Position numbers and translations under genes: made by a program. Source: an uncultured Actinomycetota bacterium (GTDB lineage Bacteria > Actinomycetota > Actinomycetes > JAHEKZ01). From it: a DNA stretch of 64,000 nucleotides. The notes beneath the pieces were generated by a model. The model did no database searches and had not been told where the DNA came from. It was given only the letters and a program-made list of their open reading frames with translations. Numbering within the stretch: position 1 is the stretch's first letter; every line of letters starts with the position of its first letter. Below are positions 1 through 64,000 of the stretch, piece by piece. The DNA lies in NCBI GenBank assembly GCA_963829525.1, contig CAWHIJ010000003.1, positions 2,327,833-2,391,832 of the forward strand. Direction: 5' to 3'.

Positions 1-197
1 TGCCCGCCTTGAGGTCGGGCCGGTAGTGGATTCTGCCGACCCGAGCGGGCCAGTCACTGACTCGCGAACCAGTCTGCCAGACGCATTGGATCCAATCGTC
101 TCCAGGGCGGCAGTGGAACAGCGAGTCCCATCAGGTTCGGGTATTTCGGCGGGCGCCAACGAACCGGACAAGCCCTCGCCTACGCTCGCACCCATGA

Positions 198-1700
198 ATG
201 CCCGACTGCGACGCAGTTATCGACCTCTCGGTGGCTGAGGCGCGCGAGGGAACCGGACGCCACGAGTTCGATGGCCAGATCCAGGACCTGTCACCAGCAG
301 GTGTTGACAGCGCCCTTGCCCGACTCGGGGGACCGCCGCTACCGGACCCGCACGACGAGGCACACCTCCTGGCGTTCGAGAACTCAGCTCGCGTCAACTT
401 TGGTGCCCTCCAGATGCACCGGCGCAATCCGCTCATCCATCTGGAGAACCTCGAGCTCGCCTGCTACGACCGCGCCTACGCTCCTGACGCGGAGCGCGAC
501 GCCGCTCGCTCCCGCCACCTGGCCCAGTGGCCGGAGGCCGTCGACATGGCGATCGAGTCGCTCGACCGGGTGCCTGCTCCCGTCGCCCAAGCGTTGCTCC
601 CCGCGGTGACCGGGCTCGCGGACGGTCTTCCGCCTGCCGACCCTGGCATCGATGCCGCCGTCGCGGCACATCGACGCCTCGTCGAGCACCTTCTGGGTTT
701 GGCAGCCAACGGCACACCCGAGACCGCACTGGGTAGAGCATCGCTCGAGGAGCTCATGGGGGCTGAGGAGGCCGTTGCCAGTGTCGAGTTGACCTCGCTG
801 GCCGAAAGAGCCATGCGCGAACGCGACCGCCTGCGCGTGATGATAGCCGAAGGATGCCGGCAACTTGTGCCCCGAGAGCCCGTCGAGCAGACGGTAGCCG
901 CGCTTCTGGCTGACCACCCCTCCGCCGCCGATGTCGTCGCAACCGCAGCTGGCGTCAGCGATGAGACGATCGCCTTCTGTCGCGAGCGCGAGTTCCTCAC
1001 CCACCTCGACGGCGAGTGCCGCGTTGGCGTGGCACCGCCATCGCGAAGGTGGGCAACGGCGATGCTCTCGTGGTCTGGGCCATACGAGACCGATGGCCCC
1101 TCGCACTACGACATCACACCGCCGGATCCGAGCTGGCCAGAGTCGGAGCAGGCTGAGTGGCTCACCATGTTCAGCGAGACTGCCCTAGCCGCGGTCACCG
1201 CACACGAGGTGGCACCTGGCCACTTCGCGCACGGTCGAGCGATGCGACATGCGGCAGGCGATGTGCGGCGATCGCTCATCGGAGCCGGCTTTGCCGAAGG
1301 GTGGGCACACTACGGCGAAGAGCTCATGCTCGAAGAGGGCTTCCGCTCCGACGACCCGCGCTTCCAGGTCGGCGTCGCTCTGGAAGCTCTTGTTCGCTTG
1401 ACGCGGTTGTCGTGCGCCATTGGACTGCACACCGGAGCGATGGACGTGGGGGACGCCACCGCGGCCTTCGTCAATGACGCCTTCATGCCAGAGGCGACGG
1501 CTCGAGCTGAGGCACGTAGGGGCACGTTCGATCCGACATACGGGGTCTACACGTGGGGGAAGTGGATGATTCTCGATGCAAGGGACGACGCCCGGCGCCG
1601 ATGGGGAAGCGACTTCACGCTGCGACGGTTCCATGACGCTCTCATGCAGCTCGGCTCACCACCGCTCGGGCTGATGGGTGAAGCCGTCAGATCCGGCTGA
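198..1700 (+). CDS. DUF885 family protein (putative metallopeptidase-like, HEVAPGH motif)
   Basis: 500-aa ORF; motif TAHEVAPGHFAHG...AEGWAHYGEE typical of DUF885 proteins; the N-terminus may be incomplete or upstream of the window. Confidence 0.55.
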   Translation: MPDCDAVIDLSVAEAREGTGRHEFDGQIQDLSPAGVDSALARLGGPPLPDPHDEAHLLAFENSARVNFGALQMHRRNPLIHLENLELACYDRAYAPDAERDAARSRHLAQWPEAVDMAIESLDRVPAPVAQALLPAVTGLADGLPPADPGIDAAVAAHRRLVEHLLGLAANGTPETALGRASLEELMGAEEAVASVELTSLAERAMRERDRLRVMIAEGCRQLVPREPVEQTVAALLADHPSAADVVATAAGVSDETIAFCREREFLTHLDGECRVGVAPPSRRWATAMLSWSGPYETDGPSHYDITPPDPSWPESEQAEWLTMFSETALAAVTAHEVAPGHFAHGRAMRHAAGDVRRSLIGAGFAEGWAHYGEELMLEEGFRSDDPRFQVGVALEALVRLTRLSCAIGLHTGAMDVGDATAAFVNDAFMPEATARAEARRGTFDPTYGVYTWGKWMILDARDDARRRWGSDFTLRRFHDALMQLGSPPLGLMGEAVRSG

Positions 1701-1702
1701 GC

Positions 1703-2497
1703 CTAGATCTGCGGCCACATGTTGGAGGCGCCGGGAATGCAGCCCAAAGACCTGCCCACCAGGTGGAGGCCGGTGCGGTCGCCGTCCTTGTACCTGCTGG
1801 ATCCACGGTCGAGCATCGTCGGGTACATGATCTCGCTGGTGGTCCCGACGTGACTGAGCCCAACCGCGTGGCCGATCTCGTGCAGTAACAGGGCGCCACG
1901 CGTCACGCCTGGTCCGAACCCGGCTTTGTACAAGCTGTTGTGCCCCGAGTTGATCACGACGAACCCGCGACCAATCGCCCCCTGCGAGTGACCGGCGGCG
2001 TCGGTCCACGTCCTCAACATCCAGCCGCCGACTCCGGATGGGTAACTACCTCCGCTGCTCGTCATCAGGTTGGACTGGTACTTGGCGCGAGACTGGTCGA
2101 CCCAGGCGACCACAATCTCAGCCGACTTCAGTCGGGTTGACCATGAGTCCACCTTGCCGTTCCGCGGGATTTCGTCAGTGCGCCCTGCGAACTTAAAGGG
2201 GATGCCCGTGCGGTTGGACACGCGCTGGAAGGCAGTTCGAGCATCTGCAACGGCCGCGTCGCGAGCTGACGCGGTTTGCCCGGCAAGCTGGGCGTTGACC
2301 GCGTAAGTCACCTCTGCCTGGCAGGGATTCCATCGGATCCGATGGTTTTTGCCATCGGATCCGGTCCAGTTGCCGACCTTGAAGTCATCACCAGAAGCAT
2401 CAGCTGCATTGTTGGCGGTGATGGGCGCAGATAGACCGATGGTGATGGCAGTTGCCATCACCATCAAGGCAATCGGTCGCAACGCGCGCGAAACCAT
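1703..2497 (-). CDS. secreted zinc metalloprotease, metzincin type (snapalysin/matrixin-like)
   Basis: N-terminal signal peptide (MVSRALRPIALMVMATAITIGLSAP); extended zinc-binding motif HEIGHAVGLSH followed by a Met-turn (EIMYP). Confidence 0.7.
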   Translation of the reverse strand: MVSRALRPIALMVMATAITIGLSAPITANNAADASGDDFKVGNWTGSDGKNHRIRWNPCQAEVTYAVNAQLAGQTASARDAAVADARTAFQRVSNRTGIPFKFAGRTDEIPRNGKVDSWSTRLKSAEIVVAWVDQSRAKYQSNLMTSSGGSYPSGVGGWMLRTWTDAAGHSQGAIGRGFVVINSGHNSLYKAGFGPGVTRGALLLHEIGHAVGLSHVGTTSEIMYPTMLDRGSSRYKDGDRTGLHLVGRSLGCIPGASNMWPQI

Positions 2498-2625
2498 CAG
2501 CGTCCTCCTCGACGAAACCTGTATTCCGGTCTTCGGCGGGGAGGGTGGGGTCGCTGACTACTCCGCACGGGGGACGAAGAGGTCCAAATGGGTGAATCGT
2601 CGGTCGGGCAGCGATGTTCGGAGCG

Positions 2626-3606
2626 CTAGAACAGGGCGTTCGCCAGCGCTCGACGGGCGCTGAGTACGCGTGGGTCTTCGTTACCCACCAGGTCAAGCAG
2701 CTCGAGCAGGTGATCCTTGGCGGCATCGCGCTCGGCGCCACTGGTGCGTCGGACAAGTGCGATGAGCCGGTCGAAGCTCTCAGTCACCTGACCGGCCAGC
2801 AGCTCGAGGTCGGCAGCAACGGTGTTCACCGTGACGTCGTCACTTCCCTCAGCCGAGGTGCACGCCGTCTCGAGGTCCACACCCGCAGTACGCCGAAGGA
2901 GAGTCACGCTTGCAAGTCCCTGCCTGGCCTCCGGGTGGTCGGGCCGATTCACCAAGATCGAGCGATACGCCGCCTCGGCCGCCTCGAGGTCATCACGTGC
3001 CAGAGCCTCATCGGCGGTAAGCAGTTCTGGATCGTCGGAGGCAGCATCGGCCTCCGGTCCACCAGTCGGAGCTGCCCCGGCAAGCGCCACAACCTGGTCA
3101 AGGAAGTCGCGCACCTGAGCCTCCGGAAGCGCTCCGGTGAAGCCCGGAATCACCTGGCCCTGCCACACCACGAGCGTCGTCGGGATGCTTTGCACCTGCG
3201 CTGCGGCCGAGAGCTGGGGGTTGGCGTCGACGTCCACCTTGGCGAGTACCCACGCACCCGCATCGTCTGCGGCCAGTCGCTCAAGAATGGGGGACAACTG
3301 CTTACACGGGCCGCACCACTCAGCCCAGAAGTCGATGACGACCGGGACCGACATCGACCGCTCGAGCACTTCAGTCTGAAATGTTGCGTCGGTGACATCG
3401 ACAACCGACATGGAAGCCTCAGCCTTCGGGCCATCGGGTCCAGCCACCCGCTGCGCCCGGGCCGCCTCGGCTTTCTCGCGAGCCTGACGCTGCTGAGCGA
3501 GAGCGGCGAGATCGATGGCCCCATAGGGGTTGAAGCCAGCCGCGGCGCGAGGGGCGGGGGGTACAGAGGGCACAGGCGGCACAGTCATGGCCCCATTCTG
3601 TCGCAC
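2626..3606 (-). CDS. thioredoxin-domain protein with C-terminal TPR-like region (YbbN/CnoX-like)
   Basis: WCGPC thioredoxin active-site motif (VIDFWAEWCGPCKQL); helical Ala/Leu-rich C-terminal half; start codon uncertain. Confidence 0.7.
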   Translation of the reverse strand: MRQNGAMTVPPVPSVPPAPRAAAGFNPYGAIDLAALAQQRQAREKAEAARAQRVAGPDGPKAEASMSVVDVTDATFQTEVLERSMSVPVVIDFWAEWCGPCKQLSPILERLAADDAGAWVLAKVDVDANPQLSAAAQVQSIPTTLVVWQGQVIPGFTGALPEAQVRDFLDQVVALAGAAPTGGPEADAASDDPELLTADEALARDDLEAAEAAYRSILVNRPDHPEARQGLASVTLLRRTAGVDLETACTSAEGSDDVTVNTVAADLELLAGQVTESFDRLIALVRRTSGAERDAAKDHLLELLDLVGNEDPRVLSARRALANALF

Positions 3607-3609
3607 CGC

Positions 3610-5298
3610 TCAGAAGTCGGGAGGCTCGGTGTACCCACCGAAGACTTCGCGCAGACTCGCACAGAGCTCTCCCACCGTGGCCTCCACGCGAACAGCGTCC
3701 AACATGGGTTCGACCACGTTGGTGTTGCTTCTTGCGGCATCTGCGAGATTGCGCAGACGCTCTTGCACGACGCGTTCGTCCCTCGCTGATCGTCTGCTTC
3801 GAAGGCGCTCGACCTGGTCGGTCTCCACCTCGCCAGGGATCTGCAGAACCTCCAGCGGCTCAGCCACCGAGTCGGTGTGGGCATTGACACCTACCACGCG
3901 ACGCTCACCGCTCTCGATGCTGCGTTGGTACCCGTCCGCAGCGTCAGCGATCCCGCGGGTGAACCAACCCGACTCGATGCCGGCAATGATCCCCCGGGTC
4001 ATCGACCCGTTGTCCCCGAGCCCCTCAATTTGGGCAAGGAGTGACTCGACCTCAGCCTCGACCCGATCGGTGGACGCCTCCACGAACCATGAGCCGCCCA
4101 GCGGGTCGATCACGGAAGCGACGCCGGTCTCCTCCAGCAAGACGTGCTGCGTCCGCAAGGCCACCTCGGCCGTCGCCTCAGTCGGGAGACCCAAGACCTC
4201 GTCGTGGGCGTTGGTGTGCAGAGAGTTGGTTCCACCGAGAACTGCGGCGAGCGCTTCGACCGCCGTGCGCACGACGTTGTTCTCCGGTTGCTGCGCGGTG
4301 AGCGAGACCCCGGCAGTCTGAGCATGGAAGCGCAGCCACTGTGCACGCTCGGTGGTGGCACCGTAGCGGTCGCGCATCCACCTGGCCCAGATCCTGCGGC
4401 CCGCACGAAACTTGGCGATCTCCTCGAAGAAATCGATGTGCGCGTCGAAGAAGAAGCTGAGGCGAGCGGCACAGTCGTCCACCGACAGGCCGCGGGCCAG
4501 TCCAAGCTCGACGTAGCCGAACCCATCGGCAAGCGTGAAGGCGAGCTCTTGGGCGGCGGTCGCCCCCGCCTCCCGTATGTGGTACCCGCTGATGCTGATC
4601 GGGTGGTAGCGCGGCATGTGCTGCTGCGTCCACTCGAGCAGGTCGCCGATGAGGCGCAGGTGTGGTGCAGGCGGGAAGATCCACTCCTTCTGGGCGATGT
4701 ACTCCTTGAAGATGTCGGTCTGCAGAGTTCCGCCGAGTGCAGATGGCGAGATCCCCGCGCGCTCTGCTGCGACGACGTAGATGCAGAAGAGCGGAAGGGC
4801 CGGTCCACTGATCGTCATCGACGTCGTCACCGACTCGAGCGGGATATCGCGCAGCAGTCGTTCCATGTCTTGTGCCGAGTCGATGGCCACACCACAGTGC
4901 CCGACCTCGCCAGCGGCCCTCGGGTCATCGGAGTCCAGGCCCATGAGCGTCGGCAGGTCGAAGGCGACGCTGATGCCGTCACCTCCGCTGGCCAGTAGCC
5001 GGTGAAAGCGGGTATTAGTGTCCGCTGCCGTTCCAAATCCGGCGAACTGCCGCACCGTCCAGGGCTTACCCAGGTAGCCAGTCGTGTAGATGCCGCGGGT
5101 GAACGGGTACTCCCCTGGCCAGCCGATGCGCTCGAAGCCAGGGGTGCCATCGGCGCCGAGGTCGTCTGGGCCATAGACCGGCTTGAGCGGGGAGCCGGAG
5201 AGCGTCGACCGGCCAGCTGCATCGGCCGAGGACCCAAGTTGCTTGGCCCAGCGATCCGCAAACCGCGCACGACCACGAGTGAGGTCGTCAGACTCCAT
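3610..5298 (-). CDS. icmA: acyl-CoA mutase large (catalytic) subunit without B12-binding domain, isobutyryl-CoA mutase IcmA-like
   Basis: 562 aa from ATG at 5298 with RBS gagaggag; methylmalonyl-CoA mutase TIM-barrel family blocks (FERIGWPGEYPFTRG, RQFAGFGTA, DSDDPRAAGEVGHCGVAIDS, ISGYHIREAGATAAQELAFTLADG); FAGFG instead of YAGFS is IcmA-like; no C-terminal Rossmann B12 domain. Confidence 0.8.
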   Translation of the reverse strand: MESDDLTRGRARFADRWAKQLGSSADAAGRSTLSGSPLKPVYGPDDLGADGTPGFERIGWPGEYPFTRGIYTTGYLGKPWTVRQFAGFGTAADTNTRFHRLLASGGDGISVAFDLPTLMGLDSDDPRAAGEVGHCGVAIDSAQDMERLLRDIPLESVTTSMTISGPALPLFCIYVVAAERAGISPSALGGTLQTDIFKEYIAQKEWIFPPAPHLRLIGDLLEWTQQHMPRYHPISISGYHIREAGATAAQELAFTLADGFGYVELGLARGLSVDDCAARLSFFFDAHIDFFEEIAKFRAGRRIWARWMRDRYGATTERAQWLRFHAQTAGVSLTAQQPENNVVRTAVEALAAVLGGTNSLHTNAHDEVLGLPTEATAEVALRTQHVLLEETGVASVIDPLGGSWFVEASTDRVEAEVESLLAQIEGLGDNGSMTRGIIAGIESGWFTRGIADAADGYQRSIESGERRVVGVNAHTDSVAEPLEVLQIPGEVETDQVERLRSRRSARDERVVQERLRNLADAARSNTNVVEPMLDAVRVEATVGELCASLREVFGGYTEPPDF

Positions 5299-5400
5299 CG
5301 CGCTCCTCTCGTGTCGAGGCCGCTCGGTGGCCAAACGTGTGGCAATCCGGCGTCCCCAGGCTATCGGTCGTACGGCACGCCCAGCCCGACTGGACAATCC

Positions 5401-5442
5401 TTCCCTACATTGTCTATCGTATCGATCGGCAATGTAGGAAAT
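5401..5442. promoter_or_regulatory. 12-bp imperfect inverted repeat (TTCCCTACATTG-N18-CAATGTAGGAAA) in the divergent icmA / ABC-transporter intergenic region
   Basis: read directly: 11/12 complementary arms flanking an 18-nt spacer containing the ATCGAT/CGATCG sub-palindromes, about 17 nt upstream of the transporter start codon. Confidence 0.3.
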
Positions 5443-5458
5443 ATCGAGAGGAATCGTT

Positions 5459-6572
5459 GATGCTTGGGATCAGGACCCGAACTCGCACCGCCCGATTGGC
5501 CGTCGGTATCGGCGCCATCGTCGCTGCAGTGACCATGACTGCATGCTCGAGTGACAGCGGGGGCGATACGAACGCATCTGACAGCGCATCTCCCGGTGCT
5601 GCCGAGCCCATCACCACGCTCCGTCTGGGGTACTTCCCCAACTTCACCCACGCGCCCGCTCTGATCGGTGTCCAAGAAGGCTTCTTCAAGGACTCCCTGG
5701 CCGAGCAGGACGTCACGGTGACTCCGACGATCTTCAACGCCGGCCCCGACGCCGTCACCGCGCTGCTGAGTAACTCGCTCGACATCGCCTACATCGGCCC
5801 CAACCCCACGGTGGCCGCTTACGTGCAGTCGCAAGGTGACGCGGTGCGCGTCATCGCTGGGGCTGCGTCGGGTGGAGCCGCCCTGGTCGTCAACAAAGAC
5901 ATCACGTCACCGGCCGACCTCAGCGGCAAGACCCTCGCCACCCCACAGCTCGGCAACACCCAGGACGTCGCTCTCCGCTACTGGCTGAAGCAGAATGACC
6001 TGGCCTCCAGCGAGGAAGGCGGCGACGTCACCATCGCGCCGCAGTCGAACTCCGAGGGCCTCACCGCCTTCGCCTCCGGGCAGATCGACGGCGCTTGGGT
6101 GCCAGAACCCTTCGTCTCGCAGTACGTCGCCGCAGGCGCAACGGTGCTGGTGAACGAGAAGGAGCTGTGGCCGAAGGGCCAGTTCGTCACGACCAACGTC
6201 ATCGTGCGCACCCAGTTCCTCGAGCAGTACCCGGACGTGGTCGACGCCTTCCTGGCCGCCCATGTGCAGGCGCTCGAGCTGATCAAGAAGGATCCCGAGA
6301 CTGCCAAGCAGGACGTCAACACCGCCCTCCAGGCGCTGACCGGGTCTCCCCTGGACACCAACATCCTCAACTCGGCGTGGAGCCAGGTCGAGTTCACCGC
6401 CGACCCGCTCAAGGCCACCCTGGTCGAGAGTGCGGCCCACGCGGTCGACGTCGGCCTCCTCGAGCAGAGCGCCATCGACGAGGCGGGCGGCAACTTCGAC
6501 GGCCTCTACGACCTCGACCCGCTCAACGCCGCGCTCAAGAAGGCCGGACTGGACCAGGTGTCGACCTCATGA
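5459..6572 (+). CDS. ABC transporter substrate-binding lipoprotein, NitT/TauT family (aliphatic sulfonate/taurine-type)
   Basis: ATG at 5459 preceded by gagga; signal peptide plus lipobox (AVTMTAC-SSDSGG); SsuA/TauA-like blocks (TLRLGYFPNFTHAPALIG); the longer ORF-track start at 5337 is upstream of the RBS. Confidence 0.75.
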
Positions 6573-7360
6573 GTGAGTCCCTCACTGCTGCGAGAGGGTC
6601 CCAGGTCCCTGGGGCCCTCTCGCCGACCCTTCGGGTGAAGGGTGTGAACAAGGTCTTCGGCCAGAACAACACCCGCACGGTCGCCCTGCAGGATGTCAAC
6701 CTCGACGTCTACCCCGGTGAGTTCGTGACCGTCGTCGGCGCTTCCGGCTGCGGCAAGAGCACGCTGCTCAACCTCGTGGCGGGTCTCGAGAAGCCGACCT
6801 CCGGCGAGCTCGAGGTGGGCGGACGTGTCGCCTTCATGTTTCAGGAGGCCACGTTGCTGCCATGGCTGACCGCGAAGAAGAACGTAGAACTCGCGCTGCG
6901 GCTGCACGGCGTCCCCAGGTCAGAGCGAGGCGATCGGGCACAAGAACTGCTCGAAACCGTTCGACTCGGTGACAAGGCCGATAAGCGTCCGCATGAGCTC
7001 TCCGGTGGGATGCGGCAGCGCGTCGCACTTGCCCGAGTTCTCGCGCAGGAGACCCGGATCGTGCTGATGGACGAGCCGCTCGGGGCACTCGATGCCATGA
7101 CTCGCGACCACATGCACGACGAGATCGAGCGGGTCTGGGAGAAGCACAAGTTCTGCGTGCTCTTCGTCACCCACAACATGCGCGAGGCCGTTCGTTTGGC
7201 CGATCGGGTGGTGCTCATGAGCAGCTCACCCGGTCGCGTCAAGTTGGACGAACGCATCACCATCCCGCGCCCGCGCCGGATCGACTCCGCCGAGGTGGCC
7301 CAACTCGCTGGCGAGCTCACCGAGGCGCTCAGAGAGGAAGTGGCAGCGCATGTCGCTTGA
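6569..7360 (+). CDS. ABC transporter ATP-binding protein (SsuB/TauB-like)
   Basis: Walker A GASGCGKST, signature LSGGMRQRVALARVL, Walker B IVLMDEP; ATGA start/stop overlap with the upstream binding-protein gene; the ORF-track extension to 6095 lies in the alternate frame of the preceding gene. Confidence 0.85.
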   Translation: MSESLTAARGSQVPGALSPTLRVKGVNKVFGQNNTRTVALQDVNLDVYPGEFVTVVGASGCGKSTLLNLVAGLEKPTSGELEVGGRVAFMFQEATLLPWLTAKKNVELALRLHGVPRSERGDRAQELLETVRLGDKADKRPHELSGGMRQRVALARVLAQETRIVLMDEPLGALDAMTRDHMHDEIERVWEKHKFCVLFVTHNMREAVRLADRVVLMSSSPGRVKLDERITIPRPRRIDSAEVAQLAGELTEALREEVAAHVA

Positions 7361-8216
7361 TGTCGCAGAACGTCCGGCCACGGGAGAGTCCGGACGTGAA
7401 AGCATGATCCCTCACCGACCTTCACCACTAGCCGCTGTCAGTCGCATCTGGTCGTGGACCTGGCCGAAGCTGATCGCGCTCGGCATCGTCCTTGGCGTCT
7501 GGGAGTTCCTGGTTCGGCTTGGCTGGAGAGCGGATTACATCTTCCCGCCGCCCACAACGGTGTTTCAGACTCTCGGCGACCTCATGGGCACCGAGCGCTT
7601 CTGGGACAGCGTCTCCACCACGATCCAGCGGGCGGCCATCGGTTACCTCTCAGCCCTCGTGATTGGTTCACTGATCGGCATCGCCGTGTCGCGCATTCGA
7701 ACTCTGCGATTGGGCGTTGGCTCACTGATTACTGGACTGCAGACGATGCCGTCGATCGCGTGGTTCCCGTTCGCCATCATCGTGTTTGGCGTCAACGAGA
7801 CGGCAATCTTCTTCGTCGTCGTCCTTGGGGCTGCACCGAGCATCGCCAACGGCATCATCTCCGGCATCGACCACGTCCCGCCGACCTTCGTCAGGCTCGG
7901 AAAGGTCATGGGAGCGAACAGCTTCACGCTCTATCGCCACATCGTGCTTCCCGCTGCGCTGCCGTCCTACGTTGCCGGGCTCAGCCAGGGATGGGCGTTC
8001 GCGTGGCGGTCGCTGATGGCCGGTGAGCTGCTCGTGTTCGCGGCGACGTCCGGGGCAATCGGCCAGAACCTCCAAGCCGCACGCGAGCTGATCAAGATGG
8101 ATGAGGTGATGGCCTGGATGATCGTCATCTTGGTGATCGGAATGGTCGCTGACACCATCTTCACCTCGATGTCGCGCAGCCTGAGGAGACGCCGTGGCCT
8201 CGCCATCGATGACTAG
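7350..8216 (+). CDS. ABC transporter permease (SsuC/TauC-like, BPD_transp_1)
   Basis: six predicted TM segments, translationally coupled (11-nt overlap) to the ATPase gene. Confidence 0.8.
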   Translation: MSLDVAERPATGESGRESMIPHRPSPLAAVSRIWSWTWPKLIALGIVLGVWEFLVRLGWRADYIFPPPTTVFQTLGDLMGTERFWDSVSTTIQRAAIGYLSALVIGSLIGIAVSRIRTLRLGVGSLITGLQTMPSIAWFPFAIIVFGVNETAIFFVVVLGAAPSIANGIISGIDHVPPTFVRLGKVMGANSFTLYRHIVLPAALPSYVAGLSQGWAFAWRSLMAGELLVFAATSGAIGQNLQAARELIKMDEVMAWMIVILVIGMVADTIFTSMSRSLRRRRGLAIDD

Positions 8217-8379
8217 AACCACGCGCTCGACGCCCACTCAACGCCAACCGGCAAAGACGCCCGCCCGGTCCACGTCCGACCCCGTGGACCGGGCGGGGGG
8301 TCGTCGTAGCCAATCGGCAGGAGCCACCTCAAAGGGGGGCTCCTCGCGCCGACGCCGCCGAAGCGGCAAGAATGGCACC

Positions 8380-8838
8380 ATGCACGTGTCCGCGAAGGTC
8401 GACTACGCCATGAGGGCCCTGCTTGTCATTGCCCGCGAGTCCGGCCAGGACGGAACCCTCATCAAGGGCGAACACCTCGCGGCCCAACAAGACATCCCCG
8501 CCCGGTTCCTCGAAGGGATCCTCCGACAGCTGAGGCAGGCTGGGATCGTAGCGAGCCAGCGAGGTGCTGACGGCGGGTACCGGCTGGCTAGGTCGGCGTC
8601 GGCCATCACGGTCGCTGACGTGGTCCGAGCGCTCGACGGTCCCCTCGCAGACGTGCGCGGAGACCGTCCCGAGAACGCCGACTATGAAGGAGCCGCCGAG
8701 CATCTTCGCGATGTGTGGGTGGCAACGCGAGCTGCGTTGCGAGGCGTGCTCGAGCACGTGACGCTGCAAGACATCGCCAGCGGCCAGCTGCCCGCACCGG
8801 TGACTGACCTGACCACCGACCCCTCGGCCTGGTCGTAG
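8380..8838 (+). CDS. Rrf2 family transcriptional regulator
   Basis: 152 aa from ATG 8380; N-terminal wHTH typical of Rrf2 (KVDYAMRALLVIA...IPARFLEGILRQLRQAGIVASQRGADGGYRLAR). Confidence 0.7.
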   Translation: MHVSAKVDYAMRALLVIARESGQDGTLIKGEHLAAQQDIPARFLEGILRQLRQAGIVASQRGADGGYRLARSASAITVADVVRALDGPLADVRGDRPENADYEGAAEHLRDVWVATRAALRGVLEHVTLQDIASGQLPAPVTDLTTDPSAWS

Positions 8839-8876
8839 CCGGTCATCTGAGGCAGGCCTCACCTAGCACTCAATCC

Positions 8877-9656
8877 ATGTCTCTCACCGAAGGCAGCCTT
8901 GCCTTCCTGCTCGCCATGGGTATCTCAGCGCTGACAGTTCCGGCTGGCGTGTCCGGCGCCGTCTTCCTCCTTCCGGCGCAACTGTCGCTCCTCGGCATGC
9001 CGAGTCCGGCTGTTACGCCCACGAACCTGCTCTACAACGTCATCGCCACACCGGCAGCCATTCTGCGGATGCGCCGCCATGGGCACACCTCGAGCGAGTT
9101 AGTGCGGCCGGTGCTGTACGGGGCCCTGCCCGGTGTCGCAGTTGGTGCGGTCCTTCGTACGACGGTGGCGTCCGGCGCTGGCGTGTTCCGCATGCTGGTG
9201 GGTCTGATGCTCGTCCTTCTCGGCACCCATCTGCTTCGGCGCGCCAGCCACGCCGACAGCCGACGCAGCCGCCACCCTTCGTCGCGAAGTCTGGTTCTCC
9301 TGGGGCTCGCGACGGGAACGATCGGTGGCCTCTACGGGATCGGCGGTGGGTCGATCCTCGCTCCCCTGCTCGCATTCATGGGGTTTGCCCTCGCCGATGT
9401 CGCGGTGGCGGCCCTGACGGTCACCTTCGCCACCTCGGTGGCCGGGGTGCTCGCCTTCACCCTGCTGGCACTGCTCGGTCGAACCGAAGCGGCTCCTGAC
9501 TGGGCCATCGGGACCATCCTCGGTCTCGGTGGGCTCGTCGGGGGCTACCTCGGAGCGATCTGCCAGCCCTACTTGCGAGAAACGACCCTCCGCAAAATGC
9601 TCGGCGGTCTCGCCCTGGCGGTGGGTGCGACCTATCTCGTCGTAGCGCTGACCTAG
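8877..9656 (+). CDS. TauE/SafE (TSUP) family sulfite/organosulfonate exporter-type membrane protein
   Basis: 259 aa, 7-8 TM, glycine-rich signature GGLYGIGGGSILAPLL typical of DUF81/TauE. Confidence 0.7.
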   Translation: MSLTEGSLAFLLAMGISALTVPAGVSGAVFLLPAQLSLLGMPSPAVTPTNLLYNVIATPAAILRMRRHGHTSSELVRPVLYGALPGVAVGAVLRTTVASGAGVFRMLVGLMLVLLGTHLLRRASHADSRRSRHPSSRSLVLLGLATGTIGGLYGIGGGSILAPLLAFMGFALADVAVAALTVTFATSVAGVLAFTLLALLGRTEAAPDWAIGTILGLGGLVGGYLGAICQPYLRETTLRKMLGGLALAVGATYLVVALT

Positions 9657-10558
9657 CGCTCCGTGGGTGCGAGCGTAGCTGCGGCGGTGTACGGATCGGT
9701 CTCCCCTGAGACAACGTCAGCAGCGAGGCGGTCCAGTTGTTGAGCAGCATCGCTGTTGTTCAGGCCAGACCGCACTGCGGCAACAACCAGCGCCTCGATC
9801 TCGGCCCTGGCACGGAACTGGCGGCGCACCCGCAGCTCGTCGTGGTCGACGAGATGGGCCCGGTGCCGGTCGATCTCATCAAGGAGCTCGTCGATCCCCT
9901 CTCCGCGCGAGGCGACCGTCTTGAGGATCGGCGGACGCCACTCGGGTGCATCTGCCCCCTCGACGTTGCGACCAATGGCCAGCATGGAGCGCAGCTCACG
10001 CGCGGTGACGTCAGCACCGTCACGGTCAGCCTTGTTGACGCAGTACACGTTGCCGATCTCAAGGATGCCGGCCTTTGCGGCCTGGATGGCGTCGCCCATG
10101 CCTGGGGCGAGCAGAACCACCGTGGTGTCGGCCAAACCTGCAACCTCGACCTCAGATTGTCCGACACCCACCGTCTCGATCAGGACGACGTCACATCCCG
10201 CAGCGTCGAGGACGCGCACCGCTTGAGGTGCAGCCGCAGCGAGGCCACCGAGATGACCGCGGGTGGCCATCGACCGGATGAAGACTCCCGGATCGGTGGC
10301 GTGCTCCTGCATGCGCACGCGGTCACCGAGCAACGCCCCACCGGTGAACGGCGAGGAGGGGTCGACCGCCAGCACTCCGACGCGGCGTCCGGATAGGCGC
10401 AGCGCCGTCACCAGTGCTGACGTCGTCGTCGACTTCCCAACGCCCGGCGCACCCGTCAGCCCCACCACGTGCGCACGCCCGGTGAGCGGCGCCAACAGGC
10501 GAGCCAACTCGACCAACAGCGGCGACTGGTCCTCAACCAGCGAGATCAGTCGCGCCAC
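9653..10558 (-). CDS. meaB: methylmalonyl-CoA mutase-associated GTPase MeaB (ArgK, G3E family)
   Basis: P-loop GAPGVGKST, switch/G motifs (DPSSPFTGGALLGDRVRM, ETVGVGQSE, NKADR) characteristic of MeaB/ArgK. Confidence 0.85.
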   Translation of the reverse strand: MARLISLVEDQSPLLVELARLLAPLTGRAHVVGLTGAPGVGKSTTTSALVTALRLSGRRVGVLAVDPSSPFTGGALLGDRVRMQEHATDPGVFIRSMATRGHLGGLAAAAPQAVRVLDAAGCDVVLIETVGVGQSEVEVAGLADTTVVLLAPGMGDAIQAAKAGILEIGNVYCVNKADRDGADVTARELRSMLAIGRNVEGADAPEWRPPILKTVASRGEGIDELLDEIDRHRAHLVDHDELRVRRQFRARAEIEALVVAAVRSGLNNSDAAQQLDRLAADVVSGETDPYTAAATLAPTER

Positions 10559-10623
10559 CGCCCGCGCATCACCCTCGGTGGCCCTGGTGACGAGCTCGGT
10601 CGGGTCACCCGCGGGCGACCGGC

Positions 10624-11808
10624 TCAGGCCGGCACCCGAAGGATGAGGGCGTCGCCTTGCCCGCCGCCGCCGCAGAGCGCCGCCGCACCAACGCCACCAC
10701 CACGTCGCTTTAACTCCAGCGCAAGCGTCAGCGCCAACCGGGCCCCACTCATGCCGATGGGGTGGCCGAGAGCGATGGCACCCCCGTTGGGGTTCACCTT
10801 CTCTTCAGAGATGCCCAGCACCCGAGCAGACACGATGCCGACAGCGGCGAACGCCTCATTGATCTCGAGAACGTCTAGGTCGTCGACCGACAACCCCTCA
10901 CGATCCAGCGCCTTCTTGATCGCGTTCGCTGGTTGCTCGTGAAGCGATGTGTCAGGTCCCGCCACGATGCCGTGCGCTCCGATCTCGGCCAGCCAGTTCA
11001 GGCCCAGCTGCTCGGCCTTCGCCTTGCTCATCACCACGACCGCTGCGGCTCCGTCAGAGATCTGCGATGCCGAACCGGCGGTGATCGTGCCATCCTTGCG
11101 GAACGCCGGACGCAGGCGTCCCAACGACTCGACCGTGGTGTCAGCGCGGATGCCCTCATCCTCGGCGAAGACAATCGGGTCACCACGACGCTGGGGGATT
11201 TCGACCGGAACGATCTCTTCGGCGAAGATGCCGTTCTTCTGGGCCACAGCCGCCCGCTGATGCGAGCGAGCGGAGAAGGCGTCCTGCTCCTGACGGGTCA
11301 ACGAGTAGCGCTCGTTGTAGCCGTCGGTGGACGATCCCATGGGCTCGCCGTCAAACGCATCGGTCAGGCCATCGAAGGCCATCGCGTCGACCAGCTGGGT
11401 GTTGCCGTACTTGAATCCCTCGCGGGACTTCGGCAAGACGTGCGGGGCGTTGGTCATCGACTCCATGCCACCAGCCACCACGATCTGAACCTCCCCGGCG
11501 CGTATCAGCTGGTCGGCGAGGGCGATTGCGTCCAGGCCGCTGAGACACACCTTGTTTATGAGGATCGAGGGCACCGTCATGGGGATCCCGGCATCGGCGG
11601 CTGCCTTGCGCACCGGCAGCTGGCCGGCACCGGCCTGCAGAACCTGGCCCATGATCACGTAGTCAACCTGGTCGCCGCCCACCCCCGAACGTTCAAGGGC
11701 CGCCTTGATGGCCACCGACCCCAGCTCCGCGGCAGTGAAGCCCTTGAGTGATCCCAGCAGGCGCCCCATTGGGGTACGCGCGCCGGTAACGATGACAGAC
11801 GAGGTCAT
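10624..11808 (-). CDS. acetyl-CoA C-acetyltransferase (thiolase II)
   Basis: start taken at internal ATG 11808 ([16 protein letters not shown]); thiolase N- and C-terminal blocks ([12 protein letters not shown]-terminal [10 protein letters not shown]). Confidence 0.85.
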
Positions 11809-12017
11809 GGACTGACCCTCCCATCCGAGACACGGAAATCTTAGGTACGGGTGATCGCTGCCCAGCCTAGGGCAGCATGGCGACAGCCCAGGCGACAACC
11901 CAGGCGATGGTCCTCGGATCAGTTGTCCGGGGTGAGATAGACCCCCGGCACGCTTCCGCAGCCGTGCCCTGCCACGATGTCATCCGGACCTCGACTCCAC
12001 CGAGAGGGGATCTGGAG

Positions 12018-12461
12018 ATGGCATCAGCCACCCTGACCAACCTGTTCACCGCGATCGACCACGTCGGCGTCGCCGTCAGCGACCTCGACGAGGCCATCGC
12101 CTACTACCGCGACGTCTTCGGCATGCAGCTGGCGCATGAGGAAAGCAACCCCGATCAAGGGGTGCGCGAGGCGATGATGAGCGTCGGTGACTCCGGCTCC
12201 TATGTGCAGCTGCTCGCGCCACTGTCGCCAGACTCACCGATCGGCAAGTTCCTCGACCGCAGTGGCCCGGGGCTGCAGCAGGTGGCCTATCGCGTCGATG
12301 ACATCGCGGCTGTCAGCGCGATCCTCCGTGAACGCGGTTGCCGGCTGCTCTACGACGAACCGCGTCCAGGCACGGCCGGCGCTGTGATCAACTTCGTCCA
12401 TCCCAAGGACGCCGGTGGCGTCCTGCTCGAACTCGTGCAGCCGCCGAAGTCGGCCCACTAG
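12018..12461 (+). CDS. mce: methylmalonyl-CoA (ethylmalonyl-CoA) epimerase, VOC/glyoxalase family
   Basis: 147 aa from ATG 12018 with RBS gagggga; IDHVGVAVSDLDEAIAYYRDVFG and FVHPKDAGGVLLELVQ blocks typical of Mce. Confidence 0.7.
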   Translation: MASATLTNLFTAIDHVGVAVSDLDEAIAYYRDVFGMQLAHEESNPDQGVREAMMSVGDSGSYVQLLAPLSPDSPIGKFLDRSGPGLQQVAYRVDDIAAVSAILRERGCRLLYDEPRPGTAGAVINFVHPKDAGGVLLELVQPPKSAH

Positions 12462-12498
12462 AGTCCTGACCCTGCGACCATCCGTCCCGGAGGCCGAC

Positions 12499-13845
12499 GT
12501 GCAGCCCATGCAGCAGATCATTGACGCCATCACCTCAAGCGAGGCGTCGTCTGACGACTTCGCGGCTCTCGAGGTTCCCGAGTCGTACACCGGGGCGCTT
12601 CTCCGCCAGGAGGACGAGAAGATGTTCGAGGGCGTGCCAACCTTCGACCGCGACCCGCGCAAGTCGCTGCGTATCGAGGACGTTCCGGTCCCCGAGGTCG
12701 GACCCGGCGAGGCCCTCATCGCGGTCATGGCCTCGTCGATCAACTACAACACCGTCTGGTCGAGCATCTTCGAACCCGTGTCTACCTTCGGATTCCTGCG
12801 CCGCTACGGACGCACGTCTCCCCTGGCCAAGCGTCATGACCTGCCCTACCACGTCATCGGGTCCGACCTGTCCGGCGTTGTTCTGCGCACCGGTCCAGGC
12901 GTCCACGTCTGGCACCCAGGCGACGAAGTCGTCGCACACTGCCAGTCGGTCGAGCTGGAGAGCCCGCTCGGTCACAACGACACCATGCTCGACCCCGAGC
13001 AGCGGATCTGGGGCTTTGAGACAAACTTCGGTGGGCTTGCGCAGCTGGCTTTGGTCAAGTCGAACCAGCTGCTCGAAAAGCCGGCCCACCTCAACTGGGA
13101 GGAAGCCGCGTCGCCCGGTCTGGTCAACAGCACCGCTTACCGCCAGCTGGTCAGTCGCAATGGCGCGGGCATGAAGCAGGGGGACATCGTCCTGATCTGG
13201 GGAGCGAGCGGTGGCCTCGGCTCCTACGCCACTCAGATGGCGCTCAACGGAGGAGCCACGCCTGTCTGCATCGTGTCGTCCCCTGAGAAGGCCGAGATCG
13301 TCCGCAGCATGGGCGCCGATCTCATCATCGACCGCAGCGCAGAGAGCTACCGGTTCTGGAAGGACGAGTCCACCCAGGATCCGTCGGAGTGGAAAAGATT
13401 CGGTAGCAAGATTCGCGAGCTCACCGGTGGCGACGACGTCGACATCGTCTTCGAACACCCTGGACGGGAGACCTTTGGCGCGAGCGTCTACGTCGCGCGC
13501 AAGGGCGGGACGATCGTCACGTGCGCGTCGACCTCCGGTTACATGCACGAGTACGACAACAGGTACTTCTGGATGAACCTTAAGCGCATTGTCGGATCAC
13601 ACTTTGCCAACTACCGCGAGGCATGGGAGGCCAACCGCCTCATCCAGCGTGGCAAGATCCACCCGACGCTGTCGAAGTCCTACCCCCTCGTCGAGACCGG
13701 TCAGGCCGCCTTCGAGGTGCACCGCAACATGCACCAGGGAAAGGTCGGCGTGCTGTGCCTGGCGCCTGAAGAAGGGCTCGGAGTCCGTGACCCCGAACTT
13801 CGTGCCAAGCACCTGGACGCGATCAACCGCTTCCGCGAGAAGTAG
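12499..13845 (+). CDS. ccr: crotonyl-CoA carboxylase/reductase
   Basis: near-colinear similarity to Streptomyces Ccr (DPRKSLRIEDVPVPEVGPGEALIAVMASSINYNTVWSSIFEP...HPGRETFGASVYVARKGGTIVTCASTSGYMHEYDNRYFWM); GTG start at 12499 is 5 nt after ggagg. Confidence 0.9.
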   Translation: MQPMQQIIDAITSSEASSDDFAALEVPESYTGALLRQEDEKMFEGVPTFDRDPRKSLRIEDVPVPEVGPGEALIAVMASSINYNTVWSSIFEPVSTFGFLRRYGRTSPLAKRHDLPYHVIGSDLSGVVLRTGPGVHVWHPGDEVVAHCQSVELESPLGHNDTMLDPEQRIWGFETNFGGLAQLALVKSNQLLEKPAHLNWEEAASPGLVNSTAYRQLVSRNGAGMKQGDIVLIWGASGGLGSYATQMALNGGATPVCIVSSPEKAEIVRSMGADLIIDRSAESYRFWKDESTQDPSEWKRFGSKIRELTGGDDVDIVFEHPGRETFGASVYVARKGGTIVTCASTSGYMHEYDNRYFWMNLKRIVGSHFANYREAWEANRLIQRGKIHPTLSKSYPLVETGQAAFEVHRNMHQGKVGVLCLAPEEGLGVRDPELRAKHLDAINRFREK

Positions 13846-13851
13846 GTCGGC

Positions 13852-14592
13852 TCACCCGTCCACGCGGCGCATCAGGCGTCGCAGTGCCGACGCCACCTCA
13901 GCAGGGGCCTCGAGCGGAGTGAGGTGTCCAGCATTGGCGACGACGACGAGTTCACCGTCGGACAGAACCGCGGCCATCGCCTCCGCGTCAGAAGGTGGCG
14001 AAAGGACGTCTTCAGCGCCCACTGCGACGAGTGCGGGAACATCGATCGCGGCGAGAGTCGGCACCGAGTCGGGCCGCACCGCCATGGCCAACTGCGCCCA
14101 GGCGGCTGCGGCAGGGGGTGCAGCACTCACCGATGCTCGTACGGACGCAGCAAGCTCTGGCCGCTGCGCGTGCGTCGTGGCCCCCAGCAACTTTGGGTAG
14201 ACGTTCTCGAGCAGCGGCACAGTAGTCGCTTGGTCGCGCATGACACGTGCCATGGCGCGGCGTCCCGCTGCCGCCGACTCAGCGTCGGCCGACGCCTTGG
14301 TATCGATCAGCGCCAGCCCGGCGACTCGTTCGCGATAGCGGCGACAGAAGGCCATTGCGGTGTAGCCACCCATCGACGTGCCGCCGATGACGACGCGGTC
14401 AAGAGCTGCTGCATCGAGTTCTCGCGCAACGTGGTCGGCATAGACATCGAGACTCGGCTCGAGATCAGGCACGCTCGAGCCACCAAACCCTGGCAGGTTC
14501 GGTGTGAGCAGTCTCCCGTTGAAAGCTGCTGCCACGTCGGCGTACATCGCGGCGTTCAACGGGAAGGCGTGCAGCAAGACCAATGGTGTCAT
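13852..14592 (-). CDS. alpha/beta-fold hydrolase
   Basis: nucleophile elbow GTSMGG, 246 aa. Confidence 0.6.
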   Translation of the reverse strand: MTPLVLLHAFPLNAAMYADVAAAFNGRLLTPNLPGFGGSSVPDLEPSLDVYADHVARELDAAALDRVVIGGTSMGGYTAMAFCRRYRERVAGLALIDTKASADAESAAAGRRAMARVMRDQATTVPLLENVYPKLLGATTHAQRPELAASVRASVSAAPPAAAAWAQLAMAVRPDSVPTLAAIDVPALVAVGAEDVLSPPSDAEAMAAVLSDGELVVVANAGHLTPLEAPAEVASALRRLMRRVDG

Positions 14593-14607
14593 GGTGTTGA
14601 GGACCTC

Positions 14608-15684
14608 TCAGGGACTGGCTGACAGGACGACGAACCCTGCGAAGAGCACCAGGTGCACGCCGCCCTGCATCACGGTGGACCTGCCCGGAGTAATGGTCAA
14701 GGCTGCCACGAACATCGTGATCGCGAGTAGCACGACCTGAACAGGCGCAAGACCGAGGAGCAGCGGGGTATCGATGATCTCTGACAACACCGCGATCACG
14801 GGAATCGTCAGCCCGATACTCGCCATTGCCGAGCCCAGCGCGAGATTCAGGCTGGCCTGCATCTGGTTGCCCCACGCCGCGCGAACAGCCGCTGCTCCCT
14901 CGGGAAGCAGGATCAAGAAGGCGATCACCACACCGACGAAGGATGCAGGGAGTCCGGCGGCATCGATCCCTTCCTCGATGTTGGGCGAGACGGTCTTTGC
15001 CAACCCCACGACGGCGACCAGTGCCACCACGAGCAACACCAGACTTGTCACGGCTTCCCTTGCACCGGGCGAGCTGGCGACGAGGGCATCATCTCGATCA
15101 TCGGTGGCATCGTCCGATACGAAGTAGTCGCGATGGCGGATCGCTTGCACGAAGACGAAGAGCCCGTAGAGGGAGAGCGACGCCAAGGATGCGTAGGCGA
15201 GCTGTCCACCGCTCAGCGTCGGCCCCGAAGTCGTTGTCGTGTAGGCAGGAACCACAAGAGTCAAGGTGGCCAGGGCAGCTACTGTCGCGAGCGCTGCGCC
15301 AGAGCCTTCTGCGTTGAACGTGGGGATGTGGTGTCGAAACGCCGCCGTCAGAAGCGCCACTCCGATGATCCCGTTGCAGGTGATCATGACGGCCGAGAAG
15401 ACGGTGTCCCGAGCCAAGGATGAAGGCTCAGGCCCAGCCGAGACCATCACTGCGACGATGAGGGCCACCTCGATCACGGTGACGGCCACCGCAAGGATCA
15501 ACGTCCCGAACGGTTCGCCGACACGGTGGGCGACGATCTCGGCGTGGTACACGGCAGCGACGATCGTTACCGCAAGCAGCGCGACATCGACGCCAAGGGT
15601 CAACCCGTTGAGCGGACGGTCCCACGACACGACGAGGGCGACCAACGCCGCCCAAGGCGCCACAAAGGCAAGGCGCCGGATCAC
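14608..15684 (-). CDS. chaA: Ca2+/H+ antiporter (ChaA/CaCA family)
   Basis: similarity to E. coli ChaA (AHRVGEPFGTLILAVAVTVIEVALI, paired alpha-repeat regions); GTG start at 15684 overlaps the stop of the upstream gene (GTGA). Confidence 0.75.
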   Translation of the reverse strand: MIRRLAFVAPWAALVALVVSWDRPLNGLTLGVDVALLAVTIVAAVYHAEIVAHRVGEPFGTLILAVAVTVIEVALIVAVMVSAGPEPSSLARDTVFSAVMITCNGIIGVALLTAAFRHHIPTFNAEGSGAALATVAALATLTLVVPAYTTTTSGPTLSGGQLAYASLASLSLYGLFVFVQAIRHRDYFVSDDATDDRDDALVASSPGAREAVTSLVLLVVALVAVVGLAKTVSPNIEEGIDAAGLPASFVGVVIAFLILLPEGAAAVRAAWGNQMQASLNLALGSAMASIGLTIPVIAVLSEIIDTPLLLGLAPVQVVLLAITMFVAALTITPGRSTVMQGGVHLVLFAGFVVLSASP

Positions 15685-16409
15685 GGGGCATCCTCCTCGC
15701 GCCACTCGGTGGGCAGCTTGACCGGACGTCCCAACGCGACGGACGCGACGACGTTGAGCACCTGGCTGACGTAGTTCTCCCCCACCCAGAGGTGCTTGGC
15801 CCCTTCGACGCCGATCACCGTGGCCGTCGGCACCACCGCAAATCGCTGGCGGGCCTCGTCCGGGCGCAAGTAGTCGTCGAGCTCGGGAACCAGGACTGTC
15901 ATGGGGATGCGGCTGTCCGCCCAAGCTGCAAGCTCAACCTCGGAGGTGTAGCGAAGGGCCGGCGACAACAGCACCACCGAATCCACGCCGGTCTGACGCC
16001 CGTACTTGAGCACGAGGTCGGTCCCAAACGACCAGCCGAGAAGTACGACGGGAGGTGCACCCAGATCGAGCCCGGCCGCCATCGCGGCATCGACATCGAA
16101 CCGCTCACCACGAGCCTCGTCGAAGATGCCTTCGCTCGTGCCGTGGGGCGAGGTCGTCCCACGCGTGTTGAAGCGCAGCACGGCGATGTCGGCCAGGGCC
16201 GGTAGCCGGAGGGATGCCTTCCGGATCACGTGCGAGTCCATGAACCCCCCAGCCGTCGGCAGCGGATGAAACGTCACGAGCGTTGCAGCGGGAGCAGCGT
16301 CCAGGGGAATCGACCACTCCGCAACGAGATCAAGACCATCGCCTGTGTGCAGGGTGAACACGTCACGACGAGCCGGAAGCTCAGTGTTGGATCGGATTTC
16401 GACCGTCAT
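15681..16409 (-). CDS. alpha/beta hydrolase (dienelactone-hydrolase-like)
   Basis: GWSFG nucleophile motif; start assumed at ATG 16409 (MTVEIRS). Confidence 0.55.
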   Translation of the reverse strand: MTVEIRSNTELPARRDVFTLHTGDGLDLVAEWSIPLDAAPAATLVTFHPLPTAGGFMDSHVIRKASLRLPALADIAVLRFNTRGTTSPHGTSEGIFDEARGERFDVDAAMAAGLDLGAPPVVLLGWSFGTDLVLKYGRQTGVDSVVLLSPALRYTSEVELAAWADSRIPMTVLVPELDDYLRPDEARQRFAVVPTATVIGVEGAKHLWVGENYVSQVLNVVASVALGRPVKLPTEWREEDAP

Positions 16410-16681
16410 CGCGGACCGCGACGATCGCGCGCGTTCCAGCACGTCGTGTGCCAGTGACGGCGCCGGTCGATTCCGTCACCGACGATGGCGGTCTCGGGCC
16501 AGACCACCATGTGCGGTGTGGCAGGAGGGATCAGCTGGTCGCAGCCAGGGCACCGGTAAGGCTTGGTCGACGACGAACCGCGAATCGGCCGGACCACCCA
16601 GGGCTCCCCCTGCCAGTCGACTGTCGTCTCGACGGCCGACACCGGTTTGGTCGGTCGCGACTTCGGCCGGCGCTTACTCAT
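16406..16681 (-). CDS. small conserved protein with CPGC...H...C zinc-ribbon-like motif
   Basis: 91 aa, basic N-terminus, YRCPGCDQ ... HWHTTC; 4-nt overlap with the downstream gene. Confidence 0.4.
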   Translation of the reverse strand: MSKRRPKSRPTKPVSAVETTVDWQGEPWVVRPIRGSSSTKPYRCPGCDQLIPPATPHMVVWPETAIVGDGIDRRRHWHTTCWNARDRRGPR

Positions 16682-16684
16682 GGA

Positions 16685-17557
16685 TCAGGCGTAGACGCGG
16701 AACCCGCGCGTCGACTTCCGGCCGAGGTACCCGGCGGTGACGAGGTGTTCGAGCAAAGGCGCGGGAGCGTACCCAGGCTCACGGAACTCGAGGTAAAGCG
16801 TCCGCTGAATGGCCAGTGCGACGTCTAGCCCCACGACATCGAGCAGCTCGAACGGCCCCATCGGATATCCGCAGCCGACCTTCATCGCATTGTCGATGTC
16901 GTCAGCGGTCGCGTAGTGCGCCTCAAGCATCCGCACTGCATCATTCAAGTACGGGAAGAGCAGAGCGTTGACGATGAACCCGGCACGGTCGCCACACGTG
17001 ACCGGATGCTTGCCGACCCGCTCGCAGACCTGGCGGACCGTCTCGACCACCTCGGGGCCGGTGTTGATGGTGTGCACCACCTCGACCAGCTTCATCACCG
17101 GCGCCGGGTTGAAGAAATGCATACCGACGACGTCCCTCATCCGGGCTGTCGACGCCGCGATCTCGACGATGGGCAGACTCGAGGTGGTGGTTGCCAAGAT
17201 CGCGCCGGGCTTGGCTAGCTCGTCCAGCGTGGCGAAGATCGCCTGCTTGACCGAAAGCTCCTCAACTGTCGCCTCCAGGAAGAGGTCGCAGTCAGCGAGG
17301 TCATCGAAGGAGGTACTGCCGCTGAAACGTCCGAGTGCGGCATCGCGCTCCTCCTCGGTGATCTTCCCTCTGACGACGGCTTTCTCCAGGGATTTGCCTA
17401 TAGAGAGCCGCGCCTTGTCGATCTGCTCCGTACCGCGCGCGCGAAGCACCACGTCGTACCCGGCCTTGCAGAAAACCTCAGCGATCCCCACGGCCATCGT
17501 TCCTGAGCCAACAACTCCGACCCGTTGGATGGGACGCGGCCTCTGAGCCATCGCCAT
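16685..17557 (-). CDS. hbd: 3-hydroxybutyryl-CoA dehydrogenase (3-hydroxyacyl-CoA dehydrogenase, NAD-binding)
   Basis: Rossmann VGVVGSGTMAVGIAEV, HFFNPAPVMKLVEVV, C-terminal GRKSTRGFRVY. Confidence 0.85.
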   Translation of the reverse strand: MAMAQRPRPIQRVGVVGSGTMAVGIAEVFCKAGYDVVLRARGTEQIDKARLSIGKSLEKAVVRGKITEEERDAALGRFSGSTSFDDLADCDLFLEATVEELSVKQAIFATLDELAKPGAILATTTSSLPIVEIAASTARMRDVVGMHFFNPAPVMKLVEVVHTINTGPEVVETVRQVCERVGKHPVTCGDRAGFIVNALLFPYLNDAVRMLEAHYATADDIDNAMKVGCGYPMGPFELLDVVGLDVALAIQRTLYLEFREPGYAPAPLLEHLVTAGYLGRKSTRGFRVYA

Positions 17558-18462
17558 TCGGCACCGGTGTCTGTGCATCGGCGACGAAAGCCGGTGACCC
17601 CGGTGCCTCGTAGGTGTAGAAGCCGCGTCCGGTCTTGCGACCCTTCACGCCGGCCGTCACCATCTGCTTGATGATCGGAGCAGGGGCGTGGAGGCGGTCA
17701 CGCGTCTGCTTGTACATCGTGTCGAGGATCTCGTAGGCGGTATCGAGCCCGATCAGGTCGAGCAGCGCGAGGGGTCCCATCGGAAGGCCGCAGCCCAGCT
17801 TCATCGCGGCATCGATGTCTTCACGCGTCGCGTAGCGCTGCTCATACATCGCAGCGGCATGGTTGAGGTAGCCGAAGAGAAGCGCGTTGGCGATGAAGCC
17901 TGCCTTGTCGCCCACGACGACGGGAACCTTGCCGAGTCGCTCGCTGAGCGCTTTGACGTCGTCGATCACCTGGGCGTCAGTGACGACGGTGCGGATGACC
18001 TCGACGAGCTTCAGAACCGGAGCCGGGTTGAAGAAGTGCATGCCGACCACCTGGGCCGGCCGATGCGTCGCCACCGAGATCTCGGTGACCGACAACGACG
18101 AGGTGTTTGTGGCGAGGATCGCGTCGGGGGCCGTGATCCGGTCGAGCTCGGCGAAGATCTGCTGCTTGAGCTCAAGCTTCTCTGGTACTGCCTCGACCAC
18201 CAGGTGGCAGTCCGCCAGGTCCTCCAGCGACGAGGTAAAGGTGATCCGGTCAAAGATCGCCTGCTTCTCCTCTTCCGAGAGCTTGCCGCGCTTGACCGCT
18301 CGCGAGGTGGACGTCTCGACGTGCTCGATGCCACTGGGCAATGCGCGACTCGTCACGCTCGACGGCGACGACCTCGAGGCCGTTGCGTGCGAACACTTCC
18401 GAGATGCCCGCTCCCATGGTGCCGAGGCCGACAACCCCGACCCGGGTGAACTCACGTGCCAT
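17478..18462 (-). pseudogene. second tandem 3-hydroxybutyryl-CoA dehydrogenase paralog, reading frame broken by a 1-nt frameshift near 18345
   Basis: N-terminus (VGVVGLGTMGAGISEVFARNGLEVVAVE) is in the ORF 18250-18462, the rest (IEHVETSTSRAVKRGK...GRKTGRGFYTY) is in the +1 frame; the 3' end overlaps the next hbd gene by 80 nt; may be a sequencing artefact. Confidence 0.7.
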
Positions 18463-18587
18463 GACCTACTCCTGTGCTGCAACCTGCCGGGACTGGGCCC
18501 GGAGCGAGAGCGCGTCAGGCATGACGCCGCCACGACGATCCTCCCACCCCCACGTCAGGTTGGCTGGACCCCGGGTAGCGTGATGGC

Positions 18588-19266
18588 GTGCGCCTGGTCA
18601 TTGCCCTTTGCAGCGTGGATTACGTGGGCCGACTCAACGCCCATCTGCCCATGGCAATGCGTCTCATTCTGGTCAAGTCCGACGGATCGGTGTCGATCCA
18701 CGCCGACGACCGGGCGTACAAGCCGCTCAACTGGATGAGCCCCCCGTGCCGCACGACCTTTGACGTTGACGACGCCGGGATCGGCACCTGGGTAGTCAGC
18801 CATACCAAGACGGGTGACCAGCTGACGATCACGATCGAAGAGGTCCTCCACGACAGCGAGCACGAGCTCGGCATCGATCCCGGTCTGCAGAAGGACGGGG
18901 TCGAAGCCCACCTGCAGGCGCTCCTCGCTGAGCACATCGAGTCGATCGGCAAGGGGTGGACGCTCATCCGGCGCGAGTACGGAACGGCCATCGGACCGGT
19001 GGACATCATGGCGCGTGACGCCGATGGCGCGTCCGTTGCCATCGAGATCAAGCGGCGCGGCGACATCGACGGCGTTGAACAGCTCACCCGGTACCTCGAA
19101 CTCCTCAACCGCGATCCGCTCTTGGCTCCGGTTCGTGGAGTGTTCGCCGCTCAGGAGATCAAGCCACAGGCCAAGGTCTTGGCTAACGACCGCGGAATTC
19201 GAGTGCTTCACCCTCGACTACGACGCCCTCCGCGGCCGTGACAAGCCCGAGGATCGGCTCTTCTGA
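18588..19266 (+). CDS. nucS: endonuclease NucS (EndoMS, mismatch-specific), C-terminus displaced by a 1-nt frameshift near 19205
   Basis: near-identity to mycobacterial NucS (MRLVIA.C.VDY.GRL.AHLP...[11 protein letters not shown]...[17 protein letters not shown]...[24 protein letters not shown]); the conserved C-terminal tail [17 protein letters not shown] is read in the +1 frame ending at 19266, while the in-frame ORF stops at 19241. Confidence 0.8.
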
Positions 19267-19330
19267 CTTCTCCGCAGACGGCTGGCCACTCACGAGCAGC
19301 AGCCGGTCAGCACGCCCTACATTGGCCGAT

Positions 19331-19495
19331 ATGCCAAACGACCCGAATCTCGAACGCAGGATGAACCGGCTCGAGAACGAGACCGTCGCGATCTACGAAC
19401 TGATCGACGACTTCCGCAGCGAAACACGGACCCGCTTCGACCGGATAGAGACCACCCTGGGTGAGGTACTACAACGACTCCCCGAACCAACCTGA
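19331..19495 (+). CDS. small hypothetical coiled-coil protein
   Basis: 54 aa from ATG 19331 (MPNDPNLERRMNRLENE...); position equivalent to small hypothetical genes after nucS in mycobacteria; weak. Confidence 0.3.
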   Translation: MPNDPNLERRMNRLENETVAIYELIDDFRSETRTRFDRIETTLGEVLQRLPEPT

Positions 19496-19638
19496 CAGGC
19501 CAACCCCAGAACGCGACAGTCAGATCGCGGCCAGACCCGGCACCTCGAGCTCCTCAACCGCCATCTGCTGCCGAGCAGACGCTCTGCTCCCTGCCGAACG
19601 GCTCTTGCGCAGCCCAGGAGGATCCGTAGGCTGAGCGC

Positions 19639-20031
19639 ATGGCTGGATTCCTGGACAAGGCGAAGCAAGTTGCACAGCAGGCGCTCGACGAGGCGAAGAA
19701 GGGCGTTGAGACCGGTCAGGCCAAGTTGGATGACGTGCAGGCGAAGAAGGAAGCCGGCCGCGTCCTCACAGCCCTCGGTGCCGCGTTTTACGCCGAGCAG
19801 CGCACGGGTGGACCGCGCAGCGACGTCGATTCGGCACTGAAGGCGGTCGATGAGTATGTGACGGTGAACGGCACAAGCGGTTTCCCGAATGACGAGGAGT
19901 CGGCACCGCCTCCCCCGCCACCAGCTCCCGCACCGATGCCTGCCCCCACTCCTCCGCCGACGCCCCCCGCATCACCGCCGCCTCCGACGCCCGCTGGCGG
20001 TTCGGCCTACGATCTTCCCCCTAGCCCCTAG
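19639..20031 (+). CDS. hypothetical protein with proline-rich C-terminal tail
   Basis: 130 aa, RBS ggagga upstream, C-terminal PPPPPPAPAPMPAPTPPPTPP low-complexity region. Confidence 0.4.
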   Translation: MAGFLDKAKQVAQQALDEAKKGVETGQAKLDDVQAKKEAGRVLTALGAAFYAEQRTGGPRSDVDSALKAVDEYVTVNGTSGFPNDEESAPPPPPPAPAPMPAPTPPPTPPASPPPPTPAGGSAYDLPPSP

Positions 20032-20052
20032 CCCCAGCCCCTGCCCGAAGCG

Positions 20053-20679
20053 TCAGCCGACGCCATTCCGTTCGGCCCAGACGGCAGCTTGGGTCCGGTC
20101 GAGCACCCCGATCCGTTGAAAGCACGACGTCAGGTGGGCCTTGACCGTCCGCTCGGTTATCCCCAGGCGTCGGGCGATCTGCTTGTTCGACAGTCCCTGC
20201 CTCACGAGCCCAAGCACCTCGGTCTCGCGGGCAGTGAGTTCGACCCTGACCCGTGATGGCTTCTCTGCGCGTGCCGATAGAAGCTCGCGGGCCGCGCGCG
20301 GATGCAGCGGCGACTCCCCTCTGGCAGCAGCCCTGACTCCCGCAAGAATCTCGTCAGGGGAGGCGTCCTTGAGCAGGTAGCCGACGGCCCCGGCGTCGAT
20401 CGCTCCTACGATCCGGTCACGGTCGGAGAACGAGGTGACGATCACCACTGCAATCTCGGGGTGGGCCTCACCGAGTGCCGCAGTCGCCGCGACGCCGTCC
20501 ATCACCGGCATCTGCAAGTCCATCAGAATCACATCAGGGTTCATGAGTTCAGCCAGCTCGATGGCTTCCGCTCCGTTGACGGCGAGCCCCACGACTTCGA
20601 TATCGGAGGTGCTAGCCAGCAGCTGCTGCAGGCCAGCGCGCAGCATCGAGTGGTCGTCGACAACCAGGACCGAGATCAC
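20053..20679 (-). CDS. two-component response regulator, NarL/FixJ (LuxR HTH) family
   Basis: receiver domain (VLVVDDHSMLR...D...LMDLQMP) plus C-terminal LuxR HTH (LTARETEVLGLVRQGLSNKQIARRLGITERTVKAH). Confidence 0.85.
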   Translation of the reverse strand: MISVLVVDDHSMLRAGLQQLLASTSDIEVVGLAVNGAEAIELAELMNPDVILMDLQMPVMDGVAATAALGEAHPEIAVVIVTSFSDRDRIVGAIDAGAVGYLLKDASPDEILAGVRAAARGESPLHPRAARELLSARAEKPSRVRVELTARETEVLGLVRQGLSNKQIARRLGITERTVKAHLTSCFQRIGVLDRTQAAVWAERNGVG

Positions 20680-22121
20680 CTCGCCGGCACCTCCAGCGTC
20701 ACACGGGTGCCCTCCCCTACCGCCGACTCAACCGCCAACCTGCCGCCCGCCTCCGCGGCGAGGTCGCGGAGACCACGAAGCCCGAAACTCTCCGGTACAA
20801 CAGCGGCGTTTGGGTCGAAGCCTTGACCGTCATCGGTGACGACGAGCTTTGCGACCGCAGGCGTCCCCTCGATGACGACGCAAACGTCGAGCCGCTCCGG
20901 AGACGCGTGACGCAGCGAGTTTCGAACGCATTCCTGGGCGGTTCGCCATATCAGCGCAGTCGCATTGTCCGAGAGCTGATCGGTGCCCCGGATGCCGACA
21001 TGCACGTCGACGTCAGCTTGCTCAGCTTGTGCCACGAGATCCTGCAGGGCCGCCCCGAGACCGGCGGCTTGAAGCTGTGGCGGGTAGATCTCGACCAGAA
21101 GAGAACGGAGCGCGAGCAGACTACGGCGCACCGCTGAAGCTAGCCGCTCAAGGTCGGCTTGTAGGCGAGTGCGGTCAAGATCGATGTCCGGGGAGGCGTC
21201 TCTGGCGATCCCGGCAAGGGCGAAGGACGTGCCGGCAAGATCCTGCACAACACCGTCATGGAGGTCGCGTGCAACCCGCCGACGCTCGGCGTCCGAGGCG
21301 TCGGCTGCCATGACCAGGAGCCGCTCACGGTCGGCAGCCGCCGCGTCGGCTCGACGGGAAAGAAGCCAGACGAGGGGGGTGGTCACCAGGAGGAAGATCA
21401 GCAAGCCACCCACCGTGAGCGGTCGAAAGAGTCCGAAGAGCTCGTCGGTGCGCGCCTGGAGGTTGTCGTCGGTCAGGTAGAGCTCGAAGAGCAACGGTTG
21501 GCCGCCAGGGGCCGATACCTTCGTGTACACCTCGAGCACTCGTCCAAGCTGTTGGTCGTAGGAGTTCTCGGACCTACTGAGGTCGGAGACCTCGGCATCC
21601 GAGCCGCCATTGTCGAGCACCGCCCGTTCGTCATCGCCAAGCGGAAACGATTCGTCAATCAACCTGGGCTCATCGGAGTAGACAATTCGTCCATCTGCGT
21701 CCCAGACCTTGACGCGTACCACGTCCCCACCCATGACCCTGCCCCGAATAAGCCGGTCAAAACGGTCGAGGCCGCCTGCCTCCGTGTCGAGCAGCCCCGA
21801 GGAGAGCGCCGGCTCAACGACCGTGTCAGCTAGGAGCTCGGTTGTCGCACGTGCGTCCTCGATCGCCTGTTGTTGTGCTAGCCGTTCGCCCATCACGCCC
21901 GTAAGCCAAGCCAGGAACACCGCAACGACCAGTCCAACCACGACGAACTGCACGACCGGCCGTTGCCAGACCGGTCGTGCAGCTCGCTTGGTTGATGCAG
22001 TGCCCACGGGGGCGGCCTCCGAAAGGGAATGCTGGCTAGAACCCGAGGCTACCTCTGCAGGTCTCACCGGTCGCCGGGTTAGTAGCGCGCCAGCCAATAC
22101 GGTCAGTGCCCGAGAGATCAA
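20676..22121 (-). CDS. sensor histidine kinase (HisKA_3 / NarX-DesK type)
   Basis: two N-terminal TM segments, H-box ERRRVARDLHDGVVQDL, HATPase_c C-terminus; 4-nt overlap with the regulator gene; the true start may be downstream of 22121. Confidence 0.8.
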   Translation of the reverse strand: MISRALTVLAGALLTRRPVRPAEVASGSSQHSLSEAAPVGTASTKRAARPVWQRPVVQFVVVGLVVAVFLAWLTGVMGERLAQQQAIEDARATTELLADTVVEPALSSGLLDTEAGGLDRFDRLIRGRVMGGDVVRVKVWDADGRIVYSDEPRLIDESFPLGDDERAVLDNGGSDAEVSDLSRSENSYDQQLGRVLEVYTKVSAPGGQPLLFELYLTDDNLQARTDELFGLFRPLTVGGLLIFLLVTTPLVWLLSRRADAAAADRERLLVMAADASDAERRRVARDLHDGVVQDLAGTSFALAGIARDASPDIDLDRTRLQADLERLASAVRRSLLALRSLLVEIYPPQLQAAGLGAALQDLVAQAEQADVDVHVGIRGTDQLSDNATALIWRTAQECVRNSLRHASPERLDVCVVIEGTPAVAKLVVTDDGQGFDPNAAVVPESFGLRGLRDLAAEAGGRLAVESAVGEGTRVTLEVPAR

Positions 22122-22437
22122 CCATCAGCCGCCGTACGCTGAACGACCCGCTCGGGCCGCTCGTTGTGGCGTTTCCCCTCGCCGACACGGTGCCGTTGTG
22201 CAACATCCTCCACTTCCAGTTCTGGTTGTTGACATTGCTGTCGACCTCGCCCTCGACCTCAATCCGGCCATTCTGAGGGCTGGCCTTGAGCTTCCAGTCG
22301 CTGTGGCCCGAACACGAACCGCGGCTTATCACGTCGCCGTCTGCCGCTAGGGCGGGGGCGGCAAAGCCGACGAGAACGGCTCCCGAGAGGGCAACCGCGC
22401 CGATCCGGGTAAGCGAAGTCTTCGAGGTGTTGAACAT
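22036..22437 (-). CDS. small secreted protein of unknown function
   Basis: ATG 22437 followed by signal peptide MFNTSKTSLTRIGAVALSGAVLVGFAAPALA, 133 aa, first gene of the apparent three-gene unit with the histidine kinase and regulator. Confidence 0.5.
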   Translation of the reverse strand: MFNTSKTSLTRIGAVALSGAVLVGFAAPALAADGDVISRGSCSGHSDWKLKASPQNGRIEVEGEVDSNVNNQNWKWRMLHNGTVSARGNATTSGPSGSFSVRRLMVDLSGTDRIGWRATNPATGETCRGSLGF

Positions 22438-22629
22438 GGTGTCCTCCAGGGATCGAGATGGGGGCTTGGTCAGAGACATGCCGTTTCCGAACACCCTTAG
22501 CGTCAGCCACGCGTAGTGCAGTTCGCCATTGTCCCGTAGTACTAGGACCTCTGCATGAGCCAGTGATCGGTTTGGGCTCATGCCTTCGATCACAGGAGCG
22601 GACGGGCGCGACTGGCGCGGGAGGGATGA

Positions 22630-24664
22630 CTAGAGGTCGGCCACGACAAGGCCGTGTGCCCGACGGATCTCTGCCACGATACGCAGCATGATGTCGTCGA
22701 TCGTGTAGTCCTTCGGTGTAAAGACAGCAGCAACGCCCAGAGCTTCGAGAGCCGCGGAGTCGGACTCAGGAATGATGCCGCCAACGACAAGAGGCACATC
22801 GCTCATGCCCGCGGCCCTGATCCGAGACAGCACCTCCGGCACAAGTTCCATGTGTGAGCCCGAGAGCACCGACAAGCCAACAACGTGGACGTCTTCCTCC
22901 ACCGCCGCGGCGGCGATCTGCTCTGGTGTCAGCCGGATCCCCTGGTAGACCACCTCGAACCCTGCATCACGTGCACGCACCGCGATCTGCTCGGCTCCGT
23001 TGGAGTGCCCGTCGAGTCCGGGCTTGCCGACGAGAAACCTCAGCCGGCCCCCGAGTTCAGCCGCCGTCTTCTCGACGGCCGCCCTAACCGCCTCGCCGGA
23101 TACGGAGTCCCCAACGGACGCGGTCTGCGACGAGACTCCTGTTGGCGCGCGGTACTCGCCAAACACGCCCCGCAGCGCGTCCGCCCATTCGCCTGTCGTC
23201 ACGCCGGTCCTGGCACATGCCAAGCTCGCCGGCATCAAGTTCTCACCCGAAGCCGCATCCTTGCTCAGTTTCTCCAAGGCAACGGCTACCGCAACGTCGT
23301 CCCGTTCGGCTCGCCAACTGGCGAGAGCCTCGACTGCACGCTCCTCGACGTCGGCAGCGACGCGTCAGGACCGCGCTGTCGAGGTCGGACAGCAACGGGT
23401 TCGGCTCGGTCGTCGTGAACCGGTTGAGTCCGACAACGACAGCATCTCCCGACTCGATGGCACGACGCCGCTCGGCGTGGGACTGCACGAGGGCTGTCTT
23501 CATGTAGCCGGACTCAACAGCAGCCAGGGCACCGCCGAGCCGCTCGATTCGCGCCATCTCGTCTCGCGCGCCCACCACAAGCTCGCCGACCTTGGCGGCC
23601 ACGACCGGGGAGCCATCGAAGAGGTCGCCGTACTCCAACAGGTCGGATTCAAAGGCCAGCACCTGCTGCATGCGGAGCGACCATTGCTGGTCCCAGGGCC
23701 GAGGCAGGCCGAGAGCTTCGTTCCAGGCAGGCAGTTGAATGGCTCGAGCCCTGGCATCCTTGGACAGTGTGACCGCCAGCATCTCGAGCATGATGCGCGG
23801 CACGTTGTTCTCTGGTTGAGCCTCCGTAAGCCCGAGAGAATTGACCTGCACGCCGTACCGGAACCGCCGCTGCTTCGCGTCCGTGATGCCATAGCGATCT
23901 GCGGTGATCTCGTCCCACAGCTCCACGAAGGCACGCATCTTGCACATCTCCTCGACGAAACGCACCCCAGCGTTGACGAAGAACGAGATGCGCTGGACCA
24001 CTTCGCCGAAGCGTTCTGGCGGCACCTGGCCGGAATCGCGAACGGCGTCGAGCACGGCAATCGCTGTACTCAGGGAGAACGCCAGCTCTTGGACCGGGGT
24101 GGCACCGGCCTCCTGCAGGTGATAGCTGCAGATATTCGTCGGGTTCCATTGGGGAACGTTTGCCACCGTGTAGGTCACCATGTCGGTGATCAGCCGCAGC
24201 GATGGGCCGGGCGGGAAGACATACGTCCCGCGCGACAGGTACTCCTTGATGATGTCGTTCTGTGTCGTTCCCTGAAGTGCGGCTGGATCGACGCCCTGTT
24301 CCTCGGCCACCGCGATGTAGAGGGACAACAGCCACATAGCCGTGGCGTTGATCGTCATCGACGTATTCATCTCGTCAAGCGGGATGCCCTCCATCAGCGA
24401 GCGCAGGTCGCCGAGGTGGGTGACCGGAACGCCGACCTTGCCGACCTCTCCGCGCGCCAGCTCGTCGTCGGGATCGTAGCCGGTCTGCGTCGGCAGGTCG
24501 AAAGCGATCGAGAGCCCCGTCTGCCCCTTGGCCAAGTTCTTGCGAAAGAGCGCGTTCGACGCAGCAGCAGAGGAGTGTCCGGCGTACGTGCGCATAACCC
24601 AGGGTCGGGTCGTGCTCCCGTCCGCTGACTCACTGCGAGTAGGGGTCGATGGGTCGTTCGCCAT
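22630..24664 (-). pseudogene. meaA: ethylmalonyl-/methylmalonyl-CoA mutase family protein with fused C-terminal B12-binding domain (MeaA/Ecm-like), interrupted by a 1-nt frameshift near 23355
   Basis: catalytic domain (MRTYAGHSSAAASNALFRKNLAKGQTGLSIAFDLPTQTGYDPDD...) in ORF 23243-24664; the linker and B12 domain (DVEERAVEALASWRAERDD...ENLMPASLACARTGVTTGEWADALRGVFGEYRA...GKPGLDGHSNGAEQIA) continue in the +1 frame to 22630; the YAGHS signature is MeaA-like from memory; the frameshift may be an assembly error. Confidence 0.75.
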
Positions 24665-24713
24665 CCAAGCCTCCGTGAGGTCCCGGTGGATTCGACCCTC
24701 AGCCTAGCCGAGC

Positions 24714-25016
24714 CTAGCTAGCTTCCGCGGCGACCCGATCCAAGTTCAGCACGCGGTGCAGACGGGTGACAGCGAGGATTCGCAGCATTCGCGGCTGCGG
24801 GTCGCAGAGCACCAGCCGGACACCGCACTGACGAGCTCGGCGATGCGCAGCGACCAGCACACCGAGCCCGGCGACGTCGAGACTGACAACTGCGGACGCA
24901 TCCACTGACAGGTCACCTTCGGGGATCGAGTCGAGCGCAACCTGTAGTGCGTAGCGGACATCTCCGGACGTCGTCGCGTCCACACGGGATGGCAACGTCA
25001 CGTCGCATGGGCGCAT
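24714..25016 (-). CDS. STAS-domain protein (anti-sigma-factor antagonist-like)
   Basis: SpoIIAA-like pattern LSVDASAVVSLDVAGLGVLVAAHRRARQCGVRLVLCDPQPRMLRILAVTRL; start assumed at ATG 25016. Confidence 0.55.
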   Translation of the reverse strand: MRPCDVTLPSRVDATTSGDVRYALQVALDSIPEGDLSVDASAVVSLDVAGLGVLVAAHRRARQCGVRLVLCDPQPRMLRILAVTRLHRVLNLDRVAAEAS

Positions 25017-25170
25017 GAAACCCTCCGAGCCCGGGTCAGTCGACGCCCGCAGCAGGTTTGCAGCGGGAGGGAAGTCGCCGACGAACTCCAAGGCCCGCAC
25101 GCTAGCGCCGCTCAGACCCCGCAATGGTGAGACACGCCGCACAGCCCCCTGAGTGGTCGCGTGACTACCA

Positions 25171-26016
25171 TCAGTAACGGTAAAACCCCTGGCCGGTCTT
25201 TCGACCGAGGGCGCCCCGAGCGACCATCTGCCGCAGCAACGCGGGCGCTGCGAAGGTCTCCCCCGGGGTCTCGGCCGCGATGTTGTCCGCAGCGCTGACC
25301 ATGACGTCGATCCCCACGAGGTCGATCGTTTCCAGCGGCCCCATTGCGTGTCCGAACCCGAGTCGGCAAGCGGTGTCGACGTCCTCGGCGGTGGCCACCC
25401 CGGACTCGACCAAGCGCGCGGCCTCGACGATGAGAGTCGTGATGAGGCGGGTCGTCACGAATCCGGCAATGTCGCGGTTGACAACTACACAGGTCTTCCC
25501 GACCCGCTCAGCGAACCCGCGCGCAATTTCCAGCGTTTCGTCACTGGTCTCGACTCCACGTACCAGTTCGCAGAGTGACATGACAGGGACTGGGGAGAAG
25601 AAGTGAGTGCCGACCACCTGCTGCGGTCGCCGCGTCACCTCCGCCAGCTGGGTAATGGGCAGTGCTGACGTATTGGTGGCGAGCACGGCGTGGGGTCCGA
25701 GAATCGGCTCCAGCGCACGGAAGACCTCTTGCTTGACCTCGAGGCGCTCGAAGACCGCCTCGATGGCGATCGAGGCTGGGGCGAGGTCTCCGAGCGACGT
25801 CGTCGGTGTGATGCGTGCCATCACGACCGCCTCCTCTTCACTGGACGTCCCCTTGGCGGCGAACTTGGCCAGCGACGTCGAGATGCCCTGGATCCCCCGC
25901 TCCAGGGAGGTGCCGTCAACGTCATACAGGTACACCTTGTACCCGGCCTGCGCCGCTACCTGAGCAATCCCGGCCCCCATGAGACCTGCTCCGACGACTC
26001 CGATCACGTCTTCCAC
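25171..26016 (-). CDS. hbd: 3-hydroxybutyryl-CoA dehydrogenase (third paralog)
   Basis: Rossmann IGVVGAGLMGAGIAQVAAQAGYKV, HFFSPVPVMSLCELV, C-terminal GRKTGQGFYRY; GTG 26016 preceded by ggaagga is preferred over the ORF-track start 26070. Confidence 0.8.
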   Translation of the reverse strand: MEDVIGVVGAGLMGAGIAQVAAQAGYKVYLYDVDGTSLERGIQGISTSLAKFAAKGTSSEEEAVVMARITPTTSLGDLAPASIAIEAVFERLEVKQEVFRALEPILGPHAVLATNTSALPITQLAEVTRRPQQVVGTHFFSPVPVMSLCELVRGVETSDETLEIARGFAERVGKTCVVVNRDIAGFVTTRLITTLIVEAARLVESGVATAEDVDTACRLGFGHAMGPLETIDLVGIDVMVSAADNIAAETPGETFAAPALLRQMVARGALGRKTGQGFYRY

Positions 26017-26108
26017 TGCCAGCTCCTTCCGTTTCCTCGTTCCCTGAAGGCTAGAGGGAACCGTCACCACAGGTGGCGCCGCCGAGCGGGTGAGCGCAGA
26101 ATCGACGC

Positions 26109-26428
26109 ATGCCGACCTGGGGCAGCTATTCCTACGTGTACGGACCGCTCATGGCGCTGGTCGCCATCGGTGTCTTCGTGCTCGTTCTTCGTTGGGCCTT
26201 CGGTCGAGGCAGCTCGGTCGTGGAACGCCCGCCTCTGAGCGGCAACCCCGACCAGTACGGGCTGCTCGACTCCGTCGCATCACCGGGCACTTACATCGAG
26301 GCCGAGATCCTGAGGAGCGACTGGACGCCAGTGGGATCAAGGCGACCGTTGCGATGACCAATGACGGACCGCGGCTCATGGTCTGGCCCGAAGACCGAAG
26401 CAGGGCAGAGTCCATCGTCGGCAGTTGA
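26109..26428 (+). pseudogene. small conserved membrane protein (actinobacterial, unknown function) with a frameshift near 26330
   Basis: N-terminal part with TM segment ([31 protein letters not shown]) in frame 26109-26357, conserved C-terminal part ([31 protein letters not shown]) in the neighbouring frame ending at 26428. Confidence 0.4.
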
Positions 26429-26439
26429 CAGCGTCTGCC

Positions 26440-27759
26440 GGTGGGCGGGGTCAGCCGAAACGCTCCGGCCGGGTCGTCCTCTCGGACGATCTTGGCGCCG
26501 AGCACTCGGAGTTGCTCGTCGAACTTGGGGTATCCACGGTCGATGTGGTGGATCTCGCTGACGATGGTCTCGCCCTCGGCCACCAAGCCAGCGATCACGA
26601 GCCCGGCACCAGCGCGAATATCGGGGGTCGTGACCGGCGCACCCGAAAGCAGGGGACGCCCACGCACGACCGCGTGGTGGCCGTCGGTGCGGATATCAGC
26701 ACCAAGTCGGGCAAGCTCGTTGACAAACGAGAACCGGGATTCATAGACGTTCTCCGTCACCATCGCAGTGCCGGAGGCCACAGCGTTGAGGGCCAGGGCC
26801 ATGGGAAGCAGGTCCGTCGGAAATCCAGGGAATGGCAGCGTCACTGCATCTACAGCCGTGGGACGGCGATCCATCATGACTCGGAATCCATCGTGAACTC
26901 GGTCGACAGTGGCGCCTGCCGTCACCAGTTTGTCGAGGGCAATCTCAAGGTGTGCCGGATTCGCGTTGTGCACTGTCACATCACCGAGCGTCATCGCCGC
27001 AGCCATCGCCCACGTACCGGCCACGATGCGGTCCGCGACGGTCGCGTGAGAGACCGGTTGCAACGAGTCGACGCCGACGATGACGAGCGTCGAAGTTCCG
27101 GCACCTTCAATCTGGGCTCCCATGTGGCCCAGCATCACGCAGAGGTCGACGATCTCTGGCTCGCGAGCCGCATTGTCGATCTCGGTACAGCCGTCTGCCA
27201 GGACCGCAGCCATCACGAGGTTCTCGGTCGCCCCAACACTAGGAAAATCAAGCCATATCGTGGCACCGGTCAGCTGCTTGGCCTTAGCCACGATGAAACC
27301 GTGCTCGTTCTCAACCGTCGCGCCCATCTTGAGCAGACCGGCGATGTGGAAGTCGAGAGGACGTGAGCCGATGGCGTCGCCACCCGGTAGTGCAACGTCA
27401 GCTTCGCCGGTACGGGCCAACAGTGGGCCCAGAACCGCAATGGACGCTCGCATCCGCCGCACGAGGTCGTAGTCAGCACGGTGCTCAACCTTTTGCGGGA
27501 CATCGATCGTGACGGTTGCCGCATCGCGGTCACGGTGCACACCGCATCCGAGTCGTCGAAGAAGCTCGGACATGATGGTGACGTCGAGGATGTCGGGCAC
27601 CTCGCTCAGTGTCGTTACGCCGGGAGCAAGCAGTGCCGCGGCCATCAGCTTGAGGACCGAGTTCTTGGCCCCGGTGACCTGTACGTCACCTGCGAGGCGA
27701 GCGCCACCGGTCACCCGAAACCGCTGCGGGCGCGCGATGGCTGCATTGGCGGTCTCCAC
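26440..27759 (-). CDS. murA: UDP-N-acetylglucosamine 1-carboxyvinyltransferase
   Basis: MurA blocks throughout ([57 protein letters not shown]); the uninterrupted ORF runs to 26149 (536 aa) but similarity ends near 26460, so the 3' end is approximate and a terminal indel is suspected. Confidence 0.85.
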
Positions 27760-27795
27760 GCGCCCATCGTAGGCGGTCCCCTTAGGGTGGCCGAC

Positions 27796-28380
27796 ATGGT
27801 GAATCTCACGCGCATCTACACCCGGACCGGCGACGACGGCACGACCGCCCTAGGCGACATGACCCGGGTCAGCAAGAACGACCAACGCTTGGTGGCCTAC
27901 GCCGACGTCGACGAGGCAAACTCGGCGATCGGAGTGGTGGTGGCCACTCCGGGGCTCGACTCCCAGATTGCCGCCCTGCTGACCCGCATCCAGAACGACC
28001 TCTTCGACGTTGGGGCAGACCTCTGCACCCCCGTCATCGAGGACCCTGAGTTCCCCCCGCTGCGAGTTGAGCATGAGTACATCGAGCGGCTTGAGGCCGC
28101 CTGCGACCAGTACAACGACCTCCTCGAGCCACTTCGATCCTTCGTCCTGCCCGGGGGAACCATGGCCTCGGCGCACCTTCACGTAGCCCGCACCGTTGTT
28201 CGTCGTGCGGAGCGCAGCACCTGGGCTGCGCTGGCCGAGCACAGCGACACGATGGGGCCGCTAGCAGCTACCTATCTGAACCGGCTCAGCGACCTGCTCT
28301 TCATCTTGGGCCGCGTGGCCAACTTGCCAGCACACGGTGGCGGCGGCGACCTGCTGTGGAAGCCGGGCGGGGAGCGCTAG
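27796..28380 (+). CDS. pduO: PduO-type ATP:cob(I)alamin adenosyltransferase
   Basis: 194 aa from ATG 27796; hallmark N-terminus [21 protein letters not shown] and DLCTP...LRSFVLPGG blocks. Confidence 0.85.
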
Positions 28381-28385
28381 GGCGT

Positions 28386-29501
28386 CTAGGAGGCGCTCGC
28401 GGCGTTCTGCAGCATTCGGATGCGACTCTCGAAGTCCTCGTGGTTCAGGTACGCACCACACAGCTTCCGCCCGCCAGAGTACGACGCGCGGCCATGCATG
28501 GCATGCCAGTTGTCGAACAACATCGCCTCACCGGGCGCCAGGGTGTGTCGCCACTGCAGACTGTGGTCATTCGCGAGATTGTCGAAGGCCCTGATGGCGT
28601 CGTAGAAGGCAACCATCTCGTCAGCTGGCAGCAAGAACGGGGCGCGGTCGGCATTGTTGAACGAGACCTGCACAAGGTTGCCGTGATGGTCGTGCCGCAG
28701 AACGGGGCGGGCCGACATCAGGTGTGACCCGTCACCGATGTACTGCCCGGGGACCATGACCGTTGACAGGGTCTCGTAGTGCTGGGGCTGGTGCTGCTTG
28801 AGCTCCCAGGCGACCCGGAAGCCATCGGCCATCGTCGACTCGCCACCGGTCCCCTCGAAGAACAAGCAGTGCAGCAGCTGAACAGGGGCGTCGTTGGAGT
28901 AAGTAGCATCGGTGTGCGAGAGCAGCTCGACGTTGGTGTAGGCGGTGTCGGCTTTGCTCATGTCGGCTTCGAACTCCCAGAAGCCTCCGAAGATCGATTT
29001 CCGGATGTAGGCGACTCGCTCAAGCAGCTCTTTGGTTGCCTCGCCTGTTGCTGGCACACCGGTCGCCAGCGCGAAGCCGTACTGGGCCACTTTCGTGAGC
29101 CAGTCGAGCAGCCCCTCGTCGGTGTTCATGATGGCGTCGTAGGGCGTGGTCGGCGTTGGATTGATGATCTCGGCATCCCACAGGATCGGCTCGATACCTA
29201 GGGAGGTCGATGCCGTGTGCGGTGAGCGAAAGCGCGCGAGGAAGCCGACGGGGATGGTCGAACGATCTTTGTCGCTCCACGTGATCGTGAGGTCGTCGTT
29301 GACCACGTCGACGGCGGTACCGGTCAGATTCGGATCAATCGACGCCGTATGGATGTTTCGCTGCATCGTGATGGGATGAAAGGTCGCCTCATCGTGGGCA
29401 TGGTCACGCAGCCAGATCCACGGATAGGTCGTGGCAGCGCCGTCGTCCCAGGTCACTGTGAGGGCAGCGGGCTCGGTCTTGTAGTCGGTGATGGTCGCCA
29501 T
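28386..29501 (-). CDS. TauD/TfdA-family Fe(II)/2-oxoglutarate dioxygenase with N-terminal DUF971, gamma-butyrobetaine hydroxylase-like
   Basis: 371 aa; facial triad HTD (LLSHTDATYSN) plus distal His/Arg (DNWHAMHGRASY); N-terminal domain as in BBOX/TMLH-type enzymes. Confidence 0.8.
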   Translation of the reverse strand: MATITDYKTEPAALTVTWDDGAATTYPWIWLRDHAHDEATFHPITMQRNIHTASIDPNLTGTAVDVVNDDLTITWSDKDRSTIPVGFLARFRSPHTASTSLGIEPILWDAEIINPTPTTPYDAIMNTDEGLLDWLTKVAQYGFALATGVPATGEATKELLERVAYIRKSIFGGFWEFEADMSKADTAYTNVELLSHTDATYSNDAPVQLLHCLFFEGTGGESTMADGFRVAWELKQHQPQHYETLSTVMVPGQYIGDGSHLMSARPVLRHDHHGNLVQVSFNNADRAPFLLPADEMVAFYDAIRAFDNLANDHSLQWRHTLAPGEAMLFDNWHAMHGRASYSGGRKLCGAYLNHEDFESRIRMLQNAASAS

Positions 29502-29559
29502 AGTCGGATGCTAGCCATCGGGCTGGCCACGCGAAAGTGATTCTCGCCTCTTGCGCCAG

Positions 29560-29580
29560 GACGAAACAGCGTGTTCCGTC
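29560..29580 (-). terminator. putative stem-loop downstream of atpC (GACGGAACA-cgc-TGTTTCGTC on the minus strand)
   Basis: 9-bp stem with one G-U pair located 10 nt after the atpC stop; no U-tract, as is common in high-GC actinobacteria. Confidence 0.3.
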
Positions 29581-29589
29581 TCCGGCCGC

Positions 29590-29976
29590 CTAGATACGGG
29601 CCTCCGCCGCTCGCAGGCGAGTCTCGGCCCGAACCTGCGCCGCGCTTAGCGCCTCTTCGCCTCCGCCACCGTTGCTCGCCCTTTCCAGGGCGGCACGGGC
29701 ACGTTGCACATCGATCTCGTGTGCAAGCTCGGCTACCTCAGCCAGCAGCGACACAGTGTCGCTCTCGACCGAGATGAACCCACCATGCACCGCGGCGGCA
29801 ACCACATCGCCTTCAGTGGTCTTGATCAGGACGACACCGTCGGCCAACTCACCGAGTACCGGCACGTGACCGGTGAGGATCCCGAGATCACCATCGAGCG
29901 TGCGCGCAATGACCATCGTTGCCTCACCGGACCACACAGAACGATCGGCTGCGACCATCTGTACCTGCAGTGTCAC
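29590..29976 (-). CDS. atpC: F1 ATP synthase epsilon subunit
   Basis: 128 aa, typical epsilon beta-sandwich plus helical C-terminus, last gene of the atp operon. Confidence 0.9.
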
Positions 29977-30012
29977 TGCACCGTCTCCTTCACGATCGTC
30001 TGGAGCCGCCGG

Positions 30013-32390
<2,378 letters not shown>

Positions 32391-32423
32391 GTCAGATAGC
32401 CTCTTCCCCGTTCATCAACAGGG

Positions 32424-34058
32424 TCACTTGACCTTCTTGGTGATCTGGGTCGGGTCGATCTCTTGCTCTTCGAGCGACTCCACAGGAACATCCTTCACGA
32501 GCAGTTCACCGGATGTGGTCGTGAACTGGGACTTGAAGGCGTCGATCGCTTTCTCCAGCTCAGCCACCGTGTCGTCACCCAACACCTTGGTCTCACGAAT
32601 GACGTCGAATACTCCGGCGTGGCTTCCGTGGACGTAGTCGAGGAACTCCGCATCGAAACGTTTGATGTCCTCAACGGGAACCTCGTCCAACTTACCGGTT
32701 GTTCCGCTCCAGATCGAAACGACCTGACGCTCGACCGACTGGGGTTGGTATTGCGGCTGCTTCAGCAACTCGACGAGCCGTGCACCTCGCTCAAGAGATG
32801 CCTTCGAAGCCTTGTCGAGGTCGGAACCGAACGCCGCGAACGCCTCAAGCTCACGGAACTGTGCCAAGCTGAGTCGCAGGTTTCCGGCCACCGATCGCAT
32901 GGCCTTGACCTGGGCGGAGCCACCGACGCGGGACACCGAGATTCCGACGTTGATCGCTGGGCGGACACCAGAGTTGAACAGGTCCGTCTCAAGGAAGATC
33001 TGGCCGTCGGTGATAGAGATGACGTTGGTCGGGATGTAGGCCGACACGTCATTGCCCTTGGTCTCGATGATCGGTAGGCCAGTCATCGAACCCGCACCGA
33101 GCTCGTCAGAGAGCTTCGCGCACCGCTCCAGGAGCCGCGAGTGCAGGTAGAAGACGTCGCCGGGATATGCCTCGCGGCCCGGCGGCCGGCGGAGGAGGAG
33201 CGAAACCGTGCGGTACGCCTCGGCCTGCTTGGAAAGGTCATCGAACACGATCAGAACGTGCTTCCCCTGGTACATCCAGTGCTGACCGATGGCAGAACCC
33301 GTGTACGGGGCGATGTACTTAAAGCCTGCCGGGTCAGATGCCGGGGCGGCGACGATGGTCGTGTATTCAAGCGCGCCGGCCTCTTCGAGGGCACCACGCA
33401 CACCCGCGATGGTCGAGCCCTTCTGACCGACGGCGACATAGATGCAACGCACCTGCTGGTCGGGGTCGCCAGATGCCCAGTTCTCGCGCTGGTTGATGAT
33501 CGTGTCGATGGCCACGGCGGTCTTGCCGGTCTGGCGGTCACCAATGATCAGCTGGCGCTGACCGCGACCGATGGGGGTCATCGCGTCGACGGACTTCAGG
33601 CCTGTCTGCAGCGGTTCCTTGACCGGCTGGCGCTGCACCACACTGGGAGCCTGCAGCTCAAGGGTGCGTCGCCCCTCAGCCTCGACGGGGCCAAGACCAT
33701 CGATGGGGTTACCCAGCGCGTCAACGACCCGGCCGAGGAACGCATCGCCGACGGGGGCGGAGAGGATCTCGCCGGTCCGGCGGACGTCCTGGCCCTCAGC
33801 GATATGGCTGAACTCTCCGAGAAGTACCGTGCCGATCTCGCGCAAGTCGAGGTTGAGCGCGATCCCACGCAGCCCACCCTCGAACTCGAGGATCTCGTTC
33901 GTCATCGTCGAGGGGAGCCCCTCCACGCGCGCGATGCCGTCACCGCACTCAAGTACCCGACCGACCTCGGTACGAGAGGCAGCCTCCGGGGTGTACGACG
34001 AGACGAAGCGCGACAACGCGTCCTTGATCTCTTCGGGCCGGATCGTGAGTTCCGCCAT
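32424..34058 (-). CDS. atpA: F1 ATP synthase alpha subunit
   Basis: P-loop GDRQTGKT, 544 aa. Confidence 0.95.
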
Positions 34059-34115
34059 GTCCTGCTCTCCTCGTTCTTTTCGACGCTTGCGCGCCGGTAG
34101 GTCGAAAGGTGGTGC

Positions 34116-35024
34116 TCAGCTGGCGATGCGCCGTTGCGCGTCGCCAACTCGGGATGACAGCGTGCCGTCGATCAGTTCGCCGCCGAGGCTGATCCGCAGC
34201 CCGCCGACGACTTCTGGGTCAATCACTACGTTGATTTGGACATCGAACCCAAGCTGCGCAGACAGTGCACCGGCAAGCCGGTCACGCTGCTGTTCAGTGA
34301 GCGCTACGGCGGCAGTCACGGTCGCGACCTGTCGCTGGCGCCGGGCCGCCGCAGCACCAGCGAGGGAGTCCAGATTGGCCTCCAACGACCGACCCCGCGG
34401 TTCGGTGACTACGTGATCGATCAACCGCGCCGACTCCACCGTTGTCTTCTCCTTGAGAAGCTCGGTGACGAGGTCGGACTTGCGCTCGACAGGCAGTGCC
34501 CGGTCGGTCAAGGCCAGTCGCAGCTCAGGCTGAGCCACGACGATGCGAGCGAATCGGAAGAGCTCGTCCTGCACCTCGGCGAGCCGGTCGTGCCGTTGCG
34601 CCGAGACAAGAACTGCCTCGATCCCGAGCTGGGTGACCGCCTCAGCCAGGTCGCGCGGCTTGGACCAGCGTGACCGAGTCATTCCGGAGACCAGGTCAAC
34701 GACCTGGTCAGGGACCTTCCCCCCGAACAGTCCCTGAACCAGGGCCGCCTTGTCGTCACCGCTGCGGGCCGGGTCAGTCAACGCACTGCGCAGTGATGGC
34801 TGGGCGTCGAGGAGCGTCGCGACCGCGAACAGGGCGTCCCCGATCCCGAGCGGGCCGGCTACTGGCAGCACCGACTCGACGCGCTGGGCGACCGACGGCA
34901 TGAACCGCCCCACCCAGTGGGTCGCTCGCTCGGCAACGTCTCCGGCCTCGGTGATGGGGGACACGAGAAGTCCGTCCAACCGCTCAGTGGCGGCGGACAA
35001 CGACTCGCGGCTCGCTCCTTGCAT
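34116..35024 (-). CDS. atpH: ATP synthase delta subunit (OSCP), extended actinobacterial form
   Basis: 302 aa with an internally duplicated N-terminal region preceding the OSCP domain; position between atpF and atpA. Confidence 0.8.
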   Translation of the reverse strand: MQGASRESLSAATERLDGLLVSPITEAGDVAERATHWVGRFMPSVAQRVESVLPVAGPLGIGDALFAVATLLDAQPSLRSALTDPARSGDDKAALVQGLFGGKVPDQVVDLVSGMTRSRWSKPRDLAEAVTQLGIEAVLVSAQRHDRLAEVQDELFRFARIVVAQPELRLALTDRALPVERKSDLVTELLKEKTTVESARLIDHVVTEPRGRSLEANLDSLAGAAAARRQRQVATVTAAVALTEQQRDRLAGALSAQLGFDVQINVVIDPEVVGGLRISLGGELIDGTLSSRVGDAQRRIAS

Positions 35025-35563
35025 CAGTTGGACCGTCCCGATGGCTGGCTCTCGAGATCGGCCAGAAAGCGGTCGATGACACGCTGCTGGCGCTCGTCGT
35101 CGTCGAGGGACTCGCCGACGATCTTGGCGGCCAGCTGACTGGCAAGCGTGCCCACCTCTGCGTGCAGTGAGGCGACCGCCGACGAGCGCTCGGCCTCGAT
35201 CTGGGCCTGGGCATTGGCGACCAAACGGTCGGCCTCAGCCTGCGCCTGCTGCCGCATCTCCACGAGGATCGCTGCGCCTTGCGTGCGGGCTTCCTCGCGA
35301 ATCTGACCTGCCTCACCGCGGGCATCGGCCAACTGTGCTTGGTACTGCTCAAGGGCGGCAGCGGCGCTCGCCTGCGCCTCTTCTGCCTTCGCGAGCCCGC
35401 CTTCGATGGCCTCGGTCCGCTCCGCATAGGCCTTCTCGAATCGTGGCACGACGACCTTCGCCACGAACCAGAAGAGAATGCCGAACGTGAGCAACGCGAC
35501 CACGATCTCCGCGGTCTTCGGCACGAGAGGGTTGATCTCTGCAACCAGCACGGTCATGAGCAT
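35024..35563 (-). CDS. atpF: Fo ATP synthase subunit b
   Basis: single N-terminal TM then long charged helix (AQAEADRLVANAQAQIEAER), 179 aa. Confidence 0.8.
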   Translation of the reverse strand: MLMTVLVAEINPLVPKTAEIVVALLTFGILFWFVAKVVVPRFEKAYAERTEAIEGGLAKAEEAQASAAAALEQYQAQLADARGEAGQIREEARTQGAAILVEMRQQAQAEADRLVANAQAQIEAERSSAVASLHAEVGTLASQLAAKIVGESLDDDERQQRVIDRFLADLESQPSGRSN

Positions 35564-35597
35564 GTCCCCAGGTAGTTTCGATCGTCGGCCAGAAGGG

Positions 35598-35831
35598 TTA
35601 CTTCAAGAAGAACGGAGCAACCAGACCGATCAGGGCCAGCGCCTCGATCAGCGCGAATGCGGTGAACGCCCAGGTGCGGAGAATGTTCAGCGCCTCCGGC
35701 TGGCGAGCAATGCCGCTGATGAAGGCAGCAAAGACCAGTCCCGCACCGATACCAGAACCGATGGCGGCGAGACCAAAGGTGACCGGAGTCAGGTTGCCTG
35801 AGAGCGCCAGGACGTTGGATGAGAAATCCAT
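35598..35831 (-). CDS. atpE: Fo ATP synthase subunit c
   Basis: 77 aa hairpin, GxGxGxG helix 1, ion-binding Glu in ALIEALALIG. Confidence 0.85.
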   Translation of the reverse strand: MDFSSNVLALSGNLTPVTFGLAAIGSGIGAGLVFAAFISGIARQPEALNILRTWAFTAFALIEALALIGLVAPFFLK

Positions 35832-35876
35832 TGGGTGTTCCCTTTCGGTTCGTGACGCGCCAGTTGCGTCATCGGT

Positions 35877-36662
35877 CTAGTGACCCTCGTTCACGGCGCC
35901 GCTGATGTACAGCGCCGTGAGGAGAGCGAAAATGTAGGCTTGGAAGAGTTCGATAAAGAGCTCGAAAAGACTCATGACGATGGCCACCCCGCCGGTGAGC
36001 AGCCCAGCGGCCTTCAGCGCTGGATTGGCTGCCTCAAAGATCATGTACTCGGCCCCGGTGACGAACACCAGAAGCAGCATGTGCCCGGCGAACATGTTGG
36101 CGAAGAGTCGCAGGGTCAGCGTGAAGGGCCGGATGAACAGAATCGTCAGCAGCTCGATCGGTGCGAGGATCGGATAGACAAACCAAGGGACCCCTGGGAT
36201 GAACATGACGTCTTTGAAGTAGCGGACGAAACCCTGACGCCGGATTCCAGCGACGTTGTAGACCACCAGAACGATGATGGCCAGCACCATCGGGAACGCG
36301 ATGTGTGCCATCGGGGGAAATGAGACGAACGGCGTCACACCGAACACGTTGTTCACCATGATGAAGGTGAACAACGTGAAGAGGAGCGGCACGAAGTTCA
36401 TGAACTCCTTCGAACCGATGATGTCGCGGCCAATCCCGTTGCGAACGAAGTTGTACAGCAGCTCGCCAGTGAACTGCATGCGCCCTGGCACCATTGCCGG
36501 ACGACGCACAGCAGCCCACAGGAACGCACTGATGATGAAGACGCTGACAATCACCAGCAGAATGGCTTTGTCGAACCATGCCACTTGCCCAAAGATTTCT
36601 GGTGGGAAGACCTCTTCAGCACCGGGAGGGACGTAGCCGTCGGCGACGAACGAACCGATCAC
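35877..36662 (-). CDS. atpB: Fo ATP synthase subunit a
   Basis: 261 aa polytopic protein, conserved Arg in LTLRLFANMFAGH. Confidence 0.85.
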   Translation of the reverse strand: MIGSFVADGYVPPGAEEVFPPEIFGQVAWFDKAILLVIVSVFIISAFLWAAVRRPAMVPGRMQFTGELLYNFVRNGIGRDIIGSKEFMNFVPLLFTLFTFIMVNNVFGVTPFVSFPPMAHIAFPMVLAIIVLVVYNVAGIRRQGFVRYFKDVMFIPGVPWFVYPILAPIELLTILFIRPFTLTLRLFANMFAGHMLLLVFVTGAEYMIFEAANPALKAAGLLTGGVAIVMSLFELFIELFQAYIFALLTALYISGAVNEGH

Positions 36663-36967
36663 CGACTATCTCCTTCAGCCATGGGGGGACTGCTCCCGTT
36701 CTGCTCTTCGACCAACACGTCGGACGGCACACGCACGACTCTCAGATACACCAGGTACCCACCCGCTAGGCACCCCACGACGATGCCGAGTGGTGTCAGC
36801 ACGCCCGTATGGAGCGAGCGGTCCAGCCAAACACCAACCCCACCAAAAATGAGAAGCCCGGCAAGGATGTATCCGCCAGCCGCCTCCGCACTAGCTGAGG
36901 TTGACCCTGATCTCATACCCCCTGATGCACTGCCAGGAGTACGTCCAGGAAGGTCTGCCTGATCCAT
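36659..36967 (-). CDS. AtpI/AtpZ-like small membrane protein of the atp operon
   Basis: two TM segments (YILAGLLIFGGVGVWL, LGIVVGCLAGGYLVYL) immediately upstream of atpB; start codon uncertain (ORF extends to 37057). Confidence 0.4.
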   Translation of the reverse strand: MDQADLPGRTPGSASGGMRSGSTSASAEAAGGYILAGLLIFGGVGVWLDRSLHTGVLTPLGIVVGCLAGGYLVYLRVVRVPSDVLVEEQNGSSPPMAEGDSR

Positions 36968-37037
36968 GGTGTGAGGAATGTAGCAGCCGGGACATGAGGG
37001 CCACAAAGCGAGTCCGGGCCCATCGCTGTGAGACCTA

Positions 37038-37514
37038 TCACGCTGCCGGCGGGTCATCCTCCTGGGTAGTTCTTGGTGCGTCCGCGGCAGGTAGGTCGAA
37101 GTAGAAGGAACGGGTGCGTATGGATGCCACCGTCAATGCCACAACCCCGGTCACTGTGGTGACGACCACCGTCACAGCCGAGGCATGCAGGTCAAGGGTC
37201 GTCCAGCGGGAAAGGGCCCACAGCGCAGCCGCGATGAACAGGACCTTGAACACATACTCAGTCAGGAGCGCCAAGGCGGTGAAGGCTGGCGGCATGTGGC
37301 GGATGGCCCGTAGCACCAGGACGTCGACACCGAAGAAGAAGACCACGAGTCCGAGCCCAGCCAGGGCAGCCAGGGCGGCCCCGACGCCGTCGGCCAGCAG
37401 AAAGAACATGATGGAGATGACCCCGGCCGCCAGAGCCCAGGGGGCCGACTGACGCAGCAACGCACCGGCCAGATGCTCCGATCTCAATCCGCTGGACGAC
37501 GCATTCGACATCAC
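37038..37514 (-). CDS. hypothetical integral membrane protein between wecA and the atp operon
   Basis: 158 aa, four hydrophobic segments; same position as the small hypothetical membrane protein between rfe and atpB in mycobacteria. Confidence 0.4.
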   Translation of the reverse strand: MMSNASSSGLRSEHLAGALLRQSAPWALAAGVISIMFFLLADGVGAALAALAGLGLVVFFFGVDVLVLRAIRHMPPAFTALALLTEYVFKVLFIAAALWALSRWTTLDLHASAVTVVVTTVTGVVALTVASIRTRSFYFDLPAADAPRTTQEDDPPAA

Positions 37515-38593
37515 CGATCACTCCTCACTGGGCGGCGGGTCAAGACGATGGCGAAGAGCAGAATGCCGAGGCCAACGAGGAGACCGACTTCAACGCCGGC
37601 GAAAGCCGCAGTGGCTGCCCCAACGGCGAGGGCGCTGGCCCAGAGGTACATGACCAGGACCGCCTGCCGCTGGCTGTGCCCGATCTCGAGCAGGCGGTGA
37701 TGCAGGTGCTGCTTGTCCGGCGCAAACGGCGAGCGTCTCGCTCTCGTTCGCCGCACCACCGCGAGAAGCAGGTCCACGAGAGGAACTGCGAGCACGGCGA
37801 ATGGCAGGAGCAGAGGCATCAGCGCTGGGAGCAGTGTCGCGTCAACGGAGTAGGGGTCGATCTTGCCGGTCAAGGTGATCACCGACGCTGACAAGAGCAG
37901 GCCAGCCAGCATCGAGCCCGAGTCACCCATGAAAATCCGAGCCGGGTTGAAGTTGTGGGGCAAGAAGCCGGCGCAGATCCCCGCCAGAACGCTGGAGAGG
38001 AGGGCGGCGGTCGTCGCCCTGTCGATTCCTTGGTCTACCGAAAGCAGGTAGGCGAAGGCGAAGAAGGCCAGCGAGCCGATGCCGATGATACCGGCGGCGA
38101 GGCCGTCGAGTCCGTCGACGAAGTTGATTGCATTCACCGTCACGACAACGAGCAGCACCGTCAGAATGACGCTGGCGTTGTATGGAAGAACTGTGACGCC
38201 GTTGAACGGCAGCCAGAGCAGCTGAACTCCGAGCAGCACCATCACACCGGCCGCAATGATCTGGCCCGCTGCCTTGGTGAGGGCGTCCAGGCCCCAGATG
38301 TCGTCGATGACTCCGACCAGGAAGATCAAGGTCCCTCCGGCGATCACCGCCCAAGCGTCTCGAGATTCGGTGAAGACGGCCGAGACGAACCCGAGCTGGC
38401 TGGCCACGAGCATCCCGGCCAGGAACCCGAGGTACATCGCGACACCACCCAGTCGCGGGATCGGAACATCGTGCACGTCGCGGTCGCGGATCTCGGCCAT
38501 GACGTGCCACCTGACTGCGTACCAGCGGACCACCGGCACCGTGACGTAGGTGATCGCAGCTGATGCGAGCAGAACCAGGAGGTACTCGCGCAC
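37511..38593 (-). CDS. wecA: UDP-GlcNAc:undecaprenyl-phosphate GlcNAc-1-phosphate transferase (glycosyltransferase family 4, MraY-like)
   Basis: polytopic; conserved DDxxD-type and VFMGDSGS motifs; GTG 38593 with RBS aggaag chosen instead of the Arg/Ser-rich upstream extension to 38767. Confidence 0.8.
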   Translation of the reverse strand: MREYLLVLLASAAITYVTVPVVRWYAVRWHVMAEIRDRDVHDVPIPRLGGVAMYLGFLAGMLVASQLGFVSAVFTESRDAWAVIAGGTLIFLVGVIDDIWGLDALTKAAGQIIAAGVMVLLGVQLLWLPFNGVTVLPYNASVILTVLLVVVTVNAINFVDGLDGLAAGIIGIGSLAFFAFAYLLSVDQGIDRATTAALLSSVLAGICAGFLPHNFNPARIFMGDSGSMLAGLLLSASVITLTGKIDPYSVDATLLPALMPLLLPFAVLAVPLVDLLLAVVRRTRARRSPFAPDKQHLHHRLLEIGHSQRQAVLVMYLWASALAVGAATAAFAGVEVGLLVGLGILLFAIVLTRRPVRSDR

Positions 38594-38645
38594 GCCGCTT
38601 CCTTGTCCTTCCGGTGAACCCGGGACAGTCCCGCTGCTCGGCAGG

Positions 38646-39935
38646 CTACGCCGAAGGCTCCGGGTACGCGGGGAACTTCTCGACGAGTGCTTTGACCTGC
38701 TCGGCGACGGCTGCCGCCTCGACGCGCCCCGACTCGGTCTCGATGTCGGCCTTGATCGCCCGGCCAATTAGCGAGGCGACCTCCTTCATCTCCGACGTGC
38801 CCATGCCTTGGGTGGTCACCGAAGGGGTTCCCACCCGGATCCCCGAGGCCACCATCGGCTTGGCCGGGTCAAAGGGGATCGAGTTCTTGTTCAAGGTGAT
38901 CCGAGCGGCATCGCAGCGCGTCTCGGCGTCGCGTCCGGTGACGTCAACGCCACGCAGGTCGATGAGTGCCAGGTGGGTGTCGGTTCCCCCCGACACCGGC
39001 CGCATGCCCTCCGCCTCAAGCTCGGCGGCCAACGACTGGGCGTTTGCGATGACCTGCTTGGCGTACTGCCGGTAGGCAGGGGACGCGGCCTCCTTCAGCG
39101 CCACGGCCTTGGCGGCCACGACGTGCATGAGCGGACCTCCCTGAAGGAAGGGGAAGACGGCCTTGTCAATCTTGGTGGCCAGTTCCTCACGGCAGAGGAT
39201 CATTCCCCCCCGGGGCCCGCGTAGCACCTTGTGCGTGGTGAAGGAGACGACGTCGGCGTAGGGAACCGGCGAGGGTATGGCCTTGCCTGCCACCAACCCG
39301 ATGAAGTGCGCGGCGTCCACCATGAGGTAGGCACCCACCTCGTCGGCGATCTCCCGGAAGGCGGCGAAGTCGATCAAGCGCGGGTACGCGGTGGCACCCG
39401 CAATGATCATCTTGGGCCGGTGTTCGCGGGCCTGGGCACGCACGTGGTCGTAGTCGATCGTCTCGCTGCCCTCGAGAACGCCGTATGAGACGTTGTTGAA
39501 CCACTGACCCGAGAAGTTGACCGGCGATCCGTGCGTCAAGTGGCCACCATGCTTGAGATCCATGGCAAGCACCGTGTCGCCCGGTTTGCACAGTGCCGCG
39601 TAGACAGCGAGGTTGGCGGAGGCACCCGAGTGGGGCTGGAGGTTGGCATGGTCGGCCCCAAAGAGCTCCTTGGCCCTGGCGATGCCGATCTCCTCCGCGA
39701 CGTCGACATCTGCGCAGCCACCGTAGTAGCGACGTCCGGGGTATCCCTCGGCGTACTTGTTCGACAGCGTCGACCCGGTGGCAGCCAACACAGCGGGTGA
39801 CGTGAAATTCTCGCTGGCGATCAGCTGAAGCCCACCACGGAGACGATCAAGCTCATCGAGAACAACCCCAGCAATCTCAGGATCCGACTGCTGTAGTGCG
39901 ACGAAGTCTGGGCCCCAGTACGGCGTGCTACTCAT
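38646..39935 (-). CDS. glyA: serine hydroxymethyltransferase
   Basis: 429 aa, SHMT blocks (LIASENFTSPAVLAATGS, PLP-Lys region TTHKVLRGPRGG). Confidence 0.95.
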   Translation of the reverse strand: MSSTPYWGPDFVALQQSDPEIAGVVLDELDRLRGGLQLIASENFTSPAVLAATGSTLSNKYAEGYPGRRYYGGCADVDVAEEIGIARAKELFGADHANLQPHSGASANLAVYAALCKPGDTVLAMDLKHGGHLTHGSPVNFSGQWFNNVSYGVLEGSETIDYDHVRAQAREHRPKMIIAGATAYPRLIDFAAFREIADEVGAYLMVDAAHFIGLVAGKAIPSPVPYADVVSFTTHKVLRGPRGGMILCREELATKIDKAVFPFLQGGPLMHVVAAKAVALKEAASPAYRQYAKQVIANAQSLAAELEAEGMRPVSGGTDTHLALIDLRGVDVTGRDAETRCDAARITLNKNSIPFDPAKPMVASGIRVGTPSVTTQGMGTSEMKEVASLIGRAIKADIETESGRVEAAAVAEQVKALVEKFPAYPEPSA

Positions 39936-39983
39936 GCTGATCTCCTGCGGACGGCCGGCGTGCGAACAACAACGCCCTTCACT

Positions 39984-40589
39984 CTAGCCAGCCGGGGTAT
40001 CGCGCGGCTCCCCGATCAGGAAGGGAACAATTTGCTCCACGGCACTCGCGATTGCTTCGGCGCGCTCGTGGTAGACCGCCAAGGGGGCGCCCAGCGGGTC
40101 ATCGAGATCGTCAACTTCGTCTTCACTTCGAGAGACTGTGCCGCGCATTTGGGCCGCCCATGCCACGATTTCGTGGAACCTTGCGGCGTCGCCGGCCGAT
40201 CCAGACTCCGGTGGCGATGGTGCTGTGGAGGCAATGCGAGCGAGTTCGAGCAGCGTGAAGGTGCGGCGCACCGCTCCAGGAACGAGGCCTACGACGTGCG
40301 CCCTGTGCTCTCTGGCGGCGGTGATCACGAGGTCAGACGATCGCACCAGCTCTTCGGTCAGCGGAGTAGCCACGAACCCCGCAGCGTCCACGCCAAGTTC
40401 ACTCAACGTCTTCCCTGCGAAGGGCTGCATGGGTTCGCCCGGATGTGCCCAGGTACCGGCGCTTGCGACAGAAACTTCATCGCTGGCGCCACGTTGGTCC
40501 ACGGCAGCACGCAGCATCCGCTCCATCATCGGCGACCGGCAGATGTTGCCCGTGCACACCATGAGCACCCGGAGAGGGGGACCGGTCAC
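39984..40589 (-). CDS. low-molecular-weight protein tyrosine phosphatase / ArsC-like
   Basis: CX5R P-loop VLMVCTGNICRSPMME. Confidence 0.7.
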   Translation of the reverse strand: MTGPPLRVLMVCTGNICRSPMMERMLRAAVDQRGASDEVSVASAGTWAHPGEPMQPFAGKTLSELGVDAAGFVATPLTEELVRSSDLVITAAREHRAHVVGLVPGAVRRTFTLLELARIASTAPSPPESGSAGDAARFHEIVAWAAQMRGTVSRSEDEVDDLDDPLGAPLAVYHERAEAIASAVEQIVPFLIGEPRDTPAG

Positions 40590-41236
40590 GTGTCGGATTC
40601 TCCGACCAGGTCGGGAGCCGTCTGACGCAGCAGATCTTCAGAGTACGCGCCAGAGCGCAACAGCCGCGGTTGGCGGTCGGTGAGGTCGACCACGGTGGAG
40701 GGCGGTCCATCTGGCAGCTCTCCGGAGTCGAGATAGATCGAGACGGTGGTGTCGAGCTGCGCCTGTGCGTCGTCGCAGGTTCTGGGTACTGGCTCACCTA
40801 CCCGGTTGGCCGAGACCACCGCCATGGGGCCGACCCCCTGGAGAACCGCGAGTGCAATCGGGTGGAGCGGCATGCGGACAGCTACATGGCGCCCATTGCC
40901 ACCGATGTCCCAGTGCAGTGTCGACTGTTGACCGCAGACCGCGGTAAGCGGACCCGGCCAGAAGCCTTCAATCAGCAGCTCCCCCTGCGGATGCAGAACT
41001 CCGACGAGGGCGCGCGCTGCCTTTACTGACCCGACCATGACCGGTAGTGCGTCGATTCCGGCCCGGCCTTTGGCCGCGTTCAACCGCTCGACGGCGAGGG
41101 GAGAGAACGCGTCACAAGCAACGGCATAGGACGTCTCGGTCGGGAAGACGATGAGCTGATGGCGACCTGCGGCCGCAATGGCGCGGTCTATGCCGCGACT
41201 GCGCTCGTCTGGACGCGCACAGTTGTAACGCGGCAT
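40586..41236 (-). CDS. tsaC: L-threonylcarbamoyladenylate synthase, YrdC/Sua5 domain (t6A tRNA modification)
   Basis: YrdC-domain blocks (VFPTETSYAVACDAF, RLNAAKGR); position after prmC as in mycobacteria. Confidence 0.75.
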   Translation of the reverse strand: MPRYNCARPDERSRGIDRAIAAAGRHQLIVFPTETSYAVACDAFSPLAVERLNAAKGRAGIDALPVMVGSVKAARALVGVLHPQGELLIEGFWPGPLTAVCGQQSTLHWDIGGNGRHVAVRMPLHPIALAVLQGVGPMAVVSANRVGEPVPRTCDDAQAQLDTTVSIYLDSGELPDGPPSTVVDLTDRQPRLLRSGAYSEDLLRQTAPDLVGESDT

Positions 41237-42094
41237 CAGCGAGATCCGCGTCGAGCCGAGACAAACCGGTCGCGGCCTGCCAGATCGGCATGGTCAGTGA
41301 CGTCAAGCCATGAGCCGGCCACAGTGAAGATCTGCGGCACAGACTCCCCCTGGAGGTCGCCGTGCTCGGCCACGACCCAACCGCCCGGCCTAAGCAAGCG
41401 CTTCGCTGACTGCTCGACAAGCCGCGTGTGGGAGAGGCCATCAGGACCGGAGTAGAGCGCCATGGCTGGATCGAACCGGGCTACCTCGGGGTCGCGCGGG
41501 ATGCAGTCGTTGGGGATGTAGGGAGGGTTGGCTACGACCACGTCGACCTGGCCGGTCAGCTCTGGAAGACAATCTTCGATGTCGGCCAGGTGCGGCGTGA
41601 AGCCGTGGGTGCGGGCGTTGCGCTCAAGCCAAGGACCGGCCCCAGGATCGCGTTCAACCGCATGCACCTGAGCCCCCGGCGCCTCGACGGTGACCGCAGC
41701 TGCCATCGTGCCGGCGCCCGCACAGAGGTCGACAACAACCGGATGTGGGAGATCTAGCGCTGCGAGCAGATCAAGAGCGTGGCCCACGACCACCTCGGTC
41801 TCGGGCCGAGGCGAGAAGACGCCGGGCCCGACTGCCAGGGTCACAGTGCGGAAGTGCGCCCACCCGGTCAGGTGCTGGAGGGGGATTCGCTCAGCCCGGC
41901 GTGCGACGAGGTCGTCGAACCCCGCGGGCGCGGCAACATCGAGATGGTTCCAGAGACCACCCCGACCAACTCCGAGGAGGTGGGACGCGAGCAGCTCTGC
42001 GTCAACCGCGAGGAGACCGAACCCCGCACTCAGCCAGATGCAGCTCTGCCGCTCGGAGCGCATCCCGCAGAGACCGGCCCTGACCTGCCGGCAA
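41236..42094 (-). pseudogene. prmC: release-factor glutamine methyltransferase PrmC (HemK), frameshift near 42005
   Basis: NPPY motif (VVVANPPYIP) and SAM-binding VVDLCAGAGTMA in frame ending at 41236; conserved N-terminus (RSLRDALRAAELHLAECGVRSPR) is in another frame beginning at TTG 42094, 21 nt after the prfA stop; frameshift probably artefactual. Confidence 0.75.
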
Positions 42095-42115
42095 GGGCGG
42101 AGGTCCTGATGCTGG

Positions 42116-43195
42116 TCACGTGGCGCCACCGGACAGCTCAGCCTCACGGTCTGCTTGCTTGCATGCGTCAATGACCGCAGAGAGGTCTCCGTCAAGAACC
42201 TGATCGAGGTTGTACGCCTTGAACCCAACCCGGTGGTCAGAAATGCGGTTCTCCGCGAAGTTGTAGGTGCGGATTCGCTCCGATCGATCGACCGTGCGCA
42301 CCTGAGAGCGGCGTGCGGCTGACGCTTCGGCGTCGGCAGCCTCCTGCTTTTCGGCGAGAATTCGCGCCCGCAGGATTCGCAACGCCTGCTCCCGGTTCTG
42401 CAGCTGAGATTTCTCGTTTTGGCAGCTGACGACAATTCCTGTGGGCAGGTGGGTGATCCGGACGGCTGAATCGGTGGTGTTCACGCTCTGACCGCCGGGG
42501 CCGCTGCTGCGATACACGTCGATCCGGAGATCGTTGGGGTCGACGTCAACTTCGACATCCTCGGCCTCCGGAAGAACCAGGACCCCAGCGGCGCTTGTGT
42601 GGATGCGACCCTGGCTTTCGGTCACCGGCACCCTCTGCACGCGGTGTACTCCGCCTTCGTATTTCAAACTAGCCCAGACACCTTCACCAGGCACTGGTGC
42701 TCCCTTTGCTTTGATGGCGACCGAGACGTCCTTATAGCCACCGAGGTCTGACTCTTGTGCATCGAGAACCTCGGCCTTCCACCCCTGCCGCTCGGCAAAT
42801 CGTAGGTACATCCGCAGCAAGTCACCAGCGAAGAGGGCGGACTCGTCACCCCCCTCACCTGCTTTGACTTCGAGGATGACGTCCTTGTCGTCGTCGGGAT
42901 CACGAGGCAGTAGGAGCTCGGTGAGCCGGTCGGCCAACGCGGCCTGCTCGGCGTCGAGCCGATCAGCCTCTTCCGCGAAGGCATCGTCATCAGCGGCGAG
43001 CTCACGGGCGGCATTGGCGTCACCGCCAACGGTCTTCCATCGCTGATACGCCGAGACAATCGGACCCAGCTCGGCATAGCGGCGTCCAACGGTGCGGGCG
43101 CGTCCAGCGTCTGCATGCACGCTCGGGTCAGCGAGCTGCCGCTCCAGATCGGCGTACTCGGCGACGAGCACGTCGATCTGGTTGAACATGGTCAC
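42116..43195 (-). CDS. prfA: peptide chain release factor 1
   Basis: GGQ motif ([24 protein letters not shown]), PxT-type decoding region, 359 aa. Confidence 0.95.
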
Positions 43196-43273
43196 TCCTG
43201 GCGTAGCCGTAAGGATGGGGCAGAAACAACGACGACGCCGCAGGCCATGAGGCCTACGGCGTCGATCGCGAAG

Positions 43274-43480
43274 CTACTTCTTGCCGTACCGCTTCTCGAA
43301 GCGGGCGACTCGCCCTCCGGTGTCAAGGATGCGCTGCTTGCCGGTGTAGAAGGGGTGGCACTGCGAGCACGTCTCGGCATGGATCGAGCCGTTCTCGGCG
43401 GTGCTACGGGTCACGAACGTCGAGCCGCAGGTGCAGGTGACCTCGGTCGGCACGTAGGTGGGGTGGATATCGGGCTTCAT
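43274..43480 (-). CDS. rpmE: 50S ribosomal protein L31 (zinc-ribbon form)
   Basis: 68 aa, CxC...CxxCH motif (TCTCGS...[12 protein letters not shown]). Confidence 0.9.
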
Positions 43481-43603
43481 CGCTTCTCCTCGTTCAGGGC
43501 GCCGGGTCGATCAGGCCAGGTGGCCACGTCGTGAACCGGATCCGCAAGAGATTGTGCCACTCAATGTGGCGCCGGCCCAAACGCAGACTCGGCCAGCAGC
43601 ATT

Positions 43604-43621
43604 CCCGCCTCCTTCGGCGGG
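43604..43621 (-). terminator. putative hairpin (CCCGCC-gaagga-GGCGGG) 20 nt downstream of the rho stop
   Basis: perfect 6-bp GC stem read directly; no U-tract. Confidence 0.3.
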
Positions 43622-43640
43622 GATGGTCAAGAACAAGCCG

Positions 43641-45356
43641 TTAGTCGGCGTCCCCGCTCAGCATCGCACCGGGCGTGGTCTTCTGAACCTGAAGGAGGAA
43701 CTCGGTATTGCTGGTGGTCTCCTTCAGCTTCGAGAGCAACAGTTCAAGGGACTGCTGTGACTCGAGCGCATGCAGGACGCGTCGGAGACTCCAGACGACC
43801 TTGAGCTCGTCGGCAGCCAACAGCAGCTCTTCCTTGCGAGTTCCCGACGCATCGACGTCCACTGCCGGGAAGACCCGCTTGTCCGCGAGCCTGCGGTCGA
43901 GCTTGAGCTCCATGTTTCCGGTGCCTTTGAACTCCTCGAAGATGACCTCGTCCATCTTGGACCCGGTCTCGACCAGGGCCGTGGCGAGGATCGTCAGCGA
44001 TCCACCGTTCTCGATGTTGCGAGCAGCACCGAAGAAGCGCTTGGGCGGGTAGAGGGCCGACGAGTCGACTCCACCAGACAGGATTCGCCCTGATGCCGGT
44101 GCGGACAAGTTGTAGGCACGTCCGAGCCGGGTCATCGAGTCCAGCAGCACAACCACGTCGTGACCGAGCTCGACAAGACGCTTGGCACGCTCAATCGCCA
44201 ATTCGGCAACCGTGGTGTGGTCGTCGGCCGGGCGGTCGAAGGTCGAGGCAATGACCTCGCCCTTGACGGTGCGCTGCATATCAGTGACCTCTTCAGGCCG
44301 CTCATCCACCAGCACCACCATCAGGTGCACCTCTGGGTTGTTGGTGGTGATCGCATTGGCGATCGCCTGCAGGACCATCGTCTTTCCCGCCTTGGGCGGG
44401 GAGACGATCAGCCCGCGCTGCCCTTTGCCGATCGGCGCCACAAGGTCGATGACGCGGGTTGTCAACAGACCCGGCTCAGTCTCCAAGCGAAGTCGGTCCT
44501 GAGGGTAGAGCGGAGTCAGCTTGTTGAAGTCCGGTCGCTCCTTGGCCTTGTCTGCTTCGCCACCATTGATGGTGTCGAGTCGGACCAGGGCGTTGAACTT
44601 CTCACGACGCTCGCCGTCCTTTGGCTGGCGTACCGCGCCGGTGACAGCGTCACCGCGACGGAGCCCGTAGCGACGCACCTGGGAGAGTGAGATGTACACG
44701 TCGTTGGAACCGGGCAGGTAGCCCGACGTCCGAACAAAGGCGTAGCTGTCGAGGACGTCGACGATGCCGGCAACCGGAACGAGGACGTCGTCAGGACTGA
44801 CCTGCGGCTCCCCCTCTGCGAAACGGTCCCGAGTGCCGCGCTCGCGGTAGCGGTCACGGTCACGACCACGCCGCCGACGTCTACTGCTGCGGCTGCCCTC
44901 GTAGTTGTCGCGGTCGCCCCTGTCAGTGCGGTCCTTGGACTGCTCCGGCTGGTTTGTCTTCGCGGGACGTTCACGTGTGGACTCGTCCCGGCCGGGTTGG
45001 GTCTTGGCTTTCGTCGCTGGAGGACGGGTGGCGTCCCCGTTCTTCGAAGAACCGTCCGTCTCGTCCGCTGCCGCCGGCCGTGCGACTGTCTTCGGCTTGC
45101 GGGCTGGTGCCCGGCTGCCCTTGTCGGCTTCGGTGGAGGCGCTACGGGCTGGAGCAGACTGCCCCTGCTTTTCACGAATCGCCTCGATCAGCTCACCCTT
45201 ACGCATGCGGGTGGTGCCGGTGATGCCCAAGCCAGACGCGACGGTCTGCAGCTCGGCAAGGACCATGCCGGACAGCGCGGGACTCTTGCGACGAGTGGTC
45301 GCGCCGTCTGTGGCTGGCATGGTGTCGGTGGTGTCGCTCACGCGATGTCCTTCCAA
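43641..45356 (-). CDS. rho: transcription termination factor Rho with Arg/Asp/Ser-rich N-terminal insertion
   Basis: RecA-type ATPase with P-loop (PKAGKT) and Q/R loops; long low-complexity N-terminal insertion typical of actinobacterial Rho; 571 aa. Confidence 0.9.
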
Positions 45357-45701
45357 ATGTTCCGGTGCGTCGGAAGTGACGCCGGAGGGGATCCTGGCGC
45401 GTCGTTCGGCGTCAGGAGGTGGAGCGTCGCCGGAGTCAGAGAGGCCGGCGGAGACCGGTACCGGAGTGAAGGAATCCCAGTTGCTGAGCGATCAGATGGG
45501 AACTTGAGTGAACCAACTTCTGAACGCAACAGCTTCCATCAAAAAGCATCAGGATCTGAGATGAGGAAGACACTCGGGATACCCGGTGTGTTGCCACCGT
45601 AACACCTCGCGTGACCCCGATGTTCCCGGGGGGTCTAGATCTCTATCGGCGTGTCGCCGCGCCACCTGAACCCCACAACCCCCGGTGATGCCGGTGACGG
45701 G

Positions 45702-46601
45702 TCAAAGAGGCAGGATTTCGACGCCCTGACGGTCGGCCTCGAGCTCGACGATCTGCCACCCTCGACGAGTCTGCGCGATGAGGTCGGGTGCTGTGGTCCG
45801 GTTGGTGAGCGCCAGGACCGTTGGTCCCGCACCAGACACGACGGCGGGTACCCCCGCGGCCCTTAGCTCGTCGACGAGCGCAAGCGTGCGCGGCATGACG
45901 GTGCGGCGGTACTCCTGGTGCAGGAAGTCTTCTGTGGCCACCATGAGCAGGTCGGGGCGATCGGTGATCGCACGCCCCAGAAGAGCCGCGCGGGCACTGT
46001 TGAGAGCGGCATCCCCATGCGGCACAACGTCCGGAAGTGCTTTGCGCGCCTTGGTGGTCCGCAGTTCGGTAGCAGGGATGAAAGCAACGGGAAGCAGCTC
46101 GGGGTCCGGGTTCGACCTGAGCACACCCACCTCTCCCCCGTCAGTCCAAGCCACGGTGAATCCCCCGTGGACCGTGGCTGCGACGTTGTCAGGATGACCC
46201 TCCATCTCAGTGGCCACCGCCAGTAGCCGCTCGTCGTCGAACCGGTCATCGCCTCCCACTGTCAGAGCGCGCGCGGCAGCCAGTCCGCCGACGATGGCAG
46301 CCGATGACGACCCCAGTCCGCGCCCGTGGGGGATGCGGTTCAGGCAGCGCACCTCAAGGCCACGTGGGCGACCTCCCATCCGGTCGAAAGCGGTGTTCAT
46401 CGCCTTGATCACCAGGTTGCGTGAGTCCTTGCGGACCTTGTCGGCACCCTCACCAGCAACGTCCAGGTCAAGCCCGTCCTCGCCGACCCGCACAACAATT
46501 TCGTCGTGAAGGGATAGCGCCAGGCCGAAGGAGTCGTACCCAGGCCCGAGGTTGGCGCTTGTGGCCGGGACCCGCACCCGCAATGTCGCGGCCCGGAACA
46601 T
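45702..46601 (-). CDS. thrB: homoserine kinase (GHMP family)
   Basis: GHMP motif IPHGRGLGSSSAA; start at ATG 46601 or GTG 46613 (the latter shares 1 nt with the thrC stop). Confidence 0.85.
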   Translation of the reverse strand: MFRAATLRVRVPATSANLGPGYDSFGLALSLHDEIVVRVGEDGLDLDVAGEGADKVRKDSRNLVIKAMNTAFDRMGGRPRGLEVRCLNRIPHGRGLGSSSAAIVGGLAAARALTVGGDDRFDDERLLAVATEMEGHPDNVAATVHGGFTVAWTDGGEVGVLRSNPDPELLPVAFIPATELRTTKARKALPDVVPHGDAALNSARAALLGRAITDRPDLLMVATEDFLHQEYRRTVMPRTLALVDELRAAGVPAVVSGAGPTVLALTNRTTAPDLIAQTRRGWQIVELEADRQGVEILPL

Positions 46602-46612
46602 CGGGGCCGCCA

Positions 46613-47695
46613 CTAGTCGGTCAGCCCCAGCAGGGAAGCAGCAGCGCGCGCGTCGTTTTCGACTGTCACCGGCTGCGGAGCGCCAGCGATCGCCCAGTCG
46701 GGATCCTTCAGACCGTGACCGGTGACGGTACACACCACCCTCTGCCCTGCATCGAGCAAACCAGCGTCCGACTTCTTGAGCAGGCCAGCCACGCCTGACG
46801 CCGACGCCGGTTCGACAAAGACGCCCTCCTGCGAAGAGAGCAGTCGATATGCGGAGAGGATCTCGCGATCGGTCACGGCGTCAATCAGGCCAGCGGACTC
46901 GTCGCGTGCCTCGAGGGCGTACTGCCACGAAGCAGGGTTGCCGATCCTGATCGCTGTGGCGACCGTCGACGGCTTCGGCACCACCTCGCCACGGACGATC
47001 GGTGCAGCCCCTGCCGCCTGAAAGCCCCACATGCGTGGGCGGTGGGAGGCCATCGCATCGTCGGCGTACTCGCGGTAGCCCCTCCAGTAGGCGGTGATGT
47101 TGCCCGCGTTCCCAACCGGGAGCGCGTGGATGTCTGGCGCATCCCCCAACTGATCGACAATCTCAAATGCGGCCGTCTTCTGTCCTTCGATCCGCGCCGG
47201 GTTCACGCTGTTGACCAGGGCAACCGGATACTGCTCGGAAAGCTCGCGTGCCAACGTCAGGCAGTCGTCGAAGTTGCCATCGACCTGAATCAGGCGGGCG
47301 CCGTGGGCCAGGGCCTGGCTCAGCTTGCCGAGCGCGATCTTGCCCTGGGGGACGAGCACAGCGCAAACCATCCCGGCGCGGACGGCGTAGGCAGCAGCAC
47401 TGGCACTGGTGTTGCCCGTCGATGCACAGATTACGGCGCGGGCGCCTTCTTCGGCCGCCTTCGAGATCGCCATCGTCATACCGCGGTCCTTGAAGGAGCC
47501 GGTGGGGTTGGCGCCTTCGACCTTCAGCCACACCTCGCAGCCGGTCCGCTCGGAGACAACGTGGGCGCGCACCAACGGCGTGCCACCCTCTCTCAGCGAG
47601 ACCACCGGTGTCGCGTCACTGACGGGCAGTCGCTCGCGGTACTCGTCGATGATTCCGCGCCACTGCTGGGTCCTTTGTGTCAACACAGTGCTCAC
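46613..47695 (-). CDS. thrC: threonine synthase
   Basis: PLP-lysine motif ([13 protein letters not shown]), 360 aa. Confidence 0.9.
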
Positions 47696-48990
47696 TCTCC
47701 CACCACCCGCATGATCGACGTGATCCGCCGGACCGAGTCAAGACCCTGGAGGCTCTTGCACGTCTCCGCCAGCTGCTTCTCCTGAGCCTCATGCGTGACG
47801 ATCTCCAGGCTGGCGTCTTCCCCGTGCCCCTCTTGTCGCAGCGTCTCGATGCTCACGTCGTGCTCGGCGAACACCGCGGCCACGGAGGCCAGGACGCCTG
47901 CCTTGTCGGTGAGGTCGAGTGCGATGTAGTAGCGCGTCAACGACTCGTCCACCGACAGGACCGGGAGAGCTGCGTACGTCGACTCGCGCGGGCCGTGTCC
48001 ACCGCTGATGCGGTTGCGGGCAACCGCGACGATATCTCCGACCACCGCGCTTGCAGTAGGTGCTCCACCGGCACCGGGACCGTAGAACATCAGCTGACCG
48101 GCGGCGTCCGACTCGACGAAGACCGCGTTGTAGGCATCACGGACCGCAGCAAGAGGGTGATGGCGCGGGACCATCGCTGGGTGTACCCGAACGTTGATGC
48201 CGCGGCCGTCAACAGATCGCTCGGCAACCGCAAGCAGCTTGACGACGTGCCCGGAGTCCCTCGCCGCCGAGACGACATCGGCCGTGACGGCCGAGATGCC
48301 CTCGCAGTAGACGTCGGCCAGCGTGACCCGCGAGTGGAAGGCCAGGCTGGCGATGATGGCAGCTTTGGCAGCCGCGTCATGCCCCTCGACATCGGCAGAG
48401 GGGTCCGGCTTCTCCGCATATCCGAGCTCTTGCGCCTCTGCCAGCGCGTCGTCGAAGGAGGCGCCGCTTTCGTCCATCTGCGTGAGGATGAAGTTGGTCG
48501 TTCCGTTCACGATTCCCAGGACCCGTTGCACACGGTCACCGGCCAACGACTCGCGCAGTGGTCGCAGCAGCGGGATGGCGCCCGCAACGCTCGCCTCGAA
48601 GTAGAGGTCGAGGCCAGCAGCGTCGCAGGCCTCGTGAAGCTCGGCACCATGCTGGGCCAGCAGTGCCTTGTTGCCTGTGACGACGCTCGCACCTGAGGCG
48701 AAGGCGTCCAGGATGAGCTGCCGGGCGGGGTTGATCCCACCCATGAGCTCCACAACGATGTCGGCGCCGCGGCCGGTGACAAGTTCCTGGAGGTCGTCGG
48801 TGACCAAAGCAGGGTCGATCCAGGGGCCGCGGTCGACCCCGGTACGTCGAACGCCGACGCCGACCAGTTCGAGGGGAGCGCCAATGCGGGCCGTGAGGTC
48901 GGGAGCCTGCTCCACGAGCAGGCGCGCGACCTCCGAGCCGACGATACCGGCGCCGAGCAGCGCAATCTTGAGCGGCTCAGCGCTCATCAA
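47692..48990 (-). CDS. hom: homoserine dehydrogenase with C-terminal ACT domain
   Basis: N-terminal NAD(P) fold [15 protein letters not shown], 432 aa, 4-nt overlap with thrC. Confidence 0.9.
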
Positions 48991-49038
48991 TCCTCCCGTC
49001 GGTCGACTCCGGTTGTGACCCAGAGCGTTCCCGAGCAG

Positions 49039-49422
49039 CTATGCATCGCCCTCGGGAGCTTGCAGGTCAAGCCTCCCATGAGCGACGACACAGAACTCAT
49101 GCCCCTCTGGGTCAGCCATCGTCTGCCACTCCACCCCATGGGCCGCCACCGGAGCACCGAGCCGTCTGGCTCCCAGGGACTCCAGCAGTCGGACGTGGTT
49201 GGCCGCATCGGCTGGATGGACGTCGAGGTGCATGCGGTTCTTCCCGCTGCGCTCCTCGGGTACCGGCTGCAAGATCAGGATCGGACCCTCCGGTTCACCC
49301 TCGGCTGGAGCCAAAATGCGGTAACCGTCAGCCCGGTCGACCAGCCGGTAGCCGAGCGCCGCTTCCCAGAAGGGCACCAGGACATCGGGTTCCAGACAGT
49401 CCAGCACGACCGACACTCGCAT
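49039..49422 (-). CDS. VOC (glyoxalase/bleomycin-resistance) family protein
   Basis: 127 aa, paired beta-alpha-beta-beta-beta modules, weak family assignment. Confidence 0.5.
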   Translation of the reverse strand: MRVSVVLDCLEPDVLVPFWEAALGYRLVDRADGYRILAPAEGEPEGPILILQPVPEERSGKNRMHLDVHPADAANHVRLLESLGARRLGAPVAAHGVEWQTMADPEGHEFCVVAHGRLDLQAPEGDA

Positions 49423-49447
49423 GGGACCACCCTAGGCGCGTCTGAAC

Positions 49448-50849
49448 TCACGCGCCCGTGTCGAGAGCCAGAAGGTCGTCGACGGTTTCGCGGCGAATGA
49501 GCACCCGTGGTTCGCACGATGCCGACACCGCGACTACCGGAGGGCGACCAAGAAGGTTGTAGGTGGACGCCATGCTTCGGCAGTAAGCGCCGGTAGCAGC
49601 CACCGCGAGCAGATCGTCGGCCCGCACATCGTCGGGTAGCCAGGCGTCGCGCACCACGATGTCGCCGCTCTCACAGTGCTTGCCGACGACCCTGGCCAAC
49701 ATCGGTGCGGCGTCGGAGTGCCGATCGGCCACAACCACCGTGTAGTCGGCGTCGTAGAGCGCCGTGCGCGGGTTGTCGCTCATCCCGCCGTCGACGCTGA
49801 CGTAAGTCCGTGACGCCCCGGCGTCCAGCGCCACTTGCTTAACGGTGCCGACTTCGTAGACCGTCACCATGCTGGGACCGACAAGTGCGCGGCCAGGCTC
49901 AACGGCAAGCCGTGGCACCGAAAGCTCGAGAGGCCCGGCACTCACGCTCGACGATCGCGTGCAAGCTGATCGCGACGTCCTTGGTTTCGGCGGGGTCATC
50001 TGAAGGGACATAGGCGATGCCGAGGCCGCCTCCGAGGTTGAGCTCGGGAAGCTCGATGCCGTGACGCGCTCGCACGTCGGCCAGCAGTTCGACGGCTCGG
50101 TGGGCTGCCACCTCGAAGCCCGATGTATCGAAGATCTGTGAGCCAATGTGGGAGTGCACGCCGACCAGGTCAAGCGATGGTTGCAAGAGCACGAGCTCGA
50201 TAGCCCGAGCCGCGGAACCAGACGCGAGCTGAGAAACCGAACTTCTGGTCTTCGTGGGCCGTGGCAATGAACTCGTGAGTGTGCGCCTCGACGCCCACCG
50301 TCACTCGCACCAGTACTCGTTGCCGAACGCCGGCCTCCTCTGCACACCGTGCCAGTCGGCGGATCTCCTCTGTCGAGTCGATGACGACCCGCCCAACACC
50401 CAGCCCAACGGCGCGGGTCAGCTCTTCGACGGACTTGTTGTTCCCATGGAAGAGCACCCGCTCCATCGGGAAGTCGGCGCGCTCGGCGACTGCCAGCTCT
50501 CCCCCGGTCGCGACATCGAGACCCAGCCCCTCCTCCGCCACCCACCTGAGGAGCTCGACGCTGGTGAACGCTTTGCTCGCGTAGTAGACGTCCGTGCCCG
50601 TGAACGCATCGGCGTAGGCACGGGCCCGCCCACGGAAGTCTTCCTCATCGAGCAGAAAGACCGGAGTACCGAAGGACCTCGTGAGGTCGGAAACCAGGTG
50701 GCCGTGCAACTCGAGCTCGCCTGAGTCATCCCGCCGTGCACCGGCTGGCCAACGTGGCCACTGAGCGCGTTGAGGTTGGCCGGTGGTGCCGCGTGCACGG
50801 TGTCGCTGACGAGATCGCCGTGCCGAGGGCCGGCGGGATGGGCGCGCAT
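49448..50849 (-). pseudogene. lysA: diaminopimelate decarboxylase, split over four frames by three 1-nt frameshifts (near 50720, 50225 and 49915)
   Basis: N-terminus from ATG 50849 with RBS aaggag (MRAHPAG...APPANLNAL), then [12 protein letters not shown]...YYASKAF (frame of ORF 50170-50709), then [22 protein letters not shown]...GGGLGIAY (ORF 49899-50267), then [13 protein letters not shown]...CESGD (ORF 49448-50545); the gene is essential and the rest of the operon is intact, so these are almost certainly sequence errors. Confidence 0.8.
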
Positions 50850-50940
50850 GGGTGAAGCTCCTTGCGGTGAGGGCGATCAGTTCGGGCCGGCGAAGTGACG
50901 AGCCTAGTGCGACGGGACAGCCCGACCGAGGGTCGTCCCC

Positions 50941-51324
50941 CTAGTCGCCAGGCCCATCCAGCAGTCCATTCGCCGCTAGTTTCTCGTAGCCGCGTCGCGT
51001 CAAGGTCTCGAGCTGACCAAAGAGCTTGGCGTCAACTGCGGTGAAGTTGAAGCAGCTCTTTCCCTGCATGCGCTTGAGCAACTCTGGCGAGAGGTCATCG
51101 ACTAGCTCAGGGAAGGTGTACAGCGCCATGAGGTAGTAGCTGACGTACCGCTTACCCAGTTTCGCGGAACCGAAGTAGCCCGGGTAGCCGTCCTTTGGCC
51201 GCCGCCAGTGCGTGTTGAGTCCGTACTCGACGTCAGTGTCAGCGATGACTTCCATTTCCGGTGCATACGGCTCGAGAATGGCCCGCAATCCGGCGAATGT
51301 CGCAGGGAAGTCCTTCTCTGCCAT
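50941..51324 (-). CDS. DUF1801 (YdhG-like) domain protein
   Basis: 127 aa from ATG 51324 (MAEKDFPATFAGLRAIL...). Confidence 0.45.
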   Translation of the reverse strand: MAEKDFPATFAGLRAILEPYAPEMEVIADTDVEYGLNTHWRRPKDGYPGYFGSAKLGKRYVSYYLMALYTFPELVDDLSPELLKRMQGKSCFNFTAVDAKLFGQLETLTRRGYEKLAANGLLDGPGD

Positions 51325-51341
51325 GAGGTCCTCCGTTCGAC

Positions 51342-51629
51342 TCAGCCAGGGTTGAAGATGCTGTGCGAGTCGTGGAAGTGCAAGACGTACCGACACCCAC
51401 GACATATGTAGAGAGTCATCCGGTGGCTGGTCAAACCCCAGCGGCCGTTCTGGCGCGACTCCTGCATCTCGAAGTCGACGCAATCGCAGACCGGGCACTT
51501 CAGCCGGATCTGCCCACTCTCGTCCTTCATTCCCATGCAGTGGAACTTAGCCGCCGAACCCCATGGGCCGCGCCAACAGTCGCGAAACCGCGTTTCACCA
51601 ACGATCTCGAAGTTTGGCGGATTCTGCAC
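51342..51629 (-). CDS. small hypothetical zinc-ribbon protein
   Basis: 95 aa, two Cys pairs (LKCPVCDC ... YICRGCRY); no recognisable family. Confidence 0.35.
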   Translation of the reverse strand: MQNPPNFEIVGETRFRDCWRGPWGSAAKFHCMGMKDESGQIRLKCPVCDCVDFEMQESRQNGRWGLTSHRMTLYICRGCRYVLHFHDSHSIFNPG

Positions 51630-51719
51630 CGAAACGGGCCTGGTTTGACGCCGGATCGGTGCGAAATCCTCCAGAAGAGGGAGGTGCGGTGATTCGCCAA
51701 GGACGTAGGTCGCGGGTGC

Positions 51720-53387
51720 CTACATACGTTCGGGCGCTGTAACGCCGAGGAGTCCGAGCCCGTTCGCCAGCACCTGACGTGTTGCCGCACACAGAACAAG
51801 GCGCGCTCCGTGCGTCGGCGTCGGCTCCTCATCGCCACGGGGCAGGACGCGACAGGAGTCGTAAAACCTGTGATATGCGTTCGCCAGCTCTTCGAGATAG
51901 CGCGCCACCCGGTGCGGCTCGCGCAGCTCTGCGGCACTTGTCACGACCCGGGGGAACTCGCCTAGCGATCCGAGCAGGTCCCCCTCTCGGTCGTGCAAGA
52001 GCAACGACGGGTCAAAGCCACCCACGTCAACTGCTAGCCCGACGTCTGCCGCGTTGCGAAGCAGCGATGAGATGCGCGCGTGCGCGTACTGGACGTAGAA
52101 CACCGGGTTGTCGTTGGTCTGCTTGACCAACAGGTCCAGGTCGAGTGTCAGCGGCGAGTCCACCGGGTACCGGCAGAGCGTGTACCTGGCCGCATCGACG
52201 CCCACTTCGTCGACGAGGTCCTCCAGCGTGACGATGTCACCCTTGCGTTTGGAGAGGCGGACTTCTTGGCCCCCGCGGTACATCTTGACGAGCTGTCCGA
52301 TCAACACTTCGATCGAGTAGTTCGGGTCGTCACCAGCGCAGGCCGCGATGGCGCGCAGCCGGTTCACGTATCCGTGGTGGTCGGCACCGAGGAGGTAGAT
52401 GTTGATGTCGAAGCCGCGCACGCGCTTGTCGAGGTAGTAGGCCGAGTCGGAGGCGAAGTAGGTGGTACCTCCGTCGTTCTTGATTAGGACTCGATCTTTG
52501 TCGTCATCGAAGTCCGTCGTTCGGAGCCACAAGGCGCCGTCCTGTTCGTAGACGTGACCCTGCTCCCTTAGTGTCGCGAGACCTCGCTCTACAGCGCCTG
52601 ACTCGTAGAGCGACCGCTCTGAGTACCAGACATCGAACTCGGTGCGGAACAGGGCGAGCACGTCCTGCTGCTGCTTCAGTTGGAGCACGTATCCCGCCTC
52701 CCGGAACACGACGAGTTGCTCGTCATCCGGCAGATCCAGGTACTCCGGGTGAGCGGCCACGATCGCTGCTGCGAGATCGGTGATGTACCCGCCGTGATAG
52801 CCATCCTCGGGCGCTCGGCGTCCATTCGCTGCCTCGCGGAGTGACTCTCCGAAGCGATCCATCTGGACGCCGCGGTCATTGATATAGAACTCCCGGGCTA
52901 CCTCTGCACCAGCCGCCTCAAGGACCCGAGCGATGGCATCTCCCACCGCCGCCCAACGGGTATGCCCGAGGTGTAGCGGGCCGTTCGGGTTTGCGCTGAT
53001 GAACTCGACGTTGACCCGAACTCCCGACATCGTTGTCACCAGGCCGTACTGCGCGCCTTGGCCCACGATGGTGCGCGCGAGCTCGCCCTGGGCAGCGGCG
53101 TCAAGGGTGATGTTGAGGAAGCCTGGGCCGGCGATATCCACGCTGGCGATGCCCGGCAAAGCCGTGATCCGCTCAGCCAGCACCGTCGCAACCTCGCGCG
53201 GTGGCCGACCTGCAGCCTTCGCCAACTGGAGGGCGACGTTCGTGGCGTAGTCCCCGTGCTCGGCCGAGCGGGGCCGTTCGATGGTGACACTCGTCAGTCG
53301 TCGTTCTGCTGGGACAGCCAGCTCTCCAGAAGCCAGGGCTGCGTCCAGAACCGACAGGAGAGCAGACGAGAGTTCGGCGGGAGTCAC
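51720..53387 (-). CDS. argS: arginine--tRNA ligase
   Basis: class I HIGH motif ([10 protein letters not shown]), KMSK-type region, 555 aa. Confidence 0.95.
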
Positions 53388-53429
53388 TGCTCCAGGGTAG
53401 TGATACAGCCAAACGTTAGGAGGAGGACC

Positions 53430-53786
53430 TCAGCCGGCGGCGACGATCGCTGCGGCAGAGGCCAGGGACAGCACCACCAGCACGCCGGCGGGCAAGACGG
53501 CAGCGAGCGGTAGTCGGCGCGTCAGTTGACGAAACGCGAAAGCCGCATAGGACAGCGCGAGAACGACAGCAGCGACGGCAGCAACTGCGTGGGCGGCGAA
53601 GATCCCCACGACCAGGAACGCAGCCGCCACCAGCTCGAGCCAGCCGGAGGCAGTCCAGACACCGGCAGAGATCCCCGCCCGGTCGCGAACTTGGAGCGAC
53701 GCGGGCAGCCGCTGCACCTTTGCCATGCCGACAATGACGGCAAGGAGAGTGAGCAGGAGGGAGAGACCGACCGCCAGCAGTTCCAC
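53430..53786 (-). CDS. DoxX-like small membrane protein
   Basis: 118 aa, three to four TM helices. Confidence 0.4.
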   Translation of the reverse strand: MELLAVGLSLLLTLLAVIVGMAKVQRLPASLQVRDRAGISAGVWTASGWLELVAAAFLVVGIFAAHAVAAVAAVVLALSYAAFAFRQLTRRLPLAAVLPAGVLVVLSLASAAAIVAAG

Positions 53787-53804
53787 GCCCGGGATCCTCT
53801 CAGA

Positions 53805-54191
53805 TCACCTTCTGGTGATCAGTCGCCGCACCTCGGCGAGGAGCTGGTCCGGGTCGAACGGCTTGGTCAGGTACCCGTCCGCGCCGGCGCCCTGTGCGAG
53901 TTCGAAGTCGCGACGCTGCGCCGAAGCACTCACGATGAGGATCGGGATCGACGCCATCGAGGGCGTTGCCTTGAGCTTGGCGGTGAGTTCGACGCCATCG
54001 AGCCCAGGCATCACGACGTCCAGGCAGAGCAGCTGCGGGGCAAGCGCGCGCCCCTCGGAGACCTCAGCCAGCAGCCGGAGACATTCCTGACCATCCTCAG
54101 CTGTCTGGACGTCATACCCCTCGAGTCCGAGGTTAAGCGCGATCAACTCACGGATCGTCGAAGAGTCGTCGACGACCATCACGCGTCCCAT
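53805..54191 (-). CDS. single-domain response regulator (CheY-like receiver only)
   Basis: start at ATG 54191 (MGRVMVVDDSSTIRE), phospho-acceptor Asp in LCLDVVMPGLDG, conserved Lys in YLTKPF; no output domain. Confidence 0.7.
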   Translation of the reverse strand: MGRVMVVDDSSTIRELIALNLGLEGYDVQTAEDGQECLRLLAEVSEGRALAPQLLCLDVVMPGLDGVELTAKLKATPSMASIPILIVSASAQRRDFELAQGAGADGYLTKPFDPDQLLAEVRRLITRR

Positions 54192-54237
54192 GCTCTGCTC
54201 CGCCACACCACTCCTTCGGCCGAACGGGGGTCGATCT

Positions 54238-55077
54238 TCAGGCCACCGATGCGAGAACGGCTACTGATACCGCCGCAAGGGCCAGCCCCCACCGCTGCAG
54301 GGCCTGCAGGTGCTCCTTGAGGACGATCCTCGCCATCAGCACGGTGGCCGCTGGATACAGGGCGGTGATCACGGCGACCACCGTCAGCAGACCCTCGCGG
54401 GTCGCGAGCATGAACATGGCCGTGGCTGCCACGTCCAACAGCGTCGACACCCCAGCTAGGACCAGGACGTCGCGTGGTGGTCTGGCCAGCACCCGAGAGC
54501 CGATGGCCGCGCCGAGGAGCAGGACCGAGGTGACGATGCGGACGACGACCAGGGGCCACAACCCGCTGTCGTCCGGAGCCCGTTCCAGCGCCACCAAGAA
54601 GATCGAGATGAAGACGCCTGCACCGAAGGAGAGCAACAACACTTGCGCCGAGACCGGATGCGGTGCGTCATCATGCACCTGACTCACCATGAGGACGGCC
54701 AGCATCCCCATCGCGATGCCGATCCAGCCCAGGGGTGGCAGTCGCTCTCCGAAGGCCACACCGGCCAGCACTGGGAGCACCACAGCGACCAACGCCGAGA
54801 TCGGCGACGCGACACTCATCGGTCCGATGGCCAGCGCGCGAAAGAGCATCACGTACGCGAAGGCCCCGCCCAATCCCGACACTGCGCCCCAGAACCAGAC
54901 CTCCGAGGTCACCGTCCCACCAACCAGCGGAGCCACCACAAGCAGAACGACGAGCCCGAGGGGCTGGGTCAGCGATCCCAGTAGAAAGATGTGGGCGCGC
55001 CGTGCCGCGAGCCCACCGAGGAAGTCCGTCAGGCCATAGGCGACCGACGACCCCAGAGCCAACAGGATCGCTGTCAC
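54238..55077 (-). CDS. EamA/DMT-superfamily transporter
   Basis: 279 aa, ten TM, duplicated EamA halves. Confidence 0.7.
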   Translation of the reverse strand: MTAILLALGSSVAYGLTDFLGGLAARRAHIFLLGSLTQPLGLVVLLVVAPLVGGTVTSEVWFWGAVSGLGGAFAYVMLFRALAIGPMSVASPISALVAVVLPVLAGVAFGERLPPLGWIGIAMGMLAVLMVSQVHDDAPHPVSAQVLLLSFGAGVFISIFLVALERAPDDSGLWPLVVVRIVTSVLLLGAAIGSRVLARPPRDVLVLAGVSTLLDVAATAMFMLATREGLLTVVAVITALYPAATVLMARIVLKEHLQALQRWGLALAAVSVAVLASVA

Positions 55078-55700
55078 GCTGCAGTCGTCCCCAGAATCCT
55101 GCGAGCTGAGCGCATGGCAGCCCTGGTGGCGCGGGCCGAGCGCATTCGGTTGTCGCCGAGCTCTACTTGCAGGGAGAGCCCGTCGACCAAAGCAACTAGC
55201 GACGCGGCAGCCTCCTCCGACGATCCGTCGATCGTGAAGTCACCGGTGGTGACCCCGTCCTCCACTGCTCGCCGAACCAGTAACCGCCAGCCGCGCGCGA
55301 TGGCAGCGGACTCCTCGCGCAGCGCAGGGTCACGCGATGCTGCACGCCAGTACTCCATCCACAAGAGCCAGCCCTCGCGACGCCGCCCATCATCGATGGA
55401 GATTCCCAGCCGAATGAAGGTCTCGATCCGCTTCCATGGGTCGAGCTCACCTTCAACGGCTGCACGCAGCCGAGCAAGCTCCTCGGCGACTCCCGTTCGC
55501 AAGACTTCACGGACCAGCGCCTCGCGCGTACCGAAGCCGTACTGCAGCGAGCTGACAGGCACGCCTGTCGCCTCTGCCACGTCGGCGAAGCGAAGGGCGT
55601 CGAAGCCGCGCCCGACTGCCACGGCCCGAGCCTGTCGAAGAAGATCATCACGGTCGTGGGCCGGCGGGCGGCCCTTGCGTTTGGGGTCAGACATACCCAT
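55074..55700 (-). CDS. TetR/AcrR family transcriptional regulator
   Basis: N-terminal HTH (FDALRFADVAEATGVPVSSLQYGFGTREAL); start ATG 55700 or 55694; divergent from the oxidoreductase gene. Confidence 0.75.
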   Translation of the reverse strand: MGMSDPKRKGRPPAHDRDDLLRQARAVAVGRGFDALRFADVAEATGVPVSSLQYGFGTREALVREVLRTGVAEELARLRAAVEGELDPWKRIETFIRLGISIDDGRRREGWLLWMEYWRAASRDPALREESAAIARGWRLLVRRAVEDGVTTGDFTIDGSSEEAAASLVALVDGLSLQVELGDNRMRSARATRAAMRSARRILGTTAA

Positions 55701-55740
55701 TGTTCTACCGTATGCCGATACGGAAACATTGAGGGAGACC

Positions 55741-57129
55741 ATGGACACCGCACGACGCTCTATCTCGTACTGGCACGACTCACTCCCTGAAGGAGAGCTC
55801 GCTGCCCTGCGTCCTGAGCTGCCCGGCGACATCGACGCTGACGTCGCCATCGCCGGAGGGGGTTTCACCGGTCTTTGGACTGCCTACTACCTGGCGCTCC
55901 GTGACCCCTCTCTCCGCATCGTCGTGCTCGAGAAAGACTTCGCAGGGTTCGGCGCTTCCGGTCGCAACGGCGGATGGGCATCGGCCTTTCTTCCCACTAG
56001 CTGGGAGGCGGTCGCCAAGGCATCCTCTCGCGACGAGGCACTCCGCATGCAGCGAGCCGCCAACGCCGCCGTCGACGTCGTGGGCTCGGTAGCTGCCGAG
56101 GAAGGCATTGACGCCCACTACGCCAAGGGTGGATACCTCCGCGTTGCGACGTCTGCGCTGCAGTGGGCCCGATTGCAGCAGCAGCTCGCCCACGCTCGCG
56201 AATGGGACCAGACCGAAGAAGACATCGCCCTTCTCGATCGTCGCGAGGCAACAGCCCGCATCGACGCCGACGGGGTTTTCGGCGGGCTGTACACGCCGCA
56301 ATGCGCCGCGATACACCCGGCGCGGATGGTGCGCGGACTGGCAGCGGCTGCCGAGCGACTCGGTGTGACCATCTACGAGGGCACCGAGGTCACGGCCATC
56401 GAACCGGGAGCAGCACGCACAGCGCTCGGAACCGTACGTGCCGAAGTGGTGGTTCGCGCGCTTGAGGGGTACACCGCGAGCCTGCCGCAGTACCGACGCG
56501 CGCTGTTGCCGATGTACTCGCTGATGATCGCCACCGAACCCCTCCCCGACCACGTGTGGGACGAGATCGGCTGGCGCGATCGCGAGACTCTCAATGACGA
56601 CCGGCGCTTCCTGATCTACGCGCAGCGCACAGCCGATGGCCGCATCGCGCTCGGCGGTCGTGGTGCTCCATACCGGTGGGGTTCTCGGATCGACCCCGCC
56701 TTCGAACACCCTCGCGGGGTACACGAGGCGCTGCGCCACAGCTTGATCAAGCTCTTCCCCGCCCTCCACGGCATCTCCATCACTCACCGGTGGGGAGGCG
56801 TCCTAGGCGTTCCGCGTGACTGGTTCCCGTCGGTCCGCTTCGACCGATCCACCGGGTTTGCCACCGCAGGTGGGTACGCCGGCGACGGCGTAACCCTCAC
56901 CAACCTTGCCGGGCGGACGTTGGCCGACCTCATCACTGGAACCGAGAGCGACCTGACCTCGCTGCCGTGGGTCGGGCACGAGTCGCGCAACTTCGAGCCA
57001 GAGCCAATGCGCTTCACAGGGGTCAACGCCGGCATGCGGCTGGCCTCGTGGGTCGACAGCCGCGAAGAGCGGACCGGCCGTCACGCCGGCGTCCTGGACA
57101 AAGCGCTAGGCCTGCTTAGCGGCCACTGA
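55741..57129 (+). CDS. FAD-dependent oxidoreductase, DAO family (PuuB/OrdL-like)
   Basis: ATG 55741 after gagggaga; dinucleotide-binding VAIAGGGFTGLWTAYYL and GASGRNGG motif; the 712-aa ORF-track call starting at 54991 is a spurious upstream extension antisense to the TetR gene. Confidence 0.75.
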   Translation: MDTARRSISYWHDSLPEGELAALRPELPGDIDADVAIAGGGFTGLWTAYYLALRDPSLRIVVLEKDFAGFGASGRNGGWASAFLPTSWEAVAKASSRDEALRMQRAANAAVDVVGSVAAEEGIDAHYAKGGYLRVATSALQWARLQQQLAHAREWDQTEEDIALLDRREATARIDADGVFGGLYTPQCAAIHPARMVRGLAAAAERLGVTIYEGTEVTAIEPGAARTALGTVRAEVVVRALEGYTASLPQYRRALLPMYSLMIATEPLPDHVWDEIGWRDRETLNDDRRFLIYAQRTADGRIALGGRGAPYRWGSRIDPAFEHPRGVHEALRHSLIKLFPALHGISITHRWGGVLGVPRDWFPSVRFDRSTGFATAGGYAGDGVTLTNLAGRTLADLITGTESDLTSLPWVGHESRNFEPEPMRFTGVNAGMRLASWVDSREERTGRHAGVLDKALGLLSGH

Positions 57130-57160
57130 TGCCAGGCCGTCCTCACCCTGCCGGAGGGTC

Positions 57161-57763
57161 TTAGAGCGCCTTTCGGGCGGCGAGCATGTCTTCCATGGTC
57201 GCGATCTCAGCTTGCTGTCCGGCCACGATGGTGTCCGCCAGGTAGGTCACCTCCTCGCGTTCGGTGAGTGGCAGCACCGCCTCGGCCATCTCGACCCCGC
57301 CTTTGTGGTGCTCGATCATCAGCTGAAGAAAGAGGATCTCGGCCTCCCTCCCAGACGCGTCGCGCAGCTTCTGCAGATCAGCGTCCGATGCCATACCGGG
57401 CATGTCGTCGTACGACGTCATCATTGCGTCGTTGTGCCCATGGTCGGTCCACTCCATCGGTGGCCGCACTGACGTCTGCGGTAGCTCCCACTGCTGGAGC
57501 CAGCCGCTGAACATCCCGATCTGGGCGCGCTGAGTGTTGATGATGTCGTAAGCCATGGCGCGCACCTCGGGATCGTCGGTGCGATCGCGCACGATGAAGG
57601 CAAGCTCGACCGCCTGGGCGTGGTGCACCGACATGTCGCGCGCAAATCCGGCCTCGGCCGACTGGTCCCCCGGCTCGGTCTCGTTGCCCAACAGGAGCGC
57701 GCCAAGGACGAGGCCGAGAATGAGCGCCGCGACCGCGGCGATTGCGACCGTCAGGGCCTTCAC
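57161..57763 (-). CDS. DUF305 family protein (secreted, His-rich, metal-binding type)
   Basis: N-terminal signal/anchor, duplicated HH-containing helices (DMSVHHAQAVELA ... LMIEHHKGGVEMA). Confidence 0.7.
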   Translation of the reverse strand: MKALTVAIAAVAALILGLVLGALLLGNETEPGDQSAEAGFARDMSVHHAQAVELAFIVRDRTDDPEVRAMAYDIINTQRAQIGMFSGWLQQWELPQTSVRPPMEWTDHGHNDAMMTSYDDMPGMASDADLQKLRDASGREAEILFLQLMIEHHKGGVEMAEAVLPLTEREEVTYLADTIVAGQQAEIATMEDMLAARKAL

Positions 57764-58305
57764 TCCATCAGCCCCGACTCACAGGTGGCGCCGGGCTCGG
57801 GGGTCTGCGGGCCGGCTCGGTACATGGTGAGGAACTCATCGATGCGCGGGTCGCCAGCGCTGTCAACGCCGAGTTGGACACCCCATGCGGTGAGCACGAT
57901 GGGCGAGTCCTGGCCCGGATAGGGACTCATGAACGAGTACGGCTGACCGTCGACCTTGGCGGCCAGGGCGTCGATGTCGGTCTGAGAGACGGCGTCGGTG
58001 TAGGTCACCCAGACAGCGCCGTGCTCCATCGAGTGCACGGCATTCTCGTTCCGGAGCGGCTGCTCATAGACAGTGCCCGTGCAGTCCATCCACTTCGGAT
58101 CGTGGTCGCCGCCCACGGGAGGACTCTGCGGGTAGTCGACATCGTCAGTTGTGTGATCGCGCGCAAGATCCCCGTACGTCTGGACCCCCTCGATCCCCCC
58201 GTCACTGGGCGTTGGAGTGGGCTCGGAGCTACTCGAGCAACCAACCAGCGATCCCATGACGAAGACGACGGAGACGGCGAGCACAACCTGTGAGCGAGTC
58301 TTCAT
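57760..58305 (-). CDS. DUF3105 family lipoprotein
   Basis: ATG 58305; signal peptide with lipobox (VMGSLVGC-SSS); conserved blocks PPVGGDH, EHGAVWVTY, TAWG, GPQTPEPGATCE shared with the paralog at 60934-61563. Confidence 0.65.
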   Translation of the reverse strand: MKTRSQVVLAVSVVFVMGSLVGCSSSSEPTPTPSDGGIEGVQTYGDLARDHTTDDVDYPQSPPVGGDHDPKWMDCTGTVYEQPLRNENAVHSMEHGAVWVTYTDAVSQTDIDALAAKVDGQPYSFMSPYPGQDSPIVLTAWGVQLGVDSAGDPRIDEFLTMYRAGPQTPEPGATCESGLME

Positions 58306-58336
58306 ACCCACGATGGAACCACGTTGCAGCACCGGA

Positions 58337-60889
58337 TCAGGACAACGGGCGGCTCCGCTCGGCGTCGAAGAAGGGCCGCAGCGACGCCTTAACCGGCACG
58401 CGGGTGCCGGCGATGTCGACCTCGAAGCTGCCGCCGTTGATGTCAGCGGCGGTGAACCCGGCCTCTCTCTCGACATCGGCGATGCCACAGGCAGCCCCCA
58501 GCGAGTACCCGAAGGCCCCGACTCGGAGCGAACCGACTGGCTCGCTATCGATGAAGATCGGCTCGGCCCCGACAAGGTCGAAGTCTGCAGACTCAAGAAG
58601 GACGTTGACGAGTCGCTTCTTCAGCGGACCACTCTCCTTCTGCTTGAGAAGCGCCTCGCGTCCGACGAAACCACCCGGCTTGTCCCAGGCGACGGCGAAC
58701 CCGAGGCCAGCCTCGAGAGGAGTGTCCGTCGAGTCGATGTCGTGCCCCATGTCGCGATAGGCCTTCTCCATGCGCATCGACGACAACGCTCCAACCCCGG
58801 TCGGCTTGAATCCAAGGTCTTGGCCAGCAGCGCGGATCTGGTCGTAGAGGGTCGCGCCGAACTCAGTAGGAATGAGCAGGTCCCAGCCGAGCTCGCCAAC
58901 GTAGGTGACGCGCAGCGCCCAGAGCGGCGTATATCCGAGTTCGACCTTCTGCGCGGTGAGGTAGGGAAACGCCTCGTTCGACCAGTCGTTCGGGCTGAGC
59001 CGCTGCAGCAGCTCGCGGGAACGTGGGCCCTGGACGGTGAGTAGCCCCAGTCCGCTGGTGACGTCGGTGACCGTGAGGAACTCACCCTCGTCGGTGTGCC
59101 GGCGGATCCAGGCAGGCAGCCGCCGGTGGACGTTGTCGGCGCTGATGACCAGGAACTGGTCGTCAGCCTGACGCGTCACGGTCACGTCGGCGATGATGCC
59201 GCCGCGCTCGTCGAGCCACTGGGTGTAGACGATGCGTCCGACCTCGGTGTCGATGTCGTTGGCGCACACCCGGTTCATCACCTGCATCGCGTGCGGGCCC
59301 TGGACGAGGTAGTTCGACATCATCGTCATGTCGATGGCGCCGACGTTCTCGCGCGCATTCAGGTGCTCGTCACGGGTACGGTCGAACGCCTCACCCCGCT
59401 TGAACCCCCACTCGACTGTTGGCGTAGCACCTGGGCCACTGAAGAACTCCGGGTACTCCCAGCCGTTGGACGCGACCATGTAGGCGCCGTCCGCCAGGTG
59501 CTGCTCGTGGAACGGCCCGCGTCGAACGTTGCGACCTTCCTTCGGCATGGCGTTCGGCCACGACAGGTCGTTGAGCAGGAAGCCAAGGCGCTCGACGGTT
59601 CGCTCCTTACGGAACAACCGCGTCGCCTGGAACTCGTGGGTGCGGTCAACGCCCACCTCGGTGAGGTCGATCGGCGGGTACTCCTCGATCAGCCACTGCG
59701 CCATGACGTGGCCGAGCCCGCCACCCATGAGGATGCCGACGGAGTTCAGGCCGCAGGCGAGGTAGAGCCCATCCACCTCGGGCGACTCACCCAGCATTGG
59801 CGAGATGTCGTCGGTGAAGCTCTCCGGTCCGCAGAAGAGCGTGCGGATACCCGCGTCTTCCAAGGCGGGGAAGCGTTTCATCGCCTTCTCGAGGAACGGC
59901 GAGAGACGGTCCCAGTCGGGCGGTAGAACGGCGAACGCGGAGTCCTTGGGAGTGCCGTCCAACGACCACGCCGCACCGACCGGCTCGAACATTCCGACGA
60001 GCAGGCCGCCGCCCTCTTCGCGGTAGTAGCCGTAGGCCTCGGGGTCTTCGATCACCGGGACGCTCTCGGGCGTGACGCCGTCGATCGGCTCGGTCAGCAG
60101 GTAGTAGTGCTCAGCGGCCTGCAGCGGAACGGTAACGCCGGCCTTGGCTGCAAGCTCCCGGCCCCACAGCCCCGATGCCAGCACGACCTTCTCGCATTCG
60201 ATGGTTCCGCGTTCGGTCACGACGCCAACGATGCGGCTGTCCTTGATGACGAAGTCGATGACCTCGGTGTTCTCGAAGATCTGGGCGCCCTTCATCTTGG
60301 CGCCTTTGGCCATCGACATGGTCACGTCGACCGGGTTGGCGCGGCCCTCGTCCGGCGTCCAGAACCCGTGGATGACGTCGTCCACCTGCATGAGGGGAAC
60401 GATGTCGAGGATCTCCTGCGGAGACAGGATCTGCTTCTCCATGCCGATCGAGCGCATGTAGGCGGTTTCGCGCCGGTAGGCCTCGTCGCGACGCTCAGTC
60501 GTGGCCAGCTGGAGATAGCCGACGTCCTTGAAACCGGTCGACAGGCCCGTCTCCTTCTCCAACCTGGTGTAGAGGTCGCGCGAGTACCGCGCCATCCAGA
60601 GCGGATCTTCCGATGCCCCTCCGGAGACCACCTCACCGGCGGCATGCCAGGTGGTGCCAGAGGTCAGCTGTTTACGCTCCAGAAGCACGACGTCCGTGGC
60701 GCCCATCGTCGCAAGGTGGTAGGCGATCGAGGTACCGATCACCCCACCACCGACGACGACGTACTGCGCCCGCGACGGCAGATCTGAGCCGCTCTGGGTA
60801 TCGGCAGCCTTTGCTGCCGCTGGGTTGATATCAGCGAAGTCGAGAGACATGTCGTCAGCCTGCCATGGGTTGGTTCGCTGGTCGACCAT
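58337..60889 (-). CDS. dimethylglycine/sarcosine dehydrogenase-family flavoenzyme (DAO FAD domain fused to GcvT-like folate-binding aminomethyltransferase domain)
   Basis: 850 aa; N-terminal VVVGGGVIGTSIAYHL dinucleotide fold, C-terminal GcvT-like region (LVQGPHAMQVM..., GELGWDLLIP); alternative start ATG 60850. Confidence 0.85.
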   Translation of the reverse strand: MVDQRTNPWQADDMSLDFADINPAAAKAADTQSGSDLPSRAQYVVVGGGVIGTSIAYHLATMGATDVVLLERKQLTSGTTWHAAGEVVSGGASEDPLWMARYSRDLYTRLEKETGLSTGFKDVGYLQLATTERRDEAYRRETAYMRSIGMEKQILSPQEILDIVPLMQVDDVIHGFWTPDEGRANPVDVTMSMAKGAKMKGAQIFENTEVIDFVIKDSRIVGVVTERGTIECEKVVLASGLWGRELAAKAGVTVPLQAAEHYYLLTEPIDGVTPESVPVIEDPEAYGYYREEGGGLLVGMFEPVGAAWSLDGTPKDSAFAVLPPDWDRLSPFLEKAMKRFPALEDAGIRTLFCGPESFTDDISPMLGESPEVDGLYLACGLNSVGILMGGGLGHVMAQWLIEEYPPIDLTEVGVDRTHEFQATRLFRKERTVERLGFLLNDLSWPNAMPKEGRNVRRGPFHEQHLADGAYMVASNGWEYPEFFSGPGATPTVEWGFKRGEAFDRTRDEHLNARENVGAIDMTMMSNYLVQGPHAMQVMNRVCANDIDTEVGRIVYTQWLDERGGIIADVTVTRQADDQFLVISADNVHRRLPAWIRRHTDEGEFLTVTDVTSGLGLLTVQGPRSRELLQRLSPNDWSNEAFPYLTAQKVELGYTPLWALRVTYVGELGWDLLIPTEFGATLYDQIRAAGQDLGFKPTGVGALSSMRMEKAYRDMGHDIDSTDTPLEAGLGFAVAWDKPGGFVGREALLKQKESGPLKKRLVNVLLESADFDLVGAEPIFIDSEPVGSLRVGAFGYSLGAACGIADVEREAGFTAADINGGSFEVDIAGTRVPVKASLRPFFDAERSRPLS

Positions 60890-60933
60890 TCAGTCAAAAT
60901 GGGGGTAAAGATTCCGCAACGCTGGTCAAGCGC

Positions 60934-61563
60934 TCAGGCTTGGGGGTCTTCGCAGGAGGCTCCCGGCTCCGGTGTCTGCGGTCCCTGCCGGAACTCGGTG
61001 ACGAAGTCGTCCAACCGGGGGTCGTCCGGGCCATCGAGGAGGAGCTGGTTGTTCCACGCGGTCGCGACCACCGGGGCCTCCTGCCCCTCGAACGGCGAGA
61101 GCAGCGTGTAGTTCTCGTCCAGCCTGCCCTTCAGCGCGTCGATCTCCGACTCGGACAACGCGGGGTCGTAGGTGATCCAAACCGCACCATGCTCGAGCGA
61201 GTGCACCGCCTTCTCGCTGGCGATGGGGTCGTCGTAGAACTTGCACTCCAGCCAGACCGGGCTGTGCTCCCCACCGACCGGCGGTGACTCTTCGTACTCG
61301 ACCTGGTCGTCGACCGCCGGAGTGTGTTTCCCGGCGCCGTAGTCGAAGGTCTGCACCTCGTCGAGGGCACCCGGAGTGGCATCCTCGGTTCCGGCCTGGA
61401 CCGCCCAGACCACACCACCCACCGTCACGACGACGGCTGTCACCAGACCACCGGTGAGCAGCGCGGTCGATCGGCGGGATCGCTTGGTGTCGTCATTGCG
61501 CATCTGCGCAACCTTCTTCTCACGCTCTTCGCGCCGGCGCTGGGCGTTCGACCCCATGTTCAC
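60934..61563 (-). CDS. DUF3105 family protein, N-terminally membrane-anchored paralog
   Basis: basic N-terminus then one TM (ALLTGGLVTAVVVTVGGVVWAV); conserved PPVGGEH, EHGAVWITY, TAWN, GPQTPEPGASCE. Confidence 0.65.
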   Translation of the reverse strand: MNMGSNAQRRREEREKKVAQMRNDDTKRSRRSTALLTGGLVTAVVVTVGGVVWAVQAGTEDATPGALDEVQTFDYGAGKHTPAVDDQVEYEESPPVGGEHSPVWLECKFYDDPIASEKAVHSLEHGAVWITYDPALSESEIDALKGRLDENYTLLSPFEGQEAPVVATAWNNQLLLDGPDDPRLDDFVTEFRQGPQTPEPGASCEDPQA

Positions 61564-61672
61564 TCCTGAAGTGTGCTTCGTGTCTTGAAGACTGTAACCT
61601 CAGCCACACCAAGACGCCGCTCCACGCGCCTCTGCACGCGTCTGCACTGGTCTCCAGGGATCTCACGGGGTT

Positions 61673-62446
61673 TCAGCCCGGGAGGCGAAGTTTCCGCGTC
61701 GTCGCGACTAGACCGAACCCCAGCGACTCATAGAGCCGTCGGGCCGGGTTGCCTTCGGTGACGGCCAGCGACACCGACGACTCCCCCGACTCTCGGCAGA
61801 GGATGAGCGCGCGGACGAGGAGGGCGCGACCCAGTCCCGCGTAGCGCCGATCTGGGTCGCGAAACAGGTCGGTGACCCATGGCCCGCCGGTGGGCGCAGC
61901 GCCAGGAACCCGGTTGACCATGACCAACCCGACGGGCCGATCATCGTCGAAAACCAGGGCACTCATGTCCATCAAGGCACCGAGTCGATCGCCGTCGAGC
62001 GCGCGCCTGATGTCGCGGACGATGTCGTCATCGCTGCCGAGCTCTTCATCAGGATGGCCGGGCGGGTAGGCCGATCTGACCAATCCGATGATGTCGCGCG
62101 GGATCTCACTGTCGATCATCAGCGGACGCACGTCGTAAACATCCAGCGACGCGATGTCACCAATCCGCTCACCCCGAGAGGCAAGATCGACGGTCATCAG
62201 GGAAAAGTGCCGAGTCGACAAGGCGCCGCACTCGATCAGAGCCGAGGCGAGCGCATCGTCGGTAGTGGTGAGGTTCCACCCGGCCAGGTCGGTCAGGATG
62301 GCATCGACCACGCGCCCCAGATCCGCCGTTGCCTCGAACAGCTCAGCTGAGGGAGGGTCCGCGTCGTACCGGTTGAACTGTCCGAGCAGTTCGCTACCGC
62401 GCGTCAACTGCTCAACGCGTTGGCTCCTGTCGCTGTCCCCATCCAC
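61673..62446 (-). CDS. GNAT-family N-acetyltransferase (C-terminal domain) protein
   Basis: C-terminal acetyl-CoA-binding pattern (RYAGLGRALLVRAL ... LAVTEGNPARRLYESLGF). Confidence 0.5.
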   Translation of the reverse strand: MDGDSDRSQRVEQLTRGSELLGQFNRYDADPPSAELFEATADLGRVVDAILTDLAGWNLTTTDDALASALIECGALSTRHFSLMTVDLASRGERIGDIASLDVYDVRPLMIDSEIPRDIIGLVRSAYPPGHPDEELGSDDDIVRDIRRALDGDRLGALMDMSALVFDDDRPVGLVMVNRVPGAAPTGGPWVTDLFRDPDRRYAGLGRALLVRALILCRESGESSVSLAVTEGNPARRLYESLGFGLVATTRKLRLPG

Positions 62447-62551
62447 ACACCATGCCTATCGCGTCAGCCCGCGCTGCGCCATCACAATCTGCAACGGGTC
62501 AGGCCGACGGGAGTGTGACCCGCCGCCGCTGATAGCCTCCCGAAGTCCCCG

Positions 62552-62624
62552 CCCCCGTAGCTCAGGGGATAGAGCATCGGCCTCCGGAGCCGTGTGCGCA
62601 GGTTCGAATCCTGCCGGGGGCACA
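62552..62624 (+). tRNA. tRNA-Arg (anticodon CCG)
   Basis: folded by hand: 7-bp acceptor GCCCCCG/CGGGGGC, D-arm GCTC-AGGGGATA-GAGC, anticodon loop CTCCGGA, T-arm GCAGG-TTCGAAT-CCTGC; one U-U mismatch at the top of the anticodon stem; 4-nt variable loop; CCA not encoded. Confidence 0.8.
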
Positions 62625-62633
62625 GTGTGACCG

Positions 62634-62673
62634 CAGGGGTTCGACGCAGGGATTCGCCGCAGGGGTTCGACTA
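62634..62673 (+). repeat. three tandem degenerate 13-mers (GCAGGGGTTCGAC / GCAGGGATTCGCC / GCAGGGGTTCGAC) immediately 3' of the tRNA
   Basis: read directly; units resemble the tRNA T-arm core (GCAGGTTCGAA). Confidence 0.3.
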
Positions 62674-62685
62674 GGACAGGGTCAC

Positions 62686-63036
62686 CTAGATGGGTGTTGC
62701 TCCCTCGGCCGTGATGAGTATCAGCACGAACCGGCACGGTGTCAGGGCGAGCACGGCGTGGCGTTCGTTGGGCGCCAGGTAGACCACATCACCAGCTGCC
62801 AGGTTGTGACGCTGACCTGCCGCGGTGAAGGTGATGCTTCCTTCCATCACCTGGACAACGACTGGGCGTGGCGCCGAGTGGTCGGTCAGCTCTTGCCCCG
62901 CGTCCATGGCGAAGGACACCACGCGGGCGGCGTCGTTGCTCACGACAGTGCGTGAGGTCGTGGCCTCCCCCGTGATGGGCAGCTCCGCATGGACGTTCTC
63001 GACCACGATGGAATCTGCTACCGCCGTCTTCGTCAT
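62686..63036 (-). CDS. cupin-domain protein
   Basis: 116 aa small beta-barrel; conserved His/Glu region (HSAPRPVVVQVMEG, GDVVYLAPNERHAV). Confidence 0.55.
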   Translation of the reverse strand: MTKTAVADSIVVENVHAELPITGEATTSRTVVSNDAARVVSFAMDAGQELTDHSAPRPVVVQVMEGSITFTAAGQRHNLAAGDVVYLAPNERHAVLALTPCRFVLILITAEGATPI

Positions 63037-63110
63037 CGTGGCCTCCGGACCGTTGCAACTCCGGTCCCGATCCTTTCACACTCCCACGGAGCCGATCGAA
63101 CTACTGAGAG

Positions 63111-63845
63111 CTACTGCGAAAGAGCCACCTTCAGCTCGTCCGAGGACTCGTATCTGGTCCAGTCGGATCCTTTTCGGACGTGGACGCCGCCACGGCCGAC
63201 GACCTGCCACCGCTCCCCATCCCCGATCATCGCGGTCTGCTCGTCCACGCCGATCAACAGATCCTCGCCAGGTACCGTGCGCATCATGTGATCCACGAGC
63301 CCAGGTGCGAAGCGATCCAGCATGTCCCAGTGCGGACCGAGCCACGCGTGCGGAAAGAGCTCAAGGCCCTGTCGCCAGAGATCTGGAGAGAAGTCCTCGA
63401 CGCTGCTGTCCGGAGCCTTACGACCCAGGCATGCCATCCCGGCGCTGCAGCCGATGTAGCCCATACCTCGGTCCAGCCCACTGACGATGGCCCGCCAAAG
63501 TGCGGTGCCCTTGAGTGAGGCGGCCAGGTAGGCCGGGTTACCTCCGGAGAAGTAGACGAGGGACGCCGTTTCCACCCGCTCGGCGATCGACCTGTCATCA
63601 GCATCGGTCCGGTCCCGCACCTCGAGAAGCTCTGCGGTCATATCTGCCTCCGCGAAGTGGGCCAGCCCCGCCTCCGCCCATCCGCTGAACATCTCATCAC
63701 CCTCCGGCGCCGACGCCGTGGGCACGATGAGCACCCGGCCATCACCGGTCACTCGATCGAGCAACCAGGCATCGACCTCGTGCGACCACGGCTGGAACTC
63801 ACCGGAGCCGAGCAATCCGAACCATCCGCTCATTCGCTCATCCAT
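63111..63845 (-). CDS. peptidase S51 family (cyanophycinase / peptidase E-like) protein
   Basis: FSGGNPAYL motif and class-I glutamine-amidotransferase-like fold pattern; several candidate starts between 63833 and 63887. Confidence 0.55.
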   Translation of the reverse strand: MDERMSGWFGLLGSGEFQPWSHEVDAWLLDRVTGDGRVLIVPTASAPEGDEMFSGWAEAGLAHFAEADMTAELLEVRDRTDADDRSIAERVETASLVYFSGGNPAYLAASLKGTALWRAIVSGLDRGMGYIGCSAGMACLGRKAPDSSVEDFSPDLWRQGLELFPHAWLGPHWDMLDRFAPGLVDHMMRTVPGEDLLIGVDEQTAMIGDGERWQVVGRGGVHVRKGSDWTRYESSDELKVALSQ

Positions 63846-64000
63846 TCTGCGCATCGGAGGGACTGCCGTGCCATGGCAGGGCTCCACTGATCCTCACCGA
63901 AAGAGGCGGCCAACCAAGCCATCATGGTGATCAGCCCGTCGGGAGCGAAGGTACCGCCACACCAGGGAACCGGCAGAGATCGATCAAGGAAGATGCCCGA

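Follow-up and report, generated by a model that had tools for sequence, protein, structure and literature searches.

Upper ethylmalonyl-CoA pathway and B12-cofactor genes of an uncultured Actinomycetota bacterium follow a gene order found in many families of actinomycetes

The stretch of DNA analyzed here, referred to as the window, is quite likely a vertically inherited and ordinary part of its genome, carrying genes for the upper ethylmalonyl-CoA (EMC) route and for the handling of the B12 cofactor in an order common to many actinomycete families. The window comprises 64,000 nt of an uncultured Actinomycetota bacterium (JAHEKZ01; assembly GCA_963829525.1, contig CAWHIJ010000003.1, positions 2,327,833-2,391,832, forward). 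We compared it with short related contigs and with the ecm loci of GTDB species genomes. Among the former, L086-L089 come from four metagenome samples and are ~96.5% identical to the window at the DNA level, and L085 is a relative whose IcmA is 87% identical to that of the window. Family membership was read directly from NCBIfam profile scores against the curated cut-offs, and five of the genes could be assigned in this way.

9653-10558, minus strand: MeaB G-protein chaperone for adenosylcobalamin (AdoCbl) mutases (TIGR00750 equivalog, 343 bits, cut-off 241)
10624-11808, minus strand: acetyl-CoA C-acetyltransferase, the thiolase, thl (TIGR01930, 443 bits, cut-off 241; NF006086, 508 bits)
12018-12461, plus strand: methylmalonyl/ethylmalonyl-CoA epimerase, epi (TIGR03081 equivalog, 149.5 bits, cut-off 115)
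12499-13845, plus strand: crotonyl-CoA carboxylase/reductase, Ccr (TIGR01751 equivalog, 590 bits, cut-off 379)
27787-28380, plus strand: PduO-type cob(I)alamin adenosyltransferase (ATR), in the slot between atpC and murA (TIGR00636, 172 bits, cut-off 108)

All five had been named as such in an initial annotation made from the sequence, and the scores bear those names out. For Ccr, the assignment also survives a check for carboxylase residues: N84, F173, E174 and H368 correspond to N81, F170, E171 and H365 of the Kitasatospora setae enzyme, so that all four residues of the CO2 pocket are kept. Across its whole length the protein is aligned by HMMER with the solved Ccr chains 3HZZ, 6OWE and 6NA3 of S. 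collinus and K. setae (830-838 bits), with most aligned positions identical as judged by eye. The epimerase gene lies directly 5' of ccr and diverges from the thl-meaB pair, in which meaB is downstream of thl on the same strand; in L085 the epimerase and thiolase have 147 and 394 aa, and just an Rrf2 gene separates meaB from icmA. The ATR has 197 aa in L086-L089, and its position is that of the mycobacterial atpC-ATR-murA arrangement, where the ATR is Rv1314c.

Two AdoCbl-dependent mutases accompany these genes, and their diagnostic residues, visible directly in the alignments, set them apart.

3610-5298, minus strand: acyl-CoA mutase large subunit without a B12 domain, predicted IcmA type (TIGR00641, 650 bits)
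22630-24664, minus strand: Ecm (MeaA), ethylmalonyl-CoA mutase with a fused B12 domain, present here as two ORFs (TIGR00641 N-terminal, TIGR00640 C-terminal)

At the substrate-specificity positions, Ecm has YAGHS and keeps the equivalents of Tyr89, Arg207 and His244 together with the DxHxxG motif; the motifs SRGTY, SYHLQEAGA and GLDGHSNG are also present. The score of P0121, an intact 677-aa relative, against the canonical methylmalonyl-CoA mutase (MCM) equivalog (534 bits) falls below the cut-off of 876, so that the assignment survives this check against the canonical MCMs. Compared with the MCM and 2-hydroxyisobutyryl-CoA mutase (HCM) structures, the mutase at 3610-5298 has Phe at the Tyr89 position of MCM (RQFAGFG), Gln at the Arg207 position (IAQKEW) and Ala where HCM carries Asp117 (SVAFD); its relatives, at 96%, 88% and 87% identity, have 561-562 aa. 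Phe and Gln at the first two positions are the ICM-type combination, and on these two diagnostic positions we read the product as a predicted ICM-type large subunit, in agreement with its earlier description as IcmA-like and lacking a B12 domain.

The dehydrogenases called for more revision. Three paralogs of 3-hydroxybutyryl-CoA dehydrogenase (Hbd) had been proposed, and the one at 25171-26016 stands, but those at 16685-17557 and 17478-18462 are the halves of one gene, fused in one stop-free frame in all 54 relatives (54/54).

13852-14592, minus strand: alpha/beta hydrolase with PcaD-like family matches, between the double hbd and ccr
15681-16442, minus strand: second alpha/beta hydrolase-like gene, beside the double hbd (weak Abhydrolase_6 match; syntenic in relatives)
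16685-18462, minus strand: tandem double hbd with two complete Hbd units, in three frames here
25171-26016, minus strand: Hbd3, a single-unit 3-hydroxyacyl-CoA dehydrogenase, between murA and ecm

In L016 the fused protein has 592 aa and aligns with the window in three frames, 18462-18358, 18356-17565 and 17536-16688, and in L085 and L088 the gene is called as 591 aa with the 3HCDH_N-3HCDH arrangement twice; NF005875 matches the double Hbd in 2 stretches with 680 bits. Hbd3 scores 286-290 bits against 3-hydroxybutyryl-CoA dehydrogenase subfamilies, under their cut-offs. It has 281 aa in L086-L089, and in L002, L008, L010, L054 and L075 this slot holds an orthologue of ~60% identity. The first hydrolase is syntenic in L002, L008, L010, L013, L017, L085 and L088.

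The initial annotation missed that ecm and the double hbd are each broken in frame in the window sequence; for ecm the identity holds and the single open frame does not. The nature of the breaks can be seen directly by comparison with the relatives.

17537, minus strand: extra base in the linker between the two units, second frameshift of the double hbd (1 nt more than L088)
18346, minus strand: extra base, first frameshift of the double hbd (1 nt more than L086 and L088)
23362, minus strand: extra base breaking ecm (window GACG[C]GTCGCT; the base is missing in the four independent contigs L086-L089)

The ecm ORFs, 23243-24664 and 22630-23277, are joined by removal of the +1 insertion at 23362, which restores a gene of exactly 2034 nt whose 677-aa product is 98% identical to P0121 and 70-76% identical to its 80 orthologues from species genomes, among them the Streptomyces MeaA from ccr-ecm-mcl-mch-mcd operons. 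Removal of both extra bases from the double hbd likewise leaves 1776 nt, just as long as the gene in a relative. All coding-region indels of the window relative to the related contigs are 1-nt G/C insertions, found in ecm, the double hbd (two), murA, nucS and the DUF885 gene; lysA is split by two further frame shifts into pieces matching positions 9-171, 176-266 and 272-416 of its profile. Where covered, the ~96.5%-identical contigs of the four samples carry intact genes (ecm 677 aa, double hbd 591 aa, murA 435 aa, nucS 225 aa). With the extra bases deleted, synonymous and other differences downstream of the breaks stand at 37:4, 32:3 and 20:3, beside 50:4 in atpA, that is, ~90% are synonymous in the original frame. 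Because the gene lengths become exact once the bases are removed and the downstream differences are so largely synonymous, the most likely cause of the breaks, those in ecm and the double hbd included, is the erroneous insertion of single bases in the assembly and not decay of the pathway, and therefore both enzymes are probably intact in the organism.

The gene order was examined in a survey of 80 ecm loci from GTDB species genomes. While 37 of the 80 have the Streptomyces-type ccr-ecm-mcl-mch-mcd operon, the other 43 lack mcl, mch and mcd beside ecm, and most of these follow the order of the window, atp-PduO-murA-ecm ... nucS ... double hbd ... ccr-epi and thl-meaB. In 36 of these 43 loci PduO lies upstream of ecm at a distance of no more than 10 kb, and atpC is nearby in 32. 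The order in L002 is atpD-atpC-PduO-murA-hbd3-ecm-nucS-double hbd-two hydrolases-ccr-epi-thl-meaB, with L016 nearly identical, and L085 has a contiguous run of double hbd-hydrolases-ccr-epi-thl-meaB-Rrf2-icmA. The layout occurs in Frankiaceae, Geodermatophilus, Pseudonocardiaceae (Lentzea, Kutzneria, Saccharothrix), Terrabacter, Knoellia, Nocardioides, Aeromicrobium and one Micromonosporaceae MAG. The clustering, once described as an unusual concentration, is thus not unusual, since the same order recurs in so many families. Downstream of ecm, Streptomyces and Kitasatospora carry genes for a CitE-like lyase, a MaoC hydratase and an acyl-CoA dehydrogenase. This agrees with the emc operon known from the literature, ccr-ecm-mml-mch-mcd; in S. 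tsukubaensis the operon was disrupted and growth with acetate as the only carbon source was assayed (PMC4606968). The window resembles that operon in its Ccr (orthologues ~75-79% identical), its Ecm (~70-74%), the shared diagnostic residues and the tandem double hbd, whose distance from ccr stays at ~1.3-4 kb in either layout, 35 of the 37 Streptomyces-type loci among them. In contrast, ccr and ecm of the window are 9 kb apart on opposite strands, ecm stands beside murA and the PduO gene, ccr is paired with the epimerase gene and diverges from thl-meaB, and the genes for the lyase, the hydratase and the dehydrogenase are missing from the surroundings.

Other readings of these findings have to be considered. 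It is rather improbable that the frameshifts are real and mark a recent pseudogenisation by which the strain gives up the EMC route (through ecm and the double hbd) and other functions (lysA, the C-terminus of nucS). Five frame breaks fall in three genes, two of them struck twice, which random errors would rarely do to the same gene, and no break site is a long homopolymer. However, the breaks extend to lysA, nucS, the DUF885 gene and the end of murA and so are not pathway-specific; all are +1 G/C insertions, in one direction, and half of the sites have GCGTC/GACGC no more than 8 nt away, where 7.5% would be expected, which looks like systematic error. In-frame stops and deletions are absent, and the exact lengths, the synonymous differences and the four intact contigs argue in the same direction. 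Less probable still is that the mutase at 3610-5298 is of the HCM/RCM type, linking 2-hydroxyisobutyrate to 3-hydroxybutyryl-CoA and thereby accounting for the several Hbd genes. Its best match among solved structures is indeed the HCM large subunit 4R3U (473 bits, against 449 for MCM), it shares the two-subunit architecture of HcmAB, and Hbd genes and a MeaB-like chaperone are close by, but the HCM-defining positions Ile90 and Asp117 are Phe and Ala, and genes for a 2-HIBA-CoA ligase (hcl), a small subunit and a GntR regulator are all missing beside it, unlike in the hcl-hcmAB-meaH operon (PMC7176365).

As for the stretch as a whole, insertion of a horizontally acquired metabolic island into a housekeeping region would fit the interleaving of pathway and housekeeping genes and the small transporter inserts that vary between strains; the uniform base composition (62-67% GC) and skew, the absence of mobile-element genes among the annotated genes of the window and the recurrence of the order across Actinomycetes families make it exceedingly unlikely. 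More weight, though still doubtful, can be given to the possibility that these genes are neighbours by inherited order only and form no one pathway module: thl and hbd would then belong to general beta-oxidation or to butyrate or PHB metabolism, ICM would act in valine catabolism or in the supply of polyketide and fatty-acid starter units, and the chief client of ATR and MeaB would be an MCM encoded elsewhere. Consistent with this, the pathway genes are not one operon; they occupy both strands in small units (thl-meaB, epi-ccr, hbd3-STAS-ecm), with genes for thioredoxin, an ABC transporter, Rrf2, TauE, a CaCA exchanger, a two-component system, nucS and murA intervening, and the transporter inserts vary even between close relatives. 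As had been noted for the lower pathway, the window has no genes for crotonase, acyl-CoA dehydrogenase (methylsuccinyl-CoA dehydrogenase), MaoC (mesaconyl-CoA) hydratase or CitE-type (malyl-CoA) lyase over the whole 64 kb, nor a second B12-binding domain; icmB and mutAB are missing from it too, and none of crotonase, mcd, mch, mcl, icmB and mutAB lies closer than 10 kb to ecm in the loci that are not of Streptomyces type. A search for a cobalamin riboswitch or shared regulatory element found none, so that any co-regulation, or functional coupling beyond synteny, is something we infer. Against the view of mere neighbours stand the closeness of the double hbd to ccr in both synteny types, the retention of the epi-ccr and thl-meaB pairs across families, and the retention of ccr, epi and ecm, for which no role besides ethylmalonyl-CoA metabolism is known.

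Taking the genes as carrying the upper EMC route, the flux that we infer would begin with thiolase forming acetoacetyl-CoA, which the tandem double Hbd and/or Hbd3 would reduce to 3-hydroxybutyryl-CoA. A crotonase encoded elsewhere would give crotonyl-CoA, Ccr would carboxylate it reductively to (2S)-ethylmalonyl-CoA, the epimerase would produce the (2R) form, and Ecm with AdoCbl would yield methylsuccinyl-CoA. This sequence of thiolase, C4 reduction, Ccr, epimerase and AdoCbl-dependent Ecm is that of the pathway reportedly worked out in Rhodobacter sphaeroides and Methylobacterium extorquens by Erb, Alber and Fuchs (cited in PMC2847961). That proteobacterial pathway relies on PhaB, a reductase of (R) specificity, and on an (R)-crotonase, whereas the window carries (S)-type Hbd-family dehydrogenases; the likeness is one of reaction sequence, the lower pathway not being found in the window. 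Together with a small subunit from an unlinked gene, the ICM-type large subunit may interconvert isobutyryl-CoA and butyryl-CoA and feed the same C4 pool. In Streptomyces cinnamonensis, too, the small-subunit gene is presumably not adjacent to that of the large subunit, which likewise lacks a B12 domain and has Phe/Gln at the Tyr89/Arg207 positions; here IcmB is absent from the window, and ICM activity is predicted from sequence. The fused G domain of IcmF (PDB 4XC6) is paralleled by the MeaB-type G protein near icmA, but the mutase reaches just 269 bits against the IcmF mutase domain. AdoCbl would be made by the PduO adenosyltransferase, and its loading and repair on the mutases would be gated by MeaB, as in the MeaB/MMAA and ATR/MMAB cofactor-loading system (PMC10356863, PMC10481361), with the difference that the candidate clients here are Ecm and ICM, replacing or besides MCM. 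The grouping of these genes near those of ATP synthase and murA is an ordinary conserved gene order of core metabolism.

The genes that the initial annotation had assigned to ethylmalonyl-CoA (EMC) metabolism and B12 handling, i.e. the mutases, MeaB, thiolase, epimerase, crotonyl-CoA carboxylase/reductase (Ccr), the 3-hydroxybutyryl-CoA dehydrogenase (Hbd) family and the PduO-type adenosyltransferase (ATR), were all placed in the same families by NCBIfam and Pfam scans.

Pathway and cofactor genes of the window, with families from NCBIfam and Pfam scans
3610-5298, minus strand: mutase large subunit without a B12 domain (mutase 1), 562 aa
9653-10558, minus strand: MeaB
10624-11808, minus strand: thiolase
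12018-12461, plus strand: methylmalonyl/ethylmalonyl-CoA epimerase
12499-13845, plus strand: Ccr
16685-18462, minus strand: tandem (double) Hbd
22630-24664, minus strand: mutase with B12 domain (Ecm)
25171-26016, minus strand: single-unit Hbd (Hbd3)
27787-28380, plus strand: PduO-type ATP:cob(I)alamin adenosyltransferase

The absences listed at that stage were likewise borne out, as the family scans found no crotonase, acyl-CoA dehydrogenase (mcd, for methylsuccinyl-CoA), MaoC hydratase (mch, for mesaconyl-CoA) or CitE-type lyase (mcl, for malyl-CoA) in the 64-kb window. The block, whose family memberships, diagnostic residues and synteny were observed directly, most likely encodes the entry and the core of the EMC route. 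Crotonyl-CoA would be supplied by the thiolase, then Hbd, then a crotonase whose gene would lie elsewhere, and would be carried on to methylsuccinyl-CoA by Ccr, the epimerase and Ecm, while mutase 1 would tie isobutyryl-CoA/butyryl-CoA to the same C4 pool. The ATR would make AdoCbl and MeaB would gate its loading and repair on the mutases, as described for this supply pair (PMC10356863, PMC10481361). The enzyme activities, the flux, the client of MeaB and any co-regulation are what we infer from these assignments. Both cofactor proteins score above their equivalog cut-offs, MeaB with 343 bits against 241 for TIGR00750 and the ATR with 172 bits against 108 for TIGR00636, and the Pfam domain Cob_adeno_trans was found in the PduO proteins of relatives.

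The identity of Ccr was upheld. It passes the TIGR01751 equivalog cut-off (590 bits vs 379) and aligns over its full length with the Ccr structures of S. collinus and K. setae (3HZZ, 6OWE and 6NA3; 830-838 bits). Its residues N84, F173, E174 and H368 correspond, at a constant offset of 3, to Asn81, Phe170, Glu171 and His365 of K. setae Ccr, the four residues that, in the work of Stoffel et al. in 2019, reportedly form the CO2 pocket. All four are kept, which argues against an ordinary enoyl reductase lacking the carboxylase residues.

The two mutases were compared at the specificity positions, as the initial annotation had proposed. Once its reading frame is repaired, Ecm carries the mutase barrel and a C-terminal B12-binding domain in a single polypeptide (matches to TIGR00641 and TIGR00640), with the DxHxxG cobalamin motif read as 'GLDGHSNG' in alignment with the B12 domain of methylmalonyl-CoA mutase (MCM). 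In alignment to 1REQ_A, the equivalents of Tyr89, Arg207 and His244 are retained within 'RTYAGHS', 'LSRGTY' and 'SYHLQEAGA'; from the MCM literature we take Tyr89 and Arg207 to bind the carboxylate and His244 to be catalytic. Both mutases were assigned to classes by sequence identity, by curated HMM cut-offs and by operon context. Ecm is 70-76% identical to its 80 genomic orthologues and 70-74% to the Streptomyces genes lying between ccr and mcl-mch-mcd, and close homologues are named 'protein meaA' or '(2R)-ethylmalonyl-CoA mutase' by their sources. Placement inside the canonical MCMs is not what we found: the intact 677-aa Ecm of a relative (P0121) reaches 534 bits against the cut-off of 876 for the canonical MCM equivalog NF006944, and Ecm aligns to MCM structures with only 411 bits. 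The Streptomyces/Kitasatospora orthologues are flanked by ccr on one side and by genes for a CitE-like lyase, a MaoC hydratase and an acyl-CoA dehydrogenase on the other, an arrangement that matches the published emc operon (PMC4606968). By these measures, 22630-24664 is an orthologue of the emc-operon MeaA/Ecm and not a canonical MCM, and the reaction predicted for it is the conversion of (2R)-ethylmalonyl-CoA to (2S)-methylsuccinyl-CoA.

Mutase 1 matches TIGR00641 only, with no B12 domain in the profile search, and has Phe and Gln at the positions of MCM Tyr89 and Arg207 ('RQFAGFG', 'IAQKEW'), a pair that we take to be the signature of isobutyryl-CoA mutase (ICM). The earlier description of an IcmA-like subunit without a B12 domain thus stands, and its sequence places mutase 1 as an ICM large subunit of the IcmA type. 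Assembly GCA_038316135.1 carries an IcmA 87% identical to it. A second B12-binding domain, as a candidate IcmB, was found neither in the window nor in the related contigs L081 and L085. The top structural match of mutase 1 is the large subunit of 2-hydroxyisobutyryl-CoA mutase (HCM; 4R3U, 473 bits), and HcmA was therefore weighed as an alternative. It was rejected, since the pocket positions that define HCM, Ile90 and Asp117, are Phe and Ala here and the gene has neither a ligase nor a small-subunit gene beside it, unlike in the hcl-hcmAB-meaH operon (PMC7176365).

While the initial annotation had seen an unusual concentration of pathway genes, a tblastn survey of the window proteins against 80 ecm loci from GTDB species genomes showed that the same gene order recurs widely. 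In 37 of these loci the double hbd is followed at some distance by contiguous ccr-ecm-mcl-mch-mcd; all are from Streptomyces/Kitasatospora except for one unclassified Actinomycetes MAG (L047). In the Streptomyces locus L071, mcl-mch-mcd take up 12061-14758. The other 43 have no lower-pathway genes beside ecm, and neither these nor a crotonase were found within the 10-kb flanks of ecm in this group, which takes in Frankiaceae, Geodermatophilus, Lentzea, Kutzneria, Saccharothrix, Terrabacter, Knoellia, Janibacter, Nocardioides and Aeromicrobium, as well as many MAGs, one of them from the Micromonosporaceae. Their layout runs atpD-atpC-PduO-murA, then ecm, nucS, the double hbd, two hydrolases and ccr-epi|thl-meaB, and within the same flanks PduO is present in 36/43, atpC in 32/43 and nucS in 29/43. 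Two loci, L002 and the Terrabacter locus L016, mirror the gene order of the window almost gene for gene. The block is thus a conserved syntenic one, common to distant relatives, and differs from the contiguous Streptomyces operon in being split and anchored at atp-ATR-murA. The EMC genes of actinomycetes therefore come in two organisations, the Streptomyces operon and the split atp-ATR-murA layout.

Within this layout a few local features can be noted. In L085, which has an IcmA 87% identical to mutase 1, only the Rrf2 gene separates meaB from icmA, and the ABC transporter and TauE genes that flank Rrf2 in the window (5337-8216 and 8877-9656) are absent. The gene for a CaCA cation/proton exchanger (~14594-15711), between two conserved hydrolases, is an insert relative to the metagenome contig L088 (92-94% identical). 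A STAS anti-sigma-factor-antagonist gene (24714-25016, minus strand) precedes ecm by ~50 nt in the same orientation, and no STAS gene was found beside ecm in the 80 more distant genome loci. Between atpC and the ATR gene there is a gamma-butyrobetaine-hydroxylase-like/TauD dioxygenase (28386-29501, minus strand; 371 aa).

The pathway genes are, as had been described, threaded through a housekeeping region, and the scans found the atp operon, glyA, prfA, rho, thrB, thrC, hom, lysA and argS in the remainder of the window. Unrelated genes also lie between the pathway genes, encoding a thioredoxin-TPR protein, an ABC transporter, Rrf2, TauE, two alpha/beta hydrolases, the CaCA exchanger, NucS, a two-component system, the STAS protein and MurA. 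Since they occupy both strands and are split by transporters, regulators, nucS and murA, the EMC/B12 genes are not one operon; the only contiguous units are thl-meaB, epi-ccr and hbd3-STAS-ecm. No cobalamin riboswitch was found in the window by Rfam scan, and no conserved regulatory site in the divergent thl/epi intergenic regions, which are very unequal in length and unalignable. The sole Rfam matches were an L31-Actinobacteria ribosomal-protein leader (43497-43545, minus strand) that precedes a small ORF resembling rpmE, and a single tRNA gene (62551-62622, plus strand). A horizontally acquired island was rejected on composition, the GC content being uniform at 62-67%, and on synteny.

The three Hbd paralogs described initially do belong to that family, but 16685-17557 and 17478-18462 are not separate genes; they are halves of one tandem gene. 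A fused 592-aa protein from Terrabacter (L016) matches 16685-18462 in three successive frames, and in all 54 relatives with the tandem arrangement both halves are in frame with no intervening stop. In L085 (1591-3366) and L088 (9352-11127) the gene was called as 591 aa with the domain order 3HCDH_N-3HCDH repeated twice. Both units are complete and keep the GxGxxG, (N/T)TSS and HFFNP motifs, and in every one of the 54 actinomycete genomes examined ccr is a few kb away. A search of the PDB returned no solved entry with the tandem architecture. Hbd3 scores below every Hbd subfamily cut-off and reads 'AGFVTTRL' and 'HFFSP' at the positions of 'GFI(A/V)NAL' and 'HFFNP' in both units of the double Hbd. 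The Asn of the former motif, replaced by Thr in Hbd3, is presumably catalytic in this family, and the substrate or activity of Hbd3 may therefore differ.

In the window itself the double hbd and several other genes are broken. The MeaA/Ecm-like mutase with a fused B12 domain had been read as one gene, and this identity holds, but not as one open frame: it is split into two ORFs, 23243-24664 and 22630-23277, with a +1 shift between them. An exact-sequence database look-up of the 473-aa Ecm fragment gave no record. The window DNA is ~96.5% identical to short-read metagenome contigs from four samples (L086-L089) and ~92-95% to four further contigs (L081-L084), and in those contigs ecm (677 aa, P0121, 98% to the repaired Ecm), the double hbd (591 aa), murA (435 aa) and nucS (225 aa) are intact. 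Wherever coding sequence differs from these contigs by an indel, the window carries a single additional G or C.

Extra bases in the window (26462, 19200, 210, 18527 and 5398 called against contigs ~92-96.5% identical)
23362: ecm
18346 and 17537: double hbd
26462: murA, 10 nt ahead of its stop codon; the frame then stays open to 26149, a false extension of ~100 aa
19200: nucS; C-terminus truncated, NucS_C profile matched over 1-104 of 124 only
210: DUF885, 5' end
18527 and 5398: non-coding DNA

In addition, lysA (diaminopimelate decarboxylase, 49448-50730, minus strand) lies in three frames whose pieces cover profile positions 9-171, 176-266 and 272-416, so that a +1 shift is implied both near 50222 and near 49935. 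All the frame shifts in the window are in one direction. A real, very recent origin of the breaks, in a lineage shedding the EMC pathway, is considered unlikely. With the extra bases deleted, ecm measures 2034 nt and the double hbd 1776 nt, exactly as in the relatives, and downstream of the breaks, in the original frame, synonymous to non-synonymous differences stand at 37:4, 32:3 and 20:3, as compared to 50:4 in the intact atpA. Taken together with breaks of the same type outside the pathway, this argues that the lesions are not pathway-specific and gives no sign of decay. We therefore judge the breaks, including that in ecm, to be probable systematic single-base insertion errors of the assembly. 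GCGTC/GACGC occurs within 8 nt of 5 of the 10 insertion sites against 7.5% expected at random, for a motif picked post hoc; this is only suggestive, and may reflect a motif-linked sequencing error, e.g. at a methylation motif. A mutator phenotype from the nucS lesion was dropped, since the lesions are all insertions with the signature of an artefact. Caution is needed with this assembly, as its insertions make ecm, the double hbd, lysA and nucS look like pseudogenes and give murA its false extension. Compared with the 96.5% identical relative, the sensor histidine kinase gene (20676-22007, minus strand) differs synonymously at 12 codons and non-synonymously at 14, as against ~9:1 in its neighbours, which suggests relaxed or diversifying selection.

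The locus is real but ordinary, an actinobacterial neighbourhood of known enzymes passed on by vertical descent. Its value for discovery is small, as all the enzymes are close orthologues of described families and near-identical proteins are in public databases, some already named ethylmalonyl-CoA mutase/MeaA. The most interesting item is the universally fused tandem Hbd near ccr: what looked like two Hbd genes is one conserved tandem protein, apparently uncharacterised by anyone. Although we think it rather improbable, the double Hbd may be a dedicated, so far uncharacterised EMC-entry enzyme, and the atp-PduO-murA-ecm layout a second, split EMC organisation in non-Streptomyces actinomycetes, with the lower half encoded or solved differently. 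The two units of such an entry enzyme might differ in stereo- or substrate specificity, or one might be regulatory.

Follow-up and report, generated by a model that had tools for sequence, protein, structure and literature searches.

Clumped single-base frameshifts in seven conserved genes of an uncultured Actinomycetota bacterium are probably consensus errors from strain-mixed reads

A 64,000-nt stretch of DNA from an uncultured Actinomycetota bacterium (hereafter the window) holds conserved genes whose reading frames are interrupted by single bases, which raises the question of whether these genes are decaying in the organism or were broken during genome assembly. Three-frame translation combined with base-level alignment to close relatives identified 11 single-base coding frameshifts in seven genes, with nine insertions and two deletions (Table 1). 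A first-pass annotation of this DNA had claimed at least nine such shifts; all nine are present, each 0-31 nt from where it had been placed, and the count proved slightly too low, as two more were found at 17537 (+1, hbd) and 42098 (+1, prmC). The shift expected in hbd near 18345 lies at 18346 (+1), that in nucS near 19205 at 19200 (+1), that in the mutase near 23355 at 23362 (+1), that in the membrane protein near 26330 at 26315 (-1), that in prmC near 42005 at 42006 (+1), and those in lysA near 50720, 50225 and 49915 at 50751 (-1), 50229 (+1) and 49927 (+1). A ninth, inferred at the murA 3′ end between 26460 and 26500, was pinned to 26462 (+1).

Table 1. Interrupted genes and the positions of their single-base shifts, in window coordinates; inserted bases of the hbd, mutase and murA shifts are given in gene orientation.
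Feature	Position	Strand	Description	Basis
hbd, 591-aa two-module 3-hydroxyacyl-CoA dehydrogenase	16685..18462	-	cut into three ORFs by +1 at 18346 and 17537	
hbd shift	18346	-	+1, G within codon 39, TCC to TCGC	alignment to L088
hbd shift	17537	-	+1, G following codon 308 (GCC), between modules	alignment to L088
nucS, corrected length 225 aa	18588..19266	+	+1 at 19200 replaces final 21 residues	translation
nucS shift	19200	+	+1, extra C following codon 204 (ATT)	alignment to L088
fused acyl-CoA mutase, corrected length 677 aa	22630..24664	-	cut by +1 at 23362	translation
mutase shift	23362	-	+1, C following codon 434 (ACG)	alignment to L088
small conserved membrane protein, corrected length 106 aa	26109..26428	+	1-nt deletion at 26315/26316	translation
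small membrane protein shift	26315..26316	+	-1 in AGG-AAG; window has AGGAG	
murA, corrected length 435 aa	26451..27759	-	+1 at 26462, codon 433	
murA shift	26462	-	+1, C within codon 433, GGT to GCGT	alignment to L088
prmC/hemK, corrected length 293 aa	41236..42119	-	+1 at 42098 and 42006	
prmC shift	42098	-	+1, G following codon 7 (TCC), at codon 8; splits C5 run	
prmC shift	42006	-	+1, G following codon 37 (CGC)	
lysA, corrected length 466 aa	49448..50849	-	three 1-nt indels: 50751 (-1), 50229 (+1), 49927 (+1)	translation
lysA shift	50751	-	-1, third-position base of codon 33 missing	
lysA shift	50229	-	+1, G following codon 207; window TCAG, close relatives TCA	
lysA shift	49927	-	+1, G within codon 308; window CGAG, close relatives CAG	

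The exact positions also changed how some of these genes are described. What had been called a tandem hbd paralog is instead one 591-aa gene, which is present as an intact 591-aa ORF in the relatives L088, L182 and L183. The murA insertion abolishes the stop codon, so that the ORF runs on to 536 aa and overlaps the convergent gene of the membrane protein; with base 26462 deleted, MurA is 435 aa long and ends in DDPAGGFG, the end in L088 being DDPAAGFG and the length in L177 likewise 435 aa. In the fused mutase, the mutase domain is N-terminal and the B12-binding domain C-terminal. The operon partners hom, thrC, thrB and prfA are intact, as had been noted, and so is rho. The earlier description of the broken genes as otherwise intact and mostly essential stands in its first half once the frames are corrected, but only three of the seven (murA, lysA and prmC) are ones that we take to be plausibly essential.

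Since a GC3 frame plot was too noisy at 65% GC, further shifts were sought by tblastn. No further frame switch was detected over the approximately 45 kb matched by relatives' proteins within 8.4-58.2 kb, where the largest stretch lacking a match is 35.6-37.5 kb; for the window's two ends, the assessment used only ORFs and partial matches to Pfam. Two overlapping ORF pairs, 5337-7360 (+) and 14608-16442 (-), were considered as additional frameshifts and rejected, as Pfam assigns them to separate genes. A 1-nt deletion at 11930 precedes the start of the thiolase gene as well as that of the epimerase gene and was therefore treated as intergenic rather than coding.

The close comparators were contigs assembled independently from the short-read metagenomes of several samples (ENA megahit, JGI), with approximately 92-98% DNA identity to the window. 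None of the five lysA and prmC indels occurs in the four to five short-read contigs that are 97-98% identical over 39.5-50.9 kb, and L088, which is 91-97% identical by segment over 10.9-26.5 kb, lacks the six indels of hbd, nucS, the mutase, the membrane protein and murA. The indels are thus absent from L002-L005, L169-L171 and L088, and relatives at 80-89% DNA identity (L001, L177, L180-L183) likewise carry intact genes. By gene, lysA is intact (466 aa) in L002-L005 and L180, with 353 C-terminal codons intact in L001; prmC is intact (293 aa) in L002/L168, L171 and L180, and its partial copies in L169 and L170 span both sites with no extra bases; nucS is intact (225 aa) in L088, L182 and L183; the mutase is intact in L088 (677 aa), L181 (671 aa) and L183 (670 aa); and the small membrane protein is intact in L088, L177, L181 and L183. 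This support comes from four close samples for lysA, whereas fewer samples back prmC and the genes that L088 alone covers. Six of the seven genes are intact in close short-read contigs. For murA, the exception, L088 extends over no more than the 19 final codons, and every complete intact copy belongs to a more distant relative. A Mycobacterium origin was considered in view of the gene order and rejected, as the closest relatives are MAGs of uncultured "Actinomycetes bacterium"; a scan of genome contigs with the mutase as query showed, among the matches listed, only relatives at approximately 80% amino-acid identity.

Single-base restoration against relatives, a check that the first-pass annotation had proposed, succeeded throughout: 11 one-base edits gave full-length LysA, PrmC, MurA, NucS, CoA mutase, 591-aa dehydrogenase and small membrane protein. 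Of the seven corrected proteins, six match curated NCBIfam models at full or nearly full length and above the curated cut-offs, with LysA covering positions 3-416 of 417 in TIGR01048, PrmC 1-252 of 253 in TIGR03534, MurA 2-416 of 416 in TIGR01072 and NucS 1-224 of 224 in NF002876. The mutase matches both TIGR00641 and TIGR00640, the models for its N- and C-terminal domains, and hbd contains two complete 3HCDH modules; the corrected small membrane protein matched no NCBIfam model. Within the genes, the corrected frames are free of in-frame stops, and no indel exceeds a single nucleotide.

We then considered the reading that these genes are real, very recent pseudogenes of this strain. The indels are present in the deposited record, none of the comparators is of the same strain, and three genes carry two to three hits each, as in decay; indeed, seven of the 11 shifts fall in these repeatedly hit genes, a pattern that counts against an assembly error and would also be expected of decaying pseudogenes. 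Nevertheless, the corrected genes are under strong purifying selection like their intact neighbours, with dN/dS of 0.16 for lysA, 0.18 for prmC, 0.048 for the mutase, 0.072 for nucS, 0.039 for the 591-aa hbd relative to L088 and 0 for the membrane protein, compared with 0 to 0.4 (median approximately 0.11) for the neighbours. Third codon positions hold 81% of the differences in the corrected frames, the small membrane protein differs from L088 at 10 synonymous and 0 nonsynonymous positions, and relaxed selection, with dN/dS approaching 1, was not seen in the broken genes. When lysA was polarised by an outgroup, the window branch had an N:S of 3:9 and the intact-gene branch 4:11. Non-coding DNA between the compared sequences shows at most approximately 0.07 indels per substitution, so three neutral indels in lysA should bring some 45 neutral substitutions, and these were not seen. 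In addition, murA, lysA and prmC are among the genes hit, whereas close relatives keep lysA and prmC and distant ones murA, and in-frame stops and larger deletions are both lacking. Real pseudogenes are therefore very improbable.

A variant of this reading invokes a burst of frameshifts under mismatch repair impaired by the nucS frameshift, and nucS is indeed among the genes hit. Loss of NucS raises transitions and is not known to raise +1 insertions, which counts against the variant. It is equally hard to credit a wild actinobacterial lineage that became a mutator when NucS lost its C-terminal tail and that then, in some regions of the genome, gained +1 insertions at approximately one per 3 kb. 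Such insertions would have included lysA, prmC and murA, in a lineage still abundant enough for a one-contig assembly.

The perfectly conserved downstream frames could also be accommodated if the frameshifts were programmed or tolerated and the proteins were restored by slippage of the ribosome or during transcription. The sites carry no slippery homopolymer or heptamer, and lysA would require three recoding events in one gene. None of the shifts is kept in any of the relatives obtained, so this explanation is effectively refuted and has next to no probability.

We conclude that the shifts are almost certainly assembly errors of some kind and not mutations in the organism. Intact relatives, purifying selection and restoration of the ORFs back this part of the first-pass annotation, and the frameshifts are best read as no real biological feature. 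Strain-specific real mutations are excluded statistically and not directly, by sequence comparison with relatives of which the closest are 2-4% divergent. The window's Hom and NucS proteins were located on one 2,941,646-bp contig, and the deposited NucS gene call (P0297) ends in a frameshifted tail, so the nucS shift is part of the deposited record. A single contig of 2.94 Mb is probably a long-read MAG.

Which kind of error is at work depends on the character of the indels. Random errors of the ordinary kind in a long-read consensus, caused by low coverage or missing polishing, would fit the long reads that the 2.94-Mb single contig suggests and the fact that every change is a single-base indel whose removal restores an ORF, and such errors are well documented (PMC12007338). 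Long-read consensus indels are normally associated with homopolymers, and deletions dominate in nanopore assemblies (PMC12007338), whereas here nine of the 11 events are insertions and none of the 11 coding indels extends a homopolymer run of three or more bases. The earlier statement that no shift sits in a long homopolymer is correct, and the insertions at 17537 and 42098 even split C runs. The inserted base is G or C in all nine cases, which also counts against random errors. A methylation motif was considered as the source of these G/C bases and rejected, as no motif is common to the ten contexts.

Further evidence against random errors comes from the identity of the inserted bases. In eight of the nine insertions, the extra base is identical to that found in other natural relatives at the aligned position immediately next to it. 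With a chance match rate of 0.17-0.23 per insertion site, the probability of eight or more matches in nine is 1.4e-5. The idea of a union of alleles was framed after two of the nine sites had been seen; for the seven sites not used to frame it P = 3e-4, and the three sites tested only afterwards all matched (3/3, P = 0.006). At the adjacent third codon position, L183 has G next to 17537 (ACG), L182 has G at 18346 (GCG) and L181 has C at 23362 (AGC), and L177, L181 and L183 have C at the second position adjoining 26462 (ACG or ACA). The codon at 19200 is ATC in L182 and L183, and the window has ATT followed by C; that at 42006 is CGG in L180 and L181. In L001 and L180, the codon at 50229 is TCG and that at 49927 is GAG, compared with TCA and CAG, respectively, in close relatives. 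Only the insertion at 42098, where a single outgroup is available, has no matching allele in the available relatives. At 18346, 17537, 23362 and 26462, the relatives that supply the matching allele have more than one difference in the codon concerned, and an odd TAT-to-TCT change adjoins the lysA insertion at 49927.

Both deletions likewise take out a position that varies among relatives. At 26315/26316, the following codon begins with A in L088 and with C in L177, L181 and L183, and at 50751 the codon is GTA in close relatives and GTC in L180. In total, 10 of the 11 shifts, all but that at 42098, adjoin or take out a site at which the available relatives differ. A real insertion has no cause to copy the alternative allele of a neighbouring site, which is a further point against pseudogenes, and random errors would have to match these alleles by coincidence.

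The events are also clumped rather than uniform, as random errors would be. A density of about one shift per 5-7 kb had been claimed, but the spacing is not even: six shifts lie in 17.5-26.5 kb and five in 42.0-50.8 kb, with an excess both of repeated hits (seven or fewer distinct genes, P = 0.006) and of pairs within 150 bp (P = 0.026). One pair, 26315 and 26462, lies 147 bp apart in two different, convergent genes, which fits a local read pile-up problem. Ordinary random errors are therefore unlikely, although less so than any of the biological readings.

Because insertions dominate, no homopolymer is extended and the inserted base equals a neighbouring allele, we favour a consensus artefact from strain-mixed reads as the probable cause. 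The genome would have been assembled, most likely from long reads of a metagenome, as the 2.94-Mb contig. Where co-occurring strains differ at a site, the consensus step may take the mismatch for an insertion plus a deletion; retaining both alleles in tandem would create a +1 shift, and retaining neither a -1 shift. We infer the long reads, the mixed-strain pile-up and the responsible consensus step alike. Indel errors at nearby allelic variants are documented in collapsed long-read assemblies (PMC8445201). A point against this explanation is that the indels do not resemble the homopolymer-associated type known from long-read assemblies (PMC12007338). Of the earlier attribution to an unpolished long-read consensus, the consensus error is upheld; the unpolished pattern does not suit a set with 9/11 insertions, no extended homopolymer and inserted bases that equal neighbouring alternative alleles.

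The main import concerns data quality. Gene prediction on this contig will yield fragmented proteins, and the deposited NucS call already has a frameshifted tail; "pseudogene" counts, auxotrophy predictions (e.g. lysine) and completeness scores for the MAG would mislead. The error signature, with both strain-level SNP alleles in tandem outside homopolymers in a G/C-rich, clumped pattern, is a modest technical point, but it can be recognised from the assembly and its relatives alone. It suggests that strain heterogeneity, and not raw read accuracy, lies behind the errors, for which the remedy is strain-aware polishing and not further polishing of the same kind.

In reductive genomes such as that of Mycobacterium leprae, a gene can carry several frameshifts with gene order kept, and both features recur here. 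Pseudogenes of that type show relaxed selection, stops and deletions, are common to related strains and spare essential genes; in contrast, the window's genes show no relaxed selection, stops, deletions or shared lesions, and plausibly essential genes are hit. Classic nanopore and PacBio consensus indels (PMC12007338) resemble these shifts in that single-base indels in a long contig break conserved genes and relatives reveal the correction, but they differ from the nine insertions and two deletions seen here, none of which extends a homopolymer and two of which split a C run. In the collapsed assembly of Trypanosoma brucei Lister 427 (PMC8445201), nearby allelic variants displace read alignments so that the consensus gains or loses a base, and ORFs were regained once the haplotypes were resolved. 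The window's indels similarly lie at sites variable among relatives, with the inserted base equal to the alternative allele, although in place of the diploid alleles of T. brucei the "haplotypes" would be those of a presumed mixture of co-occurring bacterial strains.

Three-frame translation, which reveals a conserved protein switching frame, was used to detect single-base coding frameshifts (shifts), and the exact base was placed by alignment to close relatives. The first-pass annotation had claimed at least nine such shifts, and we found that the conserved protein changes frame at every place it had named; shifts at 17537 and 42098 are additional and bring the total to eleven. The shift that had been inferred at the murA 3′ end is real, as removing the extra base cuts a run-on ORF of 536 aa down to a MurA of 435 aa with DDPAGGFG-stop at its end (compare DDPAAGFG-stop in the JGI contig L088), and MurA of the relative's contig L177 is also 435 aa. 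What had been called a tandem hbd paralog proved not to be one: the two adjacent "hbd" ORFs at 16685-18462 (-) are a single gene, here hbd591, encoding a 591-aa dehydrogenase with two complete 3-hydroxyacyl-CoA dehydrogenase modules, which is unbroken in L088 and in two further relatives' contigs (L182, L183) and occurs in the same fused form in distant genera, e.g. Terrabacter and Geodermatophilus, at ~70% amino-acid identity. A frame-switch scan with the proteins of eight relatives, matching ~45 kb within 8.4-58.2 kb, gave no additional coding frameshifts. In the largest stretch that it left unmatched (35.6-37.5 kb) a separate check showed atpB in one frame throughout, and nothing broken was seen at the remaining window ends from ORF structure and, for some genes, Pfam hits.

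Shifts placed by base-level alignment, with aligned codons and the NCBIfam match of each corrected protein (+1, extra base; -1, missing base)
Gene	Position	Shift	Close relatives	Other relatives	Window	NCBIfam match, corrected
hbd591	18346	+1	TCC	GCG	TCGC	two complete 3HCDH modules
hbd591	17537	+1	GCC	ACG	GCCG	
nucS	19200	+1	ATT	ATC	ATTC	NF002876, positions 1-224 of 224
CoA mutase	23362	+1	ACG	AGC	ACGC	N-terminal and C-terminal domain models
small membrane protein	26315	-1				none
murA	26462	+1	GGT (window, corrected)	ACG or ACA	GCGT	TIGR01072, positions 2-416 of 416
prmC/hemK	42098	+1				TIGR03534, positions 1-252 of 253
prmC/hemK	42006	+1	CGC	CGG	CGCG	
lysA	50751	-1				TIGR01048, positions 3-416 of 417
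lysA	50229	+1	TCA	TCG (L001)	TCAG	
lysA	49927	+1	CAG	GAG (L001)	CGAG	

The comparators were contigs from relatives. Contigs assembled from short reads of several samples in ENA and JGI (L002-L007, L169-L176), mostly at 97-98% DNA identity, each span part of 39.5-50.9 kb, with L002/L168 spanning all of it; L088 covers 10.9-26.5 kb at 91-97% identity by segment, and L001, L177 and L180-L183 share roughly 80-89% DNA identity with the window. In every comparator contig that reaches them, the affected genes are unbroken. Single-base correction against relatives, the check proposed in the first-pass annotation, yielded seven full-length ORFs from eleven edited bases, and curated NCBIfam models align to six of the seven along all or nearly all of their length.

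We considered whether the broken genes could be real pseudogenes, which should likewise accumulate repeated shifts such as those in lysA, prmC and hbd591. In corrected frames, dN/dS was 0.16 for lysA, 0.18 for prmC, 0.048 for the mutase, 0.072 for nucS, 0.039 for hbd591 and 0 for the small membrane protein, and intact neighbour genes ranged from 0 to 0.4. Nd/Sd summed to 63.5/257.5 over the affected genes and to about 83/249 over unaffected genes from these alignments; third codon positions account for 81% of the differences seen in the affected genes, and no in-frame stops lie inside them once the frames are corrected. With the frames corrected, the evolution of the broken genes resembles that of the intact genes around them. 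Polarising the lysA changes against the outgroup L001 assigned 3 nonsynonymous and 9 synonymous changes to the window's own branch and 4 and 11 to the intact-gene branch. Non-coding DNA in these alignments has no more than about 0.07 indels for each substitution, so that dozens of neutral substitutions, mostly nonsynonymous, should accompany three neutral indels in lysA; these are absent from the gene. Pseudogenes would have to be extremely recent, without any other trace, and would have to include murA, lysA and prmC; the selection analysis and the alleles found at the shifts both speak against them. The unbroken genes of relatives, the restored ORFs and the purifying-type dN/dS support the original reading of assembly indel errors. 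We conclude that the frameshifts are an artefact and not a biological feature.

At two lysA sites, 50229 and 49927, comparison with L001 showed a natural single-nucleotide difference of which the window carries the two alleles in tandem. From these sites arose the idea that an insertion represents the two alleles of a variable position written side by side; more relatives were added afterwards and codons were tabulated at every site. In 8/9 insertions the added base is the one that some other natural relative carries at the aligned position immediately beside it, the sole exception being 42098, where there is one divergent outgroup to compare. With a chance rate of 0.17-0.23 per site, obtained over every junction of these genes against these outgroups, the probability of 8 or more matches of 9 is 1.4 × 10−5; the seven sites left after the two behind the idea are set aside give P = 3 × 10−4, and the three tested only afterwards match in 3/3 cases (P = 0.006). 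Both deletions drop a position that varies among relatives (GTA vs GTC at 50751, AAG vs CAG at 26315). Single-site matches are weak, since several come from codons differing at more than one position, but the aggregate is not. Adjoining the 49927 insertion, lysA codon 307 (49930-49932), which encodes a conserved Tyr in all relatives (TAT or TAC), is TCT (Ser) in the window, which suggests that the local consensus error there also includes a substitution.

This allele pattern is consistent with a consensus to which at least two co-occurring strains contributed reads, and in which a mismatch between strains would be rendered as an insertion plus a deletion and both alleles, or neither, would survive. 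The inserted base is G or C in 9/9 cases, a bias that strain mixture explains because the variable sites of this genome are mostly G/C third positions. Strain mixture also accounts for the clumping of the shifts (six within 8.9 kb and five within 8.7 kb, with none detected in matched sequence between the clumps or over the 7.4 kb that follow; P = 0.006 for as few as seven affected genes and P = 0.026 for the pairs closer than 150 bp) and for the pair of shifts, 147 bp from each other, that hits two separate genes in convergent orientation. Affected genes tend to differ more from the comparators at synonymous sites than intact neighbours do, which would fit local strain diversity.

Six more 1-nt indels relative to close relatives are intergenic (11930, 18527, 20030, 20049, 45505 and 45628), that at 45505 being absent also from L172, which is 98% identical; natural variation or an error of this type could account for them. 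Frameshifted essential genes occur in other deposited assemblies of the lineage, since in the public metagenome contig L178 (JGI Ga0499959_0001894, 561-2224) atpA is itself split into 278 + 283 aa by a 1-nt gap relative to the window near 33396. Against otherwise ~97%-identical relatives, synonymous divergence reaches 0.5-1.3 in argS, hyp118, EamA and TetR (51.7-55.7 kb) and 0.44 in nucS (18588-19266), compared with 0.03-0.17 in neighbouring genes; the argS-to-TetR block and nucS look like recombination imports. Across atpE and atpB (35598-36662) no nucleotide match was found, and the ATP synthase a and c subunits have just 56-61% protein identity to L181; AtpG has 91% identity to P0123, a closely related protein. 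Composition is at its most extreme for the window (AT skew 0.256, G+C down to 0.617) in 36001-38000, a stretch that covers the membrane-protein genes upstream of atpB. Gene content varies among close relatives: L088 lacks the window's Na/Ca-exchanger gene (14593-15712) and has an additional 362-aa ORF between nucS and hbd591 (8037-9238), and in L177 (8041-8607) and L181 (16089-16646) a RibD_C gene separates murA from the gene for the small membrane protein.

The gene order of the window (G+C 62-67%), lysA-hom-thrC-thrB-rho-rpmE-prfA-prmC ... atp operon ... murA ... nucS, recalls Mycobacteriales, but its closest proteins come from uncultured "Actinomycetes bacterium" MAGs. Its homoserine dehydrogenase (P0001, 100% identical) and NucS call (P0297) lie on a single 2,941,646-bp NCBI/ENA contig, most simply a long-read metagenome-assembled genome. 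We infer both the long-read origin and the strain mixture, and a strain-mixed consensus is the likely mechanism rather than plain homopolymer noise. The result is a warning for users of this contig and provides a recognisable error signature. Indel errors at nearby allelic variants have been documented in collapsed long-read assemblies of a diploid (PMC8445201). Most long-read errors are described as indels associated with homopolymers, deletions being the prevailing type in nanopore assemblies (PMC12007338); in contrast, the window has nine insertions and two deletions, and 0/11 shifts lengthen a homopolymer, with two of the insertions splitting a C run.

Follow-up and report, generated by a model that had tools for sequence, protein, structure and literature searches.

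A single extra T displaces the last codons of nucS in an actinobacterial contig and is very probably an assembly error

It is known that the final five residues of actinobacterial NucS, with the consensus [E/K]-[L/Y]-[T/R]-L-F, bind the beta-clamp (PMC6159515, PMC8228993). When the NucS of C. glutamicum lacks those five residues, both its stimulation by the clamp and mutation avoidance are abolished (PMC6159515, PMC8228993). The literature thus agrees with a first-pass annotation of the DNA analysed here, according to which the extreme C-terminus of NucS mediates clamp interaction. Upon the loss of NucS, transitions alone rise and the numbers of short indels stay unchanged (review PMC8228993). 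Long-read assemblies are well known to suffer from indels that break up genes (PMC9262707, PMC12007338, and the proovframe preprint, 10.1101/2021.08.23.457338).

The present analysis concerns a nucS gene in a 64,000-nucleotide stretch of DNA from an uncultured actinobacterium, which is called the window. Once one T is dropped near its 3′ end, the gene encodes a protein like the NucS of C. glutamicum, M. smegmatis, and M. tuberculosis (Rv1321), with an end-to-end match to NF002876, the D...ExK motif, and a terminal EDRLF. Unlike those genes, the deposited sequence has the last 21 codons in the +1 frame because of the extra T.

The nucS gene and its displaced 3′ end

As had been proposed, the ORF starting at 18588 encodes NucS/EndoMS. 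It runs in frame 0 from a GTG codon to a TGA codon at 19239–19241 (18588–19241, forward strand) and has 217 amino acids. Pfam finds the PH-like NucS_N domain (PF21003; E = 2.9e-31) at residues 2–98, covering profile positions 5–99 of 100, and the RecB-like nuclease domain NucS_C (PF01939; E = 6.9e-39), of which profile positions 1–104 of 124 are covered in a match ending at residue 207. The NCBIfam model NF002876 ("endonuclease NucS") gives this ORF 365.1 bits over profile positions 1–206 of 224. The equivalog cut-off of the model is 252 bits, and both the frame-0 ORF and the repaired protein pass it.

The portion at 18588–19199 (forward strand) corresponds to residues 1–204 of the repaired protein, according to Pfam, NCBIfam, tblastn, and structure alignment. 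By tblastn, residues 1–204 of the NucS of a related contig (L085) fall on 18588–19199 with 87% identity. Alignment to the structures 5gke and 2vld puts VDIM...IEIKR on the catalytic motif, with D138, E152, and K154 of NucS_C all in the frame-0 portion. These three residues align with the catalytic positions of 2vld and 5gke.

In frame 0, the reading continues at 19200–19241 (forward strand) through a probably spurious tail of 13 residues and the TGA codon, and there is no Pfam or NCBIfam coverage past residue 207. The whole conserved tail of NucS is found instead in the +1 frame, which is open from 19015. This 3′ end comprises 21 codons at 19201–19266 (forward strand) with the stop codon at 19264–19266, and NucS_C is complete only when the extra T is removed and this remainder is joined. 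Thus, the claim that the conserved C-terminus sits in the +1 frame was borne out: the tail is identical to those of the NucS proteins P0001 and P0002 at 20 of 21 positions, and the repaired protein of 225 amino acids, within the predicted 223–226, scores 395.7 bits against NF002876 over profile positions 1–224 of 224. The mycobacterial likeness of the tail also held when it was compared with the NucS tail of Mycolicibacterium elephantis. The final five codons (19249–19263, forward strand) encode EDRLF, a beta-clamp-binding motif predicted from the sequence on the basis of the published one (PMC6159515, PMC8228993). EDRLF matches the clamp consensus at four of five positions and appears in the same form in the closest relatives. 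The frame-0 product lacks it.

A search of a protein collection with the repaired NucS returned thousands of NucS proteins of 224–225 amino acids, mostly from MAGs of uncultured "Actinomycetes bacterium". The top match is P0001 with 92% identity.

The extra base was located by DNA alignment with six related contigs: L001 and L002, which are short and 93–94% identical at the DNA level; L083, L084, and L085, which are longer; and L086, a JGI contig. All six have a one-column gap at the TT dinucleotide at 19198–19199 (forward strand), and nucS has this single window-specific extra base (net +1). The relatives read GGA/GGG/GGC ATC/ATT GAG/CAG/GAC TGC, while the window reads GGA ATT C GAG TGC; the deposited sequence with TT is GGAATTCGAG. 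When one T is dropped at 19198–19199, the 225-residue NucS is read in one frame (18588–19266 minus one T). The earlier placement of the shift near 19205 was right about the existence of the frameshift and about 6 nucleotides off in its position. When metagenomes were scanned for the sequence pattern of the site, both as it stands and minus the extra base, one contig was returned, L086, with 86% identity and without the insertion; this single scan found no contig of the same population. As a side observation, the extra T makes an EcoRI site (GAATTC, 19195–19200) that is missing in all relatives and is probably meaningless.

The frameshifted gene is also present in the public collection. P0080, a protein of 196 amino acids called from an internal ATG (MAMRLILVK...), is exactly the frameshifted NucS of the window. 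It forms a cluster of its own, and its one source contig, of 2,941,646 bp, is in NCBI and ENA. Thus, the extra T belongs to the deposited assembly and not to the extraction of the window. The warning that naive annotation would yield a plausible but wrong NucS has therefore already come true in this miscall.

Single-base indels across the window

Is the extra T of nucS alone? It was found that at least seven single-base indels are spread over five conserved genes in the 64 kb, six of them net +1 insertions and one a deletion. Two genes are struck twice each. Every indel that could be placed in an alignment occurs in the window only.

The divergent neighbour of nucS encodes a double-domain 3-hydroxyacyl-CoA dehydrogenase (3HCDHx2; 16688–18462, reverse strand), which is intact and has 591 amino acids in L083 and L085. 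In the window it is distributed over three frames by +1 insertions around 18346 and 17538, which appear as gaps in the DNA alignment. By tblastn, its pieces (residues 1–43 at 18462–18334, residues 40–307/313 at 18344–17517/17541, and residues 309–591 at 17536–16688) are 88–95% identical to the relatives. The Pfam 3HCDH_N positions 2–44 and 31–179 fall in separate ORFs.

The second gene encodes a fused methylmalonyl-CoA mutase/B12-binding protein (22636–24664, reverse strand) of 655–670 amino acids in the relatives. The DNA alignment shows a +1 insertion around 23362, where ACG-GTC has become ACGCGTC. By tblastn, residues 1–427 lie in frame -1 and residues 428–669 in frame -2, with 91–94% identity. 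Another ORF resembling methylmalonyl-CoA mutase, at 3613–5469 (reverse strand), is apparently intact.

The sole deletion lies in a small conserved hypothetical ORF (26109–26419, forward strand), which encodes 106–120 amino acids in the relatives. One nucleotide is missing between 26315 and 26316, where the relatives have TGAGGCAGC and the window has TGAGGAGC.

The lysA gene for diaminopimelate decarboxylase (49451–50940, reverse strand) is the other gene struck twice. It is read in three frames with junctions around 50229 and 49935, each of them net +1 by frame arithmetic. The Pfam matches, Orn_Arg_deC_N 3–136, Orn_Arg_deC_N 138–230, and then the C-terminal Orn_DAP_Arg_deC domain, each lie in their own frame.

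Candidate frame junctions came from blastx against the stop-to-stop ORFs of 80 loci and from a segmentation of the whole window by codon usage with the Viterbi algorithm, which was used in place of a GC3 phase plot because the latter was too noisy at 64.9% GC. The segmentation pointed to 49.4–50.9 kb, which is lysA. Many candidates were rejected. Comparison with the called genes of the close relatives showed that the blastx junctions at 10.5, 12.9, 13.8, 16.6, 27.7, 29.9, 31.4, 32.4, and 34.0 kb mark natural gene boundaries or antisense shadow ORFs. The frame changes at 5.3–8.2 kb (parts of an ABC transporter), 40–42 kb (LMW phosphatase, Sua5, and PrmC), 51.3 kb (two small ORFs), and 55.1 kb (TetR and EamA) separate distinct genes. 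The core genes that were examined are in one piece: prfA, rpmE, rho, thrB, thrC, glyA, a wecA-like gene, and argS according to Pfam, atpC and atpD as a single tblastn match each, and hom as a single open ORF.

Except for the shifts themselves, the five genes look sound. On either side of every junction, the tblastn pieces are contiguous and 85–95% identical to the relatives, and comparison with the relatives by tblastn revealed no nonsense codon, in-frame stop, or larger deletion in any of them. None of the seven indels lies in a homopolymer of more than 2 bases. The indels are clustered: they lie about 9 kb apart on average, yet of the six intervals separating them three measure 860 bp or less (p of about 0.01 by a rough binomial estimate). 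This clustering fits a locally poor consensus.

Similar lesions exist in the related contigs. L084 (contig_20146 in ENA) has more than 15 indels in its mutase gene (13558–15537) and a split 3HCDHx2 gene (8041–9817), and L083 has an ADH gene truncated to 224 amino acids (4669–5343), while L085 is clean. The nucS gene is intact in all three. Thus, errors of this kind seem to be common in the public assemblies of the clade.

Origin of the extra base

If the frameshifted genes were decaying, their codons should show it. I counted the codon changes found only in the window, in the repaired frame, by comparing the window with L085, with L083 or L084 serving as the outgroup. Among the frameshifted genes, there are 3 nonsynonymous and 86 synonymous changes in the 3HCDHx2 gene, 5 and 32 in nucS, and 8 and 70 in the mutase gene. 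The intact neighbours gave 3 and 48 for ADH and 4 and 49 for thiolase. The frameshifted genes are thus constrained like their intact neighbours and like the intact orthologues of L085 (14 and 73 for its 3HCDHx2, for example), and nothing among the changes confined to the window points to relaxed selection or decay. Since nearly all of the changes are synonymous, the repaired frames have been translated under purifying selection for essentially all of the history of the lineage. It follows that the seven indels are either all extremely recent or non-biological.

The first-pass annotation had predicted a mutator strain in case the frameshift was genuine. The conditional claim is sound in view of the tail deletion in C. 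glutamicum (PMC6159515). The strain itself gives no sign of it. Over about 13 kb, the window has 862 specific substitutions (407 transitions and 455 transversions), compared with 807 in L085 (416 and 391). In the nucS region, the singletons number 10 in the window (4 transitions and 6 transversions) and 15–16 in L001 (5 and 11) and L002 (9 and 6). Neither an excess of transitions nor a lengthened branch is seen for the window lineage in these two data sets, a comparison that would miss an event of very recent date. Together with the purifying selection in the repaired frame, this result leaves the prediction unsupported.

I consider it very probable that the extra T is a consensus or assembly error, a judgement based on the pattern of the indels and not on any recognised error profile. 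Several features favour an error: the density of the indels, with seven or more single-base changes in 64 kb that strike five conserved genes, the fact that single-base indels are the sole kind of lesion with contiguous flanks, and the lack of the extra T in all six relatives, two of which are 93–94% identical at the DNA level. Moreover, real bacterial pseudogenes have a bias towards deletions. Six of the seven indels are insertions, which is the opposite and likewise favours an error.

The error may have arisen as follows. A true single T would have been read as TT at 19198–19199 in the deposited consensus. The source is a single metagenome contig of 2.94 Mb, probably a long-read MAG, in which error-prone long reads or a mixture of strains probably met with inadequate polishing. 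That the indels originate from sequencing or assembly rather than from the organism, and that long-read data were used, are both things I infer. The spurious T would push the last 21 codons into the +1 frame, and with them the closing structural element of the nuclease domain and EDRLF. It would thereby create a fake ORF of 217 amino acids, or one of 196 amino acids from the internal ATG. The actual gene is, judging from its sequence, most probably an ordinary nucS of 225 codons for a functional actinobacterial mismatch endonuclease.

Two observations do not sit easily with an error. The indels are dominated by insertions and lie outside long homopolymers, while the classic nanopore signature consists of deletions in homopolymers. 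In addition, the predominance of synonymous changes would likewise be expected had a real mutation occurred very recently.

Could the insertion be real and very recent? The NucS protein would then lack the end of the nuclease domain as well as the clamp motif, DnaN could not activate it, and the result would be a hypermutator lineage with a bias for transitions. The extra T does stand in the deposited assembly, and a sufficiently recent event would leave no substitution signature. Removing no more than the five last residues of the C. glutamicum NucS ends both its binding to the clamp and its avoidance of mutations (PMC6159515). In M. tuberculosis isolates, NucS polymorphisms that may affect the mutation rate are reported (PMC8228993). 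On the other hand, six or more indels of equally recent date, in lysA, the 3HCDHx2 gene, the mutase gene, and the small ORF, would be needed at the same time, and a deficiency of NucS does not cause them (PMC8228993). A defect in nucS is therefore ruled out as the cause of the nearby indels, given the unaltered indel rates of delta-nucS strains (PMC8228993). The neighbouring frameshifts must have an origin of their own, and the simplest one covers the indel of nucS as well. Furthermore, there is neither an excess of transitions nor a longer branch, the +1 tail is still identical to its relatives at 20 of 21 positions, and none of the six relatives has the insertion. A real insertion is thus unlikely. 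That this uncultured actinobacterium of 2.9 Mb is a natural NucS-deficient hypermutator, in which the sole mismatch-repair nuclease lost its clamp-binding C-terminus very recently, is a slightly more doubtful proposition still. The annotation had left the choice open between a genuine mutator and an artefact; the artefact is strongly favoured, and the mutator is unsupported in view of the other indels, the selection, and the missing excess of transitions.

A more improbable case is that of co-assembled strains, in which a mutator sub-clone lived beside an intact bulk population and the assembler took the minority state or a chimeric one. Mixtures of strains are usual in metagenomes, from which the contig presumably derives, and clustered indels would suit colliding strain haplotypes. 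Since the six other indels would need the same account, this case amounts in effect to another assembly artefact.

Programmed +1 ribosomal frameshifting, or recoding, that yields full-length NucS as a regulatory device is effectively excluded despite the open +1 frame with its entire conserved tail, since nucS is in a single frame in all six relatives and the window has six further shifts in unrelated sequence contexts. GGA ATT CGA is also unlike +1 shift-prone, stop-adjacent sites such as that of prfB.

The indels resemble those of long-read (meta)genome assemblies in being isolated 1-nt changes that split conserved genes into adjacent ORFs without nonsense mutations or decay. They are unlike the textbook nanopore profile in being mostly insertions outside long homopolymers.

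Gene neighbourhood and comparison with known NucS systems

The region at 29590–53429 contains argS, lysA, thrC, thrB, rho, rpmE, prfA, prmC, sua5, the LMW phosphatase gene, glyA, the wecA-like gene, atpD, and atpC, as identified by Pfam or tblastn. The hom gene (47695–49038) and the rest of the atp operon were assigned from sequence and position, and an Rv1322-like gene and nucS come next. The fragmented lysA lies inside an otherwise intact argS-lysA-hom-thrC-thrB-rho-rpmE-prfA block. I take this order to resemble that of Rv1292–Rv1323 in M. tuberculosis, a classic core synteny of actinobacteria. The gene order supports an origin from Actinomycetes.

Two further features lie close to nucS. Just 3′ of the gene is a short ORF, MPNDPNLERRMNRLENETVAIYELIDDFRSETRTRFDRIETTLGEVLQRLPEPT, at 19332–19495 (forward strand), which encodes 54 amino acids from an ATG codon and looks coiled-coil-like. 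L001 and L002 share its conserved start region (ATGCC.AACGACCCGAAT). The interval that separates nucS from the mutase gene contains, at 20056–22422 (reverse strand), genes for a response regulator and a HisKA_3 histidine kinase together with an ORF of 131 amino acids. This two-component cassette is present in L083 and L084 and absent in L085, which points to a lineage-specific insertion or loss.

The main value of the case is one of caution. A NucS with a wrong tail and without the clamp motif still passes the thresholds of Pfam and NCBIfam (365 versus 252 bits). Thus, surveys of NucS C-termini, or of "natural mutators" in MAGs, would be misled by such sequences. About 8% of the genes in the window are fragmented in a similar way, among them lysA, and false metabolic inferences such as lysine auxotrophy would result. 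If the frameshift were real, a natural NucS-null lineage would be modestly interesting as a wild counterpart of the engineered delta-Cter mutants, an idea that receives no support here.

The repaired NucS is 72–76% identical to the NucS proteins of Rhodococcus, Streptomyces, and Mycolicibacterium among the matches listed. It shares with actinobacterial nucS genes a location near the atp operon and beside an Rv1322-like gene. One difference lies in the second position of the clamp motif, which is D in the window and its nearest relatives and L or Y in the actinobacterial consensus.

The solved structures that come closest are those of the archaeal EndoMS/NucS proteins of T. kodakarensis (5GKE) and P. 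abyssi (2VLD), distant relatives with the same two-domain layout and the same catalytic motif. Residues 3–211 of the window protein align with them (E = 2.6e-22 and 3e-19, respectively). In contrast, both ends of the archaeal proteins extend about 25 residues further, and these proteins use a PIP motif for PCNA rather than a beta-clamp motif (PMC8228993).

The closest engineered counterpart is the delta-Cter form of the C. glutamicum NucS. If the frameshift were real, the same clamp residues would be missing from the window protein, and a mutator would then be expected. The two forms would still differ in extent: delta-Cter retains the rest of the C-terminal domain, whereas here 21 residues, including about 20 positions of the NucS_C profile, are replaced by 13.

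Follow-up and report, generated by a model that had tools for sequence, protein, structure and literature searches.

The block of four genes at 57161–61563 of the window (the whole 64,000-nucleotide stretch of DNA that was analysed) is probably a metal-handling DUF3105-DUF305 cassette, with copper as the most probable metal, lying beside an unrelated flavoenzyme and a diverged copy of DUF3105. What is conserved is DUF3105 with DUF305 directly after it, not the four-gene block.

Layout of the four-gene block

The four genes are co-directional, all on the minus strand. The DUF305 gene (57161–57763) encodes 200 aa from a GTG start (PF03713, E=1.4e-48), and the DUF3105 gene adjoining it, here called DUF3105a (57760–58305), encodes 181 aa from an ATG at 58305 (PF11303, E=4e-49, 166 bits). 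Next to these are a flavoenzyme of the DMGDH/SarDH/DMGO family (58337–60889), with DAO, GCV_T and GCV_T_C domains, and a second DUF3105 gene, DUF3105b (60934–61563; 209 aa; PF11303, E=6e-44, 150 bits); both paralogues pass the PF11303 cutoff of 25 bits. The spacing across the four genes is -4, 31 and 44–83 nt. Because the gaps on either side of it are only 31 and 44–83 nt, the flavoenzyme is probably co-transcribed with its neighbours. Scanning the block for promoters and terminators gave nothing exceeding shuffled expectation.

The minus-strand genes, domains, common motifs, lipobox and membrane anchor described in the initial annotation are all present. Its prediction of outward-facing proteins agrees with the export, lipoprotein or anchor signals found on DUF305 and on both DUF3105 proteins. 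The stop codon of DUF3105a and the start codon of DUF305 overlap by four bases, GTGA, at 57760–57763; this overlap was absent from the initial annotation. The DUF3105a-DUF305 pair is chromosomal and lies among housekeeping genes, with argS and hom/thrC close by, and searches with Pfam and NCBIfam profiles found no copper or zinc genes within about 6 kb of it in the window.

Conservation of the DUF3105-DUF305 pair

At 74 of 80 genome loci, DUF305 is directly downstream of DUF3105 and has the same orientation; the set is mostly Streptomycetaceae and spans Streptomyces, Kitasatospora, Actinomadura, Spirillospora and MAGs. The same was true in 42 of the 58 metagenome loci with enough downstream sequence, and the two genes are adjacent on at least 40 of 45 plasmids (records with comparable coordinates), with the order reversed on five Arthrobacter-group plasmids. 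The four-base GTGA overlap is found at 69 of 79 loci in addition to the window. Many of these loci are non-independent phylogenetically, as with the Streptomycetaceae genomes and the near-identical Rhodococcus islands. The bicistron spans unrelated contexts and several phyla, Actinomycetota and Deinococcota among them.

The DUF305 protein

The DUF305 protein matches PF03713 at 165.3 bits (gathering cutoff 27), covering the whole profile from 1 to 151. Against the NCBIfam CopM domain (NF049983, an equivalog-domain model) it scores 86.8 bits, a narrow miss of the cutoff of 90, and for this reason it is named CopM-like here rather than CopM. Its matches in the PDB include 2qf9 (E=3e-47) and CopM itself, 5fej (E=3e-13). 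The duplicated HH motifs noted at the outset are at residues 47–48 and 152–153, with conservation of 95% or more among 78 partner proteins, and the sequence also contains 13 Met, zero Cys and an MPGM motif that is conserved. The hydropathy profile places a hydrophobic N-terminal export or anchor segment at residues 1–29. Judged by these matches, the protein is a CopM-like four-helix-bundle protein. In Synechocystis, CopM is an exported, copper-binding protein induced by copper (PMC4335983), and the curA copper operon of Myxococcus includes a DUF305 lipoprotein (PMC3707914).

The DUF3105 proteins

DUF3105a begins with MKTR and a hydrophobic stretch, followed by the lipobox LVGC at residues 20–23. 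The equivalent of its Cys23 is retained in the alignment of lipoprotein-type orthologues, and DUF3105a is a predicted lipoprotein. DUF3105b has an Arg/Lys-rich N-terminal tail, basic and cytoplasmic, and then one hydrophobic segment at about residues 32–59, the transmembrane anchor that had been proposed for it. The paralogues share the sequence blocks quoted in the initial annotation and are 51% identical across 144 residues. DUF305-paired genes of Streptomyces and Kitasatospora are 55–62% identical to DUF3105a versus 42–50% for DUF3105b. In other genomes, the DUF3105 gene just ahead of DUF305 is, by sequence comparison, the orthologue of DUF3105a, and DUF3105b is a diverged extra paralogue. 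DUF3105b is the fastest-evolving protein in the block, with 74% identity to its L001 orthologue versus 97% for the flavoenzyme, and it keeps every family-invariant His, Glu and Cys.

For the DUF3105 family, 4197 representatives were found at 50% clustering. The invariant set is His51, PPxGGxH68, Cys75, H91xxEH95, W99, TAW141 and Cys175, all in both paralogues. Its four His, its single Glu and its two Cys are nearly invariant: in 150 representatives, no two of them more than about 50% identical, each is conserved at 90% or above. The family had been described as having no assigned function, and this description stands. In the literature searched, DUF3105 is mentioned once, in an unrelated RiPP context, and PF11303 is not mentioned, and sequence and profile searches of the PDB gave no match, leaving the family with no sequence relative among solved structures. 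Domain fusions in long DUF3105 proteins were uninformative (weak Peptidase_M50 matches and one SecDF head domain).

Structure prediction with AF2 from the alignment of 150 representatives gave a thioredoxin-like fold with a pLDDT of 94.9; an earlier model from a 24-sequence alignment (pLDDT 61) was discarded and the prediction was redone with the larger set. The CxxC (or CxxS) at the start of helix alpha2 is absent, and there is no Cys in that loop. The only conserved cysteines, Cys75 and Cys175, are 100 residues apart and probably form a disulfide. In the HxxEH motif, His91 and Glu94 are inside predicted helix alpha1 and His95 is just past its last residue. The motif recalls the M16 inverted zincins, but this is a resemblance of motif only – DUF3105 has no Pfam M16 match, and its predicted fold is thioredoxin-like.

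Genomic contexts of the pair

In a set of 139 proteins encoded beside DUF3105 at about 36 diverse loci, the commonest Pfam domains were E1-E2_ATPase, Cation_efflux and ZT_dimer (6 each), CopD (3) and HMA (2). The types of neighbour include CopA-like ATPases with CopZ domains, Zn/Cd-type P1B ATPases, ZitB-like CDF transporters, ZIP transporters, CopC-CopD, CopD-CtaG, ArsR and LspA. The pair is found among metal-homeostasis genes on plasmids of Rhodococcus, Nocardia, Kineococcus, Streptomyces and Deinococcus and in several metagenome lineages. Overall, these genes encode CopC/CopD, CtaG-like proteins, Sco, PCuAC, P1B ATPases, and CDF and ZIP transporters, accompanied by regulators (ArsR/CopY/CsoR), redox proteins (TlpA/CcdA/VKOR) and lipoprotein-processing enzymes (LspA/Lnt). 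Neighbours of the zinc type (ZitB-like CDF, ZIP, Zn/Cd ATPase, ArsR/SmtB) and of the copper type occur at about the same frequency, which makes the metal ambiguous from context.

The pair is often embedded in copper and zinc resistance islands, several of them annotated on plasmids. The Rhodococcus pBD2 island contains, in order, two TlpA, CcdA, ResB, Lnt, the pair, a CtaG-like protein, CopC, VKOR and ctaD. The Nocardia pNF1 island contains, in order, a CopY-family regulator, CopC, a CtaG-like protein, the pair, CcdA, TlpA and a CDF transporter, while the island of Deinococcus sp. NW-56 encodes, in order and on a single strand, PCuAC, a P1B ATPase, LspA, the pair, a CDF transporter, SCO and ArsR. 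The pair is also present in an annotated plasmid island of Rhodococcus pyridinivorans, in Streptomyces sp. CdTB01 with CopCD nearby, and in the metal island of Kineococcus pKRAD01, where the products of two island genes, Krad4570 and Krad4572, increased under copper in the proteome (PMC2928746).

Chromosomal copies of the pair in Streptomyces usually have glnA, an S53 peptidase, nadE, Rrf2, hmp and glnE as neighbours, and no metal-gene enrichment was found around them in the 80 mostly Streptomycetaceae genomes. The glnA/nadE/glnE neighbourhood is a signal of phylogenetic inertia rather than of function. Since no metal genes are nearby or enriched, the chromosomal copies may serve a broader role than resistance. 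Upstream of DUF3105 at 174 loci, no operators of the CsoR, CopY, Zur or IdeR type were found beyond chance.

The flavoenzyme

The DAO–GcvT-like fusion described for the flavoenzyme was recovered, with Pfam matches to PF01266 (DAO, 242 bits), PF01571 (GCV_T, 250) and PF08669 (GCV_T_C, 48); a match to FAO_M was weak, at 24.4 bits, under the cutoff of 27. Its alignments to DMGDH of rat and human (4p9s, 5l46; E=4e-130) and to Arthrobacter DMGO (1pj5; E=5e-100) cover the full length. Its SGTTWHAAG aligns with AGSTWHAAG in DMGDH and GGSTSHAPG in DMGO, so that the His of the flavinylation motif is present; we take the His in this TWHAAG/TSHAPG motif to be the carrier of the covalent 8-alpha-histidyl-FAD. 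The proposed architecture holds, but the length of 850 aa and the start at 60889 probably do not – all homologues are about 837 aa, and the true start is therefore probably the ATG at 60850 (Met14), giving 837 aa. Hydropathy analysis found no hydrophobic segment. From alignments and motifs, the protein is assigned to the DMGDH/SarDH family, as a cytoplasmic N-methyl-amine dehydrogenase or oxidase that uses folate and carries covalently bound flavin. None of the NCBIfam equivalogs matches it above cutoff, and names differ between sources, the JGI automatic name being 4-methylaminobutanoate oxidase.

A betaine-to-glycine pathway formed by the flavoenzyme and a neighbouring pair, a DAO oxidoreductase and a BetI-type TetR regulator, was considered and rejected as unsupported. 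The 462-aa DAO neighbour is nearest to aminophosphonate/pipecolate oxidase-type models, not sarcosine oxidase. The pair of genes is also still present in locus L004, which has no flavoenzyme, and this argues against a pathway with the flavoenzyme.

Proposed function and alternatives

The GTGA overlap couples DUF3105 and DUF305 translationally, and both products would work in metal handling at the outside of the cytoplasmic membrane. DUF305, with its CopM-like helical bundle, pair of HH motifs and Met-rich loop, would bind or buffer the metal, which is likely to be copper. DUF3105, membrane-tethered (as a lipoprotein here) and with a thioredoxin-like fold lacking CxxC, would offer a candidate site made up of His51, His68 and His91-x-x-Glu94-His95, alongside the probable Cys75/Cys175 disulfide. 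It presumably binds metal and may form a complex with DUF305, as a membrane-proximal partner, present in matched amounts, that would pass metal to or from DUF305 or alter the redox state of the metal.

The initial annotation had proposed that a folate-dependent demethylase and exported metalloproteins belong to one system of four genes, and had named a lack of conserved linkage in other genomes as evidence against it. If the four genes did form one system, for example with a copper-dependent extracellular step supplying methylated amines to the flavoenzyme, their shared direction and short gaps would be expected. Their order is indeed repeated in L001, L007, L091 and a 76-kb JGI contig, with the flavoenzymes of the three loci 96–99% identical and adjoining DUF3105, and a sister clade has the variant order flavoenzyme, PLP enzyme, DUF3105. 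However, all of these contigs share a wider backbone (GNAT ... DAO-TetR-EamA-response regulator-DoxX-ArgRS), so descent suffices to explain the linkage, and L004 has the same backbone with DUF3105-DUF305 only. Nocardioides orthologues of the flavoenzyme are 77% identical and lie in unrelated contexts, with no DUF3105 or DUF305 within 7 kb at either of two loci. Of the DUF3105 loci surveyed, only 1 of 80 from genomes and 2 of 36 from metagenomes contain the flavoenzyme, and none of the 8 plasmid islands examined does. No linkage of flavoenzyme, DUF3105 and DUF305 was found in genomes without the shared surrounding synteny. Conserved four-gene linkage is thus essentially lacking across genomes, the flavoenzyme linkage is confined to one lineage, this uncultured actinomycete and its close relatives, and a single four-gene system is very improbable. 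The flavoenzyme is a lineage-specific neighbour outside the conserved pair and is likely to be functionally independent of it. The two sub-clades in which it is beside DUF3105 differ by 33% in the flavoenzyme, and given this persistence there may be a lineage-specific functional tie between the two.

Two other explanations concern the pair itself. That DUF3105 is a zinc-dependent enzyme, an HxxEH inverted zincin-type hydrolase acting on envelope or exported proteins, or that the pair serves zinc homeostasis with DUF305 as metal donor or buffer, is unlikely. The HS[ML]EH motif is invariant and placed on and right after helix alpha1; a ZitB-like CDF gene adjoins or overlaps the pair in L134, L147, L155–L158, L173 and L175; ZIP, Zn/Cd-type P1B ATPase and ArsR/SmtB genes are near it; and its islands contain M23 and M56 metallopeptidase genes. 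The predicted thioredoxin-like fold, however, is unlike any metallopeptidase, DUF3105 has no Pfam peptidase match, characterised DUF305 members bind copper, and CopC/CopD, CtaG-like proteins, Sco, PCuAC and CopA with CopZ domains are equally common near the pair. The thioredoxin-like fold could instead point to thiol-disulfide exchange or cytochrome maturation outside the cytoplasm, with DUF3105 as an accessory of the TlpA/CcdA/ResB/VKOR-DsbA machinery, and in L171, L173, L174 and L176 the pair is flanked by two TlpA, CcdA, ResB/CcsB, VKOR with a Trx-domain protein, and ctaD. This role is highly doubtful: the two widely separated cysteines look like a structural disulfide rather than a CxxC pair, redox genes are missing around most chromosomal and metagenome copies, and redox modules commonly accompany copper islands.

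For the metal-handling cassette, a broader proposal can be made tentatively. DUF3105 could be a novel class of extracytoplasmic metalloprotein, in which a thioredoxin-fold scaffold would have its CxxC replaced by a His/Glu metal centre, and which would be the obligatory membrane-tethered partner of CopM-like DUF305 proteins in a core two-protein device for Cu (or Cu and Zn) carried on chromosomes and mobile resistance islands of Actinomycetota and Deinococcota. If true, a thioredoxin-like fold with a His/Glu cluster would be an unusual way of building a metal site. Gram-positive and high-GC bacteria lag far behind Proteobacteria in how well their extracytoplasmic copper handling is mapped, and DUF3105, with its roughly 4200 representatives nearly always joined to a CopM-like gene, is a concrete candidate for a component still missing there, and one open to testing. 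On plasmids from polluted soils, CopC/CopD, Sco, PCuAC, P1B ATPases and CDF transporters accompany it. In the window, the demethylase-like flavoenzyme should not be counted in the metal system.

Comparison with known systems

The flavoenzyme shares its DAO and GcvT-type architecture and its flavinylation His with DMGDH, SarDH and DMGO, at E-values that denote distant family membership only, and the block around it has no other betaine or sarcosine pathway genes.

The islands of Rhodococcus pBD2, Nocardia pNF1, Kineococcus pKRAD01 and Deinococcus sp. NW-56 carry the same cassette as the window, with the two genes usually overlapping. In contrast to these plasmid islands, the window cassette is chromosomal and lacks every other island component.

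Thioredoxin-fold copper proteins outside the cytoplasm, such as those of the Sco1/SenC and TlpA families, are membrane-tethered and outward-facing, like DUF3105, which shares its islands with SCO, TlpA, CopC and PCuAC. Unlike them, DUF3105 lacks both CxxxC and CxxC. The candidate ligands that it conserves are four His and one Glu, some of them on an N-terminal extension of 45 residues, and no sequence relation to Sco or TlpA was detected.

Close parallels are CopM of Synechocystis sp. PCC 6803 (5fej and related entries) and the solved DUF305 protein of Streptomyces coelicolor, 2qf9, which have a Pfam domain in common with the window DUF305. All are exported or secreted, Met-rich helical bundles with two conserved HH motifs, and relatives adjoin copper genes. 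In Synechocystis, copM belongs to copMRS, an operon that also encodes a two-component system, and has no DUF3105 partner, whereas the window DUF305, which has no cop regulator or efflux gene nearby, is translationally coupled to DUF3105.

The four genes and their products

Four minus-strand genes, all in one direction, occupy 57161–61563: a DUF305 gene (57161–57763; PF03713, 1.4e-48 in Pfam), DUF3105a (57760–58305, with the start taken as the ATG at 58305; PF11303, 4e-49), a flavoenzyme gene (58337–60889; DAO, GCV_T and GCV_T_C domains, with a weak FAO_M match), and DUF3105b (60934–61563; PF11303, 6e-44). The DUF3105a stop overlaps the GTG start of the DUF305 gene in the sequence GTGA. The genes, domains, shared motifs and topology described in the initial annotation were confirmed by gene calls, Pfam and hydropathy. 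DUF3105a and DUF3105b share 51% identity across 144 residues, and the sequence blocks quoted there are all common to both. Its topology agrees with hydropathy and a motif check of all four proteins – the DUF305 N-terminus is a 29-residue hydrophobic segment; DUF3105a begins with MKTR, a hydrophobic stretch and the lipobox LVGC; DUF3105b has a 31-residue basic tail (11 Lys and Arg) and then a single hydrophobic segment; and no hydrophobic segment was found in the flavoenzyme by hydropathy scan.

Full-length alignments relate the flavoenzyme to the dimethylglycine dehydrogenases of rat and human (E=4e-130) and to the dimethylglycine oxidase of Arthrobacter (E=5e-100), with its SGTTWHAAG falling on the flavinylation motif of these enzymes. 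Because its homologues are all ca. 837 aa, the true start is probably Met14, at 60850. It is highly conserved, with 77% identity to Nocardioides proteins, and is a putative cytoplasmic N-methyl-amine dehydrogenase or oxidase.

Conservation of the four-gene arrangement

The four-gene arrangement is conserved only among close relatives. The same order was found in two MAGs (L001, from Actinomycetia, and L007), a metagenome contig (L091, 98% identical) and a 76-kb JGI contig. All of these contigs share a backbone of genes for Peptidase_S51 and GNAT on one side and a DAO oxidoreductase, TetR, EamA, a response regulator, DoxX and ArgRS on the other. The slot between the GNAT and DAO/TetR/EamA genes is variable, with three different contents among related genomes: the four genes, as in the window and L001; DUF3105-DUF305 alone, in the more distant L004 (DUF3105 59% identical), which has the same backbone; and an aldo-keto reductase, the flavoenzyme, a Cys/Met PLP enzyme and one DUF3105, without DUF305, in a sister clade (L089/L090, L093/L094).

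The flavoenzyme was near DUF3105 in one (L007) of 80 genome loci from a DUF3105 profile search and in two of the 36 metagenome loci with enough flank, both from the window's lineage. Two Nocardioides genomes have its orthologue in unrelated surroundings, where neither DUF3105 nor DUF305 lies within 7 kb. The proposal that the four genes form one extracytoplasmic module, including a folate-dependent demethylase, is not supported by these counts. In the linkage check that the initial annotation had set as a refutation, the flavoenzyme proved to be essentially a local neighbor, because the four-gene order is restricted to close relatives and the Nocardioides orthologues are elsewhere. It is probably a passenger in the slot.

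In Nocardioides sp. GXQ0305 (L087:9961–12916), a CsoR-family regulator, two rhodanese-domain proteins and a TauE exporter are encoded 3' of the flavoenzyme orthologue, a cluster that looks like a sulfide or persulfide response with no relation to the DUF3105 finding.

Beside the slot, a BetI-type TetR regulator (55074–55700, minus strand) is divergent from a 462-aa DAO-family oxidoreductase (55741–57129, plus strand) across a 40-nt gap; the best NCBIfam model for the latter is a putative aminophosphonate oxidoreductase, with a score far under the cutoff. This pair and the EamA gene (54238–55077) are kept in every lineage relative (L001, L004, L089), whatever the slot contains. On the other side, a tRNA-Arg (CCG) gene (62551–62623, plus strand) lies between the GNAT gene (61673–62446, minus strand) and a small cupin gene (62686–63036, minus strand). 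In the window (62686–63887, minus strand), separate ORFs encode the cupin (116 aa) and Peptidase_S51 (258 aa), and in L001 (4642–5724) the two are called as a single 360-aa gene; fusion, splitting or a difference in gene calling could account for this.

The DUF3105-DUF305 pair

What is conserved is the pair DUF3105-DUF305, in that order. A same-strand DUF305 comes immediately after DUF3105 in 74 of 80 genome loci, which span Streptomyces, Kitasatospora, Actinomadura, Spirillospora and MAGs, and in 42 of the 58 metagenome loci with at least 700 nt downstream. The DUF3105 stop and DUF305 start overlap by four bases in 69 of the 79 loci with both genes. DUF3105 was found in 84 plasmids and DUF305 in 221, and the two are adjacent in at least 40 of 45 plasmids with comparable coordinates (35 in the usual order, 5 of the Arthrobacter group reversed); therefore DUF305 also occurs without DUF3105, as in Acinetobacter, Nostoc and Synechocystis (CopM). 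DUF3105 without DUF305 is rare.

In the plasmid of Arthrobacter sp. J3.40 (L172:7036–8429) and in Paenarthrobacter plasmids, DUF305 comes first, then a ca. 60-nt gap and DUF3105, with an ECF-type sigma factor adjoining. In plasmid 1 of Arthrobacter sp. FB24 (L177), DUF3105 stands alone, with a TDT transporter and a LysR regulator as neighbors. Three low-GC metagenome contigs (L113, 34–1234; L116; L143) have two DUF3105 matches apiece and lack DUF305, the tandem being confirmed only in L113; a CopA-type ATPase is ca. 1 kb upstream in L116, and a CopC-CopD-cytochrome c fusion ca. 900 nt downstream in L143.

Within the block, DUF3105b evolves fastest – the window and L001 (6769–7365) are 74% identical in it, versus 83% for DUF3105a, 89% for DUF305 and 97% for the flavoenzyme. 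DUF3105b keeps every family-invariant residue and is an extra copy, intact though evolving fast.

Predicted properties of the two proteins

Across the DUF3105 family (4197 representatives at 50% clustering), His51, His68, His91, Glu94, His95, Cys75 and Cys175 are near-invariant and CxxC is absent. A structure prediction from a 150-sequence alignment was confident (pLDDT 94.9, pTM 0.90), and the modeled strand/helix order is that of thioredoxin. His91 and Glu94 are placed within helix alpha1, His95 directly after its last residue, and His51 and His68 in a 45-residue N-terminal extension; these residues may cluster in space.

The window DUF305 protein matches a solved Streptomyces coelicolor DUF305 protein (2qf9, 3e-47) and CopM (3e-13), its score being just under the NCBIfam CopM cutoff. 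In 78 DUF3105-linked DUF305 partners, conservation of the two HH motifs and of an MPGM motif is 95% or more, and each protein has 13–21 Met and no Cys.

Metal-related gene context and proposed function

The gene context of DUF3105-DUF305 points to metals. In a pool of 139 neighboring proteins from ca. 36 diverse loci, the commonest Pfam families were P-type ATPase, Cation_efflux with ZT_dimer, CopD and HMA. The neighbors include CopA-like ATPases with CopZ domains, a Zn/Cd-type P1B ATPase, ZIP transporters, CopC-CopD-cytochrome c, CopD-CtaG, ArsR, LspA, and ZitB-like CDFs, one of which overlaps the DUF3105 stop. Annotated plasmids show the association outright. Rhodococcus pBD2 encodes two TlpA, CcdA, ResB, Lnt, DUF3105, DUF305, a CtaG-like protein, CopC, a Trx-domain protein with VKOR, and ctaD; Nocardia pNF1 encodes a CopY-family regulator, M56, CopC, a CtaG-like protein, DUF3105, DUF305, M23, CcdA, two TlpA and a CDF. 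Kineococcus pKRAD01 has a comparable island, and its CDF Krad4570 and DsbA-like Krad4572 were increased in a copper proteome (PMC2928746). In Deinococcus sp. NW-56, overlapping genes on one strand encode PCuAC, a P1B ATPase, glutaredoxin, LspA, DUF3105, DUF305, a CDF, SCO and ArsR, and CopCD is nearby in Streptomyces sp. CdTB01. The chromosomal copies differ: no metal genes were found near the pair in the window or near the Streptomyces copies.

LspA (signal peptidase II) or Lnt (apolipoprotein N-acyltransferase) adjoins the pair in metal islands (L175:8414–9441, L171:6134–8594, L174:7141–10570, L157:10134–10622); its position directly beside DUF3105 in four loci fits the lipoprotein nature of DUF3105.

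We propose that DUF3105-DUF305 is a two-protein extracytoplasmic metal-handling unit, both proteins being predicted to face outward; the stop/start overlap implies their matched synthesis. DUF305 would be a copper-binding bundle of known type that holds metal; DUF3105 would be tethered to the membrane, with a thioredoxin fold, His/Glu residues as candidate ligands and a probable disulfide, and would receive, donate or redox-convert that metal. The metal is most likely copper, and zinc is possible.

The Pfam families are already catalogued, and the link between CopM and copper is published: CopM is an exported copper-binding protein that is induced by copper (PMC4335983). In Myxococcus, the curA copper operon also includes a DUF305 lipoprotein (PMC3707914). 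A literature search found no paper that describes DUF3105, the fold of this family or the near-obligate link between it and DUF305. The pair would be a form of extracytoplasmic copper handling, a kind already known; unlike the window pair, CopM of Synechocystis is a DUF305 protein without a DUF3105 partner.
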